Source of the DNA: Abditibacterium sp.
GTDB lineage: Bacteria > Armatimonadota > Abditibacteriia > Abditibacteriales > Abditibacteriaceae
Reading direction: 5' to 3'
DNA: 64,000 nucleotides
Assembly: GCA_965246885.1 (NCBI GenBank)
Contig: OZ251992.1
Span: forward strand, 2,528,001-2,592,000
A model generated the notes under the pieces. That model was not told the origin of the DNA. It saw nothing but the letters and a program-made list of their open reading frames with translations, and made no database searches. The translations under genes were made by a program, and so were the position numbers. Position 1 is the first letter of the stretch. Each line of letters begins with the position of its first letter. Shown here in pieces: positions 1 through 64,000 of this stretch.

Positions 1-331
1 CCTCGTCCAGCAACTTCACGAGGTAGGGCCGAGACACGTTCAGCACATCGGCGGCTTCAAACGTCGAGAGTTCGGCCTCTACTGGCAGCAGTTGCACGGC
101 GCTCCCTTCGGCGACCAGTGCCAACAGGCGGGTGAGCATCTGTAACACCGAAGCGGGCAGCGCCACGACCTCATGGGGTTCGTTCTCGTCCCCCAAGCGC
201 ACCACTATAGGTTGGTCGTCCCCCTTGGCCGCGGCGCGGGCACCCAGTAGCGACACTAGACGAAGGCTCGACTCGCGCGCGATTTCACTGTCCTGCGCGC
301 TGGGGACGGTTTGGGGAAAAGCGTTGATCAT
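1..331 (-). CDS. Excisionase-family helix-turn-helix DNA-binding protein (runs off the window edge)
   Basis: Manual translation from ATG at 331: MINAFPQTVPSAQDSEIARESS...LPASVLQMLTRLLALVAEGSAVQLLPVEAELSTFEAADVLNVSRPYLVKLLDE. The LST.EAAD.LNVSRPYLVKLL segment is the excisionase-like HTH signature. Not in the ORF track because it is open at position 1. Confidence 0.85.
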   Translation of the reverse strand, partial: MINAFPQTVPSAQDSEIARESSLRLVSLLGARAAAKGDDQPIVVRLGDENEPHEVVALPASVLQMLTRLLALVAEGSAVQLLPVEAELSTFEAADVLNVSRPYLVKLLDE

Positions 332-513
332 TTGGACTCTTGCACCTCTTCGGCACTCTCAGCAGTTTAACGCAGCGTTGCACATATTGCATCTGGAGCG
401 ATGGAAGCGTCCAACGTGTCGCTTGCGTGTCGCTTGAGAGCGCTTTTGATCGTATAGAATAGGCGACATCTTGGGCAACTGAAGCGGGGCGCAAGAAACT
501 GCCCGGCGAACGT

Positions 514-1046
514 TCAACTTTGCGGGGCTTCACGGGCGGCTTGAAGTTGTTTGTAGGACAAGTAGAAGCGCAGCGAGTCGTCGAGCAGTGGCTTCATGCC
601 CAGTTTCAAATAGAACGCCTTGGCCCGTTCATGTTTGGCATCCACCAGAAAAAAGCGCACCGGAGCCGCACCGCTCTCGATCACGGCATGAGTACGTAAG
701 AGGGCGCCGGCGAACATGGGCTGGCCAAGACCGCACACTTGGAAGCGCGCATCCACCGCCAAACGCGCCATCAGCAACACCGGAATACTCGCTGGCATGC
801 CGCGCGCCAACTTGCTCGGCATCTCGTTGCACATGAGCGAGGGTGTAGTAGCCCGCGACTATTACCCGCAAAGAGAAACGTAGGTGCGGGACAGCATCGC
901 TTTTGGCGGCTGAGGGCTGATTGAACCAGAAAGCGGTCGAGTTCCGCTTCGCCACACGCAAAATCCGCGACCTCGTGTTCGAGGGACAATACAACGGGAG
1001 CCGACAACTCCTCCGGTTCAATTCCGGCCCGTCGCGGCTCACTCAC
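514..1046 (-). pseudogene. GNAT-family acetyltransferase toxin (TacT/AtaT-like), multiply frameshifted
   Basis: Consecutive toxin motifs lie in different frames: HEVADFACGEAELDRFL (ORF 771-1046), LSRTYV, VIVAGYYTL (ORF 629-1042), and IPVLLMARLAVDARFQ..GLG..VDAKHERAKAFY (ORF 514-834). Overlaps the DUF1778 antitoxin stop. Confidence 0.8.
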
Positions 1047-1378
1047 CCCACACCGGCTTGCGGGTGAGGAGAGCGCAAAGCGGCGTTAGGTTCCACTGGT
1101 TCGTCCATCACCCGGCACAGCGCCTCGTAACCCTTGGAGGAAAACACCACCACCGACTCCTCTACCACCGCTTGACGCGCCTGCTCCAGCGACGCTTGCA
1201 ACACAAAGGCGCTCAGGTCGGTGCCGCGAGAAAGGGCCGCCCGCTTGAGCAACTCCTTTTGCTCGGCGCTTGTGCGGATGGACAAGCGCTCCTCGCGTCG
1301 AGCATCCAAAATTGTTGTGTTGCTGCGGACGCGGGCGGCCCTCGCGCGTGGTATCGCTTTGTGGGTAGTTGCCGCCAT
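1043..1378 (-). CDS. DUF1778-family (TacA/AtaR-like) RHH antitoxin
   Basis: From ATG 1378: REERLSIRTSAEQKELLKRAALSRGTDLSAFVLQASLEQARQAV...FSSKGYEALCRVMDEPVEPNAALR. Sits directly upstream of the GNAT toxin remnant. Confidence 0.85.
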   Translation of the reverse strand: MAATTHKAIPRARAARVRSNTTILDARREERLSIRTSAEQKELLKRAALSRGTDLSAFVLQASLEQARQAVVEESVVVFSSKGYEALCRVMDEPVEPNAALRSPHPQAGVG

Positions 1379-1409
1379 GATCTGTTCCCCCCATTTCAAC
1401 GCATGGGCA

Positions 1410-1814
1410 AACGTTGTATTCCCTTTTCCGTCGTCCTCACGGTCTGGGTGTCGAGGATAGCGGCAGTGGGATGAGAGTGGGCGCGGCCCTGAGAGTAGCG
1501 CATCTCGACACGCAATGCCTCCACCACCCTGTCCTACGTCCCGTTCAACCTCCAGCGCCGAAACGCCGAGTAGACGCATTTCCACGAAGGGTAGCTCTGG
1601 GGCAGGTAGCGCCACTGGCAGCCTGTTCGCAACACATAGAAAATGGCGTTGAGCAACTCCCGGCGCGGCAAGCGCCCACTTCTGCCGCACGCCGCTCGCA
1701 GAACAGGCGCCACCAAACGCCATTGCTCGTCGCTCAGGTCGCTGGGATAGACCGCTTTCGTTATCTTTGGCATACACGCCAGTCTAAATTACACCCCGCT
1801 ACGGAGACAAGCTC
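1410..1814 (-). mobile_element. IS5-family (IS1031/IS427-like) insertion sequence fragment with a broken transposase
   Basis: ORF 1534-1773 has YPSDLSDEQW...NAIFYVLRTGCQWRYLP..YP.WK.VY..FRRW. After a TAG where Trp is expected, the frame continues DRVVEALR...PTAAILDTQTVRTTEKG and then stops. Probable outer end TCA|GAGCTTGTCT on the minus strand at ~1814. Confidence 0.8.
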
Positions 1815-1843
1815 TGAGGGCGACGGGCGCGACGGGGCGCCGA

Positions 1844-4800
1844 GTTTCAATCCCTCAAAGCACGATTAAAGGCTACAACGAAGCGAACAAGATCCGCATT
1901 GAATCGAAAAGTTTCAATCCCTCAAAGCACGATTAAAGGCCGCGCTGCTTTTGCACAGCAGCAGTTCGCGCCCGTTTGTTTCAATCCCTCAAAGCACGAT
2001 TAAAGGACGCAGGGAAAGTCACGGGCCTGTCCGCGTTCCTTGAGTTTCAATCCCTCAAAGCACGATTAAAGGTTGAACGCGAACCGGGTGCGTGGGGCTG
2101 TCTGATGTCGTTTCAATCCCTCAAAGCACGATTAAAGGTTCCCCCTTCGATCCTTGCGGCCATCGAAAAAGTCTAGTTTCAATCCCTCAAAGCACGATTA
2201 AAGGTTCAAAGGGCACGTCGAACACAAGCGCACTTGGCCAAGTTTCAATCCCTCAAAGCACGATTAAAGGCCGGTTGCGAGCATCGCGGCGCCGACATCG
2301 TGGCCGTCGTTTCAATCCCTCAAAGCACGATTAAAGGTTACACGAGTCGTTTTTCAATGGCACATGGAAAGCGGAGTTTCAATCCCTCAAAGCACGATTA
2401 AAGGTATAGGCGACTGCACGCCCGTATTTGTCCAAGCGTTGTTTCAATCCCTCAAAGCACGATTAAAGGTTCAAAGGGCACGTCGAACACAAGCGCACTT
2501 GGCCAAGTTTCAATCCCTCAAAGCACGATTAAAGGGCGGCGTCGAAGCCGTCAATAGTCTGCGCGTAGCCGAAGTTTCAATCCCTCAAAGCACGATTAAA
2601 GGCTGCGCCGAAGCTCTCGACGCCGGTGGTTGAGCCGCTTGGTTTCAATCCCTCAAAGCACGATTAAAGGGCCCGCGAGGTAGAGGGCGATGGTTGTCGC
2701 AATGATGGGTTTCAATCCCTCAAAGCACGATTAAAGGGGACAGGCATGTTCGTCGAACGCACCATGTCGCGAACGTTTCAATCCCTCAAAGCACGATTAA
2801 AGGTTGGCGTGGTGGCAACTCGTTCCCGGCTCGATGCGTTTCAATCCCTCAAAGCACGATTAAAGGCCGAATGATGTCGAACGGGCGAAGTATCGGAAAT
2901 TGTTTCAATCCCTCAAAGCACGATTAAAGGGTTCATCATGGAAGTGCTGACCGGGCGGGTCGTGGACGTTTCAATCCCTCAAAGCACGATTAAAGGCGGC
3001 GGTGGCCTTGGCGGGGCCGGTCGGGGTGTTGGGTTTCAATCCCTCAAAGCACGATTAAAGGCCGCACCTCGCCGCCGTTGGCGCGCGAAAGTTCCATTTG
3101 TTTCAATCCCTCAAAGCACGATTAAAGGATCGCCCACGAGCGCCGCCAACTCCTTGCTCATTTCGGTTTCAATCCCTCAAAGCACGATTAAAGGCCGCGC
3201 CTGCACCGCGTCGGGCAGCGCCGCGTGCTGTGTTTCAATCCCTCAAAGCACGATTAAAGGGCTGGAACTGGGCGCCTACGAGGGCGAGAAATCTCCGAGT
3301 TTCAATCCCTCAAAGCACGATTAAAGGAAAGCACTCGAAGACGCTTACACCGGCCAGAAAACAGTTTCAATCCCTCAAAGCACGATTAAAGGGCGGCTCA
3401 TCAAGCGCGTTCTTGGCCCGCTCGAAAAGGGTTTCAATCCCTCAAAGCACGATTAAAGGCGGTGGCCGCTTTCGTCGGTATCAAATTGCGTGAACCGTTT
3501 CAATCCCTCAAAGCACGATTAAAGGTGGTTGTCTTCTACTTCGAGGTCGTAAAGGCTTTGAGTTTCAATCCCTCAAAGCACGATTAAAGGCCATTGACGG
3601 CATCGCCGATTTGTGCGGCAAATTCGTGTTTCAATCCCTCAAAGCACGATTAAAGGGCGCAGATCAGCAGGTAGAGCGCGGCTTCCCGCCATTGTTTCAA
3701 TCCCTCAAAGCACGATTAAAGGGGCCGAACTGGGGCACGCTTCCACCAACTCCATGAGGTGTTTCAATCCCTCAAAGCACGATTAAAGGTCCCTGCTGCT
3801 TGACGAACCGTTCACAGCGGTTCAATGTTTCAATCCCTCAAAGCACGATTAAAGGGTCGGGGTCGCCGCTCCGGGAGTTGTGGCACCGTGCGTGTTTCAA
3901 TCCCTCAAAGCACGATTAAAGGTCCGGCGTCGGGGGTGGGCGTCGCCACGTCAAATGAGGTTTCAATCCCTCAAAGCACGATTAAAGGTTGGTCGCCGTG
4001 TTGTTCGTCGGATCAAACACCACGAGTTTCAATCCCTCAAAGCACGATTAAAGGGGCATCAGTTCAAGCGTCATGTATCCACCCTCTTCGAGTTTCAATC
4101 CCTCAAAGCACGATTAAAGGCTTGCGTGGCGGCGGGGTGCGGGGCGGCCTCGACGGGGTTTCAATCCCTCAAAGCACGATTAAAGGCCGCCCGTAGACGC
4201 GCCGCCCGCGCCCTTACCCCAAGTTTCAATCCCTCAAAGCACGATTAAAGGTTACTCGATCCTCAGCGCCTGCTCTCCGCGCACAGGGGTTTCAATCCCT
4301 CAAAGCACGATTAAAGGCCGTTCTCCTCGATGTCCTTGACTTCGTAGGTGAGTCCGTTTCAATCCCTCAAAGCACGATTAAAGGTCGATGCACAAGCCGA
4401 AGCGAAATGAAGGAATGGCAGTGTTTCAATCCCTCAAAGCACGATTAAAGGAGCGCGAGGATCGCAAAGACGCCGTTTCTATTTTGCGTTTCAATCCCTC
4501 AAAGCACGATTAAAGGCCCCGCGTCGTGGCCTGTCCGGCGTGGCGGTCGCGGGTTTCAATCCCTCAAAGCACGATTAAAGGTGCACCCGGCGACGGACAA
4601 AAACGAGTTTCTCTTCGTGTTTCAATCCCTCAAAGCACGATTAAAGGGTTACTCCGTCCTTGGCGAGATAGGCGCGAAACTCTGTTTCAATCCCTCAAAG
4701 CACGATTAAAGGTCGCCAAGGACGGAGTAACCGCGCACCTATATCGCTATCGTTTCAATCCCTCAAAGCACGATTAAAGGTCGGCAAACGTGGCTCCTGC

Positions 4801-7800
4801 CTCGGTTGCGGCTTGTGGTTTCAATCCCTCAAAGCACGATTAAAGGGCTCTCCTCGCTTGTCGCGTGTTCCTGATAGCGATATGTTTCAATCCCTCAAAG
4901 CACGATTAAAGGTTTGGCTTTATAAAGCCAAACTTAGCGTGTAGTTCGACGTTTCAATCCCTCAAAGCACGATTAAAGGCGGCGCGGCGAGGACGGCATC
5001 GTGTGCAAAGTGCGTTGGTTTCAATCCCTCAAAGCACGATTAAAGGCGTGTTCCGGGTTTTTACCCCAACCCGGAACAAAACCGTTTCAATCCCTCAAAG
5101 CACGATTAAAGGGACGAGATGCCCGCCCGCCCGCTCGTCCTCGATGTCGGTTTCAATCCCTCAAAGCACGATTAAAGGAAGGCGTCAATGTCCGGCTCGT
5201 TGTTCGAGCCGTGTTTCAATCCCTCAAAGCACGATTAAAGGGCCCAGCGCCTTGCGGCTGGCTTTCCCGTCCGGGACAGTTTCAATCCCTCAAAGCACGA
5301 TTAAAGGTTCGGGCAAAGGAATCCGGATTATATGTTGAACATGTGTTTCAATCCCTCAAAGCACGATTAAAGGGCGCGCGCAGGGCAACAGAGATTCGAT
5401 AAAACTCGACGTTTCAATCCCTCAAAGCACGATTAAAGGCACTCTCATCAATCCATATCTTTGAGGCATTGTCAACGTTTCAATCCCTCAAAGCACGATT
5501 AAAGGCAGCAATTCCATTAGAGAAACAATCGTTTGGCCCATTGTTTCAATCCCTCAAAGCACGATTAAAGGTCTCGGCTTGAAAGAGCGGCTTGCGCGCG
5601 AGAACATGTTTCAATCCCTCAAAGCACGATTAAAGGCAGCTGCTACAAAAGCAACTTCATACGCTATAGATGTTTCAATCCCTCAAAGCACGATTAAAGG
5701 TCGTTGTAAAGCTCCTGCTTCACGGGGTCAAACCGGAGTTTCAATCCCTCAAAGCACGATTAAAGGATGGAGCAGATACGCCTCGATCTCCGCGCGCCCG
5801 ACGAGTTTCAATCCCTCAAAGCACGATTAAAGGCGGGTTGCGCCGCACGATGCCCAGTGCCGGATTTGGTTTCAATCCCTCAAAGCACGATTAAAGGGGT
5901 TTGATGCCCGTCACGCGGAACGGGCCGACGTCGGTTTCAATCCCTCAAAGCACGATTAAAGGATCGGCGACACGAGCAAAAGCGTCTTCATCGGGCCAGA
6001 GTTTCAATCCCTCAAAGCACGATTAAAGGGACAAGTTGCCGACGAAGGCGATTCTGTTCGTCTTGTGTTTCAATCCCTCAAAGCACGATTAAAGGTTCGC
6101 CGTGCTGAGTTGGTCGCGTAGCTCTTGAATTGGTTTCAATCCCTCAAAGCACGATTAAAGGGTGCCCGTCCCAGTGCAAAACACTGTTTTCGGCGACTGT
6201 TTCAATCCCTCAAAGCACGATTAAAGGCAGTTTATCATAGATAAGCGTTTAGGTAGAACTCTTTGTTTCAATCCCTCAAAGCACGATTAAAGGTGACTTT
6301 TGAGGAAGCGTGCCGGGACATCGAAGAGTGGTTTCAATCCCTCAAAGCACGATTAAAGGACCTCTAGCGGTACACCATACTGTAAGCCCATGGAAAGTTT
6401 CAATCCCTCAAAGCACGATTAAAGGGCTCGCAGTAGGCGCAAGCATCGTTGTTTGTAGCAAGTTTCAATCCCTCAAAGCACGATTAAAGGAAGCGCGTCG
6501 CCAGAAGCGGGGGGCGCTCCTATGGCCGTTTCAATCCCTCAAAGCACGATTAAAGGAAGCCACGCCGCCGCCGCTTCGCGCGCTGAGGGTCTCGTTTCAA
6601 TCCCTCAAAGCACGATTAAAGGCCCGTGTTCGTCGCGCTGCATCGGAAGCGTCGTGAACGTTTCAATCCCTCAAAGCACGATTAAAGGCGATGTGGCAGT
6701 TCTTTCGGGCCTTCCCGCGCAGGAAGTTTCAATCCCTCAAAGCACGATTAAAGGGCTGTTCGCCCTTCGCCATCGCCGCGTCCACTTTTTTGTTTCAATC
6801 CCTCAAAGCACGATTAAAGGCGAGCAAACGCACATGGAACTGGCGCCGCCGGGAAGCGGTTTCAATCCCTCAAAGCACGATTAAAGGGTTCGTTCGCGCG
6901 CTGCGGCGCTACGTCGGGCGTTGTTTCAATCCCTCAAAGCACGATTAAAGGATGGCGCGCGCGGGGTGCGGCAAGACGTTCTCCATCGGTTTCAATCCCT
7001 CAAAGCACGATTAAAGGGTGCGAGCGGCACTTGGACGCGCACGAAATGGGCGCGGTTTCAATCCCTCAAAGCACGATTAAAGGGCGCCACATCGAGTTGC
7101 ACGGCAAAGCGCCGCTCGTGTGTTTCAATCCCTCAAAGCACGATTAAAGGTTCGTAGGTTCGCCCGTTGTAAGTGACGATGTCGTGTTTCAATCCCTCAA
7201 AGCACGATTAAAGGGGCTCCTCGCTTTGCAAAACGAGGAGCGCGCCACCATGTTTCAATCCCTCAAAGCACGATTAAAGGTTCTTCCGCGTTAACCCTTC
7301 CACTGTGAGCGACGCCTAGTTTCAATCCCTCAAAGCACGATTAAAGGTCGCGCGCGACTTGTTGCCATGACACATCCAACCGCTGTTTCAATCCCTCAAA
7401 GCACGATTAAAGGCGGATAGTTGTCCTCGTAGCGCACGAGAAGCGGGTTGTGTTTCAATCCCTCAAAGCACGATTAAAGGCCGGTTGTGGTCAAAACGGG
7501 GCCGATTGGCTTACTGGTTTCAATCCCTCAAAGCACGATTAAAGGAACGCGCGCGGCGGGATTTTGAGTTCGAGAATCATGGGTTTCAATCCCTCAAAGC
7601 ACGATTAAAGGGATCTGCCGCTCGCTCAGGTCAATTCCGACGTAGCGCGTTTCAATCCCTCAAAGCACGATTAAAGGGCCCGGAGAACCCTCGTTTTGGA
7701 GGATCGTTCGATGTTTCAATCCCTCAAAGCACGATTAAAGGAGCAGTTTTTTCAGCCGACGCCCTACAATCCTCAGTGTTTCAATCCCTCAAAGCACGAT

Positions 7801-10800
7801 TAAAGGACGCGGATGGCACACCGCTTTACCGCTCCGATGTGGGTTTCAATCCCTCAAAGCACGATTAAAGGTTGATGATCGGCACGCCCTTCTTGGCGAG
7901 TGCGACGCGGTTTCAATCCCTCAAAGCACGATTAAAGGAAACCGCCGTTTCCCCATTGGGCGAAGGGCGCAGCGGTTTCAATCCCTCAAAGCACGATTAA
8001 AGGCTTGAGACGCGCCAACGCTTACCCATCCTGACGGCGGTTTCAATCCCTCAAAGCACGATTAAAGGGTAGACCCCGCGAGCGTGCCACCCTACACGCC
8101 ACCCACGTTTCAATCCCTCAAAGCACGATTAAAGGGCGTCAACAGCAAGGTGCCTTTCCATTTCAAGCAGGTTTCAATCCCTCAAAGCACGATTAAAGGT
8201 TAGGATGAACGCCAAACGCTCGCGCTCCTGCGTGCGTTTCAATCCCTCAAAGCACGATTAAAGGGATGGATGCCCAGCATGGCCAAGGCCGCTTTTACGT
8301 TGTTTCAATCCCTCAAAGCACGATTAAAGGTGTGGTGGACGTGCGGCGAGATCGGGCACGTCACCTGTTTCAATCCCTCAAAGCACGATTAAAGGCTCAG
8401 CCATCATCAAAAACCGTGTCGTCAGGTTCTTGTTTCAATCCCTCAAAGCACGATTAAAGGTTGCCGTGTCCGCCGCCGCAAGAGGGGCAGGCTTCGAGTT
8501 TCAATCCCTCAAAGCACGATTAAAGGCTTGTGGCGGCAGGTCGGGCGGGTTGGTGGGTGCGGGGTTTCAATCCCTCAAAGCACGATTAAAGGTCGGTTTA
8601 CTCCAACGTGGACTGCATCACGTCCCCAGTGTTTCAATCCCTCAAAGCACGATTAAAGGTCTGGCGCGCGTTTGGCCTTGAGCAGCGCATCGTGGGTTTC
8701 AATCCCTCAAAGCACGATTAAAGGTTCGAGTGCAACCGCCGCATTTGGGAGGAGATGCTGGTTTCAATCCCTCAAAGCACGATTAAAGGCAGGCGAAGCT
8801 GCCGATGTTCCGGGCGAAACCAAATAGTTTCAATCCCTCAAAGCACGATTAAAGGCAACACCGCGCCGCCGGGCAAGCGCCCGATGAATCGCGTTTCAAT
8901 CCCTCAAAGCACGATTAAAGGAAGGCGCCGAATTGGAGCCGCTCCGCGTAGATAACGAGGTTTCAATCCCTCAAAGCACGATTAAAGGCGTAGCCAAGCG
9001 GGTGCCGTGCTTGCAGGTGATGGGGTTTCAATCCCTCAAAGCACGATTAAAGGGAAGGCGATGTTGACAAGGTTGCCGTTGGTCAGCGTGTTTCAATCCC
9101 TCAAAGCACGATTAAAGGGCGCATGATTAAAAACGCAGTTAAAACACGCACTCGAGTTTCAATCCCTCAAAGCACGATTAAAGGTTCCATGACGGTTCGT
9201 CTATGCGCCCCGTCGTTTTGAGTTTCAATCCCTCAAAGCACGATTAAAGGTTAGGTCGTAAACCTCGCTCGTGGTGACTTCGAGGTGTTTCAATCCCTCA
9301 AAGCACGATTAAAGGAGGTCGGCGAGCTTTTTGAGGCCGCGCGACAGGATGTGTTTCAATCCCTCAAAGCACGATTAAAGGGAAATTTGTTCTGTTGTCA
9401 TGATTGAATTAGCTCCAGTGTTTCAATCCCTCAAAGCACGATTAAAGGCACACGCCGCAGCGCCCGTGCCCCTCGTTGCAAAAAGTTTCAATCCCTCAAA
9501 GCACGATTAAAGGGGGCTTTCATGGGGCACGCCCGCACTTCCCGAACAGGGTTTCAATCCCTCAAAGCACGATTAAAGGATGCGCTTGCCGACGAAATCC
9601 GCGCGCGGCGATTGGTGTTTCAATCCCTCAAAGCACGATTAAAGGCCACGTTCCACAGCAAACGATCAACCATCGAGGAAGTGTTTCAATCCCTCAAAGC
9701 ACGATTAAAGGGCGGAACGCCGGTGCCGGATAGTTTTGCAACTCTTGGATGTTTCAATCCCTCAAAGCACGATTAAAGGCTGTAGGACAGACTCAAAGAT
9801 CTTACACAAACTACAAGTTTCAATCCCTCAAAGCACGATTAAAGGTGGCGTTGGCTTCCAAAGCAGCCGCATTAACCGAACGTTTCAATCCCTCAAAGCA
9901 CGATTAAAGGCACGCGGCGAGTAGTGCGGGCGCGGCGGCGATGAGATGTTTCAATCCCTCAAAGCACGATTAAAGGTACGGCGCCACCACGCACAGATGA
10001 CGCATGAGGAAATGTTTCAATCCCTCAAAGCACGATTAAAGGTGCCCCTCTCGCGCATGTATCCAAACGCACGCGCGAGGTTTCAATCCCTCAAAGCACG
10101 ATTAAAGGTTTACCGCGACCCGAAGGTACTGTGGAACAGCGACGAGTTTCAATCCCTCAAAGCACGATTAAAGGCCCGCTCGACCCGGCACGGCGAACCG
10201 CGCGTTTGACGTTTCAATCCCTCAAAGCACGATTAAAGGGCTGTCGGTGCGCTTCGCGGCGGGGGGCACCATTCAAGTTTCAATCCCTCAAAGCACGATT
10301 AAAGGCCGACGCTGCGCGACGAGGGGCTAACCACCGAAGCGGGTTTCAATCCCTCAAAGCACGATTAAAGGTGGCTACGCTGTCCACGACCGATGCGCGC
10401 TACACGCCTGTTTCAATCCCTCAAAGCACGATTAAAGGTCGCGTCTTCGTCGCTCGTTTGAGCGTCCGGCACCGGTGGTTTCAATCCCTCAAAGCACGAT
10501 TAAAGGCGGCTTTTTTGCCGCGCGCGGCAGCGACGCTCAGGAGTTTCAATCCCTCAAAGCACGATTAAAGGAGGCGATCACGAATTTGATCAACGGCATT
10601 TGCGGGCGTTTCAATCCCTCAAAGCACGATTAAAGGTCACAATGCCCGTCAGGAAGTCGATTGTTTTGGGATGTTTCAATCCCTCAAAGCACGATTAAAG
10701 GATTATGCCCCGGCAAAACGTCTTTACCTTTAACGCAGTTTCAATCCCTCAAAGCACGATTAAAGGAGCGGCCTTCACACTCGCTTCTTCTTGGTCAGAG

Positions 10801-13800
10801 AATGTTTCAATCCCTCAAAGCACGATTAAAGGTCCTCGGCGGCGGCTTTGGCGGCGTCGGCCTCTTGCGTTTCAATCCCTCAAAGCACGATTAAAGGTCG
10901 TCTTCATGGACGAGATCGAGAAGCAGTTCGGCGTTTCAATCCCTCAAAGCACGATTAAAGGGTCGGACGAGGGCGCCCCGTCTGGCAGCACGCAGAGTTG
11001 TTTCAATCCCTCAAAGCACGATTAAAGGGAGTTTGGCATTTCCTTTGTCTACCTTCTTTTCTATAGTTTCAATCCCTCAAAGCACGATTAAAGGGCGTCT
11101 TCTACCGGGACAAGGAAACGAAAGAGGAAAGTTTCAATCCCTCAAAGCACGATTAAAGGTTGCGATAAGTCCGACTATGAGCAATGCTCAGATAGGTTTC
11201 AATCCCTCAAAGCACGATTAAAGGGGCGGGGCGACGGCGAGAGCCGCGCACCCCCGAACGGGTTTCAATCCCTCAAAGCACGATTAAAGGTGCCGCCAAC
11301 ACCCCAACGGCCAACCCCCCGGAGCGGAGTTTCAATCCCTCAAAGCACGATTAAAGGTAGCTCCTCAGCGTGTGCGGTTGCGGCGTTGGCCGCTGTTTCA
11401 ATCCCTCAAAGCACGATTAAAGGGCCAGTTTTGCCGGAGGTTCCGGCGGTTGGGATCATTGTTTCAATCCCTCAAAGCACGATTAAAGGAACCTTAGTGC
11501 CATCCGCGCTGTATTGCACGAGCGCGGGTTTCAATCCCTCAAAGCACGATTAAAGGGGCATACACCTCGATTTCGCGCAGGCTGGCCGCTTCGTTTCAAT
11601 CCCTCAAAGCACGATTAAAGGTCGTGCAACCAACACCGGGGTTTTGGGAAGTGAATTGGTTTCAATCCCTCAAAGCACGATTAAAGGCGGGCGCGCCGGG
11701 CCTCAAATAGTCGGGCGCCGATGGGTTTCAATCCCTCAAAGCACGATTAAAGGGGCCACCATATATGGCCGCAGCGAAGGCATCGGCAAAGTTTCAATCC
11801 CTCAAAGCACGATTAAAGGACCAATAGTGATTGGCAGCACCGCGTTGAGACGTTCCAGTTTCAATCCCTCAAAGCACGATTAAAGGTTGAGCGCGCGGAG
11901 CATCGGCTCGACTTTGAGTTGGTTTCAATCCCTCAAAGCACGATTAAAGGTAACTCCCATTTATTCACGCCTTGCGCCGCGTCGTCGGTTTCAATCCCTC
12001 AAAGCACGATTAAAGGCGGCGTTTTAAACGTGAAATTGGGTGATTGATTCGATGTTTCAATCCCTCAAAGCACGATTAAAGGCTACACCTTACTTTGGAG
12101 GAGCGTTCACTCTCACTCCGTTTCAATCCCTCAAAGCACGATTAAAGGCACGATGACGCAATCCGTGTTGCTGTAGACCGCGCCACGTTTCAATCCCTCA
12201 AAGCACGATTAAAGGGTATAAAACCCAACGTCAACATGAAGCGCCGCCGTGTGTTTCAATCCCTCAAAGCACGATTAAAGGAAAGTAGCACGACTTGACA
12301 TCGTAGAGCGTGGCGTCGTTTCAATCCCTCAAAGCACGATTAAAGGTTGCCATTGCAGGCGCCGGCTGCTGCTGCCGCAATCTGTTTCAATCCCTCAAAG
12401 CACGATTAAAGGCTGCGCTGGCGATTTTTTGATGCTGCTCGACGCTGAAGGTTTCAATCCCTCAAAGCACGATTAAAGGTCGAGGCGCCAATACGATTGG
12501 CGGGCATCAACGCGCGTTTCAATCCCTCAAAGCACGATTAAAGGTGCTCATGGCGTCTCAGGTGTAACCAATCCGACTAGGTTTCAATCCCTCAAAGCAC
12601 GATTAAAGGCAGTAAGAAGTTAAGAGTCTTCTCCATGTAAAAATTTGTTTCAATCCCTCAAAGCACGATTAAAGGATGGAGATTTTCCAGCCCAGTTCTA
12701 CACGGCAGACGAGTTTCAATCCCTCAAAGCACGATTAAAGGGCTGTTGAGGGGGCCCAAGCCGTGCCTGGCGATTTCGGTTTCAATCCCTCAAAGCACGA
12801 TTAAAGGTAGATTCTGGAGCATCCGTTGTGCCGTCTCGCCTTGCGTTTCAATCCCTCAAAGCACGATTAAAGGCTGTATAAGTTGGCGAACCTGTTCCCC
12901 GACTCGAAAGGTTTCAATCCCTCAAAGCACGATTAAAGGGCCAACATTTCGCTTGTGGGCGCGGCGGTGTGCGGCGTCGTTTCAATCCCTCAAAGCACGA
13001 TTAAAGGTTCAAGGTCGCGGCGCGCGACGCGGGCGGCGTAAGCATGTTTCAATCCCTCAAAGCACGATTAAAGGTTTCCGATACGGACTCCACGCGAGAA
13101 CAGGAGAACAAGTTTCAATCCCTCAAAGCACGATTAAAGGTCGAACTCAAAATCCCGCCCCGCGCTTTCGAGCGGCTGTTTCAATCCCTCAAAGCACGAT
13201 TAAAGGCTTGCCCCGCGTGGCGTGAACCGTCACTATTTTAATGTTTCAATCCCTCAAAGCACGATTAAAGGTCCTCGGCGGCGCCCTTGTCGCGCCGCTC
13301 GGTGTCAGTTTCAATCCCTCAAAGCACGATTAAAGGGCGGCAAGCATTTTGTCCGCGTTCAGTCGCGCATGTTTCAATCCCTCAAAGCACGATTAAAGGG
13401 CGTGGTTTTGCCTCTTTTGCCAGCGCCAGCGCCCAGTGTTTCAATCCCTCAAAGCACGATTAAAGGGCCGCGTGCCGTAAGCGCGCCCGCGCTGCCGCCA
13501 AAGTTTCAATCCCTCAAAGCACGATTAAAGGTTTGGAGGGCGCGTTCGAGGCCCGCGACGACTTCGGGGTTTCAATCCCTCAAAGCACGATTAAAGGCCA
13601 ACAGATACTCCTTGTAGTGTTGGCACGCTTCTTCGTTTCAATCCCTCAAAGCACGATTAAAGGCGATTTCGCGCCCGCCAATGGTGTAGCCAGAACGCTG
13701 TTTCAATCCCTCAAAGCACGATTAAAGGTTGTCCGGCGACTCTGGCCTTCCATCGGGCACCGGGTTTCAATCCCTCAAAGCACGATTAAAGGCAATCTTG

Positions 13801-15911
13801 AGTGGAAAGATTTCAGGCTTGCTGTCGGGTTTCAATCCCTCAAAGCACGATTAAAGGCGATTTTCAGGGCTACACCGCGAGCGTTTCGGGAGTTGTTTCA
13901 ATCCCTCAAAGCACGATTAAAGGCGAAATCATGCGGATGGGGGTAGGTGTCCTCGTTTATGGTTTCAATCCCTCAAAGCACGATTAAAGGTCGGCACGCT
14001 TCATCAAAAGTCATCGGTGCTTCTCCCTGTTTCAATCCCTCAAAGCACGATTAAAGGCGCCAGAAGCCGGGGCGGGCGCGGGGCGCAGCGAGGAGTTTCA
14101 ATCCCTCAAAGCACGATTAAAGGTTGCTTAGCTCCTGCGCCACCTGTCCCCACCCGCGAGTGTTTCAATCCCTCAAAGCACGATTAAAGGGCTCGTCAAT
14201 GGTGCGACAGGCGCGAATTGTTTCCTGAGTTTCAATCCCTCAAAGCACGATTAAAGGGCGCCCTCGCTCATCACGTCTGCGTCGCCTCGGCGACGTTTCA
14301 ATCCCTCAAAGCACGATTAAAGGGGCGCCGAGCAGCAGAAACACGCGAAAGTGCGCGAACGTTTCAATCCCTCAAAGCACGATTAAAGGGCGCAATCGAA
14401 GAGTTGCAGAGCGAAATCTTCGACCTGGTTTCAATCCCTCAAAGCACGATTAAAGGCGGCTTCTCGGCGACGGGTTTCCACCATAGATGTGTTGGTTTCA
14501 ATCCCTCAAAGCACGATTAAAGGTTGCCTATTCCGCGAGCATCCCAAAACTTTCAAATCGCGGTTTCAATCCCTCAAAGCACGATTAAAGGCGCGTGGGA
14601 TTTTGAGGCGCGCACTATCACCGTTGGTTTCAATCCCTCAAAGCACGATTAAAGGACATTCAGAAGCCGCCGCTTCGACCGACGCCGGGAGATGTTTCAA
14701 TCCCTCAAAGCACGATTAAAGGACTATGCAAACACCATCACGAAACGAAAGGCACGCTCCGTTTCAATCCCTCAAAGCACGATTAAAGGCGCGATGGCGC
14801 CGGGGCAACTGAGCGCGGGCAACGCGGGTTTCAATCCCTCAAAGCACGATTAAAGGCAACGAGCCGAACAACACCATAAGCTTGGCCGATTACGGTTTCA
14901 ATCCCTCAAAGCACGATTAAAGGTGGCGACTTCGTCTTCGCCGGCGTGCCGTACGACAAGGTTTCAATCCCTCAAAGCACGATTAAAGGTTGTCGTGGAA
15001 ATCCACACTGAACCCCGGCAGTTCGAGTTTCAATCCCTCAAAGCACGATTAAAGGTTGATGAACCACAGGCCGTATTCATGTAAATCGAGGTTTCAATCC
15101 CTCAAAGCACGATTAAAGGCATCATGTGGCCCTGCGCGATCCACACCGGCGGCTCGGTTTCAATCCCTCAAAGCACGATTAAAGGAGGTATGGAAATCCG
15201 GTAAGATTCCTTTCACCGGCCAAGTTTCAATCCCTCAAAGCACGATTAAAGGAGCCACCATCTCCACCAACCTCGCAGGAGTAAGCGGGTTTCAATCCCT
15301 CAAAGCACGATTAAAGGGGGCGGCTTTTCGGTCGCGTCCAACGCGCGCAAGTGTGTTTCAATCCCTCAAAGCACGATTAAAGGGACCGAGGCGAGAACTT
15401 CTACACCTGCTTGCCTACGAGTTTCAATCCCTCAAAGCACGATTAAAGGGGCCCGTCATATTGGCGCTCTTCGGGCCGGGGAACATGTTTCAATCCCTCA
15501 AAGCACGATTAAAGGTCGCGCCGCGCTGTTTTGCTTCGCGCCGGGTGCCACTTGTTTCAATCCCTCAAAGCACGATTAAAGGGGATGGTGGCGGTCGTGA
15601 GGCGCGTAGCCGTGCCCGCGTTTCAATCCCTCAAAGCACGATTAAAGGAAGTGTGGAGCGACATCATGCTCGACGCGGCGTGGGTGTTTCAATCCCTCAA
15701 AGCACGATTAAAGGACGGGCAGGAAGTTGTTGAAGGTGCGCTTCACTGCGTGTTTCAATCCCTCAAAGCACGATTAAAGGCGACTAAGCGGCTCTTGCCG
15801 TTGCTGCCTTTGCCTGTTTCAATCCCTCAAAGCACGATTAAAGGTGGAAGCGCGCGGGTCTCACGGTTCGGGTCGAGGCGAAGTTTCAATCCCTCAAAGC
15901 ACGATTAAAGG
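1844..15911 (-). CRISPR. CRISPR array, about 214 copies of a 29-bp repeat, spacers ~34-39 bp; type I-B
   Basis: Plus-strand repeat GTTTCAATCCCTCAAAGCACGATTAAAGG recurs about every 66 bp from 1844 to 15883. The reverse complement CCTTTAATCGTGCTTTGAGGGATTGAAAC ends in the ATTGAAAC handle, so the array is transcribed on the minus strand from the cas2 side. Count is manual. Confidence 0.99.
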
Positions 15912-16048
15912 CCACCCCGCGCGGCGCGATTTTGTCCATATTTAAGGCATAAAAGCCCTCAAATTTTCAAGGTTCAGGGGCTTGACACTCGTCGCGTCAC
16001 GATGGAGGAAAAACCTCGGCCACCCGACGACCCCGTCAGTGTAGCTTG
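15912..16048 (-). promoter_or_regulatory. CRISPR leader
   Basis: Non-coding, partly AT-rich segment between the cas2 stop and the first repeat in transcribed orientation. Confidence 0.75.
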
Positions 16049-16312
16049 TTACAGGATGTTGCCGGTGCCCAGCTTTTCGATGCCCATCACGGCGCGCTCC
16101 CATTTGGTGCCGGAGGGGATTTCGTAGAACAGCACGCTGTCTTGCTCTTCTTGGATGAGGGCTGAGACCGCGACTTTGATCTGGCGCAGCGTGGCGGGCG
16201 TGACTTCGCCCTCGAAGACCGAGTTCTGCACCCAGTTCAACCACTGGCGCAGACATTTACAGACTTTACTTACACGCTTGACATCCACATCGTAGACGAC
16301 GACGACATACAT
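16049..16312 (-). CDS. cas2: CRISPR-associated endoribonuclease Cas2
   Basis: MYVVVVYDVDVKRVSKVCKCLRQWLNWVQNSVFEGEVT...QDSVLFY, 87 aa, next to the leader. Confidence 0.97.
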   Translation of the reverse strand: MYVVVVYDVDVKRVSKVCKCLRQWLNWVQNSVFEGEVTPATLRQIKVAVSALIQEEQDSVLFYEIPSGTKWERAVMGIEKLGTGNIL

Positions 16313-16405
16313 GAGGGCACCTCCCGTTGCATATCTGGCTTTCTCCGGGTATGGTTTAACTGCCAGAGCGGTTGGGACGTCGGAACACCCTCTCTTCCGA
16401 GGGCG

Positions 16406-16822
16406 TTACCACCAGATTTTGAACGGGTCGTAAGGCTCGATGTCGAGGAAGTGGCGCTGCAGCTTGTAGAATTCTAAACGCACCAGATGGCGGTAGATCA
16501 CGCGCTTTTTGAGGTTGCGGTGGTCAATGTCGGCCCAAGGCGCCGAGAAGATGCTCGACCACGCTTTGTAATAGGCCGCCCGCATCGCGCCTTCGAGACC
16601 CATCACGGTTTCGACATCGGGCGCGCCCGGCAACTGCGCGCGCAAGTGTTCGATGTCGCCAATCCACCCCGACACGTCCTTGCCCCGCGAGGGCGCGCCG
16701 TAGTAGCGCAGGTTCTTGAGAATATTGAAGCTGGCGCCCTCGACCAGACAGTGCGCAGCGTCACTCGCTTGGCGCCGTCGGCATACAAAAGCGCCTGAAA
16801 AGATGTAGTAAGGCCGTTTCAT
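16406..16822 (-). pseudogene. cas1: Cas1 (type I-B), internally deleted remnant
   Basis: Only 138 codons remain. MKRPYYIFS is joined to a frameshifted QALLYADGAKRVTL / VEGASFNILKNLRYY...MGLEGAMRAAYY segment, which jumps straight to the C-terminal HRNLKKRVIYRHLVRLEFYKLQRHFLDIEPYDPFKIWW. The catalytic H...D/E region is missing. Confidence 0.9.
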
Positions 16823-16849
16823 TGGGAGCTCCGGTTGAGATGACCGGCG

Positions 16850-17075
16850 GACAAAGGTGGGTGAACAACTCACCCGATCGGACGGATGACTCACCCGACT
16901 GAACCAACGACTCACCCGGTCGGGCGAGTCGTCCGCCCGGTCAAACGAACGATTCGCCCGGTCGGGTGAACGACTCGTCCGACTGAACCAATGACTCACA
17001 CGGTCGGGTGAACCACCCACCCGGCCAAACCAATGATTCACCCGACTAAACGAATGATTTGCCCGACCCGGCGCG
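16850..17075. repeat. Degenerate 21-bp tandem repeat between cas4 and cas1
   Basis: Units such as gactcacccgactgaaccaac, gactcacccggtcgggcgagt, gattcgcccggtcgggtgaac and gactcgtccgactgaaccaat; about 10 copies. Confidence 0.75.
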
Positions 17076-17118
17076 CAAGAGATAAAAATCGAGTTGATCC
17101 AAAACTCACAACCCACAT

Positions 17119-17636
17119 TCAAACGTAACACAAATCGAAATAAGCGCACTTCGAGCAAAACGAGATTTTGTCCAGACGCGGCGGCACAGTCTCACTTTCG
17201 ATGATGGCACCAGCTTGTTGCAGCGCCTCGTCCAGTTCACATTGCGCGCCCGCGTCCAGTTCGATGGTTTCTCGTTGCTTCAGTTCGAGATAATCCAACA
17301 CCCCGCGCGCCTCCACTCCCTTACCCCGCAAGACGTGCAGATAAAAAAGCATCTGCAACCGATGGGCGCGCGACACCGCCTTCGATTTTTTGACTTCGTG
17401 AACCGTTAGCACCCCATCCTCCCCCACCCGCGACTCGGCCCAGTCGAGAACAATCTGTCGTCAATCTTAATCTCCTTCTTTTCCCGCCCGTAAGCGTTCT
17501 CCCCGATCTGCTTACCCATCTGCACGTCCTCATTTTCGCGCTCCATCTCGATGCCATGCGAAAACAACCACAGCTTGCGATGACAAACCAAAAAGTAGTT
17601 GAGCTAAGTCCCGGTGAAACGATTGGGGGTTTGCAT
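17119..17636 (-). pseudogene. cas4: Cas4, inactivated by a nonsense codon and a frameshift
   Basis: ATG 17636: MQTPNRFTGT*LNYFLVCHRKLWLFSHGIEME (TAG at 17604-17606). A frameshift near 17450 leads into LDW...VHEVKKSK...HRLQMLFYL...CSKCAYFDLCYV. Confidence 0.9.
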
Positions 17637-17641
17637 GGTGA

Positions 17642-19963
17642 TCAACAGAAATTGGAGTCGGACTCGTCGCAGGGGTCGTCTAAGTCCAGACCCAAGCAAG
17701 GCCCTTCGCCCACAGGCGCGTTGGTGTAGCGAAAGAGCGCGACGGTCATTTGCCAGTTGTCGCCCAAATCGGTGATTTTGCGCTGCCCTTGTAAACCGTC
17801 TCGTTGCGCCTTTTTGTCAGCGCCAAACCAAGAGCGCAGATTGACGTTTACCGTCAACTCTTTGGCGCGTAGGAACTGCTTGTTCGTGACCGCTTCGCGC
17901 CACTCCTTCTCGTAGCGCGACGGCACGACTTGCACGGTGTCGAACAGCGTGACTTCCAAGTCGGGGTCAATGCACGGGTCAATCATCGGCTTGAGGTTGG
18001 CAACAACTGAAGTGAACTTTCTGTGCGCCTGACTTTTCGCGTCGTTTTCGGCGGGCGTTAGGCCGTGCGGATAGATCGCTTCCATCCATGCGAGCGACTT
18101 GTCAAACGTCAACCTCTCGCCGGACTTCTCGAACTCGCGTGCCCACTTCGCAGTGGTTGCCAATATCTCGCCGTCATACACCATTTGGGAACCGGGGTCG
18201 TCGCCGCCGCAAATGACGACTTGGGCACTTGGGCTGGCATCGCCGTGCCGATTGACGCGCCCGAAGCGTTGCAAGAGCGCGTCGGCGGGCGCAAGCTCCG
18301 TCCACATCACGCCAAAGGAAACATCGAGCGAAACCTCGATTACCTGCGTCGCAATCACCAGATTCTGAGCCTCAATTCTTTGTTGATTCTCGCGCTGGGC
18401 GCGGTCGCCGAGCGTAAAACGCGAATGGACGAGATACGGCCCGTGCCTTTCCAAAAGCTGCGACATCCGAATCGCCTTGCGGACGGTGTTGCACACGATG
18501 GCCACTTTCAATCCGCTTGCAAGCGCCGCCTCGATTTGCGACACGATGGATTCGTCTTCGATGAGTCCGTCGTGAACGGCGATTTGGCGCCGCGCCTCTT
18601 GGAGCAACTTATCGCCGAGAGGTAAAGCAATCTCGGCGCTTGCGGGGATGTGCGCGGCTTCGCGCAGTTCGTTTTTCAGGCAGTCGGGCAGAGTCGCCGT
18701 CATGATGAACACGCGCGCGCCCAACTTTTGCAAGCAATCTAACAGCACCAATATCAGGCCGAGCGTGTGGCCGTCATAGGCGTGAATCTCATCGAAGACA
18801 ACAAGCGAGTCGGAGAGTTCGAGCAGTCCGACCTCGAAGAACTTGCGCCCAAAAAAGAGGTTGAGAAGCTGATAGACCGTCGTGACTTTGAGCGGCGCAT
18901 AAAGTTGGCGCGCCGCGTCTTTGTGAGTTCTGGCGAGTTTCGCGGCCTCGTCGTGCGAAAGTTCGTCGTTGAGCGATTCCTGCAAATACGCCAAATCAGA
19001 GTTGGCGTGAACGACAGCGACATTGGAGTTCTGGCCCAGCTTGATTTGGCCCTGCTCATCAGGAAACAGTTCGCCCAACCGCTTCGCCATCGCGTTGATG
19101 GACACCTGATAGGGCAAAACATAGAAAATCCGCTCGCCGCCCTTTCGATTATTCAAGGCCCACAGGAGCGCCGCCTCGGTTTTCCCCGCGCCCGTAGGCG
19201 CCATCAAGAGAGCCGACCCACTTGTATGAGCGCACTGACGTTGCATCCAACTCCACCCGCGCCAAGGTCGGACATACTGACCGGGTTCTTTCTTACGTCG
19301 TTCGAGTCGGGCGCTGATAACTTTCTTCATGCGTCGCGCGAAGATGGTGCGCCCCGAAAAGGCCACGCCCAATCCTGCAGATGCAAGATGATCGGACGCG
19401 ACAAGGGCACCGCGAATACGGGCGGTGTGCAAATCTCGAAAGACGGAACAGAGTTCGTAAGCCAAAACATCAACATCGTTGGCAGGAGATTCTACGTTCT
19501 CATCGTAAAACCATCTTGAAAGGTGGGCAGCGAAAGTCTTCTCCAATAATGCCACATCGAGTTCCCTCCACTTCTGTCCCCATACTGGACTAAGTTCGGA
19601 TTTGCACCTCTGGAACGCCGGATTAGTTTTGTTGGCACTACCGAAGTTTTTATGATGCGTGAGCAATGCAAGGTAAGGCGCCCGCCACTTGAGGTCTTCG
19701 ACATCAAAACAAACCCGAAAAATGGCGGCGCTCAGAACTTCGTGCCGAAAATTCCAAGGGGTGTCGTCGCGTAGCATCTTCTGGAAACCTGCTGCCCCCT
19801 TGCCCATATCGTGGAATTGTGCTGCCATTTCCAGTTCAATAGGCAACCAATGCCATATCCTTCGCAAACGGCGCACAGCCGCAACGACATCTTCCGTATG
19901 TTCGGTAAGAAGTTGACGGCCCGCCTTACTTTTAGCCCAGAGAGGATCGAAAGTTCCAAACAT
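17642..19963 (-). CDS. cas3: Cas3 HD nuclease / SF2 helicase
   Basis: HD motifs (LTEHT, FHDMGK, RHEVLS, THH, SDHLAS), Walker A APTGAGKT, DEIH, MTAT, ATQVIEVSLDV, QRFGRVNR. Start placed at ATG 19963; the track extends to 19990. Confidence 0.97.
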   Translation of the reverse strand: MFGTFDPLWAKSKAGRQLLTEHTEDVVAAVRRLRRIWHWLPIELEMAAQFHDMGKGAAGFQKMLRDDTPWNFRHEVLSAAIFRVCFDVEDLKWRAPYLALLTHHKNFGSANKTNPAFQRCKSELSPVWGQKWRELDVALLEKTFAAHLSRWFYDENVESPANDVDVLAYELCSVFRDLHTARIRGALVASDHLASAGLGVAFSGRTIFARRMKKVISARLERRKKEPGQYVRPWRGWSWMQRQCAHTSGSALLMAPTGAGKTEAALLWALNNRKGGERIFYVLPYQVSINAMAKRLGELFPDEQGQIKLGQNSNVAVVHANSDLAYLQESLNDELSHDEAAKLARTHKDAARQLYAPLKVTTVYQLLNLFFGRKFFEVGLLELSDSLVVFDEIHAYDGHTLGLILVLLDCLQKLGARVFIMTATLPDCLKNELREAAHIPASAEIALPLGDKLLQEARRQIAVHDGLIEDESIVSQIEAALASGLKVAIVCNTVRKAIRMSQLLERHGPYLVHSRFTLGDRAQRENQQRIEAQNLVIATQVIEVSLDVSFGVMWTELAPADALLQRFGRVNRHGDASPSAQVVICGGDDPGSQMVYDGEILATTAKWAREFEKSGERLTFDKSLAWMEAIYPHGLTPAENDAKSQAHRKFTSVVANLKPMIDPCIDPDLEVTLFDTVQVVPSRYEKEWREAVTNKQFLRAKELTVNVNLRSWFGADKKAQRDGLQGQRKITDLGDNWQMTVALFRYTNAPVGEGPCLGLDLDDPCDESDSNFC

Positions 19964-20621
19964 AGAAGTCCTCACCTGTAGAGGAGACACGCACTAACTG
20001 ATCAGAGGTTTTCAATACACGCACGGTTTGAGGTTGCGTCGCATCAATACGTGGGGCCATGCTCAAAGGGCGTCTCTTGTCCTCGAAAGCAATGGGAGAT
20101 GTGAAAATCGTTCCGCTACCGACTCCCATCGGTAAGCACTGACGGGCTATCTGTGCGCTTGTGACTTCTTCGACTTCAACCTCTCGCCACGTCTTTTCGG
20201 TTATCAAATCCTCGCCTCGCCCCAATGAAAGAGGATTTGCGGGCGCACGAAGCCACTCGCTTTCTACCCCGGACAAAACGCATAGCGTTAGAACGGGAAG
20301 CGCGAGAAACTCACGCTCTATCGCTGGGTCGCTGTATTTCTGAATTTTGTCGCCCTTGAATGCAGAGAACCGCTCCGGCAGCTGACATCGTTGCAAATCA
20401 GCGTGAACACTAGAGAAGTCCATGCGCCAACCCAAGCTCAGAGTTTCCGGCTCTATCCACGCGCCTTTAGCTGCCATGAGTAGCCCATGAACGGTGCAAG
20501 GTGGCGGACAGCGCAAAGTGCGGAATGGAAGCGAGCTATCTTTGGCGATACGGGCGTAGTTGAAACGCGGGTCTCGAAAATGAGCCGTGACGCCCGCTAA
20601 TCGAACCAGTAGAGCCTTCAT
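19932..20621 (-). CDS. cas5: Cas5 (type I-B)
   Basis: N-terminal TAHFRDP...RTLRCPPPCTVHGLL and LSLGRGEDL motifs; lies between cas7 and cas3. Confidence 0.93.
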   Translation of the reverse strand: MKALLVRLAGVTAHFRDPRFNYARIAKDSSLPFRTLRCPPPCTVHGLLMAAKGAWIEPETLSLGWRMDFSSVHADLQRCQLPERFSAFKGDKIQKYSDPAIEREFLALPVLTLCVLSGVESEWLRAPANPLSLGRGEDLITEKTWREVEVEEVTSAQIARQCLPMGVGSGTIFTSPIAFEDKRRPLSMAPRIDATQPQTVRVLKTSDQLVRVSSTGEDFYVWNFRSSLG

Positions 20622-22201
20622 TGAGAAGCACCATCGGCGTCTTCGACCAGCACATCAGCCGCCATTTTTTTCAACATCGCGCGCGTCAGCCCAACTTCCA
20701 CCGTAAAATCGGCATCGTCTATGAAACGCACCACGCGGCTTTTGAACTCTTCGAGCGAGTCGGCTATTGTTTTGTCCTCATCTCCCGGAACCAAATCGGG
20801 GGACAAGCCAATGTAAATCGTTCGGGACTCGAACAAATCCTTCCAGTCCTGCACAACGGCTTCCAATCGGCGCAAGTCAAGTCGAGGCAAGTCATTGCTT
20901 CCCACCCAGACCACATCAAAAGGGGAGTCTGCACATTTCATGAATGCGCCAACAAAAGCGCGTGGCTTCAAGCTGCCATCATGAAGAGCGCCAGATGCGG
21001 GGCCACCCGCATTGCCAATTTCTCCGAGAGAGGTGAGAGCTTTTTTGATGCGGTTGCTCCGTTCGGACGTGGGCAACTGGATGTAAGAGACCGTCTCACC
21101 ACTTTTAGAGTAAGGATCGACTTCGGCCTTTTGCTCGTAGTCTTTTGGCAAATCCTCCGCGAGCAGATCCATATTCTTTCCAATGCAGAATTTGCCAACG
21201 CGGAAAGACTCGATTAGAATACGAGTTTTGAGCCAGCCTGAATAAATGCCAACGCGGTTTGGATTAAGAACTGCGTCAAGTCCAGTGGCCTTGATGTGAC
21301 GTGCCATAACCTGAAATTCAGACGCTCTTTTGATACCGCTAAACGCGAGAAGTGCGTGCATCCTGACTGGTGCCGCGCGTCGTGTAGTGTCTTGTTTCTT
21401 CTCGACCGCAAGTTGCGATTTCACTTGGCCCTGCAGGTTTTTGAAGCGCGCCTCACGCAATTGCATCTCACCGCCTTTAGTGAGATTGGCCCACGCTTTA
21501 GCTCCCTTAAGACTAGGGAAATTTTTCTGCTCGTAGAAACTCTCATCTTCCAACGCAAAATTCAAGGCATCCACGATGGCTTCGGCGAGGTCGGGAGTCA
21601 AATTGTGGTTATCGGTCAAACCCTGCATTTCTTCGGGCACCAACTCTTCTAACCGCTTTTTCAGGTATTGAGTCAAAGGGTCTGAACTGGTTATCAACCG
21701 TTTCGGCCACTCCTTCTTGCGCTTGAGTTGCTCAACAGCAAAAGACAGATTTGCCTTCAACTCCTCCTGTTTGCGCGCTTTGTCCTCTTCGCTTTGATTT
21801 TCTTCCACCGCTTCGCTCTCTTCCTCAGCTTTTTCTGCTGATGCTCCAGCTATCATGTAGCCGAACAAGTCGTCGTCTTCAAACTCGTAGGGCTTGCCAG
21901 ACGTGTAAGCCTGATTTTTCACTTTGGTGATCGGGCTAAACGGGCCACCCATCGCCTCTCGCCAGTGCTTTTTGAAGCACTGACTGGAAACGTAGGGTAA
22001 AACATCTCCGTTTTGGTCGCGCATGAACTTGAAGTCGTAGCCGCTCACAACACCTTGTCCACGATTGAAGCGCACGGCTTCACCGTAAAAAACCAAGGCG
22101 AGCGCAACAGTGGAGCAAATGGGACGCGGTGCGCTAACTTCTGGCGAGCCGACAGCGGAGTCAGACTGGGCGTCCTGATCTTGAGAAAGTGTGGTGTTCA
22201 T
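20618..22201 (-). CDS. cas7: Cas7 (Cas7i/Cst2/DevR-type) with a large internal insertion
   Basis: PYVSSQCFKKHWR, EDDDLFGYM and TTRRAAPVR motifs. 527 aa, with ~150 extra residues between FGYMIA and TTRR. Confidence 0.9.
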   Translation of the reverse strand: MNTTLSQDQDAQSDSAVGSPEVSAPRPICSTVALALVFYGEAVRFNRGQGVVSGYDFKFMRDQNGDVLPYVSSQCFKKHWREAMGGPFSPITKVKNQAYTSGKPYEFEDDDLFGYMIAGASAEKAEEESEAVEENQSEEDKARKQEELKANLSFAVEQLKRKKEWPKRLITSSDPLTQYLKKRLEELVPEEMQGLTDNHNLTPDLAEAIVDALNFALEDESFYEQKNFPSLKGAKAWANLTKGGEMQLREARFKNLQGQVKSQLAVEKKQDTTRRAAPVRMHALLAFSGIKRASEFQVMARHIKATGLDAVLNPNRVGIYSGWLKTRILIESFRVGKFCIGKNMDLLAEDLPKDYEQKAEVDPYSKSGETVSYIQLPTSERSNRIKKALTSLGEIGNAGGPASGALHDGSLKPRAFVGAFMKCADSPFDVVWVGSNDLPRLDLRRLEAVVQDWKDLFESRTIYIGLSPDLVPGDEDKTIADSLEEFKSRVVRFIDDADFTVEVGLTRAMLKKMAADVLVEDADGASQ

Positions 22202-23514
22202 TGGGATTGTGGGATGGGGTCAACTTTGGCAACGCAAAGCAGGTAAAGCAAGCAGATGGTTTCCAGTGCATTTTTCTCGTGGGAGAGCATTCGCACCTCG
22301 TCCTCGGTCAACCGGAGTTTGGGTTCGTTGATTGGCCCTAAATCCTTCAATAGCGAGAGTAGCTCTCCTGACGTTTGCGAGCGTCCCAACCTCTTGATGA
22401 AAGATTCTCGCGGGCGGTCTTCCATCTTCTCAACTTTTCGAGCGATGCTTTCAAGCGTGTCAAAACGGTCTTTTTTGTCGAGTGCGAAATTTTCGTAGAT
22501 TTCGAGCATTTGTTTTTCTTTAGGCAGCAAAGCGCCATTGTTGTCTTTGCGTGCGTTGATGTGACGCAACAGAACGTAGGCAATAGAGCGGCGCTTTTCG
22601 ATGTCCTCGCAGAGCCGCTCAAAGAGGTCGTTGATGTATGGCTGCTTGGCTTTTGCGTCTTTGAACTTAGGCTTCTCACCCTCTCTGGCCAGAGCGAGAA
22701 ATTCTTTCTTCAGATCGTTTTGTGCCAACGCAGCAAAGAACGTAAGGGCTTGAGCGGGCAAGTGTAATTGATGCCAAACAGCTTTGTCCCCTGAGTTACT
22801 GAAAGTGATCAAGGTAGCTCCATTGACCGCTTTACGCAAGATGAAACCGACGGAGTGCCTGTCCCACAAACGACTTCCAGAAACAATTTCCAAAAGCTCT
22901 GCGCGTCCCGTCAACGAGTTGCGGTTTGTGTAGAGGTCGCTTTTCTTCGCCCTAATCGACATCGCTTGATTGATGGTTTGCCACCCAAGCCTGACTGCTT
23001 CCACCAATAAATCAGGTTCTACAAGGTGGAATAGGTAGGGACCACTGTTGCCAAATTCACAGCCTAACGGCAGCAGAAGAACAGCGCGAAAACAGTTGGC
23101 ACAAAGCAGCTTCCCAGAAAGATTGGGGAATGTGCAAGCATCTCCATCAGTGCTGGCACTGAGCGGAAACCAAGAGCGATTCGCCTCCCCAAAGACTTCG
23201 GACGCTCCACAGATTTGGCAGAAACCTGAGCGCGTCTTTGGCGAGTCAGAAAGGAGACTTTTCACCGTTGCATGATACCATTTGGAGGAATCTAAATTCT
23301 TCCCCATGAAAGGGTTGTTCATCCAGAAAGAAGAGACAACTCCTAAGACATTCAGTGCTTTGCCTTTGCCCTTGTATGGACTTAAATTGTCCTCTAACTT
23401 TCTCAAAGTCAGAATCAAATCCTCTGACTGCACCTCCGAGATAGAAGCCTTATTTTGCTCAACGGCAGCGATAGCGTATCCCACGTCAATGAAAGGGTGT
23501 CCTGTTTGATTCAT
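22198..23514 (-). CDS. cas8b1: Cas8b1 (Cst1-type) large subunit
   Basis: N-terminal TGHPFIDVG and the CQICG...WFPL...LCANC (CxxC-CxxC) pattern of Cst1/Cas8b1; lies between cas6 and cas7. Confidence 0.85.
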   Translation of the reverse strand: MNQTGHPFIDVGYAIAAVEQNKASISEVQSEDLILTLRKLEDNLSPYKGKGKALNVLGVVSSFWMNNPFMGKNLDSSKWYHATVKSLLSDSPKTRSGFCQICGASEVFGEANRSWFPLSASTDGDACTFPNLSGKLLCANCFRAVLLLPLGCEFGNSGPYLFHLVEPDLLVEAVRLGWQTINQAMSIRAKKSDLYTNRNSLTGRAELLEIVSGSRLWDRHSVGFILRKAVNGATLITFSNSGDKAVWHQLHLPAQALTFFAALAQNDLKKEFLALAREGEKPKFKDAKAKQPYINDLFERLCEDIEKRRSIAYVLLRHINARKDNNGALLPKEKQMLEIYENFALDKKDRFDTLESIARKVEKMEDRPRESFIKRLGRSQTSGELLSLLKDLGPINEPKLRLTEDEVRMLSHEKNALETICLLYLLCVAKVDPIPQSQ

Positions 23515-23524
23515 GATGATCTTC

Positions 23525-24232
23525 TTAAATCAAGCTCCCAAATCCCATCCCAGTATGCCCGCCAACCCCAACATTCCATGCGAAGCGCACGGCTTCGGGG
23601 GTGGGGGCTTCGATGATGACGGGGCAGAAGCTGGCGCGCTTTTGGAAGTCGGGGCCGGTGGGGTTGTCTTTGATGTGGATGAGTTTTGATTTGGGCGTGG
23701 GATACGCGCGGTCGAAGCGGGCGGTGGCGCCTTGACACAGGTCGGGGTGTCCGGCGGCGGCGAGTTTTTGGTGGAGGGCGCGCGTGAGCAGTTCGTCGGC
23801 GCGCGGGTGGTTCCACAGGATGTGGGCGTCGGGGCGCTCGAGTGCGTCGCCGCGCACGAAGACGGGGCTGGCCACGCGAAAGGTGTGGCGCGCGCCGAAG
23901 TCGGGCGTGGCCTGCGCATAGGTTTCGACGATTTCCATGCCAAACAGGAACTCGGCGCGAAGCGTTGTTGCCTCGATCACGCGCTCGATGAGGGCTTGGC
24001 CGTCGGGGGTGTCGGGCGCGCTCAGAAACCAACTCGCGCCAAACGGAAAGTCGAGTCCGCCCTCGCGGGGACGGTTGCGCGCGCTTTGAATCCCGCCGAG
24101 CGAATACAAACTGAGCGCGTTGTGCTGCGGATTGTTGTTGCCCAGCCACGAATGGAACAGCGTCGTGAGCGGCCCAGCGTAGTTGAAAGGCACGGTCTGG
24201 CGGTTGGGCAATAATTGGAAGTAAAGTCTCAT
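23525..24232 (-). CDS. cas6: Cas6 crRNA-processing endoribonuclease
   Basis: VPFNY...LYSLG near the N-terminus and the C-terminal glycine-rich loop GVGGHTGMGFG. Confidence 0.95.
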   Translation of the reverse strand: MRLYFQLLPNRQTVPFNYAGPLTTLFHSWLGNNNPQHNALSLYSLGGIQSARNRPREGGLDFPFGASWFLSAPDTPDGQALIERVIEATTLRAEFLFGMEIVETYAQATPDFGARHTFRVASPVFVRGDALERPDAHILWNHPRADELLTRALHQKLAAAGHPDLCQGATARFDRAYPTPKSKLIHIKDNPTGPDFQKRASFCPVIIEAPTPEAVRFAWNVGVGGHTGMGFGSLI

Positions 24233-24236
24233 GGGA

Positions 24237-25232
24237 TTAAGGTTGGAACTCTTGGGCCGAAGCCCCCTGTTCGTAACCCGGTGTCATGGCGCACAGATGC
24301 TCGCGCACCAAGGCCACCAGTTCGGGCGGTGCTAAGGCCCGCGCGTGGCGACCATAGCCCAACACCCAGCGCGCCACTTCTTGGAGTCCCGAAGCGGGGA
24401 ACTCCAGCAACAAACCGCCATCGGGCAAGGGCTGTTTGTGCTGCTGCGGGTGCCAGTCGCGCTCGGCGATATAGCGCGCTTGGTAGGCGTCGAACCACAC
24501 GCGCACTTGGTGCGTCGTTTCGCCCGCTTCGGCGCAAAACATCGTGCGAATGTAGGTTTCGGCATTGAACGCCGGACTGATCACAAAGTTCGAGGCGAGC
24601 GGCTCGAACTGCGTGACGCGCGCGATGTTGAAGCAACGGATGGCGCCCCGGTTCTCGTCCCACGCGATGAGGAACCACTCGCCGCGCAGCCAGCGCACAA
24701 GGTAAGGATGGACAACGCGCTCGCTCGACTGTCCGCGCGAGGCGGTGAAGTAGTGCATCTTCACCTTTTGGCGCCGCGACTGCGCGCTGCATAGCGCCTG
24801 ACAGGTCGCGGCATCCACCCGCGCGGCGGGCGACAACCCAAACGAGGTCGCCGCGCGCAGTTCGTTCAAGTCCACCGAGACCGGGCCACTCGCGGTCGCC
24901 GCGATTTTAGCGACGACGCCCGACAGCGCCTCGCCAAAGCCGGTGTTGCCAATCGAGCGGGCGATCTCGACCGACAGGAAGAACGCCAACAGTTCGCCCT
25001 CACTCAGATGAACCGCCGGAAGCACCCACGTCGCGTCGCGGTAGCACCATCCGCCCCGTTTGTGGTGGAAGACAATCGGCGCACCCATCGCCAACAACTT
25101 GAGGCGGTCGCGGTAGATCATGCGCTCGTCCACACCCAACGCAAGGGCGAGCGAACGCGCGCCGGGATACTCCCCGGCCCGTACGCGCCGGTCGATCTCC
25201 ACGAGCCTGACCCACTGGTTCGTCGTTGCCAT
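24237..25232 (-). CDS. HTH-WYL-WCX transcriptional regulator (YafY/PafB/DriD-like)
   Basis: wHTH (LALALGVDERMIYRD), WYL domain (RVVHPY...GEWFLIAWD...IRCFNIARV) and WCX (RWVLGYGRHARALAPPEL). Start at ATG 25232; the track starts at 25247. Stops 4 nt before cas6. Confidence 0.92.
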   Translation of the reverse strand: MATTNQWVRLVEIDRRVRAGEYPGARSLALALGVDERMIYRDRLKLLAMGAPIVFHHKRGGWCYRDATWVLPAVHLSEGELLAFFLSVEIARSIGNTGFGEALSGVVAKIAATASGPVSVDLNELRAATSFGLSPAARVDAATCQALCSAQSRRQKVKMHYFTASRGQSSERVVHPYLVRWLRGEWFLIAWDENRGAIRCFNIARVTQFEPLASNFVISPAFNAETYIRTMFCAEAGETTHQVRVWFDAYQARYIAERDWHPQQHKQPLPDGGLLLEFPASGLQEVARWVLGYGRHARALAPPELVALVREHLCAMTPGYEQGASAQEFQP

Positions 25233-25319
25233 TGCTTCTCGCCACATAGCTTAGCCAATGACAATGGGTGCAGAACGACACATGATGTCACTGGACAAAA
25301 TAACTCTGATTTTCGCCCA

Positions 25320-26335
25320 TTATTTCTCACAGTCGCCTGGCCGCTTCCATCGCCTCGTGCGCGCTGGGCCGCTCAACCCGCACCCCGAAATGCCCTGCCC
25401 ACTCCCGCGCAACGGCGTGCCCGCGCCCCCATCGCCCGCGCGTAGCCCGCACCCCAGCGCCGCGCAAATACCCTCCCGCCACCCCGGCAACCGTGCGGGC
25501 AATTCCACCTCGTCCGGGCACCCGGCGACCCCCAGCGCCTCGCTGCCCCCCACGAAGGGATGCCACGTCGCCCGCTCGCAGCAGCCCAGCGCCCAGCTCG
25601 CAGTCGCCCCGCGCGGCCCCATCTCGACCACGAGAGCGAGGCGCAATGCCTCTACCCTGTGCAGCGTCGCATGGTCGCACCCGAACACCTTGCGGATGCG
25701 CCCGTCCGCGCTCTGGCGCCAGAAGCGCAGCGTTTGATGAAGCCTGCTCCCCGCGTCCCGAAGCTGTTCCCCCACCCGGTTGTGGAACGCCACGCCCTCT
25801 ATCTCGACCAGAGCGCGCATCCCGCGCGGGCAGATGAAGTCGCCAAGGAGCACGGCAAAGACATGGCGCCGGGCGCTCGCCTCCTCGCGCAGGTCGAACA
25901 GGACGCACTCGCCCCCGCACCCCATCAGAAAGCCGAAGCTCAACCGGGCGTCGAAGTGCAGGCGCGCCAGACCACCGCACGCGCTAAGTTCGGGCAGCAG
26001 GGCGAGTGAGTCTGTGTCCCGGCGTTTGGATTAGCCAAGCGCAAGGAGCGCCTGCCACAACCGCCCGGCTTCGTCCCGATCCCACACCACCTTGGGGATC
26101 AGGGGCGCACCCCGCACGAAAGTCGCTTCCCCGCCCGCTTCTTGAAGCACCATGAGCGCCCCCCGTCGCAGAATCTGGCCATGCGCCCCCGGAACGCGCG
26201 CCCCTCCAAGCCCCGCACATTGAGGTAAAAAGTAGCTTCGACCGGCGCTTCCCAGTGGGCGGGGTCGAAGAACTGCCGGGAGTGGGAGTCAAGCGTGAGC
26301 GTTTGGGGCTGTGCAGGGAGAGCGGGGTTTGACAT
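25320..26335 (-). pseudogene. Degraded gene, possibly a DUF559/Vsr-like nuclease remnant
   Basis: ORF 26099-26335 shifts frame into LIPKVVWDRDEAGRLWQALLALG*. After this TAA the frame continues into ORF 25320-25943, which has GDF...ALVEIEGVAFH...QLRD, resembling the DF..E.DG..H...RD pattern. Confidence 0.4.
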
Positions 26336-26732
26336 AATGAGGAGCGCCGCCTGCTCTTCCCCAACGGAGCCAAACGGAGCGGCACCCCCAAAGTGAAACC
26401 CGCGAAAAACCGCGACACAATCCCCCGCTTTGGCTTTGTCTTAAGCGCGCAGAGGGCAAATTATATGAGAAAATGCCGCAGTTAATCCGCCGTGCTATAG
26501 TCGTTCACGCCCTCGTTGCGTCGAGCAAGGAGTTTAGTCAAATTGCCTAAACTCACCTCCCCTCGCCCAGTCTCTGAACGTTCGATCACGGTGCCTTCGG
26601 CGAACCGTGAAAACCACCCCCGCTGGCCATCTCGCCCAAAGCAGCGAGGACGCTTTTCCGTTTTTCGACTTGGCTTTGCCGGAAAGAATTCCAAGAAACA
26701 CAGTGCCCTATTTTACAATTGTCCCGGTGTGG

Positions 26733-27446
26733 CTATCTAACCGCACGTTGGCGGGCGATGTCAAGAGAGCGGGTCACCCAACGGGCGGGCCAGCCGCGAT
26801 TCCACAGCAAAAGGCAGAGGGTGGTGCGGGCGGGAATTTCCTCTGGCGGGGTTTGGGCGGTGATGGCGGCGCCGCGTTCGAGGAGGGCGGGGAGCGAGAA
26901 GGCGTCGCCGGTTCCCCAGCGCGACGGGGGCAGGGCGTCGGGGCCGACGAAGACTTGAGCGTAGAAGCGAATGGCGCGGCCATCGGAGCGGGCGGCGCGG
27001 CGGAACAGGTCGGCGAGGCGATGCTTGACGCCGATGAAGCCAAAACCTAACTCGCCGCTTCGTTCAATTACCCCGGCTTCCCACCCACCGGTGGCGCGCG
27101 GCGAGGTGGCGAGGGCGGCGCTCCATAAGCGCGCTTCCCCCTCGTCCAAGCGCGGGTCGCCCGCCGGGTCAAGTTCCATCGCCGCGCGCGCCACTTCGCA
27201 AAACAGCCGCGCAAGCGGGCCGCGTTGTTGAGGATGCACGCCAAAGCGCCACAACTCTTCGCCCTGCGCGAAAAACGCCGCGCCGCACCACTCCCCGAAG
27301 CGTTCGCACATCGCTGCCGCGTCGGGGCGCGCATCTTTGTGAGCATCGAACCACGCTTGCCACGCTGCGGCGCCCGCGTTGAAGGCGCGCCGCGACTCGA
27401 ACAGCGACTCGTCTTCAGGGCGGGCGAAACGGGACAGCGTCGTCAT
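26733..27446 (-). CDS. Hypothetical protein, last gene of the tubulin/ZorAB-like operon; possible cold-shock-like OB segment
   Basis: 237 aa, ATGA overlap with the upstream gene. GVIERSGELGFGFIG...DLF resembles the CSD RNP-1/RNP-2 motifs. Confidence 0.7.
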   Translation of the reverse strand: MTTLSRFARPEDESLFESRRAFNAGAAAWQAWFDAHKDARPDAAAMCERFGEWCGAAFFAQGEELWRFGVHPQQRGPLARLFCEVARAAMELDPAGDPRLDEGEARLWSAALATSPRATGGWEAGVIERSGELGFGFIGVKHRLADLFRRAARSDGRAIRFYAQVFVGPDALPPSRWGTGDAFSLPALLERGAAITAQTPPEEIPARTTLCLLLWNRGWPARWVTRSLDIARQRAVR

Positions 27447-28339
27447 CGGGCGGCATCCTTCATCAAATGCTGGACGCGCGCTTCGGCTTGGAGGGCGGAA
27501 GAAAGCGACGCGAGCAGTTGGTCAAGGGGCGGCGCGTCGCGCTCGGTGTACTCGATCTTGAACTCGACAACCGGCAAGCGCCGCACTTGGTCGCCGCGCC
27601 CCGAAGCAATCACCCACGCCGACGGCAACACACCCAAGCCCGCGTTATACGGCTCGCGCGCGGCCTGATACTCTTGCAAGTGCCACTCGTGGAAGCGCTT
27701 TGGATCCCAAATCTTGGCGACTTTGGCCCGATAGTCCACCTTGTCGCCGTCGGGAGTGCGCGTCGTGAGGAAGCGAAAAATCGGGGACTTGTAGTCTTCG
27801 GTCACGTCGCCCAGAACATGCGTCTGGCTCCAGAACGCGCGGATTTTTTCGGCGCGCGCTTGCGAGAGGGGCCAGACATCCTTCTCATCCGGCGCGGCGT
27901 GGCCTTCGATGACGATGGATTTGATGCGCGAACGTTGGAGGAGGAGAACGCGCCCGAACGCGCCCAAGACTTTTTGCGCGGCGCTGGGCGCGGCGAAGAC
28001 GGTGGAGTTGTGCCCGAAGTCGAGGCGTCCTTGCAAGAAGCGGAAGCGTTGGATGGTGCCGTCGTCCTCGACTTCCAGCACGTCGCCGATTTGGTATTTG
28101 CTTTGGTTATCGGGCGCGCGCTGGTTCTTGATGAGACCCGCCCCCGACAATTGTGAGATGAGCGCGTTAGCGATGGCCAAGCGACGCGCGTCGCGCTGGG
28201 CGATGAGTTCCATCTGCTCCGAATACACCGTCGTCGAAAGCAGAAACAGCGCGATGATGCACACGAGCGACACCATCACGTCGGCCAGCACCACGAACGG
28301 ATTGGCGAAGAACTCGAACGCTCCGCGTTTACGTCTCAC
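27443..28339 (-). CDS. ZorB/MotB-like protein (one TM helix with Asp, OmpA-like periplasmic domain)
   Basis: TM PFVVLADVMVSLVCIIALFLL; OmpA-like motifs IVIEGHA, WPLSQARAEKI, ASGRG...RR..VEFKI. GTG start at 28339 overlaps the upstream TGA and follows a GGGAG SD. Confidence 0.85.
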   Translation of the reverse strand: MRRKRGAFEFFANPFVVLADVMVSLVCIIALFLLSTTVYSEQMELIAQRDARRLAIANALISQLSGAGLIKNQRAPDNQSKYQIGDVLEVEDDGTIQRFRFLQGRLDFGHNSTVFAAPSAAQKVLGAFGRVLLLQRSRIKSIVIEGHAAPDEKDVWPLSQARAEKIRAFWSQTHVLGDVTEDYKSPIFRFLTTRTPDGDKVDYRAKVAKIWDPKRFHEWHLQEYQAAREPYNAGLGVLPSAWVIASGRGDQVRRLPVVEFKIEYTERDAPPLDQLLASLSSALQAEARVQHLMKDAAR

Positions 28340-30072
28340 GAACGGCTCCCCGGCCACGAAATAACGAGACCCTTATCCAACCGGGCGGTTGAAGCGCGCA
28401 TTTGGGCGACTTGCACATTCAGGGTGTGCACTTGCGCGGCGATGGACACGACGTTGGCTTGCAGGTTTTGCGACACCTGCGCTGCGCCGCGCAGTTCGTC
28501 GCGCAACGTTTCGACTTGCGCACCGACGCCGTTCAGCCCGCTTAGCGATTGGCCCAGCGACTGCGGCAGTTCGCGCACGATGGCCTCGCGCAGTTCGCCG
28601 CGCAATCCAACGAGCTCTTGCCGTACCTCGCTCACGTTGTCGCCCACGCGCTTGAATCCGGCGCCCTGCCCGTTTTCGATGAGCAGGAGCGGCTCGTTGC
28701 CCAGCGACGCCGGAAGCGCCAAAATCGTTTCTTCGACGCGCAACGCATATTCGCCCATGCCGTCCAGCACGGCGCGGAATTGGTCGAGCAGCAGCTTTTC
28801 GCTTTGGACGCCGCCCTCAATGGCGTCGGATACGCGCAGCAGACCGCGCGCGATCTCCTCGCGTAGCGTCGAAAGCGCGGTTTGTGTCGCGGCCTTCATG
28901 TCGGCGCCCAGCGACAGGGCGGAACTTTGCGCGTCGCGCGCGAGTTGTTGGCTCGACAGCGCGGATTCGAGCATCACGCCGTGTGTTTTAGCGTTTTCGG
29001 CCAGCAGTTCGCGGCGCAGTTCGCCCAATTCCACGAACGTGCGGCCCGCGCCCAACACGGCTTCGCGGAGGGCGCCCAGACTTTCTTGCCCGGCGCTGTT
29101 CCATTCGCGCGTCGCGCTGCCAAGCGTTTCGCCGTGCGTTTGGATGGTGCTTTGCAAGTCGCTTAAACCGCCCGCGAGTTGGCTGGACGCACCCGCGAAA
29201 CCCAGCGCGGCGCCGTCCAAGGTATCGGCGGACGCCGCCAAACTTTTGGCGATGGCCTCGTTCGCCTCGCGCAGTTCTTTGGCGCTCGCCCCCACGCTTT
29301 GCAGCGATTCTAGGGCGCTGCCAATGCCCTGCGTGAAGCCGTTGGCGATGATTTCCATCCGCTTAACCGCCGCTTCGAGGCGCGGCAACTCTTCGGTGCG
29401 CTCCATCATTTGTGCGGCGAGTGGCTCGATTTCGAGCAACGAGAACTCCTCGACTTCCTCGCGCAAACGCTCCCAGCCGCGCTCTTGGGCGTTGATTTTA
29501 CCGGCCAAAACGAGCGTGAAGCCCACGCCCGCCGCCGTTGACCCAAAGGCCGCGCCCATGCCGCCGAACACCGCCGTCATGTGCGCGACGACTTCCTTTA
29601 GGCCCGTCGCCGCCGAAGTTTCCGCCGCGTTGCGTCCGACCAGAAACGCCAGTTGCGCCACCGCCTGTCCCAAGCAAACGAGGGTTCCCGCCAATCCGAT
29701 GAACACAAAAGCGCCTTGCCAGTAGCGCGCTTCTTCGGTGACGGCGTAGAAAATCTGCGGAAGCGTCGCTTCGGGGCGGCGCGAGCGGTTGCGCGAGGTG
29801 AGCCGCGCGCGCTTCCACACGAGCGTATTGGTGACTAGCACAGATCTGAGCTTGTCCACGAGCGCCGCCGCGTTGTCTCCGGCGGCGCGCGACTCTTCGA
29901 CCAGCTTCGCGGCGCCATCCAGCGCCGCGCGCTCGATGGACAGCGCTTCCGCGAGCGCGTTCAGTTGCGCGTTTTGCCGTTGAAAACGCACGAACAGGTA
30001 CAAGAACACCCCCGCGACGATGGCCAGTTCAACCAAACCCGCCGGGGTGAGAAAGGGGGAAAGCCAGTTCAT
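28336..30072 (-). CDS. ZorA/MotA/ExbB-like membrane protein with a long cytoplasmic helical tail
   Basis: Three hydrophobic segments, including FIGLAGTLVCL and MGAAFGSTAAGVGFTLVL (MotA/TolQ/ExbB GxxGT and AFxxT motifs), followed by ~380 aa of Ala/Leu/Glu-rich coiled-coil-like sequence. Confidence 0.85.
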   Translation of the reverse strand: MNWLSPFLTPAGLVELAIVAGVFLYLFVRFQRQNAQLNALAEALSIERAALDGAAKLVEESRAAGDNAAALVDKLRSVLVTNTLVWKRARLTSRNRSRRPEATLPQIFYAVTEEARYWQGAFVFIGLAGTLVCLGQAVAQLAFLVGRNAAETSAATGLKEVVAHMTAVFGGMGAAFGSTAAGVGFTLVLAGKINAQERGWERLREEVEEFSLLEIEPLAAQMMERTEELPRLEAAVKRMEIIANGFTQGIGSALESLQSVGASAKELREANEAIAKSLAASADTLDGAALGFAGASSQLAGGLSDLQSTIQTHGETLGSATREWNSAGQESLGALREAVLGAGRTFVELGELRRELLAENAKTHGVMLESALSSQQLARDAQSSALSLGADMKAATQTALSTLREEIARGLLRVSDAIEGGVQSEKLLLDQFRAVLDGMGEYALRVEETILALPASLGNEPLLLIENGQGAGFKRVGDNVSEVRQELVGLRGELREAIVRELPQSLGQSLSGLNGVGAQVETLRDELRGAAQVSQNLQANVVSIAAQVHTLNVQVAQMRASTARLDKGLVISWPGSRS

Positions 30073-33000
30073 CAGGTGAAATCAAACGGCACGGGAGCTT
30101 CAGGCGCGGCAGAGGGTGTTGGCGCGGCGGGCGGCATCGGCGCGTACGTGGGTGGATAAGTGGGTGGCATCGGCGCCGCGTTGGACGGGGCCGTCGGGTA
30201 AGTGGAGTGAGGCGCCGCATGAGTGGGCGCGCGGGGCGTAGGCACACCATTAGCGCCGGGAAAAGGCGCGACGACGGGTTGCTCTGGGGCCAGCAAGTTA
30301 CGGTCGAACGGTGCGTTGAGGCGGGCGCTCAGTTCGCGGTCGTTTTTCCAATACCCGCACAATAGCTCGAACGCTTCGGCGGGTGTGAGACGGGCGGCGC
30401 CAGCCCCTTGCGCGCTTGCGGTCGTGTTTGGCCCATCTTTTTCGTAGCGCGTCGAGAAGCGGCTGGGCGTGCGCCAGAAGCCGAGGCTTTCGCTGTTGCG
30501 ATACACCCATTCCAAACCTTGAGCGGTGCTTTCGACGCCCAAACGGAGGCGCACGCGCTTGATGTCGTCTTCAAGGCACTCTTGGAAGTCCGGATAATCG
30601 CGCAAAGTCGTCGCCGCTTCGCGCAAGTCGGGCGGCAGATGGAGCGTGTGACGCCCCGGAGCCAACTCTTTGGCGGGCGAATAGACCCACCCGCTCGCGC
30701 TTTGCTTGACCAGAATCCCCGCTTCCGTTCCGTCGCGCGACAGGCCGCGCCCCTACAAAAGCAGCCCTTGGCGCCACGACAATTTGCCGTCGCGGTCGCC
30801 GTCGAAGGGCATCCATTTGACATCGGTGCGCGCGTGGACGAACAGCTTCTCGCTTTCAAGCTCGAACGATTGGCGGCAGTTATTGCCTTCCAGTTCGGGT
30901 GGCTGAAAGCCAGTCACCATTGGAAGCGAGAAGCCGCCGAGGGCGCGCACCAGTAGCAAGTCTTGGGGCGTTGTGCTTTCCTCGAACTGCATTCGGACGC
31001 CACCATCGCGCATCCCTTGAAGCGTATTATAAGCGGCGCCCGCTTTGGTTCCCGCTTGGCTGGGCGCGTTTTTGGCGCCTTGAAAAAACACCAAGTCCAC
31101 CTCGTTGGCGCCGGTCAGTTGCACTAAGCCACTGGTGCGATTGAGGCCCAGCTTGACGGCGCTTTTATCGCGCACATCGCGCAAAAGCGTGGCATTGCCG
31201 ATTTCGGGACGCGCCAACACCGATTCTTGCAAAAGCGGCGAGAACGTCGAGCGGAAGGCGCGCGCCATCGTTTCGGCCTGAAGGCGCAGTTCGCGCGTCA
31301 GATCCTCGCCCGCCGCGCGCATGGCGACGCCGTCCACAAAGTAGGTGCCCAGTTGGGTTGGCTCGCCCGATGCCGCGTCTACATGGGGCAACGCGTTCCA
31401 CCCGTGCGCAAAAGCGTTCTGCGCGCGCAGTTTGGCCTCAGGCCCCGCTTGATTCCAAAAGGCGAGGAAGCGCGCCTCAATAGTGCGGTTCGGCTCGAAG
31501 AGGGATTCGCCGTTGAGAATGGGCTTGGCCTCATCTATTTTGGCGAGCTTGCCCGCCAGAATTTCGCGCATCTGGCGCGCCCGCGCAACGAGGGCGGTGT
31601 CGTCGTTGCCACCCGCGCCCGCGATGTGGGCTTTCATGGTACGGACGAGGGGGAGCAAACGCTCGCACAGCATCCGTTCGGGCGCAAGGAGCATGGAGTC
31701 TAAGCGCTTGCGATAGGCGGATTGCGCGGCTTCGGAGTAGCCGACCAGTTCTCGCTCGATGGCGCGTTTGCGGCCAATGAACAGCGCCACGAACGGGTCG
31801 GTCGCGCACGCTTCGACGCGTGAGCGGGCGGCAGCGAGGGCGTTCTTGGCGCTCTTTTGGCTTTTGTCGAGCGCGTCGGCGCCTGCCCCAGAACCCAACT
31901 CCTTGGCGCGGTTTTCCAGCCATTTGGCCGCTTCGCCCAAGATGACGTCACACCAAACGGGGCCGCGATTGGGGTCGCGCAGTGCCAGTTGGATTTCGCG
32001 GTCGAGAGCGCGGGCGTAGTCGCCTTGCAATACCTGAGCGTTGGCAGCAACGCGGCGGGGCACGACGTGGGCGGGCAAGGCCGAAGTCGCGTCGCGGTCG
32101 TTGGCGGGCGCAAGGTCGGCATTTTCGGGCGCAAAAGCGCGGTTGATGCGCTCTTCGGCGGCGCCGAGGTCATTGGCGGCCTGCGCCCCGGCGTTGTGCG
32201 CTCCGGCGACGGCGCGGGCGACTTCCTCTTTAATGCGCGCCAACACGCTCGCGCCCTCACCGTCGGGGGCGTTGGGGTCGCGTAGCAAGCGCGCGGCAAT
32301 TTGTTCGCTGGATAAACCCAGCGTTTTGATGCGGAAAGCGTCGGCTTCTTGGAGCGCGTTGGGGCGCGGCGCGAGCAAGCTGTCAAAGGCTTCGACGCCC
32401 AGTTTGTAGCAGCAGCCCTGCGCGATGAGGTAGCCGGGAATTTCAAGCGCGCTCATGCCGAACGAGTAAAAGGTGACAGGCGAGCCGTTCTTGTCGCCCG
32501 CGAACATACTCGCGCTGCCGTCCACCGTGCGCGCTCCCAACTGCGCCGCTTCGGGGTTGAAGATGTCGTTGTGCAGGAACTGGGCGGTGGTGACTTTGAC
32601 TTCCTCGAACGACTGCTCGTCGCCGCCACCCGGCTGCGAAAGGTAGGTCGTGTCGTAGGGCGAGTAGCGCGTCGCGTTTTCGGGGCGACCGGGGTGAAAC
32701 GGATACTGGACGGAGTAGTCGTTGCCGCTCATGTAGTGGTTCAGTTCTTTGAGAGCGGCAAAAGCGTTGGCGCGGCGGCGCTGCCAACGGAGCGGATCGT
32801 ACGACAAGTTGGGAAGCGAAAACAAGCCCACGCGCTGAATCGGGTAGCCGTTGGCGGCGAAAGCGTAGTGCAGCAAGTAACCCAAGTCAATGAAGGCGCC
32901 TGAACACGTGCCGCCGCACAGCGTGCCGACGACATACACGACGGTGTCCTTGGAAAGCATCATCGGCGGATTGGTGCCGTCGGGAAGCGGGCCGCGCGCC

Positions 33001-33437
33001 AGTTGTGCTTCTTGGGGCGTCAAGCGTTGCAGGGCGTCGAGGCGCACCTGAATCTCGTCGCGGATGCGGTTGCAAAGGCCGGGGAACAAAAAGGCGAGGC
33101 GCCCCACCATGCGGATGTTGCCTGCGCCCTTGGTGATGGCGCGGTCTTGGAGCGACAACAACGCGTCCTTGTCCCACCACTTCTCCAAATCGAGTTGCTC
33201 CTTGTAGCGCCCCGGCGAGTTGATGACGTTGGAATAGGAGGTCGCGTCCACGCCCAGATGGAAGTAGTTCTGGTCGAGTTCACCCGTGCCGTGCGGGGCC
33301 TCTGTTTCCAACACGAGGAATTTGAGCCAAGGCGCGGCGTCGAAGCCGCCTTGCTCCCATTGGATGCGTTGCGCGATGTAGTCGCAAACGTCGTAGCCGG
33401 TCGAACCCAAGCCGATGATTAAAGCGCGTTGTGCCAT
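30072..33437 (-). CDS. Giant tubulin/FtsZ-like GTPase (Tubulin_2/FtsZl-type), one in-frame TAG at 30753-30755
   Basis: LIIGLGSTG, GAGNIRMVGRL, VGTLCGGTCSGAFIDLG, ANAFAALKEL, PYDTTYL. ORFs 30753-33437 and 30072-30665 share a frame and are separated only by a TAG; the Pro-rich tail ends in a TGATG overlap with the ZorA-like gene. Confidence 0.88.
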
Positions 33438-33466
33438 GAGAAGTTCCGTAAAACAAAGGGACTAAG

Positions 33467-33913
33467 CTAAGCCGCCTTTTTCGACAGCGAGGAAATAAGC
33501 AGGGCGGACACGAACAGCCCGCCAAAGAAGAACGCGTAGGGCGCCCACCAAGGCCACGTGAGCGGCAACATCAGCATCCAAACGAAAAGCAACACAAGCG
33601 CGCTCACCCAAGCGGCCACACTTCCGGCGCGCGGCGCGAAGGTGCCCAACGCCACCAACGCCTGATACACGATCAGCCCAAACAGATAAGCGAACACAGC
33701 GCCAAGCGCAAGGCTCACATACAAGCCGAACTTTTGCAAGTAAAGGCTCCACACGCGTAGCGTAACATCAACGGCCCCTAAAAAGGACGGCGTTCCCAAC
33801 CGCGCGGCGCCCGTTTGCGCCCATGCCGCGCTGGGATGGAGCGCCAGAATCGCTACAGCTGGAAGTAGCGCCAGCCACTGTCCGCGCAACCGAAAGAAGA
33901 AAGAGTGCCTCAT
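33467..33913 (-). CDS. Small multi-pass membrane protein
   Basis: 148 aa; signal-like N-terminus (AWAQ) then three hydrophobic helices; tightly spaced within the operon. Confidence 0.75.
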   Translation of the reverse strand: MRHSFFFRLRGQWLALLPAVAILALHPSAAWAQTGAARLGTPSFLGAVDVTLRVWSLYLQKFGLYVSLALGAVFAYLFGLIVYQALVALGTFAPRAGSVAAWVSALVLLFVWMLMLPLTWPWWAPYAFFFGGLFVSALLISSLSKKAA

Positions 33914-33920
33914 GATGGTG

Positions 33921-35348
33921 TTAGAGTTTGCGCACCGACACCGAGGCCACGATGCGCCCCGTCGCGGTGTCTATAAGGTCGAAGTCGCCGCGCTGTCCGG
34001 TTAACTTTAGTCCGGTCGGCGTGCTTTGAAAGCCTTCGGAGTTCTGCGCCGACAGCGCGCCGTTGCTAACGAGCAGCTTCTTGGAAAAGTCGGATTGAAT
34101 GAGCGCCAAAGGCCGGTCGGTATCGAATGTGACGCCCGGCAAGCGGTAGTGCGCGCCCTTGGCGGGCGTGTCTTTGCCCAGAATCGGCAGCGTCCGCGCC
34201 GGAAGCGCCGCAACCTGCCGCGACTCCTGCTCATCAAGCCGAAAATTCACGGGCCGCGCGACCCAAAACAACGCGCCGCCCAGTAGAGCAAGAAGCGGGA
34301 GAATCAACAGAACCGCGCTCCCGCCCCCACCAGTGTTCCCCTCGGTTTGGGAAGGCAAAGGTGTTGCTCCCACCGCTTTCGCAGTGGGCGCCGCAACTTC
34401 GCCAGTGAGCGGCTCCAATTTCTGCGGCGCGAAGACGGACATGTCGTATTCGAGGTTGCCGACTTGGACGGTTTCGAGGCTTTGTTTGGGATTCAACCCG
34501 GCGTCGCCCATCGCCTTGGCAAAAGCGGCAAAGCGTTGGGGATTTGATTCCAGCACCAAGTCCTTGTCGGTTGCGGGCGTTTCCGGTCGCGTGCCGTCCG
34601 ACAGAGTTTGCGGGGCCTGCGCGAGGTCGTTCCAGTCCAGCACGAGAAGGATGGTGCTTTTTGGGTCGAGGTCGTTCTGCTCCATCCAACCCAACGTTTT
34701 TTGCAGCGCCGCGCGCCAGTCGTGTCCGTCGCTCCACTTTCGGCCTTGATACTCGTCGTCTTGGGGCGATACCGCGACGGACTTTTTCAGGTTCGAGGTG
34801 TCGCGGAGCGCTTCAGCGAGGGGTTGGATGGCGCCGCGCTTGTCGCCCAGAATCGAGAAGTGATAGGGCCATACGGTGAGCGTGTCGCGCACTTGCGCAG
34901 GTGGCAAGTTGCGGCGCGACTGCGCGAGGGCATCTATGAAACCTTCGATGCCGCGCCGCGTGTTGGTCAAGCGCGCGTTGGAATCGCCGTAGCGCGCCAC
35001 TTGCGTCATGATAATCCAATGGTAGCCGCCCGGAGCGCCGAGTGCACCCGCTTGCGCCGACGGCACGCCGCGTTCTTCGAGGGCTTTGCGCGCGCGAAAC
35101 AAGAGCCGCTTGAGAACATCGCCGCTATCAGAAGTGCCCGCCGCCACATCGGGCGAGGCCGGGGGCGAAGAAAGTGGTGGCAGCGCGTCTTGAGCGCGAA
35201 GCGGCGCCAGAAAAGCGGCGTTTAGCAACAGGAACAAGCCAAAGAAAAAAGTTGAAAATCGAAAAGTCAAGCCGGAAACCTCAAGGGCGAGCGGGCCAAA
35301 GCGCGCGGCGCGGTTAATTTTAGCTGACTGGAGCGGTGTCCGTCCCAA
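33921..35348 (-). CDS. Membrane-anchored protein with a divergent vWA-like domain and a C-terminal cytoplasmic beta domain
   Basis: Signal/TM (FFFGLFLLLNAAFLAPLRA); vWA-like strand/helix order (HWIIM, RRGIEGFIDAL, DTLTVWPY, GHDWRAALQKTL, TILLVLDW); TM (VLLILPLLALLGGALFWV). No canonical DxSxS. Start uncertain. Confidence 0.6.
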   Translation of the reverse strand: MGRTPLQSAKINRAARFGPLALEVSGLTFRFSTFFFGLFLLLNAAFLAPLRAQDALPPLSSPPASPDVAAGTSDSGDVLKRLLFRARKALEERGVPSAQAGALGAPGGYHWIIMTQVARYGDSNARLTNTRRGIEGFIDALAQSRRNLPPAQVRDTLTVWPYHFSILGDKRGAIQPLAEALRDTSNLKKSVAVSPQDDEYQGRKWSDGHDWRAALQKTLGWMEQNDLDPKSTILLVLDWNDLAQAPQTLSDGTRPETPATDKDLVLESNPQRFAAFAKAMGDAGLNPKQSLETVQVGNLEYDMSVFAPQKLEPLTGEVAAPTAKAVGATPLPSQTEGNTGGGGSAVLLILPLLALLGGALFWVARPVNFRLDEQESRQVAALPARTLPILGKDTPAKGAHYRLPGVTFDTDRPLALIQSDFSKKLLVSNGALSAQNSEGFQSTPTGLKLTGQRGDFDLIDTATGRIVASVSVRKL

Positions 35349-35372
35349 AATTTGGCGCGGACGGCAGAAGGT

Positions 35373-36962
35373 TCAAGCGTGGGGAGTGGCGGGTGCCGAA
35401 AGCGCGGGCGGCACGCTCAGGTCAAAAGCGCACAGGCGGCTTTCCTTGGCACTTATCCAATTCACAACGAACGTTTCGCCGCACGGCGCGAGCGTTAGGG
35501 TGCCTCCCCTTCCCGATGCGTCGCGCAAAGGTCGTATCCTGAGCCACGAAAGCGGCGCGAGCGCGACTGGAGCGACGGCCAGGAGCCACAGCGTCACGAT
35601 ATCGCCCTCATCAGTCGCGTAGAGGAGACAATGCGCCGCGCCGAAAACTGCGCCGGTGGCCCAAACCACAGGTGCGCCCGCTGGAAGTTCCTGCTCGCGC
35701 GCATCGTCCAAAGGCCGCGCGCCATCGAGGGTCGTGATAACGCTTCGCGTTCCCGACCGAAAGAACGCGATACTCGTTCCATGCACGCACGGAAACGGGA
35801 AAACGGCGTCGTTGGGCGCCATAGGAACCGACAGTTCGGCCCCATCGCTTCCGCCGTGTTCGAGGCGCCGCGCCCACAATCCCTGCGCGGTGCGGCCCCA
35901 CAGCCACAGCGCCGCGCCGTCTGGAATGGCGCCTTCGAGCGAGCGCCCATTGGCTTCGACCTGAAACTCCGCGTGCCATTCCCCCTTTGCATGGCGCCAC
36001 AGCGTGCCCTCGGTGCGAATGGCGGGCGTGTCATCCCACACGAGCAGTTCACGGAAAGTAGCGGGCGACAACCCCGGTGGAAGCGCGAGGTCGCTCGCTT
36101 CAAAGAGCGCATCTCCTCCGCGCGCGCTCACGCCCACAAGTGTGTCGTGCCATTGCCCAACGGCCAACCAATGAGTTGGCGTTGCGGCTTGGAACAGCCA
36201 CTCGACCTCGTGCGGTTGCCACCCCGCACCTGTTGGCGCGGCATCGGGCACGCCGCCGAAGTCAAAAGCGCCCCCCGCTTCGGGCGCATCGAGTAACTCT
36301 TCGCGCGCGCGGCGCACCAAGTGCTGCGGTTCGCCGCGCCCCGACAAATTGAGCGGCACGCGCGCCACACCGCGCGCATGGAGCAAATGGGCGAAGCCGT
36401 GCGTCAGCAGCAATCCTTCGCGCCGGGGGAACAGCCCATTGGCGGGCAATGGCGCGGGCACCGCGAAAGTCGCAGGCGGCGCGAAAGGCCAAGGCTTGCC
36501 CGACCGGGGGCGCCCAAATAGCCACAGCTTTTCGTCCTGCCACCACGCCAATACCCCATAACGCGACGCCATGCCGCCAAAGCGCCCGGTCGTTACTGGG
36601 GTGTGGCCGCCGCCTTCCAAAGCGGTGGGGCGCGCGCTACCCCACTGCGACGCCAACACAAGCGGCGCCCCGCCCGCAACGCCGCCATGAAAAGGATGCG
36701 GCTCGATGGGCCGCGTCCGCGCGACCGCGCACCGCTTGGTTTGGCAAGCGCGTGCATCGAGCGGGTGCAATCGCCCGCACAGCGCGCACAAGAGCGTGAA
36801 CCGCTCGCAACCGGGGCACCGCGAAACCGGAACGAGGGCGCGCACCGGCAAACCCTCTTGGCCGCATCCATACGGGCACGGCTGCAACAACGCATAGCCG
36901 CAATGAACGCAAAACCGCGCACCGTCGGGCGAATCCGCTTGGTGACAATGGAAGCACTGCAT
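35373..36962 (-). CDS. Multi-zinc-ribbon protein with a probable beta-propeller-like C-terminal region
   Basis: N-terminal Cys pairs CFHC, CVHC, CPYGC, CPGC, CALC, CQTKRC, then short Trp/Gly-rich strand-like repeats. Confidence 0.7.
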   Translation of the reverse strand: MQCFHCHQADSPDGARFCVHCGYALLQPCPYGCGQEGLPVRALVPVSRCPGCERFTLLCALCGRLHPLDARACQTKRCAVARTRPIEPHPFHGGVAGGAPLVLASQWGSARPTALEGGGHTPVTTGRFGGMASRYGVLAWWQDEKLWLFGRPRSGKPWPFAPPATFAVPAPLPANGLFPRREGLLLTHGFAHLLHARGVARVPLNLSGRGEPQHLVRRAREELLDAPEAGGAFDFGGVPDAAPTGAGWQPHEVEWLFQAATPTHWLAVGQWHDTLVGVSARGGDALFEASDLALPPGLSPATFRELLVWDDTPAIRTEGTLWRHAKGEWHAEFQVEANGRSLEGAIPDGAALWLWGRTAQGLWARRLEHGGSDGAELSVPMAPNDAVFPFPCVHGTSIAFFRSGTRSVITTLDGARPLDDAREQELPAGAPVVWATGAVFGAAHCLLYATDEGDIVTLWLLAVAPVALAPLSWLRIRPLRDASGRGGTLTLAPCGETFVVNWISAKESRLCAFDLSVPPALSAPATPHA

Positions 36963-36966
36963 GGAA

Positions 36967-38202
36967 TTAAAGTTGTCCCGTCACGCGCGGCGCGTCGGAG
37001 AGGGGCGGCGCGACCATTGGCGGGGCAAGCGGGACTGTTCCGGCGCCCCGTTCTTGGGTCGGCGCGCCTAATTCTTCCATTGGCGCACCTAATTCCGTCG
37101 TTGGCGCGCGTAATTCTTCGGTTGGCGCAATCAACTCAACGACTGAATTAGGCGCCGCAACCACTGGCGCGGTGGCGCGCATGAGGGGCGGGGCGGCTTC
37201 GGGCACTTTGGCGGGTGGCGGCGCCGCACTTTGAAAAACGGCGCGGCGCACGCGGGCTGGTTGCAGCAGTTTCTTTTGTCCATCGGGCGAGATTAGCTCG
37301 AAGCCGCCGCGCTCGACCGCCACAATTACGTTATGGCGGGCCACATCGGAAGTGGGCGTTTGCAGGAACTCCGAACTCGTATGGAAGCGGGCGTCGAAGC
37401 GGGTTTCTCCGGGCACAATTTCCAGCGCCGCGATGCCAGTGCGACGGCGCAGCGTTTCCTTGACGTGCGCGCGCAGTTCCGCCGTCGCCGTTTCCAAGCA
37501 GCGCAGCGTTTGGCGTTGTTCTGGGGTGGAGTTTTGCGGCGTCAAATCGCCCCACGAAATGCGCGCGTCGGGCATCCACAGCGTCCGCTCGAATTCCTCC
37601 ATGCGCCCCTCGAACCCCGCGCCGCCACCGCTTTCCAGTTCGTTTTGCAAGGCGCGTAGCGCGCCAAAATGCTGGAACAACTGCGCCGCGAATAGGTGCA
37701 CCATGCCGCTTTCCACCTCGAAGGCCCTCAAGCGCTTGGTCATCTCCTCGCACCACGTCGCCAACAATGCGGGCGATTCAGTGCGAATCTCGAACGCCAC
37801 CCGTTGCCCCCACTGCGCGCGAAAGGCTTCCAATTGCGCTTGGAGGCCCGCATTTTCCGCGCGCACCGCGTCGAACTGCGCCCCGACTTCGCGCCGCATT
37901 TGCGCCAACCCCTCGCTCGCCCGTTGCTCTTGGCGCTTGAGTTCTTCAGTTACTTGCGCGCTCTGCGTTTTGAACTCATCGGTCAGGCGCGCCAGAAAAT
38001 CGAGCAGTTGCGCGTTCAGCCTGTCGTTGTCGGCCCTCTTGTGTTCTGCGAGCGTCGCTTGAACGCGCGCCAGATGTTCCGGCAAGAGCCGCTCGGTGTT
38101 CGCCTCCAATGACTTGAACTGCCCTTGCAACTGCCGTTGGCTCTCGCTAACGGCGTTGAGTTTATCCTCCATCTCTTCGAGATTTTTGCGGAAGTTGAGC
38201 AT
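36967..38202 (-). CDS. GrpE-like protein with a long N-terminal coiled coil
   Basis: Coiled-coil N-terminus; IVPGETRFDARFH...NVIVAVERGGFEL...LLQPARV matches the GrpE head pattern (G..FDP..H...I..V...GY...LLRPA.V). Directly downstream of the Hsp70-like gene. Confidence 0.8.
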   Translation of the reverse strand: MLNFRKNLEEMEDKLNAVSESQRQLQGQFKSLEANTERLLPEHLARVQATLAEHKRADNDRLNAQLLDFLARLTDEFKTQSAQVTEELKRQEQRASEGLAQMRREVGAQFDAVRAENAGLQAQLEAFRAQWGQRVAFEIRTESPALLATWCEEMTKRLRAFEVESGMVHLFAAQLFQHFGALRALQNELESGGGAGFEGRMEEFERTLWMPDARISWGDLTPQNSTPEQRQTLRCLETATAELRAHVKETLRRRTGIAALEIVPGETRFDARFHTSSEFLQTPTSDVARHNVIVAVERGGFELISPDGQKKLLQPARVRRAVFQSAAPPPAKVPEAAPPLMRATAPVVAAPNSVVELIAPTEELRAPTTELGAPMEELGAPTQERGAGTVPLAPPMVAPPLSDAPRVTGQL

Positions 38203-38209
38203 GATGTTT

Positions 38210-40804
38210 CTAAAAGGAGTAGGAAAACAGAAGTTTCAGTTGACCCGATTGGTCGCTGGACACGTTCAAGCGGCGACCTTGCAACTCCATTTTGACAGAC
38301 ACCGCGCGCACTGGAGCGTCGTGTCCGCCCTCTTCCACCCCGGCGTCCACGTTGCGAAGCGCGAACATACCGACGCGCCCCTCAAACGGCGTGTTTCCCG
38401 CCGCGCCCCGAACGAAAACCGTGAAGCGCACGCTCTGGTCGGTGTGCAGGTCGTAAGTTAGCTCTCTGGAGCGCACCGATGCGAGCGGCGCGTGTTCGTC
38501 CGCCTCGAAAATCGCTTTGCCGCGTTCGTCCACGACGCGCAGCGCATAAGGGAGCGTGTTGTCTTGCGAGGCTTTGCCCGCCCAGACCGCGCCGCCCGCA
38601 ACAGCTAACATCCTGTCGGAGTCATCGAACACATCGCCGTTTCGCACGGTCAGTTCTTGCACGCCGCCGGGAAAGAACTCCTGCAACCAATCTTGCACGC
38701 GGCGCACGCGGCAGTTGCCGCCCACGCCAAAAACCCACTTGATTTCAACAGGCGCCGGAACGCCTGCCCCATCAGGAAAAATGCGCCGCCGCATTTCGGC
38801 GCCGATGGCGTCCAAGCGGCGATTGACCACCACTTCGTCGAACTCGCGGCGCGCGATTTTGACCTGTTTCGACTCCACGCCCGCGACGGTTGATTTAAAC
38901 TCCAGTTCGACCGGCGTGCCGGGCGAACCGGCGCCCGCGAACTGGCGCTTGAAGGCTTCGGTTTTGTTCCACACGTCGAACTCGCGCACCCAAGGGTTGG
39001 GGATGCGCGCGTTCCCGGCCAGTTCCACTTCGCCTTGCAAGAGGATTTCCTCGTTCTTGGGTGCCAATTGCGCGATGGAGTTCAAGCGTTTGTAGGTGCC
39101 CTCGTCTTTAATGAAGTAGCGCAGGAAGTCGTACGGAACGCCCGCTCCATTTTGCCAGATGGACAAGTAAATTGCCGTCGTGCGCGTGAGGGCTTCGCCG
39201 CCAAAGGTGGAAACTGCCGGTTTGCCGGGTGCGGCGCCGCCGTTTTGGTAGCCGCCGAGGGTCGCCACTTCCTCGAAGCGCATTCGCGCGCCGTCCAAGC
39301 GCACTTGGCCCAGTACAACGTCGGTCGTGCCGCCGCCCGAATCGAAGATGCACGCCCAATCGCCGTCGTGGGGCGGGTCGAACTGCGGGTAGCGGTAGTG
39401 GCCGTGTTGCAACAGGAGGTAAATCGCGGCGCAAAACGGCTCTGTGAAGAACTCCAAGGTGTCATTGGGGCCGACGAAGTGCGCGGCGCGGATGGCCTTT
39501 TCCAAGCGCGAGCGTTGCAAGTTGTAAAGAGTTTGGGTGCCGCCGCGATGCGAGTCGAGCACCGGCAAAGAAAAGTTCCACGCGACCGAGGCGGCTTCGC
39601 CGCCTTCGAGGTCGGGCAGAATAATCTGGCGGCGCAGCGTTTCGAGGTAGCGTTTAAGCAGCAAATCCACGCGGTAATTCGGGCCAAACTTCGCGACATA
39701 CGGCTCGCCTTCGGCGCGCAGGAGAGTTTTCAGTTCGGTCACGAACAGACCCGGTTCGAGGTCTTCGACCCGCCGTCGCAGGGCTTCGTAGCCGATGAAA
39801 AAGCCGACTTCATGGCCGTTGCGAAACGAGACATACAGCACGGACGGAAAGCGGTGCGGGTCATCGCGTCCCGCGACGGCGTGCGGATCAGTGAGGGGCA
39901 CAGCTTCCAGTCGGTCGTCGCGCCCGTCGCGCTTCCAAATGGAGGTGCCCGACGTGCCAAAATCCACGCCCAACACATAACGCGTGCGCGTCGTGAGGCC
40001 GCCGGGCGCGGGCACCATCAGGGATACCTCGCCCAATTGGTCGCCGCTCGCGCCGGAAAACACCACGCGCGCGATGCCCGCTTTGGCCATTCCGGTCGCG
40101 TGAATTGTCCACTCTTTGCGCCCGCCCGGCGCCAAAGTCCACTCGCCCGCTCCGGGAGTTCGCGCCTCAACTTCCATCCCGACCGGCCACAGGGGAGGGC
40201 GCAACACAAGCGGCGTTTCACCGGAATTGCGCAGCGACAACACGCGCTTGCGCGCGCGACCATCGAGCATCAGAAGCGTGGTTTCCACTTCCAAATGCGC
40301 CGGACGCGGCGACGACGCCAAGACCCACAACGGCTCCCACACGCGCGTGCGATTCTCCGGCTCGATGTCGAAGCCGTCGCGCGGCGCGCCGTCCCCCGTC
40401 GCCAGATAAAGCGGCACTTGCAACGGCTCGTCCACCGGTGCAGGCGCTTTACCGACCCAGCGCAACGAGAGGGGCACCGTCGTCGGCGCAAGGGAAGACG
40501 GCTTTTTGATGTCCGCCGAAAAGTGCGCGAGAGCTTGGCCGCGCACATCGAAGCGCACGAGCGACGTTTCTTCCACGCGCGCCCGCACCAGCAAGGCGCG
40601 CAGTCCAACCGCGCGGAGCGCCAAACTTGCGGAGTTCGCTTGGGGCGCGAACACCAAGCCGGGAGCGCCCATTGGCGCGCGAAGCGACATCGTCGCGCGC
40701 CCGCACTCCGGGCAAAAAGCGAAGGGCGGTTCAATGCGCGCTGCACATCCATCGGGATGAATCTGTTGACAGGTAAGGGGTTCGATGGTGGCTCCTAAAA
40801 CCAC
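38210..40804 (-). CDS. Hsp70/actin-fold ATPase with N-terminal Zn-ribbon and Ig-like domains
   Basis: CQQ..GC...FCPECG; LSLRNSGETPLVL (Ig/ASH-like); then LGVDFGTSGT, FPSVLY, LKTLL, FTEPFCAA, FDSGGGTTDV, FGGEALT, VGGNCRVRRVQ, AVAGGA. Confidence 0.9.
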   Translation of the reverse strand: MVLGATIEPLTCQQIHPDGCAARIEPPFAFCPECGRATMSLRAPMGAPGLVFAPQANSASLALRAVGLRALLVRARVEETSLVRFDVRGQALAHFSADIKKPSSLAPTTVPLSLRWVGKAPAPVDEPLQVPLYLATGDGAPRDGFDIEPENRTRVWEPLWVLASSPRPAHLEVETTLLMLDGRARKRVLSLRNSGETPLVLRPPLWPVGMEVEARTPGAGEWTLAPGGRKEWTIHATGMAKAGIARVVFSGASGDQLGEVSLMVPAPGGLTTRTRYVLGVDFGTSGTSIWKRDGRDDRLEAVPLTDPHAVAGRDDPHRFPSVLYVSFRNGHEVGFFIGYEALRRRVEDLEPGLFVTELKTLLRAEGEPYVAKFGPNYRVDLLLKRYLETLRRQIILPDLEGGEAASVAWNFSLPVLDSHRGGTQTLYNLQRSRLEKAIRAAHFVGPNDTLEFFTEPFCAAIYLLLQHGHYRYPQFDPPHDGDWACIFDSGGGTTDVVLGQVRLDGARMRFEEVATLGGYQNGGAAPGKPAVSTFGGEALTRTTAIYLSIWQNGAGVPYDFLRYFIKDEGTYKRLNSIAQLAPKNEEILLQGEVELAGNARIPNPWVREFDVWNKTEAFKRQFAGAGSPGTPVELEFKSTVAGVESKQVKIARREFDEVVVNRRLDAIGAEMRRRIFPDGAGVPAPVEIKWVFGVGGNCRVRRVQDWLQEFFPGGVQELTVRNGDVFDDSDRMLAVAGGAVWAGKASQDNTLPYALRVVDERGKAIFEADEHAPLASVRSRELTYDLHTDQSVRFTVFVRGAAGNTPFEGRVGMFALRNVDAGVEEGGHDAPVRAVSVKMELQGRRLNVSSDQSGQLKLLFSYSF

Positions 40805-40927
40805 CTGTAGTGTGCAAAATGAAGCACTACGTCAGTGGCGTGGCCACGTAGCTTTGTGTGTTGTCGCAGCGATTACGTCTCTAATAAGCATGACGAATCG
40901 AGGAACACCGTTGCCCTTCATTCATTT

Positions 40928-42466
40928 TCATCCGAACAGCTTGCGGTCGAAGGCGCGATAGTTAATGGCCTCGGCGACGTGGTGCATCTCGATGTTCTGC
41001 GCCCCTTCCAGATCCGCAATCGTCCTCGACACTTTCAGCGTGCGGTCGTAGCCGCGCCCCGAAAGGTTGAACTGGGCAATCGCCGCCTTGAGCAGGTCTT
41101 TGGTCGCGCTGTCCATCTCGCAGTATTCGCGCAGTTCCTTGGCGCGCATCCCGCCGTTGCAGCCGCCCGCGCGCGTTAGTTGCTTTTCCCTTGCGGCGAC
41201 CACCCTTCTCCGCACGGCGGCGGAGCTTTCGCCCGCGCGTTTGCTCATCAGTTCGTCGGAAGAGAGCCGGGGCACTTCGATATGAATGTCAATGCGGTCG
41301 AGGAGCGGGCCGCTTATCTTGGCAAGGTATCTGCGGATCTGCGGCGCCGTGCAGGTGCAGTGCTTGCCCCCGCCGTTCCCGTCCGTTTTCATCCCGCCCA
41401 GCAAATGTCCGCAGGGACAAGGGTTCATGGCGGCGACTAACTGGAAGCGGGCGGGGAAGGTGAGGGACTGGGCGGCGCGGGCGATGGAGACTTGACCGTC
41501 TTCCAAGGGTTGACGTAGCACCTCTAAGACGTCGCGGTGGAATTCGGGGAGTTCATCCAAAAACAGCACGCCGTGATGGGCGAGGGAAATCTCGCCGGGG
41601 CGGGGGTAAGAGCCGCCGCCAACCAAGCCCGCGTGCGAAACGGTGTGGTGTGGGGAGCGAAAGGGGCGCGTCTTGATGAGGCTTTGGCCGGGTTGCACTA
41701 AACCGGCGACGGAGTACAGCTTGGTGACTTCGAGGGCCTCGCCAAGTTGCATCGGCGGCAGGATAGTGGGCAAGCGGCGCGAAAGGAGGGTCTTGCCGCT
41801 TCCCGGACTGCCCACGAGCAGGATGTTGTGGCCGCCGGCCGCCGCGATTTCCATCGCGCGCTTGACGCCTTCTTGCCCCTTGACGTCCGCCCAGTCGAGG
41901 GCGCTTTCGTGAACGGGTTCGTCGCTCATGTCCACGTGCGAGGAGAGCGGCTCGCGGCCTCCTTCGCGCAACAAAGCAAGGGCATCGGCCAGACTTTCAA
42001 CGGGAAATACGTCCAAACCCTCGACGACGGCGGCTTCGGCGCCGTTGGCTTTGGGGACGAGAATGGCGCGCTTGCCCAGAGCTTTGGCGCCCAGCGCCAT
42101 TGGCAACACGCCCGTGATGGAACGCACTTCGCCGTTTAGCCCCAATTCCCCCACCGCCGCGAAATCTTCTAACGTGGGTTTGAGTTGTCCGTCACCCATC
42201 AGCACGCCCAGCGCGATGGGCAGGTCGAAGGATGGCCCCTGTTTCTTGGTGTCGGCGGGCGCCAAATTGACGGTGACGCGACGCGCGGGCATCGAGAAGC
42301 CGGAGTTGCGAATGGCGGCGCGCACCCGTTCGCCGCTTTCGCGCACGGCGGCATCGGGCAACCCGACCACCGCATAGGAAATGGCGCCCGGCGACACGTC
42401 CACTTCGACTTGAACGGCGTAGGCGTCCACGCCCAGAGCGGCGAGGGAATCCACATGGGCCAGCAT
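40928..42466 (-). CDS. comM: YifB/ComM Mg-chelatase-like AAA+ ATPase
   Basis: VVGLPDAAVRES, VNLAPAD.KK.GPSFDLPIA, GSPGSGKT, PFRSPHH, GVLFLDELPEF, AMNPCPCG. Start at ATG 42466. Confidence 0.95.
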   Translation of the reverse strand: MLAHVDSLAALGVDAYAVQVEVDVSPGAISYAVVGLPDAAVRESGERVRAAIRNSGFSMPARRVTVNLAPADTKKQGPSFDLPIALGVLMGDGQLKPTLEDFAAVGELGLNGEVRSITGVLPMALGAKALGKRAILVPKANGAEAAVVEGLDVFPVESLADALALLREGGREPLSSHVDMSDEPVHESALDWADVKGQEGVKRAMEIAAAGGHNILLVGSPGSGKTLLSRRLPTILPPMQLGEALEVTKLYSVAGLVQPGQSLIKTRPFRSPHHTVSHAGLVGGGSYPRPGEISLAHHGVLFLDELPEFHRDVLEVLRQPLEDGQVSIARAAQSLTFPARFQLVAAMNPCPCGHLLGGMKTDGNGGGKHCTCTAPQIRRYLAKISGPLLDRIDIHIEVPRLSSDELMSKRAGESSAAVRRRVVAAREKQLTRAGGCNGGMRAKELREYCEMDSATKDLLKAAIAQFNLSGRGYDRTLKVSRTIADLEGAQNIEMHHVAEAINYRAFDRKLFG

Positions 42467-42527
42467 TTTGGAAGAAGATTTTAGCGAATTTGGCGGGCGA
42501 GGAAGCCGCGCGGACGCCCCGTCGCCT

Positions 42528-42670
42528 TCTGCCACGCGTCGGCGTGGGCCTGTCAGCCATTTTCACACGTGCGCCATTGATTCCCACACGTCTGTCATTC
42601 ATTCCCACACGTGCGCCACTCGTCGGCGCGGGCCTGTCATTACGTCACCGACGTCTGTTGCCGCTCGCCG
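42528..42670. repeat. Degenerate 21-bp tandem repeat between yraN and comM
   Basis: Units gtgcgccattgattcccacac, gtctgtcattcattcccacac, gtgcgccactcgtcggcgcgg, gcctgtcattacgtcaccgac; about 6-7 copies. Confidence 0.6.
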
Positions 42671-43102
42671 TTATATTCTCACTTCCCACGCGCCTTCTAT
42701 CCATGCGACGCGCGGGTTGGCCGTCTCGTCGTCCCACCAAACCTCCACAATGTCGAAGCGCAGCGTTTGATCGTCGCCATTTGCGCTTATCCAAGCCCGC
42801 GCCAACTGTTCCAGTTGGCGGCGCTTATGCGCGTTAACGGCTTCTTGGGGTTCGCCGAAGTCGCTCGACTTGCGGGTTTTGACTTCGACGAAACAGATGA
42901 TGTCGCCGACTTGCGCCACGATGTCGCACTCGCCGCGTCCACCCCTGCCGGGTGGACGCCAGTTGCGGTGCAACACGCGCGCGCCTTTCGAGCGTAAAAA
43001 CGCGCTCGCCACTTCTTCGCCCGACGCGCCGCGCGCGTTGGCTTTAGCGCCGCGCAGAACGCGCGCGGGGTCAAGAGCAAGAAGAGGGCGGCGCGCTTTC
43101 AT
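42671..43102 (-). CDS. yraN: YraN family (UPF0102) endonuclease-like protein
   Basis: GASGEEVA..FL, RNWR, GECDIVA, FVEVKTR, G.PQEAV...KR, RFDIV. Start at ATG 43102. Confidence 0.93.
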   Translation of the reverse strand: MKARRPLLALDPARVLRGAKANARGASGEEVASAFLRSKGARVLHRNWRPPGRGGRGECDIVAQVGDIICFVEVKTRKSSDFGEPQEAVNAHKRRQLEQLARAWISANGDDQTLRFDIVEVWWDDETANPRVAWIEGAWEVRI

Positions 43103-43109
43103 CTCGTGA

Positions 43110-44498
43110 CTAATGAGCGCCGGGAGTGCCCGCCCCTCTGGGAGCACCACCGGGGCCAGTCGGCCCACTGGGAAGATTGCCCGCCCCACCACTGACCGCC
43201 GTGTTGCCCGTTGTGGGAGCCGTAACGGAGCCGCCCGTCGAAGGGGGCGGCAGTTTGACGGTGTTCGACGGGCCACGCTGAACCACTGTTCCGCTTCCGG
43301 TGATGATGCGCGGGAACGCCGTCGGCGCCAGAGTCGGCGTGACGGTCGCAGGCGACTGGGTCGCGCTCGTGATCGGCCCACCCAGTTTGCCGTTAGCTCC
43401 CGGCGTCGCGGGGACGTTGCTGACGACGGGGATGCTGGACTGCGCGCCCGTGCCCGTCGAGGGCGAGGGCACGCGCTGTTGTAGCGAGAGCGTCTTGCCG
43501 TTCAGTTGCATGCCCCAGATGCCCAATTTGCGGTGCCGCGCATATGCTTCGTCCAAAAGCCACGTGGGTTGGTCGAAGGAAGTGGGCGAATACAAGTCCA
43601 CAACCGCCAAACCGGAGCGGATCAGCATGCGGTTGAGCGAGAGCGAGGTGTCTTTCTTGATGGCGCCGCCGCCCGCCGATTTGAAGAAGATTTGCACGAG
43701 CGGGCGCGAGTCGTAATCTACAGGGTATTTTGGGTCTTGAAAGACGTCGAGCGACTGCGAAACGTCAACGGGCGCGGGCGGAAGCGGCGTGGGTGTTGCG
43801 TTTAACGAGGCGCGCGGCAACCCTTTGGGGGTGGCGGTCGGGGTCGCGGCGGGCGCGCCGGGAAGCGGGGTGGGTTGGGCGTAGGTTCCGGTGAGGTGCA
43901 CCCAGCGCGAGACGGCTTCGACCAAGCGGCGCGAGGCCTCGGCTTGCAAGGCAAGCTGATCGGGGTCTTGCAAACCACCACCGACTGCTCCCGCCGGGCC
44001 GGGGACGATGACGCCCGCCAATCGGACGGGGTTGTTGACGTCTTTGACGCCGCCAATGAGCAACCCTCCGGCGGGCACCGATGCGGCGACGGGCGCGGCC
44101 CCTTTGGTGGCAGTCGCTCCGGCTTTGCCGCCCGCTTTGGCGGCGGGAGCGGCAACGACCACAGCGGCGGGCGCCGGGTTGAGCGGTTGCAACACGAGAA
44201 GCAACGACGAATTTGCGGTGTCGCCTGCCACGCGCGGGCCGAACTGGATGTCTTGCAGGTCGGCGACACGGAAAGCAGTGGGCAACCCAGTCGTGCCGTT
44301 CATGGCGATGCCCTTGCCCGTTCCACCCGCGACCGTCGTGCCCTGCGTCGCGTCGAAGGGGTATGCGATGGGCGTGGGCGCGGGGGTGGGCGTGGGAAGC
44401 GGCGTGGGCGCTGCGGTAACGAAAAACGTCGAGTTGGAGCAGCCAACCAAAGCGGGCGCCAGCAGGAGCAGGGCAACGGCGGAAACAAAGCGGTTCAT
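43110..44498 (-). CDS. Pro/Thr-rich lipoprotein with a thermonuclease (SNase)-like domain
   Basis: Lipobox MNRFVSAVALLLLAPALVGC; VRLAGV..P, DYDSRPLVQIF, LNRMLIRSGLA, EAYARHRKLGIWG follow the SNase pattern. Confidence 0.7.
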   Translation of the reverse strand: MNRFVSAVALLLLAPALVGCSNSTFFVTAAPTPLPTPTPAPTPIAYPFDATQGTTVAGGTGKGIAMNGTTGLPTAFRVADLQDIQFGPRVAGDTANSSLLLVLQPLNPAPAAVVVAAPAAKAGGKAGATATKGAAPVAASVPAGGLLIGGVKDVNNPVRLAGVIVPGPAGAVGGGLQDPDQLALQAEASRRLVEAVSRWVHLTGTYAQPTPLPGAPAATPTATPKGLPRASLNATPTPLPPAPVDVSQSLDVFQDPKYPVDYDSRPLVQIFFKSAGGGAIKKDTSLSLNRMLIRSGLAVVDLYSPTSFDQPTWLLDEAYARHRKLGIWGMQLNGKTLSLQQRVPSPSTGTGAQSSIPVVSNVPATPGANGKLGGPITSATQSPATVTPTLAPTAFPRIITGSGTVVQRGPSNTVKLPPPSTGGSVTAPTTGNTAVSGGAGNLPSGPTGPGGAPRGAGTPGAH

Positions 44499-44569
44499 CG
44501 GGAAATGGCAGTCAAAGGAAAGCGCATCTGGGCGCGGCGTGCAACTGGTCGGGTTCACACAAGCACAAC

Positions 44570-45298
44570 CTACACGAGCACATCGCGGGCGTTGCGCAGG
44601 CCCACGCGCTCGCGTTGCGGGCCACCCAAAGCGCAGTCGCGGATCATGCCCAGTGCGGCGGCGGGATGGAAGCGGCCCCACTCGCTCGCCCACGCCACGC
44701 GGCGCTCGCCCAACACGGCGACGGCGCTCGCCACGACATCGCGCTCGGCGAAGGCAGCAACGGGAACGAAGAGGGTGTTGACGGCTTCTTTCATGGCGGC
44801 GACGGCGATTTGGGTGAGGTATTCGCTTTGCGGCGACACGAAGAACTTGACCATCGGGAACTCCTTGGCGGCGTCAACGGCGGCTTGGAGCGTCGCGGGC
44901 GAGGTGGCGGTGACAAAAAGCGGCTTGGAGTAGCGGCGCAGCGCGTTCAGCACTTCGCGCCCCCCGGCTGTTGTAAGCGCGTCGGCGTCGGTGTTTTGTT
45001 CGAGCAAGGTGCCGCAGAAGGCGGGCTTGACGAGAAAGCGGCGGGCCAAGTCGTGCGCGGTTTCGGCTTGGTGGATGGAAACCGTCAGCCAGCCGCGAAA
45101 GCGCGGGTCGAAGGCCAACTGCTCGGCCAAAAACGCCGCGCCGCCGCGCGCGTCGGTCGAGGCAAGCGGAGAAGAGAAGCACAGCGTCTCGACGCCAAAC
45201 GAGTCGGCGTAGCTCTTGGCGCCTGAGGCGTCGGGCGCGGCGACGGCGATGGTTTGCGGGGACACGCCGAAGTAGCAGTGAAGGTCAATGAGTGGCAT
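44570..45298 (-). CDS. Amidohydrolase-family (TIM barrel) protein
   Basis: IDLHCYFG at the N-terminus; LGERRVAWASEW and GLRNARDVL at the C-terminus. Confidence 0.75.
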   Translation of the reverse strand: MPLIDLHCYFGVSPQTIAVAAPDASGAKSYADSFGVETLCFSSPLASTDARGGAAFLAEQLAFDPRFRGWLTVSIHQAETAHDLARRFLVKPAFCGTLLEQNTDADALTTAGGREVLNALRRYSKPLFVTATSPATLQAAVDAAKEFPMVKFFVSPQSEYLTQIAVAAMKEAVNTLFVPVAAFAERDVVASAVAVLGERRVAWASEWGRFHPAAALGMIRDCALGGPQRERVGLRNARDVLV

Positions 45299-45319
45299 GA
45301 GAAGTCTGGTAGCGCCGGT

Positions 45320-46066
45320 TCACGCTTTGGCGAGCACCCGTTGCAAGTTGCCCGCGAGCACGAGCGCCTTCTGGTCGGGGGTCAGGCCCGACGCGAGCAC
45401 GGGGCCAAGCGCGCTGGACAGGTAACGGAGCGGCGAGTAGGAAGCGAAGACGAGCCGTTGCGCGCCGTCGGGGACGTTGGCGGCGACCGCTTCGAGGGCA
45501 CCGGGAGCCGACAAGTGCGTGGTTTCGAGGTGGAACTTGGGGCTGGTTCGCATGACGGCAACGGCCTCGCCCAAGTGCTGCGACTCGACGCCCGCGAGCA
45601 GAAGCGGCGCTTGCGTGAAAGCGACGGCGTCGGCCAGTTCGGTGATGTCGCCCGCGTCGGCGATTTCGACGGCGACCGTCAGCTTGAGGGCGTCGCACTT
45701 GGCGAGCAGTTCGCGGAACGGCGCGAAGCGGATGGGCCAGCCCTGATGAGAGGGGAAGAAGCGGATGAAGCGCAGCCCACTGCGCGCGACGGCCTCGGCT
45801 TCGGCCAAACACGCGGGGTAAGCGCGCGGGTCAAGGGTGGCAGTCGGGAGCAGTTGGGCGGGATGGGCGCGCGCGGCGTCGAGGGTTTGGGCGTTCCCGG
45901 CGCGGAAGTCGTGGAAGATGCCCGTCGTCGAAAGAGCGAGGGTGCGGGCGATGTTGCTGGTGCCCATGAGCGCGAGCAAATCGGGCAAGGCCAAGTCGTC
46001 GTGGCGCGGCCAAGGCCCAAAGAAGGCGCAAGCATCGAATATCGGGGGCGCGGCCATAAGTGCCAT
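45320..46066 (-). CDS. Amidohydrolase-family (TIM barrel) protein
   Basis: IFDACAFFGPWP, IRFFPSHQGW, RLVFASYSP, VLAGNLQRVL. Confidence 0.75.
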   Translation of the reverse strand: MALMAAPPIFDACAFFGPWPRHDDLALPDLLALMGTSNIARTLALSTTGIFHDFRAGNAQTLDAARAHPAQLLPTATLDPRAYPACLAEAEAVARSGLRFIRFFPSHQGWPIRFAPFRELLAKCDALKLTVAVEIADAGDITELADAVAFTQAPLLLAGVESQHLGEAVAVMRTSPKFHLETTHLSAPGALEAVAANVPDGAQRLVFASYSPLRYLSSALGPVLASGLTPDQKALVLAGNLQRVLAKA

Positions 46067-46117
46067 TCATTTTAGCGCGTGGACGGCTTTCCTGTACCCG
46101 GCCCCGCCCCGCGCGCC

Positions 46118-47887
46118 CTACTCCACCAACGCGCCATACCGCTCCGCGACCACCTTGCGCTTGATTTTCAGCGTCGGCGTCAGTTCGCCGTTGGCTTGGG
46201 TAAACGGCTCGGAGAGGACGACGAACTTGCGGATTTTCTCGAAGTCGGCGAGGTTTTTGGTGCGCGCGTCTATCTCGGCGCGCAGCAGTTTCTGCGTCGC
46301 GGGGTGCGCGGCGAGCGCGGCGTCGTCGGGTTTGTTGGGCAGGTTCAACGCCTCGCGCAACGCGGGAAAGGCGGGCACGATGAGGGCGGAGACGGCTTTG
46401 GCTTTGTCGCCCAGCAGCACCACTTGCGCGACCAAGCGGCTTTCCATGAGCGCGAGTTCAATCGGTTGCGGCGCGACATTCTTCCCGTTGCCAAGCACCA
46501 GTAAGTCCTTTTTGCGGTCGGTGATGCGCAAGCATCCATCGGCGTCAAGGGTGCCGATGTCGCCGGTGTGGAACCAGTTGTCGCCATCCAGCACCTCGCG
46601 CGTGGCGTCGGGCCGGTTCCAATAGCCCTTCATGATGGTGGCGCCGCGCGCCAGAATCTCGCCGTCGTCGGCAATCTTCACCTCGACTCCGGGGAGCGGC
46701 GGGCCGACCGTGCCAAGGCGCGGGCGAAACGGCAAGTTGACGGCGATGACGGGCGCAGTCTCGGTCAGGCCGTAGCCTTCTAAGACTTCCAAACCCACGC
46801 CCAGAAAGAGCGCGCCCATTTCCGGCGCCATCGGCGCGCCGCCGGAAATGAAGTGCTTGAGCCGCCCGCCGAAGCGGTCGCGCACTTTGGCATACACGGC
46901 GCGGTCGTAGAGGGCGAACTTGATTCGCTCAATGAGATTGAGGGACGGCGCGCCGGGGAAGGCGCCCTTCTTGAGTCCGGCCTTGCGCGCGAGCGCGAGG
47001 GCGGCCTCGAACTGCGCGCGCTTCTTGGCGGGCAAGGCGTCGCCGAAACTTTCGAGGGTCTCGCGCGTGGATTCGAGCAGGCGCGGCACGCACGCCATCA
47101 GGGTGGGGCGCACTTCGGCGAGGTTCTTGTTGAGCGTGCGCAGCGATTCGGCGTAAGCCACGCTCGCGCCCAAACGAAGCGGCAGGAAGTGTCCGGCAGT
47201 GCGCTCATACACGTGCGCGAGCGGTAGGAAGGAAAGGAACACATCGTCGGGGCCAAGGTGCGGGCCAATTTTGAGGATGCCCTCGACATCGGCGATGAGG
47301 TTCTTGTGCTGGAGCATGACGCCCTTGGGCGGGCCGGTCGTGCCGGATGTGTAGATGATGGTCGCCACATCGTTGGGCAGGGCGGCGGGCCATGTGGACT
47401 CGTACAGTCCGGGGTGCTCTTCCCAATAGGCCGCGCCCTTCTTCTCCAGTTCTGGGAAGGCGGCGAAGTCCCACACCAGTTCGAGGGCGGGAAGCGCCGC
47501 GCGGATTTCGGCGATCTTGGCGGCTTGTTTGTCGTCGGACACGACGACAAGCCGCGCGCCGCAGTCAGCGAGGATGGTCTCGATTTGGCCTGCGGGCAAG
47601 GTCGCGTAGATGGGCACGGAGATTAGCCCTCCCATTTGGCAGGCGAGGTCGCACAGCGCCCACTCGATGCGGCTGTCGCCCAGAATCGCCACGCGCTCGC
47701 CGCGCGCCAGTCCGGCGTCCAAGAGCGCCCCGCACAAGTTCTGCACCCGCGCGGCGATGGCGGCGAAGGTGTGGAACTCGTAGGCCTTGCCGTTTTTCTC
47801 GCCCAGATACGGGCGCGCGGCGAAGGCAACAAAGGAACGCTGGGCGAGTTCCGCGAGGGTGGCGGGCGGCTTGGAAGGGTCGAACAC
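46118..47887 (-). CDS. Long-chain fatty acid--CoA ligase (AMP-binding)
   Basis: IIYTSGTTGPPKGV, SFLPLAHVYER, EGYGLTET, WFHTGDIG, ITDRKKD, GKNVAPQPIE, ELTPTLKIKR. Confidence 0.95.
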   Translation of the reverse strand: MFDPSKPPATLAELAQRSFVAFAARPYLGEKNGKAYEFHTFAAIAARVQNLCGALLDAGLARGERVAILGDSRIEWALCDLACQMGGLISVPIYATLPAGQIETILADCGARLVVVSDDKQAAKIAEIRAALPALELVWDFAAFPELEKKGAAYWEEHPGLYESTWPAALPNDVATIIYTSGTTGPPKGVMLQHKNLIADVEGILKIGPHLGPDDVFLSFLPLAHVYERTAGHFLPLRLGASVAYAESLRTLNKNLAEVRPTLMACVPRLLESTRETLESFGDALPAKKRAQFEAALALARKAGLKKGAFPGAPSLNLIERIKFALYDRAVYAKVRDRFGGRLKHFISGGAPMAPEMGALFLGVGLEVLEGYGLTETAPVIAVNLPFRPRLGTVGPPLPGVEVKIADDGEILARGATIMKGYWNRPDATREVLDGDNWFHTGDIGTLDADGCLRITDRKKDLLVLGNGKNVAPQPIELALMESRLVAQVVLLGDKAKAVSALIVPAFPALREALNLPNKPDDAALAAHPATQKLLRAEIDARTKNLADFEKIRKFVVLSEPFTQANGELTPTLKIKRKVVAERYGALVE

Positions 47888-47908
47888 GCGCTTTATTTTA
47901 GCGCAGGC

Positions 47909-48556
47909 TCAGCGCTTGAGCGAGACGCGCACATCGTGGCCAGCGTGGGCCGACCAGTTTTTCAGCGTAAAAACGAGGTCTTTGAGCTTGGTGTCCGGCG
48001 GCACCGCGAAGAGGACAGTCATGTTCTCGGCGGAACCGGGCAATAGCGGCTTAGTCACCCAATCGCCCTTGGTTTGCATATCGTAAACAATGGGCGCGTA
48101 GGAGTTGGCGTCGAAGTCCGTCAGCGCCGTCTTGGGGTCGTCCGAGTAGCAGTCCAACTGCTCGACCTTGTTCTGCTGCCTGTTCTTGACTTGGCACTTG
48201 ACCGCGATGAACGTGTATCCGGCCTTGGGTGTGAAGGTGTGCAGGGTGCCGTCAGTTTCGGCGGCGGCATGATACTTGGCGAAGTCCTGCTCGCTGTTGG
48301 GGACTTTCAAGGTGTAGGTGGCCACCTGCTGCACATCCAGCACTTGAAAGCTCCACTTGCCATCGAAGAGAACCTGCCCGATCTTGCCGTTCAGCCCTTC
48401 CACTTGATTGGCGCCCCCCGCCGGTTTCTTGGTGGGTTTGGGCTTGGCCTTGTTAGTGGCTTTGGCGTAGGTCGGCGCCGCGTGGCCGGTGAGGGCCATG
48501 CTCAGGGCCAGAAGCCACAGAAGGTGTGTGCGGTATGGATGTGTCTTGATTTGCAT
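47909..48556 (-). CDS. Secreted Ig-like (DUF4352-like) protein
   Basis: Signal peptide (LLWLLALSMALTGHA); FIAVKCQVKN...LTDFDANSY...LLPG....VLFAVP pattern. Start at ATG 48556. Confidence 0.6.
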   Translation of the reverse strand: MQIKTHPYRTHLLWLLALSMALTGHAAPTYAKATNKAKPKPTKKPAGGANQVEGLNGKIGQVLFDGKWSFQVLDVQQVATYTLKVPNSEQDFAKYHAAAETDGTLHTFTPKAGYTFIAVKCQVKNRQQNKVEQLDCYSDDPKTALTDFDANSYAPIVYDMQTKGDWVTKPLLPGSAENMTVLFAVPPDTKLKDLVFTLKNWSAHAGHDVRVSLKR

Positions 48557-48573
48557 TGTTTTTCCTTGTTCGA

Positions 48574-49896
48574 TCAGGGGCGGCCCTGCCGGATGTTGTC
48601 GCGGATATACATGAAGTAGGGATCGTTGGAATCCATCGGCGTCTGGTCTTGAGCGCGCATTCCGGCAAACCATTGATCCACAATCGCGCCCTGCTGCTCG
48701 GTTCCAAACTCTCCCCATGGGCGACCGGGCGGGCCGTAGGCATAGGCGCTGCCGCCGAATGAATCGTGCCCTTGGGTCACCACGTCTTCACAGAGGAGAC
48801 CGGGCAAGAACGTCCTGTTCTGGATCTGCCACGCATGAGTCAGTTCGTGAATCAACACCTGCCCGCGCTTGGGATAACCTTTGATGGCACGCATTGGGTC
48901 GTTGAAGGAAGGGCCAATGTTGAGGTAGATGTTCTTGTTGTCGATGCCGGGAAAAGTAAAGTAGCGCCCGCCGAGTCCGGCCATGTTCGTTAGCCAGATT
49001 CTTTCCCTCGGCGGCAGCGAGCCGCCGAAAACTGTCGCGGCGAAGGCGTATTCGTCGCCGTGCATCTGGCGTTGCTGGATCATCGCATTGGTCACGGCGC
49101 CGACGGTCGCTCCGACTGGCAAGGCCAAAGCTAACGTTCCGCCCGACGCGAAAACCACGACTCCCGCGAGCAAGCCGAACTCGCTGCCCAGCCCCAGATC
49201 GCCAAAGACCTGACCCATTTCTCTGCCCAATCCAATGACGACGCCTAGCCCAGCGCCTATCGTGTGCGTTCCGATGTCCAGCACGAACGAGGCGACATCT
49301 TGAACGGCGCCAATCACGCCCGTCGGCTTGTATTCCTTGGTCACGGCGAAACTGCCCGCCTTCACATCCGGCCAGAAGTCCTTGATGAACGGATGCGAGC
49401 CGCTGATGATATGGTTATCGCTGCGGTTCTTATTGCCCACGATATGGCCCTCGACATGACCGCTTTGCTGTGCCACGAAAGCCAAACCGTTGGCGGCGGT
49501 GAAGATGGCGCGCACTTGATAATCGTAGTCGGCGGCGCCACTGTCGTGCAGATGGAAGTGCGCCTCGTAGGTGCCGTCGCTGCGGAGCTTCAGGTCGACC
49601 CAGCCGCCGAGCGCGGTTCCCGTTGGAGTCGAGACGATGCCGTGAAAGTGGACTTCTTCGAGTGGTGCGGCGACGGCGGGCGGCGGAGCGTCCAGCACGC
49701 CGATGAGGGCGGTTAGAGAAATGGGATCCGCCATGCCGAAGCGACGGGCGAGGGCGCGAACGCTCACGATCCCGCCGTTACCGGGCCTTGGTATTCCAAT
49801 AATGGGGCGAGGGAGGGGTATTCCAATGATGTTGCGGGGCCTTGGCCGCACGGGGTTGGCACTCGCGGTGCGGGCGGCTTCGCGCAGACTTTTCAT
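48574..49896 (-). CDS. Protein with a central hydrophobic Gly-rich hairpin and a C-terminal zincin-like (HExxH) metallopeptidase domain
   Basis: LIHELTHAWQ followed by FGTEQQGAIV; central GAGLGVVIGLG...GLLAGVVVFASGGTLALALPVGATVGAV. Confidence 0.7.
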   Translation of the reverse strand: MKSLREAARTASANPVRPRPRNIIGIPLPRPIIGIPRPGNGGIVSVRALARRFGMADPISLTALIGVLDAPPPAVAAPLEEVHFHGIVSTPTGTALGGWVDLKLRSDGTYEAHFHLHDSGAADYDYQVRAIFTAANGLAFVAQQSGHVEGHIVGNKNRSDNHIISGSHPFIKDFWPDVKAGSFAVTKEYKPTGVIGAVQDVASFVLDIGTHTIGAGLGVVIGLGREMGQVFGDLGLGSEFGLLAGVVVFASGGTLALALPVGATVGAVTNAMIQQRQMHGDEYAFAATVFGGSLPPRERIWLTNMAGLGGRYFTFPGIDNKNIYLNIGPSFNDPMRAIKGYPKRGQVLIHELTHAWQIQNRTFLPGLLCEDVVTQGHDSFGGSAYAYGPPGRPWGEFGTEQQGAIVDQWFAGMRAQDQTPMDSNDPYFMYIRDNIRQGRP

Positions 49897-49934
49897 AGTG
49901 ATTTTCCTTATGGCCGATTCAACCGGCCAAGTCG

Positions 49935-51137
49935 TTACTGCAAAGAAACCAGAATGGGGATAAGCCCCTGACCGTCGGGCAAACCGCGCAAGGCTTTCCC
50001 GACGACGGCACCGAAGGCTTGAACCGGATCACCGGCTTTCATGGCGTGTCCGGGCGTGTCGGAGGTCGTGAGCAAGTCGCCCGCTTCGATGGCGCCGTAG
50101 CGCGCGTCGGCTTTGCAAAAGACCTTACCCATCAAGGCGACGGGCTTGCGCGGGCGTCCTGTCGGCCTCTTGTCGAGAATCAGCCCCGGTTTGTAGTCGC
50201 CCGCGCCGGAAATGACGCCCGCCACGCGCTTGTCATACGCTTTCTGGCTCAGTTGCAGCGCGCCCTCATCGCACAGCACCATGACCGTGCCCGCCTCGAT
50301 GGTTTCGGCGTCCACGATGTCGAAATCTTCGGCGCAGTCGGCGTTGAGCAAGCGAATGTCGCCCGTCACTTCCACATCGCCGTCGAAAAAACCGGCCCTG
50401 CCACCCTTCCCGCTTTCAGCGTGGAGCGCAGTCCCGGTGTCGCTGTGAGCCAACACTCCGGTATGATCGACGCTAGTCCCCAAAACTCCTATGCCATTGC
50501 CAGCGATCCCACGCACACCGGCGCCTGTTTTTGAGAAGCCGTAAACGCCCGTTTTCGTGTCACTGTCGCCCTTAACGCCAGCACCGTTGGCACTGATTCC
50601 ATATATGCCGATGCCGCGACCAGTGGATGCGGTGATTATTCCTATTTTGTGATTTCCGGCCATATATTCATCTGTAAGATTGGCGAGATCAACAAAGATT
50701 GGGGTAGAAGTTCCAGTTGCTTGTTGTAAATGTTCCTGTTGCGCCCGCGCCACTTTGCTAAGCGGCGTGATGGCGGGCAACAGCAACATCAATCCGCCCG
50801 CCATGACCATCTTCTGAATCATCGCGCGGCGCGAATCGTCGCCCGCACCGACCGGGCGCTCTACCGGGCTACTGAGCAAGCGCGCTTTGTCGAGGGTGTC
50901 CAGCGACAGCCAGACCAACTCCTCGTCCAAGGGCTGTTGCAATTCTTCCGACAACAAGCGCGTGGTCTCGGCGATGGTTTGCTCCCCGTCGCAACGACGC
51001 CACACCCACGCCGCCGTCGCGTTGAGACGGTGCGCGCAGAAGTGCTTGGCATCGTAAACCAGCAACCCCTCATCCAGTTGCTCCATGAACAACTCGTCCT
51101 GCCGCGCTTGCGGCAACTTCCCGATTTCGTTTTTCAT
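49935..51137 (-). CDS. PqqD/RRE-like domain fused to Gly-rich beta-repeats and a fibre-type chaperone-like C-terminal domain
   Basis: N-terminal LLVYD...AHRLNATAAWVWRRCDG...LVWLSLDTL...LL; SRRAMIQK plus hydrophobic stretch; repeats G.GV.G.S; C-terminal ADCAEDF...GTVMVL...VAGVISG...VALMGKV.CK...GDLLTTSDTPGHAMKA. Confidence 0.7.
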   Translation of the reverse strand: MKNEIGKLPQARQDELFMEQLDEGLLVYDAKHFCAHRLNATAAWVWRRCDGEQTIAETTRLLSEELQQPLDEELVWLSLDTLDKARLLSSPVERPVGAGDDSRRAMIQKMVMAGGLMLLLPAITPLSKVARAQQEHLQQATGTSTPIFVDLANLTDEYMAGNHKIGIITASTGRGIGIYGISANGAGVKGDSDTKTGVYGFSKTGAGVRGIAGNGIGVLGTSVDHTGVLAHSDTGTALHAESGKGGRAGFFDGDVEVTGDIRLLNADCAEDFDIVDAETIEAGTVMVLCDEGALQLSQKAYDKRVAGVISGAGDYKPGLILDKRPTGRPRKPVALMGKVFCKADARYGAIEAGDLLTTSDTPGHAMKAGDPVQAFGAVVGKALRGLPDGQGLIPILVSLQ

Positions 51138-51221
51138 AGCGACTCTACAAAATTGAACTACGCGCGTTATTCTACTCCATTTTCTTATCTCAGTGCAAGA
51201 GGATAAAAAAGGGGCGTCCCC

Positions 51222-52637
51222 TCACAGCACCGTCAGGTATCTGTCCAACTCGTATTGATGCACTTGCGCGCGGTAGGCTTCCCATTCGAGCTTCTTGTTC
51301 GCCAGAAATTTGTCGAACAGGTGGTCGCCTAAGACGCGGCGGGCGAGTTCCGATTCCTTGGCGGCGGCGATAGCTTCATTAAGGTCGGAAGGCAACACCT
51401 GCGCGGTGTCGGTCATTTCGGCGGGCAGTTCGTAGCCGTTCTTGATGCCTTCCAAACCCGCCGCGAGGAGAAGCGCGAAGACGAGGTAGGGGTTGCATGC
51501 GGCGTCGGGGGAGCGCAGTTCGACGCGGCGCGAGCTTTCCCGACCCGGCTTGAAACTGGGCACGCGCACCAGATCGGCACGGTTCTTTTGCGCCCACGTC
51601 ACGCGGGTGGGCGCTTCAAAGCCGGGGACGATGCGCTTGTAGGAGTTGACCCACTGGTTGGTAAACAGCGTCAGTTCGCGGGCGTGGCGGAGCAGTCCGG
51701 CAGTGAAGCCACGTGCGAGGGGAGACAAAGAGTCAGGGTCTTTGGCGTCGTAAAAGGCGTTCTTGCCCTTTTTGAACAGGCTCATGTTGATGTGCATCCC
51801 CGACCCGTTGTGGCCCGCCAAGGGCTTGGGCATGAAGGTGGCGAAGCAGCCGTTTTCGGCGGCGATTTCTTTGACGACGAGCCGGAAGGTCATCATGTTG
51901 TCGGCCATCGTGAGCGCGTCGGTATAACGCAGGTCTATTTCGTGTTGCGAGGGCGCGGCTTCGTGGTGGCTCGATTCGACGCCGATGTCCATCTTCTCTA
52001 AGGTGAGCGCGGTTTTGCGGCGCAGGGGCGAGGCGACATCGCTCGAAGTGAGGTCGAAGTAGCCGCCTTGGTCGAGGGGCATGGGTTTGACGACGGCGCC
52101 ATCTTCGATGGATTTGAAGTAGAAGAACTCGACTTCCGGCCCGACGTAAAAGGTGTAGCCGAGCGCGGCGGCGTCGCGCAGTTGGCGCTGGAGGATGTGG
52201 CGCGGGTCGGTGTCGGCGGGCGTGCCATCGGGCAAGCGGATGTCGCAAAAGATGCGCGCGACGGCGCCTTCGGCTGAGCCAAACGGCAGAAGGGTAAAGG
52301 TGTTGGGGTCGGGGAAGGCGATCATGTCGCTTTCGTCCTCGCGGGCGAAGCCCTCGATGGCGGCGCCGTCGAAAGTGACGCCTTCTTCGAGGGCGGTTTC
52401 CAATTCTTCGGCGATGATGGCGACGCTTTTGAGGGTGCCAAGGATGTCGGTGAACCACAAGCGCACGAATTTCACGTCGCGCTCTTGGGCGACGCGTAAG
52501 ACGTATTCGATGTTTTTGTGGTCGTCTTTGCCGGAGTTTCTGGGAGGGCGCATGGGTGGGACGGAATCGGCTTCGGGCGCGGACAGCGCGTCGGAAGCGG
52601 CGGAATCGGGAGAGAGTTCGGAGTAATCGGGCGACAT
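51222..52637 (-). CDS. glnA: Glutamine synthetase type I
   Basis: FTDILGTLK, FDGAAIEGFAR..ESDM, GPEVEFF, HHEAAPSQHEID, ATFMPKP, NGSGMH, NSYKRIVPGFEAP, RVELRSPD. Confidence 0.97.
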   Translation of the reverse strand: MSPDYSELSPDSAASDALSAPEADSVPPMRPPRNSGKDDHKNIEYVLRVAQERDVKFVRLWFTDILGTLKSVAIIAEELETALEEGVTFDGAAIEGFAREDESDMIAFPDPNTFTLLPFGSAEGAVARIFCDIRLPDGTPADTDPRHILQRQLRDAAALGYTFYVGPEVEFFYFKSIEDGAVVKPMPLDQGGYFDLTSSDVASPLRRKTALTLEKMDIGVESSHHEAAPSQHEIDLRYTDALTMADNMMTFRLVVKEIAAENGCFATFMPKPLAGHNGSGMHINMSLFKKGKNAFYDAKDPDSLSPLARGFTAGLLRHARELTLFTNQWVNSYKRIVPGFEAPTRVTWAQKNRADLVRVPSFKPGRESSRRVELRSPDAACNPYLVFALLLAAGLEGIKNGYELPAEMTDTAQVLPSDLNEAIAAAKESELARRVLGDHLFDKFLANKKLEWEAYRAQVHQYELDRYLTVL

Positions 52638-52653
52638 GGCGCCTTCATAGACG

Positions 52654-52701
52654 AAAATTGGCGGGCCGGTTGCCCCATCGGGGAAGCCGACCCGCCAATT
52701 T
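52654..52701 (-). terminator. Stem-loop between the beta-barrel gene and glnA (terminator or RNA-stability element)
   Basis: Inverted repeat aaattggcggg...cccgccaattt, followed by TTTT on the minus strand. Confidence 0.55.
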
Positions 52702-52724
52702 GCTTGGTCGGGGCGCGGAGCGCG

Positions 52725-53588
52725 TTATGGGGTGGCGGGCACGGGCGCGGGGCCGCCGTTGCTGGCGGGCGTCTTGGCGTCGCCACCCGTCGCAGGCGCC
52801 GGGTTGGAGTTACCCGCCGAGGGCGCGGCGCGGTTGAAGTCGAAGTTGTAGGCGAAAGCCAAATAAATCTGGTCTTTCACTGCCGCTTGACGGTTGTTCA
52901 AGCGGAAGTAACCCAAGCCAAACGAGGCTTTGTCGTTTACGCTGTAGTAAATGGTCGGCTGAATGCCCGCAAAGCCGCTCTTACCCGAATAATAGTCGGT
53001 GACGAACTGCAATTTGGGCGTGATCAAGCGGTCGTAGCCCAACTGCAGCGACGACCGACCCGGAGCAGTCGTCACGCCCGCCGCGCTGGTGGTGTTGAAC
53101 AACCCTTTGGTTAATCCGTAAGCGTAGCCAAGGTGAAAGCGCCCGATTTTGTTGACGTTCTTCGAGCCGAGCAGGTACACGTAGTTCGGGTTGGCGGACG
53201 AACTGCCCAAATCCCAGCCGCCCGCAACCACGCGAATTTGCTGCTTGTCATCGTTGAACAGCTGCGTTTTGGCGTTGAAGAAGATGCGGTTGGTGAATTT
53301 GATAGCGCCAGCCGACGAGAAGTTGTAGTCGTAGCCGACCTCAGAGCGCCCCAACACGCCCGTTTTGTCGGGGCCGATGCCGTAGGTAAGGCCCTGCGTG
53401 GGCAACACTTCGGTTTTGAAGTTGGTGCTACCATAGGAGTCCACGTCAACGTGGATGTTGCCCTTGGAGTAGATGTCAGTCGAAGGGTAGGCGCCCAGCG
53501 ACGACGGCAGAGCATGCGCGGGGCGCGACGCGAGAGTGGTGGCGCCAACGGCCACGAGGCCCAAGGCCAAAAGTTGTGTGTTTTTCAT
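52725..53588 (-). CDS. Secreted protein, probable outer-membrane beta-barrel
   Basis: Signal peptide MKNTQLLALGLVAVGATTLASRPAHA; alternating aromatic beta-strands ending YLAFAYNF, then a short Pro/Ala tail. Start at ATG 53588. Confidence 0.65.
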   Translation of the reverse strand: MKNTQLLALGLVAVGATTLASRPAHALPSSLGAYPSTDIYSKGNIHVDVDSYGSTNFKTEVLPTQGLTYGIGPDKTGVLGRSEVGYDYNFSSAGAIKFTNRIFFNAKTQLFNDDKQQIRVVAGGWDLGSSSANPNYVYLLGSKNVNKIGRFHLGYAYGLTKGLFNTTSAAGVTTAPGRSSLQLGYDRLITPKLQFVTDYYSGKSGFAGIQPTIYYSVNDKASFGLGYFRLNNRQAAVKDQIYLAFAYNFDFNRAAPSAGNSNPAPATGGDAKTPASNGGPAPVPATP

Positions 53589-53846
53589 CGGTGAAAGAAA
53601 CCGGGAGCGCCCGCCTCGCCCGTTGCCCTCGTCATTCATGCTTCCGAAGGAAACTCGCGGTGTGTCCATGTTGCCACCACAAGCGGTTGGGATGCTGCGA
53701 ACAAAGAAAGCGAAGCGCGCGGCGGTGCGACGCAAGCGAATTTAGCCGCCGATTGTTTCAAACATATTAACCTCGCGTAAAGAGTGCGCAGCGAACGCGT
53801 ATAAACCGCGCGACGCGCCCCGCCGGAAGCGTCAAACTGCCCCGTT

Positions 53847-54602
53847 ATGTCCGTTGAACCACTTGCTGCATTGCTCGAATTATCGCACGAACTGGGGCGC
53901 GAGGAACGCCGCTTCGCCATTTTGGGCGAGGGCAACACCTCCTGCGACATGGAAAACGGCCTCTTCGCCGTCAAAGCCTCCGGCTCGTCGCTTGGCACCC
54001 TCAACCGCGCGGGCGTCGCCATCTGCCACGTCGCGCCGGTGCTCGATTTGTTCGCCACTCCCGACGCAAGCGACGACGACATTGAGCGCACCCTGCTCGA
54101 TTCGCGCGAGTCCGACGCCGAGCGCAAACCCTCGACCGAAGCCCTCTTCCACGCTTATTTATTGTCGCTCGACGGCGTGAGTTACGTTGGTCACACCCAT
54201 CCCGAAGCCGTCAACGCCCTGCTCGCCTCGCCCCACGCCGCCGACTACGCCGCCAAGCGTTTGTTCCCCGATCAAGTCGTCTGCTGTGGCACCCATTCGC
54301 CGCTCGTGCCCTACGTCCACCCCGGCGTCCCGCTCGCCCTCGCCATCAAGAGCGCCGTCGAAGCCCATCTTCAAAAGTTCGGCGAAGTCCCGCGCTTGGT
54401 GCTCCTGCGCAATCACGGCCTCATCGCCTTGGGAAAAACCCCCGCCGCCGTCCTCGCCGCCACCCTCATGGCCGAAAAAGCCGCCCGCATCTTCCTCGGC
54501 GCAGCCAGCGTCGGCGGCCCCGTCTTCATGGACGACGCCAACGTCGCCCGCATCGCAGGCTGGAACGCCGAACACTATCGGCAGAAGGTGTTGGGGCTGT
54601 GA
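53847..54602 (+). CDS. Class II aldolase/adducin family protein
   Basis: GEGNTS, VKASG, KPSTEALFH, VGHTHP, LLRNHGLIALG. Confidence 0.9.
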   Translation: MSVEPLAALLELSHELGREERRFAILGEGNTSCDMENGLFAVKASGSSLGTLNRAGVAICHVAPVLDLFATPDASDDDIERTLLDSRESDAERKPSTEALFHAYLLSLDGVSYVGHTHPEAVNALLASPHAADYAAKRLFPDQVVCCGTHSPLVPYVHPGVPLALAIKSAVEAHLQKFGEVPRLVLLRNHGLIALGKTPAAVLAATLMAEKAARIFLGAASVGGPVFMDDANVARIAGWNAEHYRQKVLGL

Positions 54603-54622
54603 ACCTTTTGGGGCCTTTCTCA

Positions 54623-54766
54623 AGTTCACCTCAGGCCCAGCGACTGAAGTCGCGGCAACATACAGCAAAACCTCCCTGCGGAGGCTTTCGCTTTCGGAGT
54701 GCAGTCGGCGTAGGCCGACTTTGCTGTATGTTGCCGCGACTTCAGTCGCTGGGCCTGAGGTGAACT
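54623..54766. repeat. Large inverted-repeat element (REP/MITE-like) between convergent genes
   Basis: 47-bp arms agttcacctcaggcccagcgactgaagtcgcggcaacatacagcaaa (54623-54669) and its exact reverse complement (54720-54766), with two small internal hairpins. Confidence 0.85.
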
Positions 54767-55984
54767 CTACTGAAAGCGCAACGCTTCTATCGGGTCGAGT
54801 TCTGCGGCTTTGGAGGCGGGATACAGGCCGAAGAAGATGCCAATCGCGGCGCTGACGAGGAAGCCCGTGAGCGCCCAACCGGGAGAGACGGCGGCGGGGA
54901 AGCCGAAGGCCCAGTTGACGAGCGCCGAAAGAATGACCCCGGTGATGATGGCGCCTACCCCGCCGATGAGCGAAAGTGTCGTGGCTTCGACCAGAAACTG
55001 GAGCTTGATGTCCCGCTTGCGGGCGCCTAACGCTTTGCGGATACCGATTTCCCGCGTGCGCTCCGTGACCGACACCAGCATGATGTTCATGATGCCAATG
55101 CCGCCCACGAGCAGGGCGATGGCGGCTATGCCCGATAGCAAACTTGTCAGCAACACCGACACTTTGCCGCCCAAGCTCATTAACTGTTGCTGCGTCAGCA
55201 CCTGAAAGTCGTCTTTGTCCGTCCGTTTGAGGCGGTGATTGGCGCGCAACACCTTGGTGATTTGCGCTTTCGCGGCGTCGGCGGCGCCTTCGGAGCGCAG
55301 TTGCCCATGAATCTCCGACAAGTCGCGCGCCCCGAAGACTGTGCGCATCCCCGTCAAGAGCGGCACGAAAGCGTAGCCGTCGAGGTCTTCAAACAGCGCG
55401 GCGCCCTTGGGTTTGAGGACGCCAATGACCCGAAAGCCGATGCCCGCGAGCCGAATTTGGCGCCCGACCATCGCCCGCGCGTCCACGTTTTTCCCGAACA
55501 GCTTGGTGCCCAGCTTCGCGCCCAGCACCACCACTTTGCGCCGCGCCGTGACATCGCGCATGGTGTAGAGTTTTCCGGCACCGATGGACAAATCGCGGAT
55601 GGCGAAGTAGTCGGGAATCGAATTATTGACCTGCGCTTGCGTCCCTTTGCGCCCCGCTTTGACGCGCGCGTTTCCGGTGAAGCCCGGCGCGACACGCAGC
55701 AACGCAGGGCACCCTTTGGCCAAATCCTGCGCGTCCTTGAGCGACAGCTTCGGCGGGTCGCCCGCCGCTTTGCCCTCGGTGTCTTGCGAAGAGAAGATGA
55801 CGACGGTGTTCGAGCCGAGCGTCTGGATGGTCTGCAAAATCTTCGTGCGCGAGCCTTGGCCAATGGCCGTCCCCAAAATCACCGCGAGGACGCCGATGAA
55901 GATGCCCAGCACCGTCAAACTCGCGCGCAACTTGTTGGACATGATGCCGCGCAGGGCGATGGAGAAGTTCTCAAGCAGTGGCAT
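54767..55984 (-). CDS. MacB/FtsX-type ABC transporter permease
   Basis: NKLRASLTVLGIFIGV; LLVGGIGIMNIMLVSVTERTREIGIRKALGA; GLYPA.KAA.LDPIEALR. Confidence 0.95.
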   Translation of the reverse strand: MPLLENFSIALRGIMSNKLRASLTVLGIFIGVLAVILGTAIGQGSRTKILQTIQTLGSNTVVIFSSQDTEGKAAGDPPKLSLKDAQDLAKGCPALLRVAPGFTGNARVKAGRKGTQAQVNNSIPDYFAIRDLSIGAGKLYTMRDVTARRKVVVLGAKLGTKLFGKNVDARAMVGRQIRLAGIGFRVIGVLKPKGAALFEDLDGYAFVPLLTGMRTVFGARDLSEIHGQLRSEGAADAAKAQITKVLRANHRLKRTDKDDFQVLTQQQLMSLGGKVSVLLTSLLSGIAAIALLVGGIGIMNIMLVSVTERTREIGIRKALGARKRDIKLQFLVEATTLSLIGGVGAIITGVILSALVNWAFGFPAAVSPGWALTGFLVSAAIGIFFGLYPASKAAELDPIEALRFQ

Positions 55985-55990
55985 GGTGCG

Positions 55991-56734
55991 TCAAAACGTC
56001 GGCTCCTCCCCCATTTCCGCCAGCACTTCCCGCGCGTCCAATCGCTTGGCGACGGCGAAGTCCTCGGTCACAACGCCGTCCCGAAAGCGGACGATGCGAT
56101 CCGCGTGTCCGGCGATGTCCGCTTCGTGCGTGACCATGACGACGGTCTTTCCGGCTTCGTTGAGGCGCTGGAAAATCGCCATGATCTCCTCGCCCTGCCG
56201 GGAAGCCAGCGCCCCGGTCGGTTCGTCCGCGAGCAAAATGAGTGGGTCATTCACGAGCGCGCGCGCAATCGCCACGCGCTGCTGTTGGCCGCCCGACAGT
56301 TGGTTGGGCAAATGCCGACCCCGGTCGGATAAGCCCACCGCGTCCAGCGCGGCGAGTGCCCGTTGCCGCCGCGCGTCCGCTTTGGCGCCGCCGTAAAGGA
56401 GCGGAAGTTCGACGTTGGACAGCGCGGTTTCGCGGGAGAGAAGCATGAATTGTTGGAACACGAAGCCGATTTTGCGGTTGCGAATCGAAGCGAGAGCATC
56501 GTCATCGAGCGCCGCGACTTCCTGCCCGTCGAGCAAATAGGAGCCTTCGCTGGGCCGATCCAAACAGCCGATAATGTTCATCCACGTGGATTTGCCGCAC
56601 CCCGACGGCCCCATGATGGCGACAAACTCCCCCGCCGCGATGTCGAGTTTGACGCCGCGTAGGGCTTGAACAATCTCGTCGCCCATCTGATACGATTTGC
56701 GAAGGCCACGAACGGAAATAGCGAGAGCGGACAT
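55991..56734 (-). CDS. ABC transporter ATP-binding protein (LolD/MacB-like)
   Basis: [38 protein letters not shown]. Confidence 0.95.
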
Positions 56735-56764
56735 GAGGTGGCGGAAGTAGTTTGGGCGCGGCGG

Positions 56765-57018
56765 CAGTTCGCGCGGCTCTTGCGGGAGTTCGCGCGGCTC
56801 TTGCGGGAGTTCGCGCGGCTCTTGCGGGAGTTCGCGCGGCTCTTGCGGGAGTTCGCGCGGCTCCCGCGTGAGTTCGCGCTGCTCCCGCGTGAGTTCGCGC
56901 GGCTCCCGCGTGAACTCACGCTGCTCCCGCGTGAACTCACGCTGCTCCCGCGTGAACTCACGCTGCTCCCGCGTGAGTTCGCGCTGCTCCCGCGCGAACT
57001 CACGCGGGAGCAGCGCGA
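56765..57018. repeat. 21-bp tandem repeat (~11 copies) ending in an inverted partial unit
   Basis: gagttcgcgcggctcttgcgg grades into gagttcgcgc(g/t)gctcccgcgt and gaactcacgctgctcccgcgt, then acgcgggagcagcgcga (inverted). Confidence 0.9.
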
Positions 57019-57040
57019 CGCTTATAGAAGGCGTTTTCTC

Positions 57041-58924
57041 TTAGTTGAACGGGTTGTCACCCCCTCCCGGCCCGGCGGCGGGCTTGTCGGACGAGGGCAG
57101 GACGAGGGTGTCTCCCTCCGCGATGCCGGACAGAACCTGCGCGCGTTCGTCGCCACGCGTGCCGACTTTGACCTCGACTTTCTGCTGGTTGGCGGGGTCG
57201 CCCGCCGCCTTGGAGGGGTCTTTGACGCGGGTGACGAAGGTGCGGTCGCCCTCTTCTTTGAGCGCGTCAACGGGAACGGATAGGGCGCTATCCCGCTTTT
57301 CTAACTCGAAGTCGCACGTCGTGTTGAGCGCGGGGCGCAGGCGCGGGTCGCTTTGCAGAATCTCGACTTGGACTTTGACGAAAGTGACGTTGTTTTCGAT
57401 TTGGGCGAGCGGAAAGACCTTGCGCACGCGGCCCCGGAAGGGGTGCTTCGGGTAGGCGTCGAGGGTGACTTGCACGCTCTGCCCCGCGTGGATGGCGCCG
57501 ATGTCGGCCTCGTCCACTTGCGCTTCAACGACGCGCAAACCGGTGTCGGCGAGTTGGACGATGCTCGTGCCGCCGGAAAAACCGCTTTCGCCGGATTGGA
57601 TGATGGCGCCCCTGTCCACATATTTTTGAAGCACAATGCCGTCGCGCGGCGCGACGACACGGGTTTGGGCGAGATTGCGCGCGCTTTGTTCCTCTTGTTG
57701 GAGCGACTTTTGGAGTTGCGCCGTTTGCGCCGCCACATCCGCGCGCCGCGCGGCGACAGTTCCACTCGCCGCCCGCGCGCTTTGGAGGGCCGCTTCGTTG
57801 GAGCGCAGTTGCGCTTCCTCGGACGCGACATCGCCCGCGCGTTGCTCGATGCTACGGGCGTTGGCGCGTGCGGTATCGAGACTGGCCTGCGCTTGTTCGA
57901 GCGCGCCACGAGCTTCTTCGACGGCGCGGGTTTTGAGGCGGTCTTGCACGCGGCCCGTTTGGGCTTGGAGCAGTGCGGCGCGCGCCGTCCCCACGCTCGC
58001 CCGCGCCGCTTCGACTTTGGCGCGCGCGTCGGCGCTTTGGGCGTCCTGCTCGGCTTTCAAGGTGTCGAGCCGCGACTGCGCGGCATCGAGCGCCGACTGC
58101 GCGACTTCGACGCTGTTTTGGGCGGCATCCACCGTGTTGGCCGCGACGTAGCCCTTGTCGAGCAACTGCTTTTGGCGGGCGAAGTTGCGCTTCGCCACGT
58201 CCAAATTGGAGCGCGCCGAGGCGAGATTGGACGCGGCGCTCGCGCGGTTTTGTGGGAACGTCGCGCGGAGCAAGCCGCGCAAGTTCTGCTCTGCGGACGC
58301 CAAATTCGCTTGGGACGACGCCAAGCCCGCGCGCGCCGAGGCAATGGACGCGCCGGTTAAGTCGGGCTGCGAGCGGGCTTCTTCCAAGGCGCTTTGCAGG
58401 CGCGATTGGGCGCTGCGGACTCCGGCCTGCGCTTGAACAATCGCCGCCCGCGCCGATTCGCGCCCTTGCCCAAGCGCCGAGCGCGCGTTGCGCACGCGAG
58501 CGCGACTGGCCGCGACCGCCTCGCTCGCTTGCCGGATTTGCGGGCCGAGTTGCGACGCGCTTTGGCCCGCATTGGCGCGGGCGCTTTGAAGCGCCGCTTG
58601 CGCCGCCGCGACGTCCGCCCGCGAACTGTTGAGCGAGGCGAGGTTGTCGCGGCGGTCAATGAGACAGATGAGTTGCCCGCGCTTCACCAAAGAGCCTTCC
58701 TCGACCGCGAGCGAGATGACCGTGCCGCCCGCTTTGGACTTCACGTCCACCGTCGAGAACGGCTGGATTTTGCCGGACGCCGACACGGTTTTCAACACCT
58801 CGGCGCGGCTGACCCGCGCCGTTTCGACTTTGGGGAAGACTGCTTTGCGGGGGCGAACAAGCCACGCCGCGCCCGCCATGCCAACGGCGGCGAGGAGAAT
58901 AAGTGGGCGGGAGGGGCGCTTCAT
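57041..58924 (-). CDS. Efflux periplasmic adaptor subunit (MacA/HlyD-like) with a long alpha-hairpin
   Basis: TVSASGKIQP..VDVKSKAGG...EGSLVKRGQLI; long coiled coil; VVAPRDGIV; VDEADIG; VKVG.RGD...VLSGI.EGD. Confidence 0.92.
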   Translation of the reverse strand: MKRPSRPLILLAAVGMAGAAWLVRPRKAVFPKVETARVSRAEVLKTVSASGKIQPFSTVDVKSKAGGTVISLAVEEGSLVKRGQLICLIDRRDNLASLNSSRADVAAAQAALQSARANAGQSASQLGPQIRQASEAVAASRARVRNARSALGQGRESARAAIVQAQAGVRSAQSRLQSALEEARSQPDLTGASIASARAGLASSQANLASAEQNLRGLLRATFPQNRASAASNLASARSNLDVAKRNFARQKQLLDKGYVAANTVDAAQNSVEVAQSALDAAQSRLDTLKAEQDAQSADARAKVEAARASVGTARAALLQAQTGRVQDRLKTRAVEEARGALEQAQASLDTARANARSIEQRAGDVASEEAQLRSNEAALQSARAASGTVAARRADVAAQTAQLQKSLQQEEQSARNLAQTRVVAPRDGIVLQKYVDRGAIIQSGESGFSGGTSIVQLADTGLRVVEAQVDEADIGAIHAGQSVQVTLDAYPKHPFRGRVRKVFPLAQIENNVTFVKVQVEILQSDPRLRPALNTTCDFELEKRDSALSVPVDALKEEGDRTFVTRVKDPSKAAGDPANQQKVEVKVGTRGDERAQVLSGIAEGDTLVLPSSDKPAAGPGGGDNPFN

Positions 58925-60282
58925 GGGGAGGGAGAGTTTGACGCTCCGTTGGCATAGCGGCCCGTCGCCAAGTCCACGTTGGCGAGGGCAATCCGGGCGT
59001 CGAACTGCGCGCCCGTCAGCGAGGTTTGCGCCCCGAAGAGTTGGTTTTGCGCGTTCACGATGTCGAGGGCAATCCCCACGCCCGCCGCGTAGCGCCCCCG
59101 CGCGACTTCCAAGTTTTGCCCCGCCGACGCGACCAGTTGCGTCGCCAATTCGACGCGGGCGCGCTGGCCTTGCAGGTTGACGACGGCGCTCCGCACGGCG
59201 GCATCGGACGAGCGTTCGAGTTGCGCCAAGCGGAGTTGACCCGCGCTGAGTTCGTCGCGGGCGGCGCGGGTTTGGGCGCGGCGGCTTCCGGCGTCAAAGA
59301 GGGGAATGGCGACCGTCGCGCCCACGTTGAAGGTGCGTTGGTCAGTTTTGCGCGGGTCGAGGTTAAGCGCGAGCGTCGCCGCGATACTGGGCAATTGCTC
59401 GATGCGGGCCGCCTTGAGTTGCGATTGGCTTTGACGGATTTGCGCTTGCCCGCTTTGCAAGTCGGGGCGACGGCTGCGGGCGAGGGCGAGCAGTTCGGCT
59501 TCGCTCGGCAAGGTGGCAGGCGCCTCGGCGGTGTCACCCACCAGTTGCAAGGCGGGGCCGTCGTCCAAACCGAGCGCGTTGCGCAGATCAATGCGCGCCG
59601 TCCGCAGGGCGTTTTGCGCAGTGAGCAGGTCGAAGCGCGCTTGCGCGACGTTGACTTGTGCGGCGAGCAAATCGGAGCGCGGCGAGGTGCCCACCGTGAT
59701 TTGCGCTTGGATTTGCCCCAAAGATGCGCCCGCTACTTCGACCTGCCCCGCGCGCTGGGCGACGAGGGTTTCCTGACGCAGTTGCTCGTAGAAACGCTGC
59801 GCGACTTGGTAAGCGAGGTTCGTTCGCGTCGTGCCGAGGGTGCCGCGCGCGATGTCGAAGGCGGCGCGCCCCTGCCGCACGGTTTCGCGCGTGCGGCCCG
59901 AATCGAAGACGTTTTGCGAGAGAGCCACGCCCGTCGTGAACGTCGTCCCGGTGCTATTGATGGTGGTCGCGCCACCCGTGCCGGTTCCCGTCGAGGGGAT
60001 GCTCACGACCGAGCCTGAATTCACGTAGTTGCTGCCCACGCTTGCGCTCAGTTGCGGCGAGCGCGCCGCTTGCGCAACGGCAATGCGCTCGCGGGCGGCG
60101 CGGGTTTGCTCGCCCGCAGCCAGCACGTCGCCCTGATTCTGGAAGGCGGTTTGAATGGCGTCTTCAAGCGACAATGGCGCGATGACGACGGGCGGAACTT
60201 CGAGGGTGGTGGGCGGCGCGGCGGTTTGGGCGCACGCGGGCGCAGCGAAAAGCAAAAGGAGAAGGGCGAGGCGGGCGGACAT
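58921..60282 (-). CDS. TolC-family outer-membrane efflux protein
   Basis: Signal peptide; LSLEDAIQTAF, two OEP repeats (LSQNVFDSGR, RRPDL, IPLFDAG, RYAAG). Confidence 0.92.
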   Translation of the reverse strand: MSARLALLLLLFAAPACAQTAAPPTTLEVPPVVIAPLSLEDAIQTAFQNQGDVLAAGEQTRAARERIAVAQAARSPQLSASVGSNYVNSGSVVSIPSTGTGTGGATTINSTGTTFTTGVALSQNVFDSGRTRETVRQGRAAFDIARGTLGTTRTNLAYQVAQRFYEQLRQETLVAQRAGQVEVAGASLGQIQAQITVGTSPRSDLLAAQVNVAQARFDLLTAQNALRTARIDLRNALGLDDGPALQLVGDTAEAPATLPSEAELLALARSRRPDLQSGQAQIRQSQSQLKAARIEQLPSIAATLALNLDPRKTDQRTFNVGATVAIPLFDAGSRRAQTRAARDELSAGQLRLAQLERSSDAAVRSAVVNLQGQRARVELATQLVASAGQNLEVARGRYAAGVGIALDIVNAQNQLFGAQTSLTGAQFDARIALANVDLATGRYANGASNSPSP

Positions 60283-60318
60283 GGAAGCGACGGGTCAGTT
60301 TGCCGCGCACAGCCGACT

Positions 60319-60990
60319 TTACTCGCCTTCTTGCACGGGCCGGATGCGGCGACGGTCAAAGGAGGCGCGCACGGGCGGGAAGTTTTGCGTGGCCAAAAAG
60401 CGGAAGAACTCACCCTCGTCGGGAGAGGGGCCTTGGCCCATGTTGAGGTGCGCGCCCTCTTCCGTCCATTCGCAGAACACACTCCGCGCGCGGCCATCGA
60501 GTTCGATGCCTTTTTCGAGGGTAAAATAGCGCACGGGCATGGAGCGCAGCAGGAGGCGGAGCACCTCGCGCGCTTCGTCGGAACTTTCGGCGTCGGCGTC
60601 GTCGGTTTCGGGCGGCAGGTCGGAGAGGATGGCCACGAAGTGCGCTTCGGTCGTGCGCTGGGGAGTGGGCAAGGTGACAATGGCGACCAGTTGCTCGCCC
60701 GCGCGGGTCACGCTCGCGCGCAGGCCGTTGGGCGCGACCAAATCCTCGCCCGTTTCGCCCTGTCCGCAGTCGGCCCACACGCTTTGCAAGAACTCGTCGC
60801 GCTTGTCGTCATTGGCCAGAATCACGAGGATGAACGCGCCCATTTGCCGCGCCAGAGCGGGCAAAAAGCGGTGCGCGAAGGTGTAATGTTGCCCGCGCGG
60901 GCCGGGCGAAGCCGCGACGAACTGCTCCATGCGCGCTAACTCTTCCTTAGCCGCGCGGTGGCGCTTTAGCCGTTGGAGCCATTGGAACAT
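60319..60990 (-). CDS. Hypothetical protein
   Basis: 223-aa ATG ORF collinear with its neighbours; HYTFAHRFLP and RYFTLEKG...CEW...H.NMG look like conserved motifs. Confidence 0.7.
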   Translation of the reverse strand: MFQWLQRLKRHRAAKEELARMEQFVAASPGPRGQHYTFAHRFLPALARQMGAFILVILANDDKRDEFLQSVWADCGQGETGEDLVAPNGLRASVTRAGEQLVAIVTLPTPQRTTEAHFVAILSDLPPETDDADAESSDEAREVLRLLLRSMPVRYFTLEKGIELDGRARSVFCEWTEEGAHLNMGQGPSPDEGEFFRFLATQNFPPVRASFDRRRIRPVQEGE

Positions 60991-61008
60991 AGCGGAAAGA
61001 ACCTCGAT

Positions 61009-61326
61009 TTAGCGGCGTAGTTTGACGGCGGTGCCGTACGCCAAGACTTCGGTCATGCTTTGCGCGAACTCGGTCGCGTCGTAGCGCATGGAGATCACCG
61101 CGTCAGCGCCCATTTCTTGCGCGTGTTGCACCATGCGGTCGTAGGCGTGCTGGCGGGCTTGGTCGCAAACTTCGGCGAACATTTCGATGTTGCCGCCGCC
61201 GATGGACTGGAGCGAACCCAAGAAACCTTGCACGATGTTGGGCGAGCGCACAACGACGCCGCGCACAACGCCAATGACATCGGTGATTTCGTGGCCGGGG
61301 ACGGCGATTGCGGTGGTGACGATCAT
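61009..61326 (-). CDS. YbjQ/UPF0145 family protein
   Basis: MIVTT...GVVRG...GGNI......DQARQHAYDRM...A..MGADAVISMRYD...EVLAYGTAV. Confidence 0.92.
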   Translation of the reverse strand: MIVTTAIAVPGHEITDVIGVVRGVVVRSPNIVQGFLGSLQSIGGGNIEMFAEVCDQARQHAYDRMVQHAQEMGADAVISMRYDATEFAQSMTEVLAYGTAVKLRR

Positions 61327-61337
61327 ACCCCTTTAAT

Positions 61338-61805
61338 TTACCGCCGCAAAGAAAGGAGCGGGGCACCTGTCTCGACCAATTGCCCCGATTCGGCGTTGAT
61401 TTGGGCAACGACCCCGCCCGTTTCCGCCGTTATCTCGTTGAACACCTTCATCGCCTCGACCAACCCAATGGTCTGCCCCGCTTCGACGCGGTCGCCGACC
61501 TCGACAAAAGGCGGGTCGGACGGCGACGGCGAACGATAAAACACCCCCACCATCGGCGACACGACGGCCACCAAGTTCTCCTCGAAAGGGGACGCCACCC
61601 CGCTTGGCGCGGCGCCTACAAAGGGCACCGCTCCCCCGTTCGTGGGCGCCGCGACGAACTGCGGAGTCGCGCCCTTGAGGGTTATCTTCCAGTCGTCTCC
61701 CTCTAATTCGAGGAGCGATAACCCCTCCTCGCGCACGATGTCCGCCAATCCGCGCAAATACGCCACCCGCCTTGTCCAATTGTTCCCCGATGTGTTGTCC
61801 GCCAT
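61338..61805 (-). CDS. accB: Acetyl-CoA carboxylase biotin carboxyl carrier protein
   Basis: SPMVGVFYRSPSP..PPFVEVGD.V..GQTIGLVEAMKVFNEI (EAMK biotinylation motif). Start at ATG 61805. Confidence 0.95.
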   Translation of the reverse strand: MADNTSGNNWTRRVAYLRGLADIVREEGLSLLELEGDDWKITLKGATPQFVAAPTNGGAVPFVGAAPSGVASPFEENLVAVVSPMVGVFYRSPSPSDPPFVEVGDRVEAGQTIGLVEAMKVFNEITAETGGVVAQINAESGQLVETGAPLLSLRR

Positions 61806-61899
61806 AAAAGTGAGTGGTGAAAAGTTACTATTTTTTGGGGAATGGAGCAAACTGGAGGGACATTGCTCGTGCCGTCTTATGCTGCCAATGGGCCAACCC

Positions 61900-61997
61900 G
61901 TAGGGACGCTGCTTGCCGCGTCCGCTCTTATAAGTTACAACGAACCAAGGGCACAAGCGAAACCCCTGTGAACGGACGCGGCAAGCAGCGTCCCTAC
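61900..61997. repeat. Inverted REP pair (REPIN) upstream of the RAYT
   Basis: GTAGGGACGCTGCTTGCCGCGTCC at 61900-61923 and its reverse complement at 61974-61997. Confidence 0.9.
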
Positions 61998-62020
61998 GGT
62001 GGGCGCATAAACATTTAACC

Positions 62021-62533
62021 ATGCAAAATCGCCGTTCATATCGTCGTCCGCAGTGGGATTACGCCACGACCGGCGCTTATTTCGTGACCATTCGCAGTTT
62101 GGGCGGACGCTGCGTTTTCGGCGAAATCCGCAATGGCATCATGGGCCTGAACCGCTTTGGCGGCACCGTGTGGCGCGAGTGGGAGTTGTTGGCAGCGCGC
62201 CGAAACGATGTGCTGCTCGATGAACTCGTCGTGATGCCGAACCATATTCATTTAATTTTGTGGATAGAGCGCACCGACGAGGAAAGGGCGGACTTGAACA
62301 CGCTCGGCAGTATGATCCCCGGCTCGTTGGGTGCCATCATGCGCGGGTTCAAGTCAGGGGTTAGCCGCGAGATTGGCAAAATGCGCGGGCAGAAAACGAA
62401 AGCGTGCCAAGACAAATTTTACGACCGCGTTGTGCGCGACGAGCGGGAACTAAAGGAGATGCGCCGCTACATCCGCGACAACCCGATGAACTGGCACAAC
62501 GACAAGCACAACCCAGAAGGCATACAACCGTAG
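62021..62533 (+). CDS. REP-associated tyrosine transposase (RAYT, Y1 HUH)
   Basis: WDY...GAYFVTI, VVMPNHIHLIL (HUH), SLGAIMRGFKS, FYDRVVRDE.E...RRYIRDNPMNW; flanked by GTAG REPs. Confidence 0.92.
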   Translation: MQNRRSYRRPQWDYATTGAYFVTIRSLGGRCVFGEIRNGIMGLNRFGGTVWREWELLAARRNDVLLDELVVMPNHIHLILWIERTDEERADLNTLGSMIPGSLGAIMRGFKSGVSREIGKMRGQKTKACQDKFYDRVVRDERELKEMRRYIRDNPMNWHNDKHNPEGIQP

Positions 62534-62623
62534 GGACGCTGCTTGCCGCGTCCGCGCCGCCAACAAACGGTTCGGGCACGCCTCCAATAACCTGGCGTTG
62601 GACGCGGCAAGCAGCGTCCCTAC
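62530..62623. repeat. Inverted REP pair (REPIN) downstream of the RAYT
   Basis: Same 24-mer at 62530-62553 (supplying the RAYT TAG stop) and inverted at 62600-62623. Confidence 0.9.
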
Positions 62624-62667
62624 GGGTCATCCAGACTTTTGTAACCGCTCCAATTGCAAAGCCAACC

Positions 62668-62696
62668 TTGACATCGGGGGAACCGTCCTCTACTCT
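62668..62696 (+). promoter_or_regulatory. Sigma70-type promoter
   Basis: TTGACA (62668-62673), 17-bp spacer, TACTCT (62691-62696), upstream of a GGGAG SD and ATG 62745. Confidence 0.65.
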
Positions 62697-62744
62697 TTCC
62701 GTCCCGAAAGCCAAATCCTGAAAGTGCAAAGGGAGAGAACAATT

Positions 62745-62936
62745 ATGTCGATGTCGAGTAAAACCCAACAGAAGTGCAGCGTGTGCGGCCAAATGGTGCG
62801 CACCGCCTTCGGAGCCATCCAAATGCGAAAAGCGCCCATCGTGTGCCGCAAATGCTTTGGCGAAACTACCTACAACGTCGTCCCCGTCTGGACACAAAAC
62901 TTCGGCCTGCCCGATTCCGCAGGCGGAGACAGCTAA
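62745..62936 (+). CDS. Small CxxC...CxxC zinc-ribbon protein
   Basis: 63 aa with CSVC and CRKC; has its own promoter, SD and terminator. Confidence 0.65.
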   Translation: MSMSSKTQQKCSVCGQMVRTAFGAIQMRKAPIVCRKCFGETTYNVVPVWTQNFGLPDSAGGDS

Positions 62937-62940
62937 CCCC

Positions 62941-62972
62941 AAAAACCCGCCTCGTTTGAGGCGGGCTTTTTT
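62941..62972 (+). terminator. Rho-independent terminator (probably bidirectional)
   Basis: aaaaa cccgcctc gttt gaggcggg c tttttt. Confidence 0.85.
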
Positions 62973-63005
62973 GTCGGTCTAAACTCTGCCCAGAACGAAA
63001 CGCCC

Positions 63006-63266
63006 ATGACACTCGAACTTTCTCCCGAACTCGAAACCCAAATCGAACGCGCGGCGCAGCAACAGGGAACCGACGCCCCCACGTTCGCCATCGAAGCATT
63101 GCGCGTGGCCGCCCAATCTGCGACGGCAGGGGCCAATACCCTGACAAAAGAGGAGCGCCGCGCCGCGATTGCACGCTTGAAGGGGCGATACAAGGACTCC
63201 ACCACAACCGTTGACGACTTCTTGGCCGAGCGAAGCGCCGAAGGACACCGCGAAGCGGGCTTATGA
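63006..63266 (+). CDS. Probable antitoxin (VapB-like)
   Basis: MTLELSPELETQIERAA (RHH-like) and VDDFLAER; ATGA overlap with the PIN toxin. Confidence 0.75.
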   Translation: MTLELSPELETQIERAAQQQGTDAPTFAIEALRVAAQSATAGANTLTKEERRAAIARLKGRYKDSTTTVDDFLAERSAEGHREAGL

Positions 63267-63694
63267 TGGTCTTCGATTCTTCGGCGTTTTTGGCGTTGGC
63301 CCGCGAAGAAACGGGCGGCGATCTCGTGGCCGATTTGCTCGAAGATGCCGATGTGCCCAAGTTCGTTCACTCCGCCAATCTGTGCGAGGTGTTCCACCAG
63401 ACGTGGCGCTATGAAGAGGAGCGTGGCCGCTCCGGGCGGCTCGGCGCCGAAGAAGCCATCTTCGACATTCGGAGCGCGGGCGTCCTCGAACGCGCCGACA
63501 TGGACGGTGCTTTGTGGCGCGACGCGGGCGAACTCATCGCCCTACGCCGTCTCGCGGGCGCCTCGCTCCCATTGGGCGACGCCTTGGGCGTAGCTCTGGC
63601 ACGGCGCCTCGACGCCCAGTTCGTCACCGCCGACCACGCCGAAATCGAACCACTTCGCGCGGCGGGGTTGGTGGACGTGGTGTTTATTCGGTAA
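63263..63694 (+). CDS. vapC: PIN-domain toxin (VapC family)
   Basis: VFDSSAFLAL...E, NLCEV, LPLGDALGVALA, FVTAD. Confidence 0.88.
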   Translation: MMVFDSSAFLALAREETGGDLVADLLEDADVPKFVHSANLCEVFHQTWRYEEERGRSGRLGAEEAIFDIRSAGVLERADMDGALWRDAGELIALRRLAGASLPLGDALGVALARRLDAQFVTADHAEIEPLRAAGLVDVVFIR

Positions 63695-63859
63695 GGTGAA
63701 CTTCCGCCCACAAACTACTGCGTGATGATTCCGCAGACGCAGCGTGCTAAACCATCTGTCCACCTCCCTGCTGAGGCAAGCTTTTCCTGAGTAAACTATG
63801 CAAGAGAAAGCACACGCCACATAATGAGCGGTTAATAATTCTCCCCTGACACAATCTAT

Positions 63860-64000
63860 ATGGAAGTCTCTTTCTTTATATTCCTTGTCGTCGTGGGCAC
63901 TACTATCTGGATGACCTATGACTCCGCAGCCCACCAAATCCCTGTTTCCGGCAACGACTACACGATAAACACAGGAGCTTTGGCGTGGTTCCTATCTGGT
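63860..64000 (+). CDS. Membrane protein, 5' part (runs off the window)
   Basis: MEVSFFIFLVVVGTTIWMTYDSAAHQIPVSGNDYTINTGALAWFLSG, open to the window end. Confidence 0.55.
   Translation, partial: MEVSFFIFLVVVGTTIWMTYDSAAHQIPVSGNDYTINTGALAWFLSG

Follow-up and report, generated by a model that had tools for sequence, protein, structure and literature searches.

A modular operon in Abditibacterium joins an FtsZl1-type tubulin-like GTPase with an Hsp70-type ATPase, a GrpE-like protein and a ZorAB-like stator pair

Operons centred on FtsZl1 (Tubulin_2) have been predicted, from gene context, to function in 'membrane remodelling' (Makarova and Koonin 2010, Biol Direct 5:33, PMC2875224). As described there, their partner genes encode, among others, an OmpA-domain protein, a vWA protein and membrane proteins, and a P-loop GTPase and protein kinases are frequent. 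The main text of that paper names neither MotA nor Hsp70; its supplementary file 5 tabulates FtsZl1 with MotA and OmpA in Deinococcus and FtsZl1 with vWA and DnaK in Magnetospirillum. In Deinococcus radiodurans, DR_0540 to DR_0536 encode a 478-aa hypothetical protein, a 109-aa protein, FtsZl1 (1070 aa), a MotA/TolQ/ExbB protein (411 aa) and an OmpA protein (201 aa). A second proposal casts tubulin and HSP70 as components that form assemblies in conflict systems (Kaur, Burroughs, Iyer and Aravind 2020, eLife 9:e52696, PMC7159879), specifically in the DO-GTPase / GAP1-N2 systems, in which tubulin plus vWA or HSP70 plus GrpE themes would form NTP-dependent assemblies; in the account given there, the two themes are non-overlapping and occur mainly in Firmicutes and Actinobacteria. 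The ZorAB pair of Zorya, in turn, has been shown experimentally to be a proton motor that senses the envelope and has a signalling tail (Hu et al. 2024, Nature 639:1093, PMC11946911).

Here we describe an operon in which FtsZl1, Hsp70-like, GrpE-like and ZorAB-like components meet. It lies on the minus strand at positions 26733-40804 of the window, a 64,000-nucleotide stretch of Abditibacterium sp. (contig OZ251992.1), and is tightly packed, with gaps in gene order of 7, 4, 24, 7 and 29 nt followed by overlaps of 1, 22 and 4 nt, g8, g9 and g10 each starting before the stop codon of the preceding gene ends. The original prediction of nine co-oriented, tightly spaced genes stands as to orientation and spacing (gaps of at most 29 nt, or overlaps) and falls short in the count, which is ten, the ORF 30072-30665 having been omitted. 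The features, in gene order, are:

38210..40804, minus strand: g1, Hsp70-type ATPase, 864 aa (motifs, PDB profile matches, Pfam HSP70 on homologues)
36967..38202, minus strand: g2, GrpE-like, 411 aa (weak direct match, clearer in positional equivalents)
35373..36962, minus strand: g3, double-zinc-ribbon protein, 529 aa (DZR in homologues)
33921..35348, minus strand: g4, membrane protein, 475 aa (topology from sequence and alignment)
33467..33913, minus strand: g5, small multi-pass membrane protein, 148 aa (hydrophobic segments in sequence)
30753..33437, minus strand: g6, FtsZl1/Tubulin_2 GTPase, 894 aa (PF13809)
30753..30755, minus strand: in-frame TAG splitting the tubulin-like gene (g6 and g7 in one frame)
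30072..30752, minus strand: g7, C-terminal remainder of the tubulin-like protein (in frame with g6)
28336..30072, minus strand: g8, MotA/ExbB/TolQ/ZorA-like, 578 aa (PF01618 matches of homologues, alignment, AF2 model)
27443..28357, minus strand: g9, MotB/ZorB-like OmpA protein, 304 aa (OmpA and ZorB1 scores, homologues)
26733..27446, minus strand: g10, 237 aa, without family match (4-nt overlap with the end of g9)

Very probably, this operon is an accessory, modular, envelope-anchored NTPase system and a variant of the predicted FtsZl1-centred systems, with three modules: the Hsp70-type ATPase with its zinc-ribbon front, the GrpE-like protein and the double-zinc-ribbon protein (g1-g3); the exported, possibly vWA-like protein, the small membrane protein and the FtsZl1 GTPase (g4-g7); and the ZorAB-like stator with the 237-aa protein (g8-g10). 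No paper combining all these parts turned up in literature searches, and PADLOC, with weak ZorA/ZorB-type matches and no ZorC-G, matched no named defence system to the gene set. The earlier statement that no named system joins the parts thus survives in this respect, and is weakened by the two combinations tabulated in 2010 (PMC2875224, supplementary file 5).

Like canonical DnaK, g1 has an actin-fold ATPase with the Hsp70 phosphate-1, phosphate-2 and adenosine motifs and is followed by a GrpE-like gene. Its N-terminal four-Cys zinc ribbon (C12, C20, C31, C34) leads into a beta-rich region of ~230 aa, and the ATPase core begins at about residue 270. Although g1 itself has no match in Pfam, NCBIfam or PADLOC, the actin/Hsp70-fold motifs DFGTSGTS, EPxCAA, DSGGGTTD, FGGE and GVGGN are conserved in its family (5-sequence alignment), 11 of its 12 matches in a PDB profile search are Hsp70 nucleotide-binding domains (E 1.2e-4 to 8e-3; the twelfth is spurious), and two of the seven homologues scanned score above the threshold of the Pfam HSP70 model (25.6 and 23.9 bits vs 20.6). 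Unlike canonical DnaK, g1 carries the zinc ribbon and ~230 extra N-terminal residues, fails the Pfam HSP70 model and seemingly lacks the helical lid, as judged partly from length, since it ends ~110 residues past the ATPase core; also unlike the canonical DnaK-GrpE cycle, the operon has no J-domain gene in a Pfam scan. The next protein, g2, begins with a long helix, continues through a helical region to a conserved C-terminal block and ends in a Pro/Ala-rich tail (in the AF2 model, helix 2-134, helices 144-255 and the rest unfolded). It does not match the GrpE model of Pfam, and an hhalign comparison with three GrpE paralogues encoded in this genome gave E 0.002 (probability 14%, 172 columns). 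Among 14 genes directly following the Hsp70-like gene in relatives, three score above the PF01025 cut-off (58.8, 32.3 and 30.8 bits) and another three below it; of these lower-scoring three, two also match the g2-family HMM (1e-9 and 3e-9). A separate canonical grpE lies beside dnaJ elsewhere in the genome. In g3, an N-terminal double zinc ribbon (DZR 18.7 bits, under the cut-off; found in 10 of 13 g3-like homologues at E<=1e-3 and over the cut-off in 4 of the 13) precedes ~430 aa without a recognised fold, for which PDB profile and Atlas searches were both empty.

The membrane protein g4 comprises a signal/TM segment, an exported domain of ~250 aa, a TM helix at ~340-362 and a cytoplasmic beta-rich C-terminal domain. 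It has no Pfam match; the nearest clusters in an Atlas feature search (scores 0.93-0.94) carry VWA_2/VWA, and a vWA-like exported domain is only a lead. The small g5, without a family match in Pfam or NCBIfam, is kept in two congeners (G009 and G011) and in another genus of the family (G021). The tubulin-like protein encoded by g6 and g7 belongs to the Makarova-Koonin family (PF13809), with the N-terminal GTPase, long helical region and C-terminal domain described for it in 2010: g6, the sole Tubulin_2 match in the genome, aligns over the GTPase domain (residues 6-351, E 1.4e-46, 159.8 bits), shares 68% identity with its orthologues in G009 and G011, and continues into a long helical region that ends at the premature TAG. 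The g7 ORF, 197 aa from its first start codon (30072-30665), aligns to residues 941-1134 of the G009 protein and to residues 928-1071 of the G011 protein. Because three relatives carry both pieces as a single ORF (G009 1134 aa, G011 1132 aa, G021 1109 aa), the tubulin-like gene is interrupted in this genome. The TAG is present without letter differences in contigs of two public runs of one study, which may be the assembly's own source, and is an ordinary stop here, ending 6 of 24 genes checked. Hence, the 'giant' GTPase of the original prediction is confirmed in family and, at 1109-1134 aa, in relatives, but is cut to 894 aa plus a tail in this genome, and this copy of the operon may be impaired because of the premature stop.

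The stator-like pair resembles Zorya in architecture. As in ZorA, a MotA/ExbB-type core (three membrane helices, residues 1-220) in g8 is followed by a long all-helical cytoplasmic tail (~350 aa), and, as in ZorB, g9 combines an N-terminal TM helix bearing Asp26 with a diverged OmpA-like peptidoglycan-binding domain. There is no Pfam or PADLOC match, ZorA included, for g8 itself; four homologues exceed the PF01618 cut-off of 22.9 bits (G213 29.1, L026 28.0, L068 26.5, L072 24.4), and G126-L-x-G-T and A175...G182..F185 are invariant across 14 sequences. The AF2 model (core pLDDT 65-87) matches (VIA) ExbB 6ye4_A at Z 12.8 (rmsd 3.2, 198 aligned), ZorA 8qyh_A at Z 11.6 (195 aligned) and TolQ 9kpz_A at Z 11.3, so that the ZorA chains (Z 10.5-11.6) are tied with ExbB and TolQ. 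For g9, the OmpA score (25.5 bits) is slightly below the 27.2 cut-off and the PADLOC ZorB1 match has E 1.7e-4, whereas its homologues clear the OmpA cut-off (29.5-72.1 bits) and match ZorB1 over almost the full length (best 5.5e-16); D26 is invariant across 9 sequences. Family members of g8 match PADLOC ZorA (to 3e-17), a match that in the tail may partly reflect coiled-coil composition, as JetC and LmuB models matched too. Unlike Zorya, the operon has no ZorC/ZorD, ZorE or ZorF/ZorG, the partners being the tubulin-like GTPase and the Hsp70-like ATPase; the 5:2 stoichiometry, ion flow and phage sensing of Zorya would extend to this family by analogy. For g10, searches of Pfam, NCBIfam, PADLOC and PDB profiles returned nothing, and its sole homologue found sits at the same position in G021. 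At the family level, the labels Hsp70-like, GrpE-like, N-terminal double zinc ribbon, FtsZl1/Tubulin_2 GTPase, MotA/ExbB/ZorA-like channel and MotB/ZorB-like OmpA protein are supported by Pfam, motifs, profiles, homologues and AF2 models, in line with the original assignments, among which Ig-like and propeller-like remain candidate labels.

Judged by gene order, the arrangement is not a product of chance, because g1-g7 are syntenic in the two congeners, from which g8, g9 and g10 are missing together, and g1-g10 are syntenic in G021 (identity 29-46%). The order was expected to be conserved across genomes, and the core families indeed extend to other phyla: the four of them recur in a changed order in G213, which belongs to another family of the phylum (tubulin, Hsp70-like, MotA, OmpA, in that order), as well as in loci carrying the label Poribacteria, and six loci outside the phylum have the order Tubulin_2, Hsp70-like, coiled-coil, MotA_ExbB, OmpA. 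The order DR_0540 to DR_0536 equals that of g4-g5-g6/7-g8-g9, and our HMMs match the D. deserti equivalents (for Deinococcus proteins, MotA 2.7e-20, MotB 1.7e-33); the Deinococcus version, with tubulin, MotA and OmpA genes, lacks the Hsp70-like, GrpE-like and zinc-ribbon genes and is followed instead by a helical-repeat protein and a kinase. Neither kinases nor a P-loop GTPase, frequent in the operons described in 2010, were found in the ten ORFs (Pfam, NCBIfam). With the conflict systems of 2020, as described in that paper, the operon shares tubulin homologues with C-terminal coiled coils, a membrane vWA protein (a lead here), zinc ribbons, many TM components and an HSP70 with a dedicated GrpE; the defining DO-GTPase plus GAP1 core was not found in the operon, both themes stand in one operon in Armatimonadota-type genomes, and no stator is mentioned in the text of that paper ('MotA' occurs 0 times). 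Within the phylum, 25 Hsp70-like loci include 14 with the tubulin gene, 5 with the stator pair and 3 with both; in L068 and L072, the stator adjoins the Hsp70-like gene without a tubulin gene, and in L076 and L084 the modules are shuffled, with proteases as replacements. Altogether, the stator family lies next to FtsZl1 and/or an Hsp70-like gene in four or more different arrangements from at least two phyla (window and G021; G213; G176; L068 and L072; L026-L031; Deinococcus). As far as gene content shows, the system is modular and the stator an optional module: being missing from most relatives, it cannot be essential to the core, and the ZorAB-like motor named first in the original prediction is not that core.

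The spread is patchy (2 of 12 other congeners; 49 of 401 genomes of the phylum), and the neighbourhood is mixed. The end of a WYL/WCX gene (24237-25247) that adjoins cas genes and a CRISPR array (~2044-15844) lies 1.49 kb from the last operon gene, in accord with the ~1.5 kb given before. Among the 7 stator-bearing loci whose flanks were examined, 4 have defence genes beside them, a post hoc grouping: CRISPR-Cas in the Abditibacterium window, type I-C cas in L068, an LmuA/HamA-like domain in L024 and a type IIG RM-like gene in L031. Plasmid-borne FtsZl1 relatives lie between HEPN/DUF1156 genes and BrxL in Meiothermus and beside CHAT and caspase genes in Nostoc. The suggested enrichment near defence genes did not emerge: PADLOC neighbours at E<=1e-10 occur at 6 of 19 test and 4 of 11 control loci, no excess over an admittedly crude control, and the test matches are mostly of the generic mad2/mad3 type, found in controls too. 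Housekeeping neighbours are pheST (G009, G011), nadABC (L025) and SHMT (L026). Thus, patchy spread, plasmid-borne relatives and defence neighbours point to an accessory or conflict role, while a defence-island association of the family is unproven.

The next step is to envisage how such a system might work. The g8 and g9 proteins would form a peptidoglycan-anchored, ion-driven channel complex, 5:2 by analogy, with the helical g8 tail projecting into the cytoplasm. This stator and the exported g4 domain would jointly report envelope disturbance, for example the entry of a phage or another foreign element, and the signal would govern how the tubulin-like GTPase assembles at the membrane. Loading, remodelling or disassembly of the resulting structure would fall to the Hsp70-like ATPase, with the operon's own GrpE-like protein as its exchange factor, and the outcome would be a nuclease-free conflict or containment response. 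As a whole, this mechanism is tentative and has somewhat less than even credence, whereas identity and conflict role taken as one explanation stand about an even chance of being right. Against a conflict role speak the absence of an effector from the operon (no nuclease, toxin or other obvious toxic or nucleic-acid effector domain in Pfam, NCBIfam or PADLOC), the lack of a defence excess over control, the housekeeping neighbours, the stator missing from most relatives and the weak or absent ZorA/ZorB scores of g8 and g9; furthermore, the premature stop may silence this copy.

Several of these points fit a non-immune machine for the cell envelope, the original Makarova-Koonin reading, argued in the 2010 paper (PMC2875224) from gene context: a tubulin-like polymer would shape or move the membrane, for instance to form vesicles, repair the envelope or constrict it locally, with the Hsp70-like/GrpE-like pair as assembly chaperone and the stator powering the machine by proton-motive force and anchoring it to peptidoglycan, like TolQR at the division site. 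Every module is membrane-linked, which suits such a machine, as do the housekeeping surroundings, the missing nuclease or toxin and the defence counts. We nevertheless regard it as rather unlikely: a distribution that is patchy even within the genus would be uncommon for housekeeping work at the envelope, in some variants (L076, L084) modules are shuffled and give way to proteases, plasmid-borne relatives sit inside defence islands, and this genome tolerates a nonsense mutation.

That nonsense mutation might instead mark a decaying remnant, kept by chance or for a partial function, given an open frame in three relatives and the recurrence of the stop, a normal one here, in both runs. However, it is the one lesion found, the other ORFs are all intact and tightly coupled, the 894-aa product retains the entire GTPase domain, and a putative TTG start at 30665 could yield the downstream part; decay, which we consider improbable, would also concern this copy alone and fit any functional reading of the family. 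Equally improbable is that two or three independent systems stand side by side, the stator pair with g10 being a self-standing unit, for instance minimal Zorya-like or Tol/Exb-like, after an unrelated tubulin/Hsp70 operon. The separability of the parts (g1-g7 alone in the congeners, stator without tubulin in L068 and L072, tubulin and stator without an Hsp70-like gene in Deinococcus) is as expected from this; the recurrent adjacency of one stator family across arrangements and phyla, the start/stop overlaps from g7 to g10 and the lack, in PADLOC, of a ZorC-G partner that would make the pair a Zorya of its own argue against it. Some combinations of the parts were tabulated before; the operon brings together a tubulin relative, a private Hsp70-like/GrpE-like pair and a Zorya-type motor.

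On the minus strand, the ORF listing of the window gives an unbroken series of co-oriented ORFs from 40804 to 26733, with spacings, in gene order, of 7, 4, 24, 7 and 29 nt, followed by overlaps of 1, 22 and 4 nt. Where the original prediction had nine genes, we count ten (g1 to g10 in gene order), the additional ORF (30072-30665, 197 aa) lying between the tubulin-like and the MotA-like genes. The placement of this operon 1.5 kb from a WYL-cas operon is correct, as follows from the positions of the WYL/WCX regulator and of the cas genes, which are found downstream together with a CRISPR array. The surrounding features are:

24237-25247: WYL/WCX regulator, the next gene downstream of the operon
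16.4-24.2 kb of the window: cas6-, cas3- and cas1-like genes, past the WYL/WCX regulator
2044-15844 (~13.8 kb): very large CRISPR array; repeat of ~29-30 nt that starts GTTTCAATCCC, period of ~66 nt
123 nt upstream of the operon: ComM/YifB-type Mg-chelatase-like gene, co-oriented

Two co-oriented ORFs of 217 and 144 aa with no family match (25327-26418, minus strand) occupy the interval from g10, which is 314 nt away, to the WYL gene. On the far side of the CRISPR array, a 244-aa ORF (1043-1777, minus strand) carries a TacA-type antitoxin domain (PF08681, E 1.2e-17). At 44570-51137 (minus strand), two amidohydrolase-like genes, an AMP-binding enzyme, two ORFs without matches and a 400-aa, weakly PqqD-like ORF form a series that might be a small biosynthetic cluster. 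The promoter scan yielded 2 sites versus 2.1 in shuffled sequence, that is, no excess, and no clear operon boundary was found by the promoter/terminator scan.

Direct family matches are seen in only two of the ten ORFs, clearly in the tubulin-like g6 and just under the OmpA cut-off in the MotB/ZorB-like g9; NCBIfam and PADLOC, run on all ten, returned weak matches only (g9 to ZorB1, g2 to the coiled-coil part of ZorA). The remaining protein labels were assessed via homologues, beyond direct matches to g1-g10, and, judged by motifs, profiles and homologue scans, most of the domain labels originally proposed hold at the level of the family. The tubulin-like g6 clearly matches PF13809 (Tubulin_2, or FtsZl1) with E 1.4e-46 and 159.8 bits (cut-off 27) over model positions 1-355 of 356, and is the sole Tubulin_2 match in its genome. 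The ORF at 30072-30665 (g7) is in frame with the tubulin-like ORF, and one TAG at 30753-30755 alone divides them; the three closest relatives have both pieces joined in a single ORF, of 1134, 1132 and 1109 aa. The same TAG is present, with zero letter differences, in contigs of two public runs from one study, from which the assembly itself may derive. A recoded TAG was considered but rejected as unlikely, since 6 of 24 window genes that were checked terminate in TAG. A premature stop thus breaks the tubulin-like gene in this genome: owing to the TAG, an intact full-length FtsZl1 protein with the long helical region and C-terminal domain is not encoded here, although the assignment of g6 to the FtsZl1 family stands for the interrupted copy as well.

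At the head of the operon, g1 is assigned to the actin/Hsp70 fold by the blocks DFGT..TS, EPxCAA, DSGGGTTD, FGGE and GGN, invariant in a five-sequence alignment, and the phosphate and adenosine motifs of the Hsp70 nucleotide-binding domain are invariant in the alignments of the g1 family. A search of PDB sequences with the g1-alignment profile gave 12 matches, 11 of which are Hsp70 nucleotide-binding domains (E 1.2e-4 to 8e-3), including those of SSB1, BiP and HSPA2; the top-ranked one, a designed repeat protein aligned over a 39-residue stretch only, was rejected as spurious. The Pfam HSP70 model (PF00012) does not match g1 itself; its cut-off is exceeded by two of seven more distant homologues. 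Past the nucleotide-binding domain, g1 aligns weakly by phmmer with residues 280-466 of SSB1 (E 0.078), and its N-terminus contains four Cys in a zinc-ribbon arrangement, separated from the ATPase by ~230 residues.

For g2, the Pfam GrpE model (PF01025), run over the whole genome, gave no match; it found three other genes:

locus L032: canonical grpE, beside dnaJ
locus L033, 1141-2025 (+): GrpE-family paralogue, 294 aa, over the PF01025 cut-off
locus L034, 1471-2292 (-): GrpE-family paralogue, 273 aa, over the PF01025 cut-off

The two extra paralogues may serve other non-canonical Hsp70 systems. By hhalign, the g2 family aligns with these three proteins over 172 columns (g2 106-318) with E 0.002 and a probability of just 14%. 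Relatives supply stronger evidence: of 14 genes from other loci that come immediately after the Hsp70-like gene, three are over the GrpE cut-off (58.8, 32.3 and 30.8 bits) and three more are just below it, two of the latter matching the g2-family HMM with E values of 1e-9 and 3e-9. The AF2 model of g2, built from a four-sequence alignment, consists of a 130-residue helix and a helical region, with the conserved C-terminal block unfolded (pLDDT ~30). A complex prediction for g1 265-864 with g2 100-335 scored 0.00, which is no answer and evidence neither way. Taken together, these data identify g2, with moderate confidence, as a diverged GrpE-like protein. In g3, an N-terminal double zinc ribbon (DZR) scores a weak 18.7 bits; DZR is matched by 10 of 13 homologues, in four of them above the cut-off, and PDB profile and Atlas searches found no match for the remaining ~430 residues.

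Of the membrane proteins, g4 displays, from sequence and alignment, a signal or TM segment and an exported part of ~250 aa, with a TM helix leading to a beta-rich end in the cytoplasm. It has no match to the Pfam VWA models, and its vWA-like label is a lead only, taken from an Atlas language-model feature search in which it adjoins VWA_2/VWA clusters at 0.93-0.94. The presumptive stator subunit g8 and its close homologues do not match MotA_ExbB (PF01618) even at E<=1; the cut-off of that family (22.9 bits) is passed by distant homologues in G213, a genome of another family of the phylum (29.1 bits), and in loci L026 (28.0), L068 (26.5) and L072 (24.4), all connected to g8 by blastp (7e-9) and HMM. 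Across 14 sequences of the g8 family, R116, G126, L127, G129, A175, G182 and F185 are invariant and T130 nearly so, the G-L-x-G-T and A...G..F helices being common to all. The AF2 model of g8 is all-helical to the end and confident in residues 10-220 only (pLDDT 65-87). A structure search independent of Foldseek matched this core to ExbB (Z 12.8, rmsd 3.2, 198 aligned), to four ZorA entries (Z 11.6, 11.5, 11.4 and 10.5) and to TolQ (Z 11.3), with 191-198 residues aligned, at Z values that helical bundles readily reach; with this caveat, g8 possesses both the three-helix core and the fold of MotA/TolQ/ExbB proteins. In a Foldseek search of the PDB nothing reached E<=1e-3, and the highest probabilities were those of TolQ chains (0.90-0.94, with E 0.5-0.8).

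The partner subunit, g9, reaches 25.5 bits against the OmpA cut-off of 27.2, which is passed by its orthologue in G021, a genome of another genus of the same family (29.5 bits), and by six other family members (30.4-72.1 bits), so that the OmpA-family partner expected of an FtsZl1-centred operon is present. Its single TM helix contains D26, invariant in nine family members together with the OmpA-type core. Among the PADLOC Zorya models, g8 matches none and g9 matches ZorB1 with E 1.7e-4; A- and B-type family members in other loci match ZorA down to 3e-17, mostly in the tail, where the coiled-coil models JetC and LmuB score too, and ZorB1 down to 5.5e-16 over nearly the whole model. The 237-aa protein g10 matches no family, has a single homologue, at the equivalent position in G021, and gave nothing usable in a PDB profile search.

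Of 12 other genomes of the genus, 2 encode the g1 protein, which also occurs in one further genus of the family. In the two congeners (G009, G011), the order of g1-g7 is retained, at 34-68% identity, with g8-g10 absent and the operon ending before convergent pheT/pheS, and G021 has the complete g1-g10 set, over two contigs broken inside g3. In G213, the set comprises a zinc-ribbon protein, two uncharacterized proteins, a small ORF, Tubulin_2, the Hsp70-like protein, MotA_ExbB, OmpA and a 167-aa ORF; a 7.3-kb contig of G176 carries Tubulin_2 with ZorA-like and ZorB-like genes. Beyond the phylum there are four loci labelled Poribacteria and two uncultured ones (of these six, Pfam was run on two and PADLOC on three). 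They encode an uncharacterized protein (470-484 aa), a small ORF, a short Tubulin_2 (479-506 aa) and an Hsp70-like protein (985-1002 aa), followed by a coiled-coil, long-tailed MotA_ExbB, OmpA and an uncharacterized protein of 321-323 aa.

With a profile of eight Hsp70-like sequences, matches at E<=1e-5 were found in 49 of 401 genomes of the phylum, the weakest of which, ORFs of ~550-590 aa, may be ordinary Hsp70s; against 1.84 billion cluster representatives, the profile gave 147 matches with E<=1e-30, 630 with E<=1e-10 and 2616 with E<=1e-3, and a metagenome scan with the Hsp70-like alignment found one locus (L035). Twenty further loci of the phylum, taken non-randomly from the best scores, were scored with our own HMMs. 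The commonest string is Hsp70-like, GrpE-like/coiled-coil, zinc-ribbon, uncharacterized (~440-490 aa), in some cases a small ORF, and Tubulin_2. The tubulin gene belongs to the same gene string in 9 of the 20, the stator pair stands directly beside the Hsp70-like gene, with tubulin absent, in two (L068 and L072, the latter a 5.9-kb contig), and the Hsp70-like gene has no recognisable partner in four. Adding the five Abditibacteriaceae and G213 loci, the resulting 25 loci have the tubulin gene in at least 14, the stator pair in at least 5 and both in at least 3, counts that are lower bounds because several contigs are incomplete. In one variant (L076:1953-9051 and L084:1884-9004), two tandem trypsin-like protease genes are inserted between the tubulin-like and Hsp70-like genes, and in L076 a gene upstream of the tubulin gene exceeds the VWA cut-off. 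On plasmid 2 of Deinococcus deserti, our HMMs found tubulin (2.7e-99), MotA-like (2.7e-20) and OmpA (1.7e-33) genes; the 859-aa gene next after OmpA encodes a helical-repeat protein and is not Hsp70-like. These combinations indicate that three modules recombine, namely Hsp70-like/GrpE-like/zinc-ribbon, vWA-like/TM/tubulin, and the stator, which is optional; all three are present in the window.

Several known systems share parts with this operon. Makarova and Koonin (2010; PMC2875224) defined FtsZl1 and proposed membrane remodelling as the role of FtsZl1-centred operons, in which they found genes for vWA proteins, a diverged GTPase, kinases and OmpA-domain proteins. The main text of that paper never names MotA or Hsp70; in its supplementary table, D. 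radiodurans (DR_0537) and D. deserti have a 'MotA/TolQ/ExbB membrane protein' beside FtsZl1 and OmpA, and in Magnetospirillum a 1626-aa 'Chaperone DnaK (HSP70)' comes after FtsZl1 and a set of three vWA genes. Kaur et al. (2020; PMC7159879) describe DO-GTPase/GAP1-N2 conflict systems, the linked genes of which fall into non-overlapping themes, with tubulin and vWA in one and HSP70 and GrpE in another. Such systems have one or two genes for TRAFAC-class DO-GTPases, whereas the ten ORFs contain no match to a P-loop GTPase family, and no Walker A motif (GxxxxGK[ST]) was seen on reading the sequence of g3; the operon is not a DO-GTPase system. Nor is it a Zorya system: Zorya has ZorC and ZorD, ZorE, or ZorF and ZorG as partners, whereas PADLOC finds none of these in the ten ORFs, and none of ZorC-G occurs among 92 ORFs of eight related loci. 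A 2025 survey of MotAB relatives contains, by term search, no mention of tubulin, FtsZ, Hsp70 or DnaK, and a 2023 FtsZ/tubulin phylogeny sets Tubulin_2 aside. A search of the full-text literature, with few subscription journals, found no paper that combines FtsZl1/Tubulin_2, a Zorya-type stator, Hsp70-like and vWA parts. The operon is best filed as a three-module form of the predicted FtsZl1-centred systems, extended by a ZorAB-like stator and by an Hsp70-like/GrpE-like cycle of its own.

No enrichment of defence genes was shown: PADLOC matches at E<=1e-10 occur in the flanks of 6 of 19 loci (124 ORFs) versus 4 of 11 control loci (120 ORFs from other regions of the same genomes). The control is crude, consisting of 120 of the 214 ORFs of 18 fetched control loci, and one of these (L089) shares a contig with the test locus L068 and so is not independent. 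Most of the flank matches are of the generic mad2/mad3 type; in one locus, the start of the Hsp70-like gene is overlapped by a 229-aa gene (L081:11223-11912, minus strand) that matches PADLOC mad2 with E 1.4e-14, and similar matches are found near three other loci, but in control regions too. Seven stator-bearing loci, a grouping made after the data were seen, had flanks examined: defence genes lie beside four (the window, L068, L024 and L031) and are absent from the examined flanks of L018, L026 and L030. The stator and Hsp70-like locus of G117 (contig C13, L068:17637-19984) is 5 kb from type I-C cas1/cas4/cas7 and 27-45 kb from a dense defence island (L089:1773-17940) with an Old/Gabija-like ATPase, a DruE/BrxH-like helicase, an RT_UG29 reverse transcriptase, and MzaA-like and mad3/mad8-like genes. 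Among plasmid-borne relatives, a vWA and tubulin-like pair lies between Swt1-HEPN/DUF1156 genes and BrxL in Meiothermus taiwanensis (L105), and another adjoins CHAT and caspase-family genes in Nostoc punctiforme (L106).

We favour, from the sequence comparisons, the reading that the operon encodes a system, anchored in the envelope, that senses and responds in conflicts with phages or other mobile elements, because of its patchy distribution and module shuffling, the protease-bearing variants, the defence and conflict neighbourhoods of the Meiothermus and Nostoc relatives, the tolerated nonsense mutation, and the precedent of ZorAB, experimentally a 5:2 proton-driven, peptidoglycan-binding motor with a ZorA tail that recruits ZorC/ZorD (PMC11946911). 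A defence role is, nevertheless, unproven. There is no recognisable toxic or nucleic-acid-directed effector in the operon, several loci have housekeeping neighbours, and defence matches are as frequent in the controls (4/11) as in the flanks (6/19); therefore, a membrane-remodelling machine remains a serious rival to the conflict system. A more specific version of the latter, which we consider rather unlikely, would be a fourth kind of Zorya-like immunity, in which a ZorAB-type motor has a tubulin-like polymer with an Hsp70/GrpE cycle as its effector. In such a case, the peptidoglycan-anchored proton motor would sense phage entry and the signal would travel via its cytoplasmic tail, recruiting, rather than a nuclease, a polymer of the tubulin-like GTPase that is served by its own Hsp70/GrpE ATPase cycle; a membrane-associated assembly would then be built or dissolved, so that the invader is contained or the cell shut down. 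If this is true, bacteria would here have an immune effector based on the cytoskeleton.

Within the tubulin/FtsZ superfamily, the FtsZl1 proteins have diverged furthest, and we know of none with an established function. Here, and in at least two phyla, they are joined to two machines understood elsewhere, the ZorAB/MotAB-type stator and the Hsp70/GrpE ATPase cycle. The chief interest of the operon is that an orphan tubulin branch is thereby tied to mechanistically understood machines and offers clear experimental handles: the stator Asp, the GTP loop and the ATP site. Deinococcus radiodurans is a tractable relative, since DR_0536-DR_0540 holds the tubulin and stator module, and the module map (a core trio of Hsp70-like, GrpE-like and zinc-ribbon proteins, with optional tubulin/vWA and optional stator modules) is testable for the dependence of the parts on each other. 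If the system is immune, it would show an effector that forms polymers and acts downstream of a Zorya-type sensor; otherwise, it would represent a new coupling of the proton-motive force to a bacterial cytoskeletal element.
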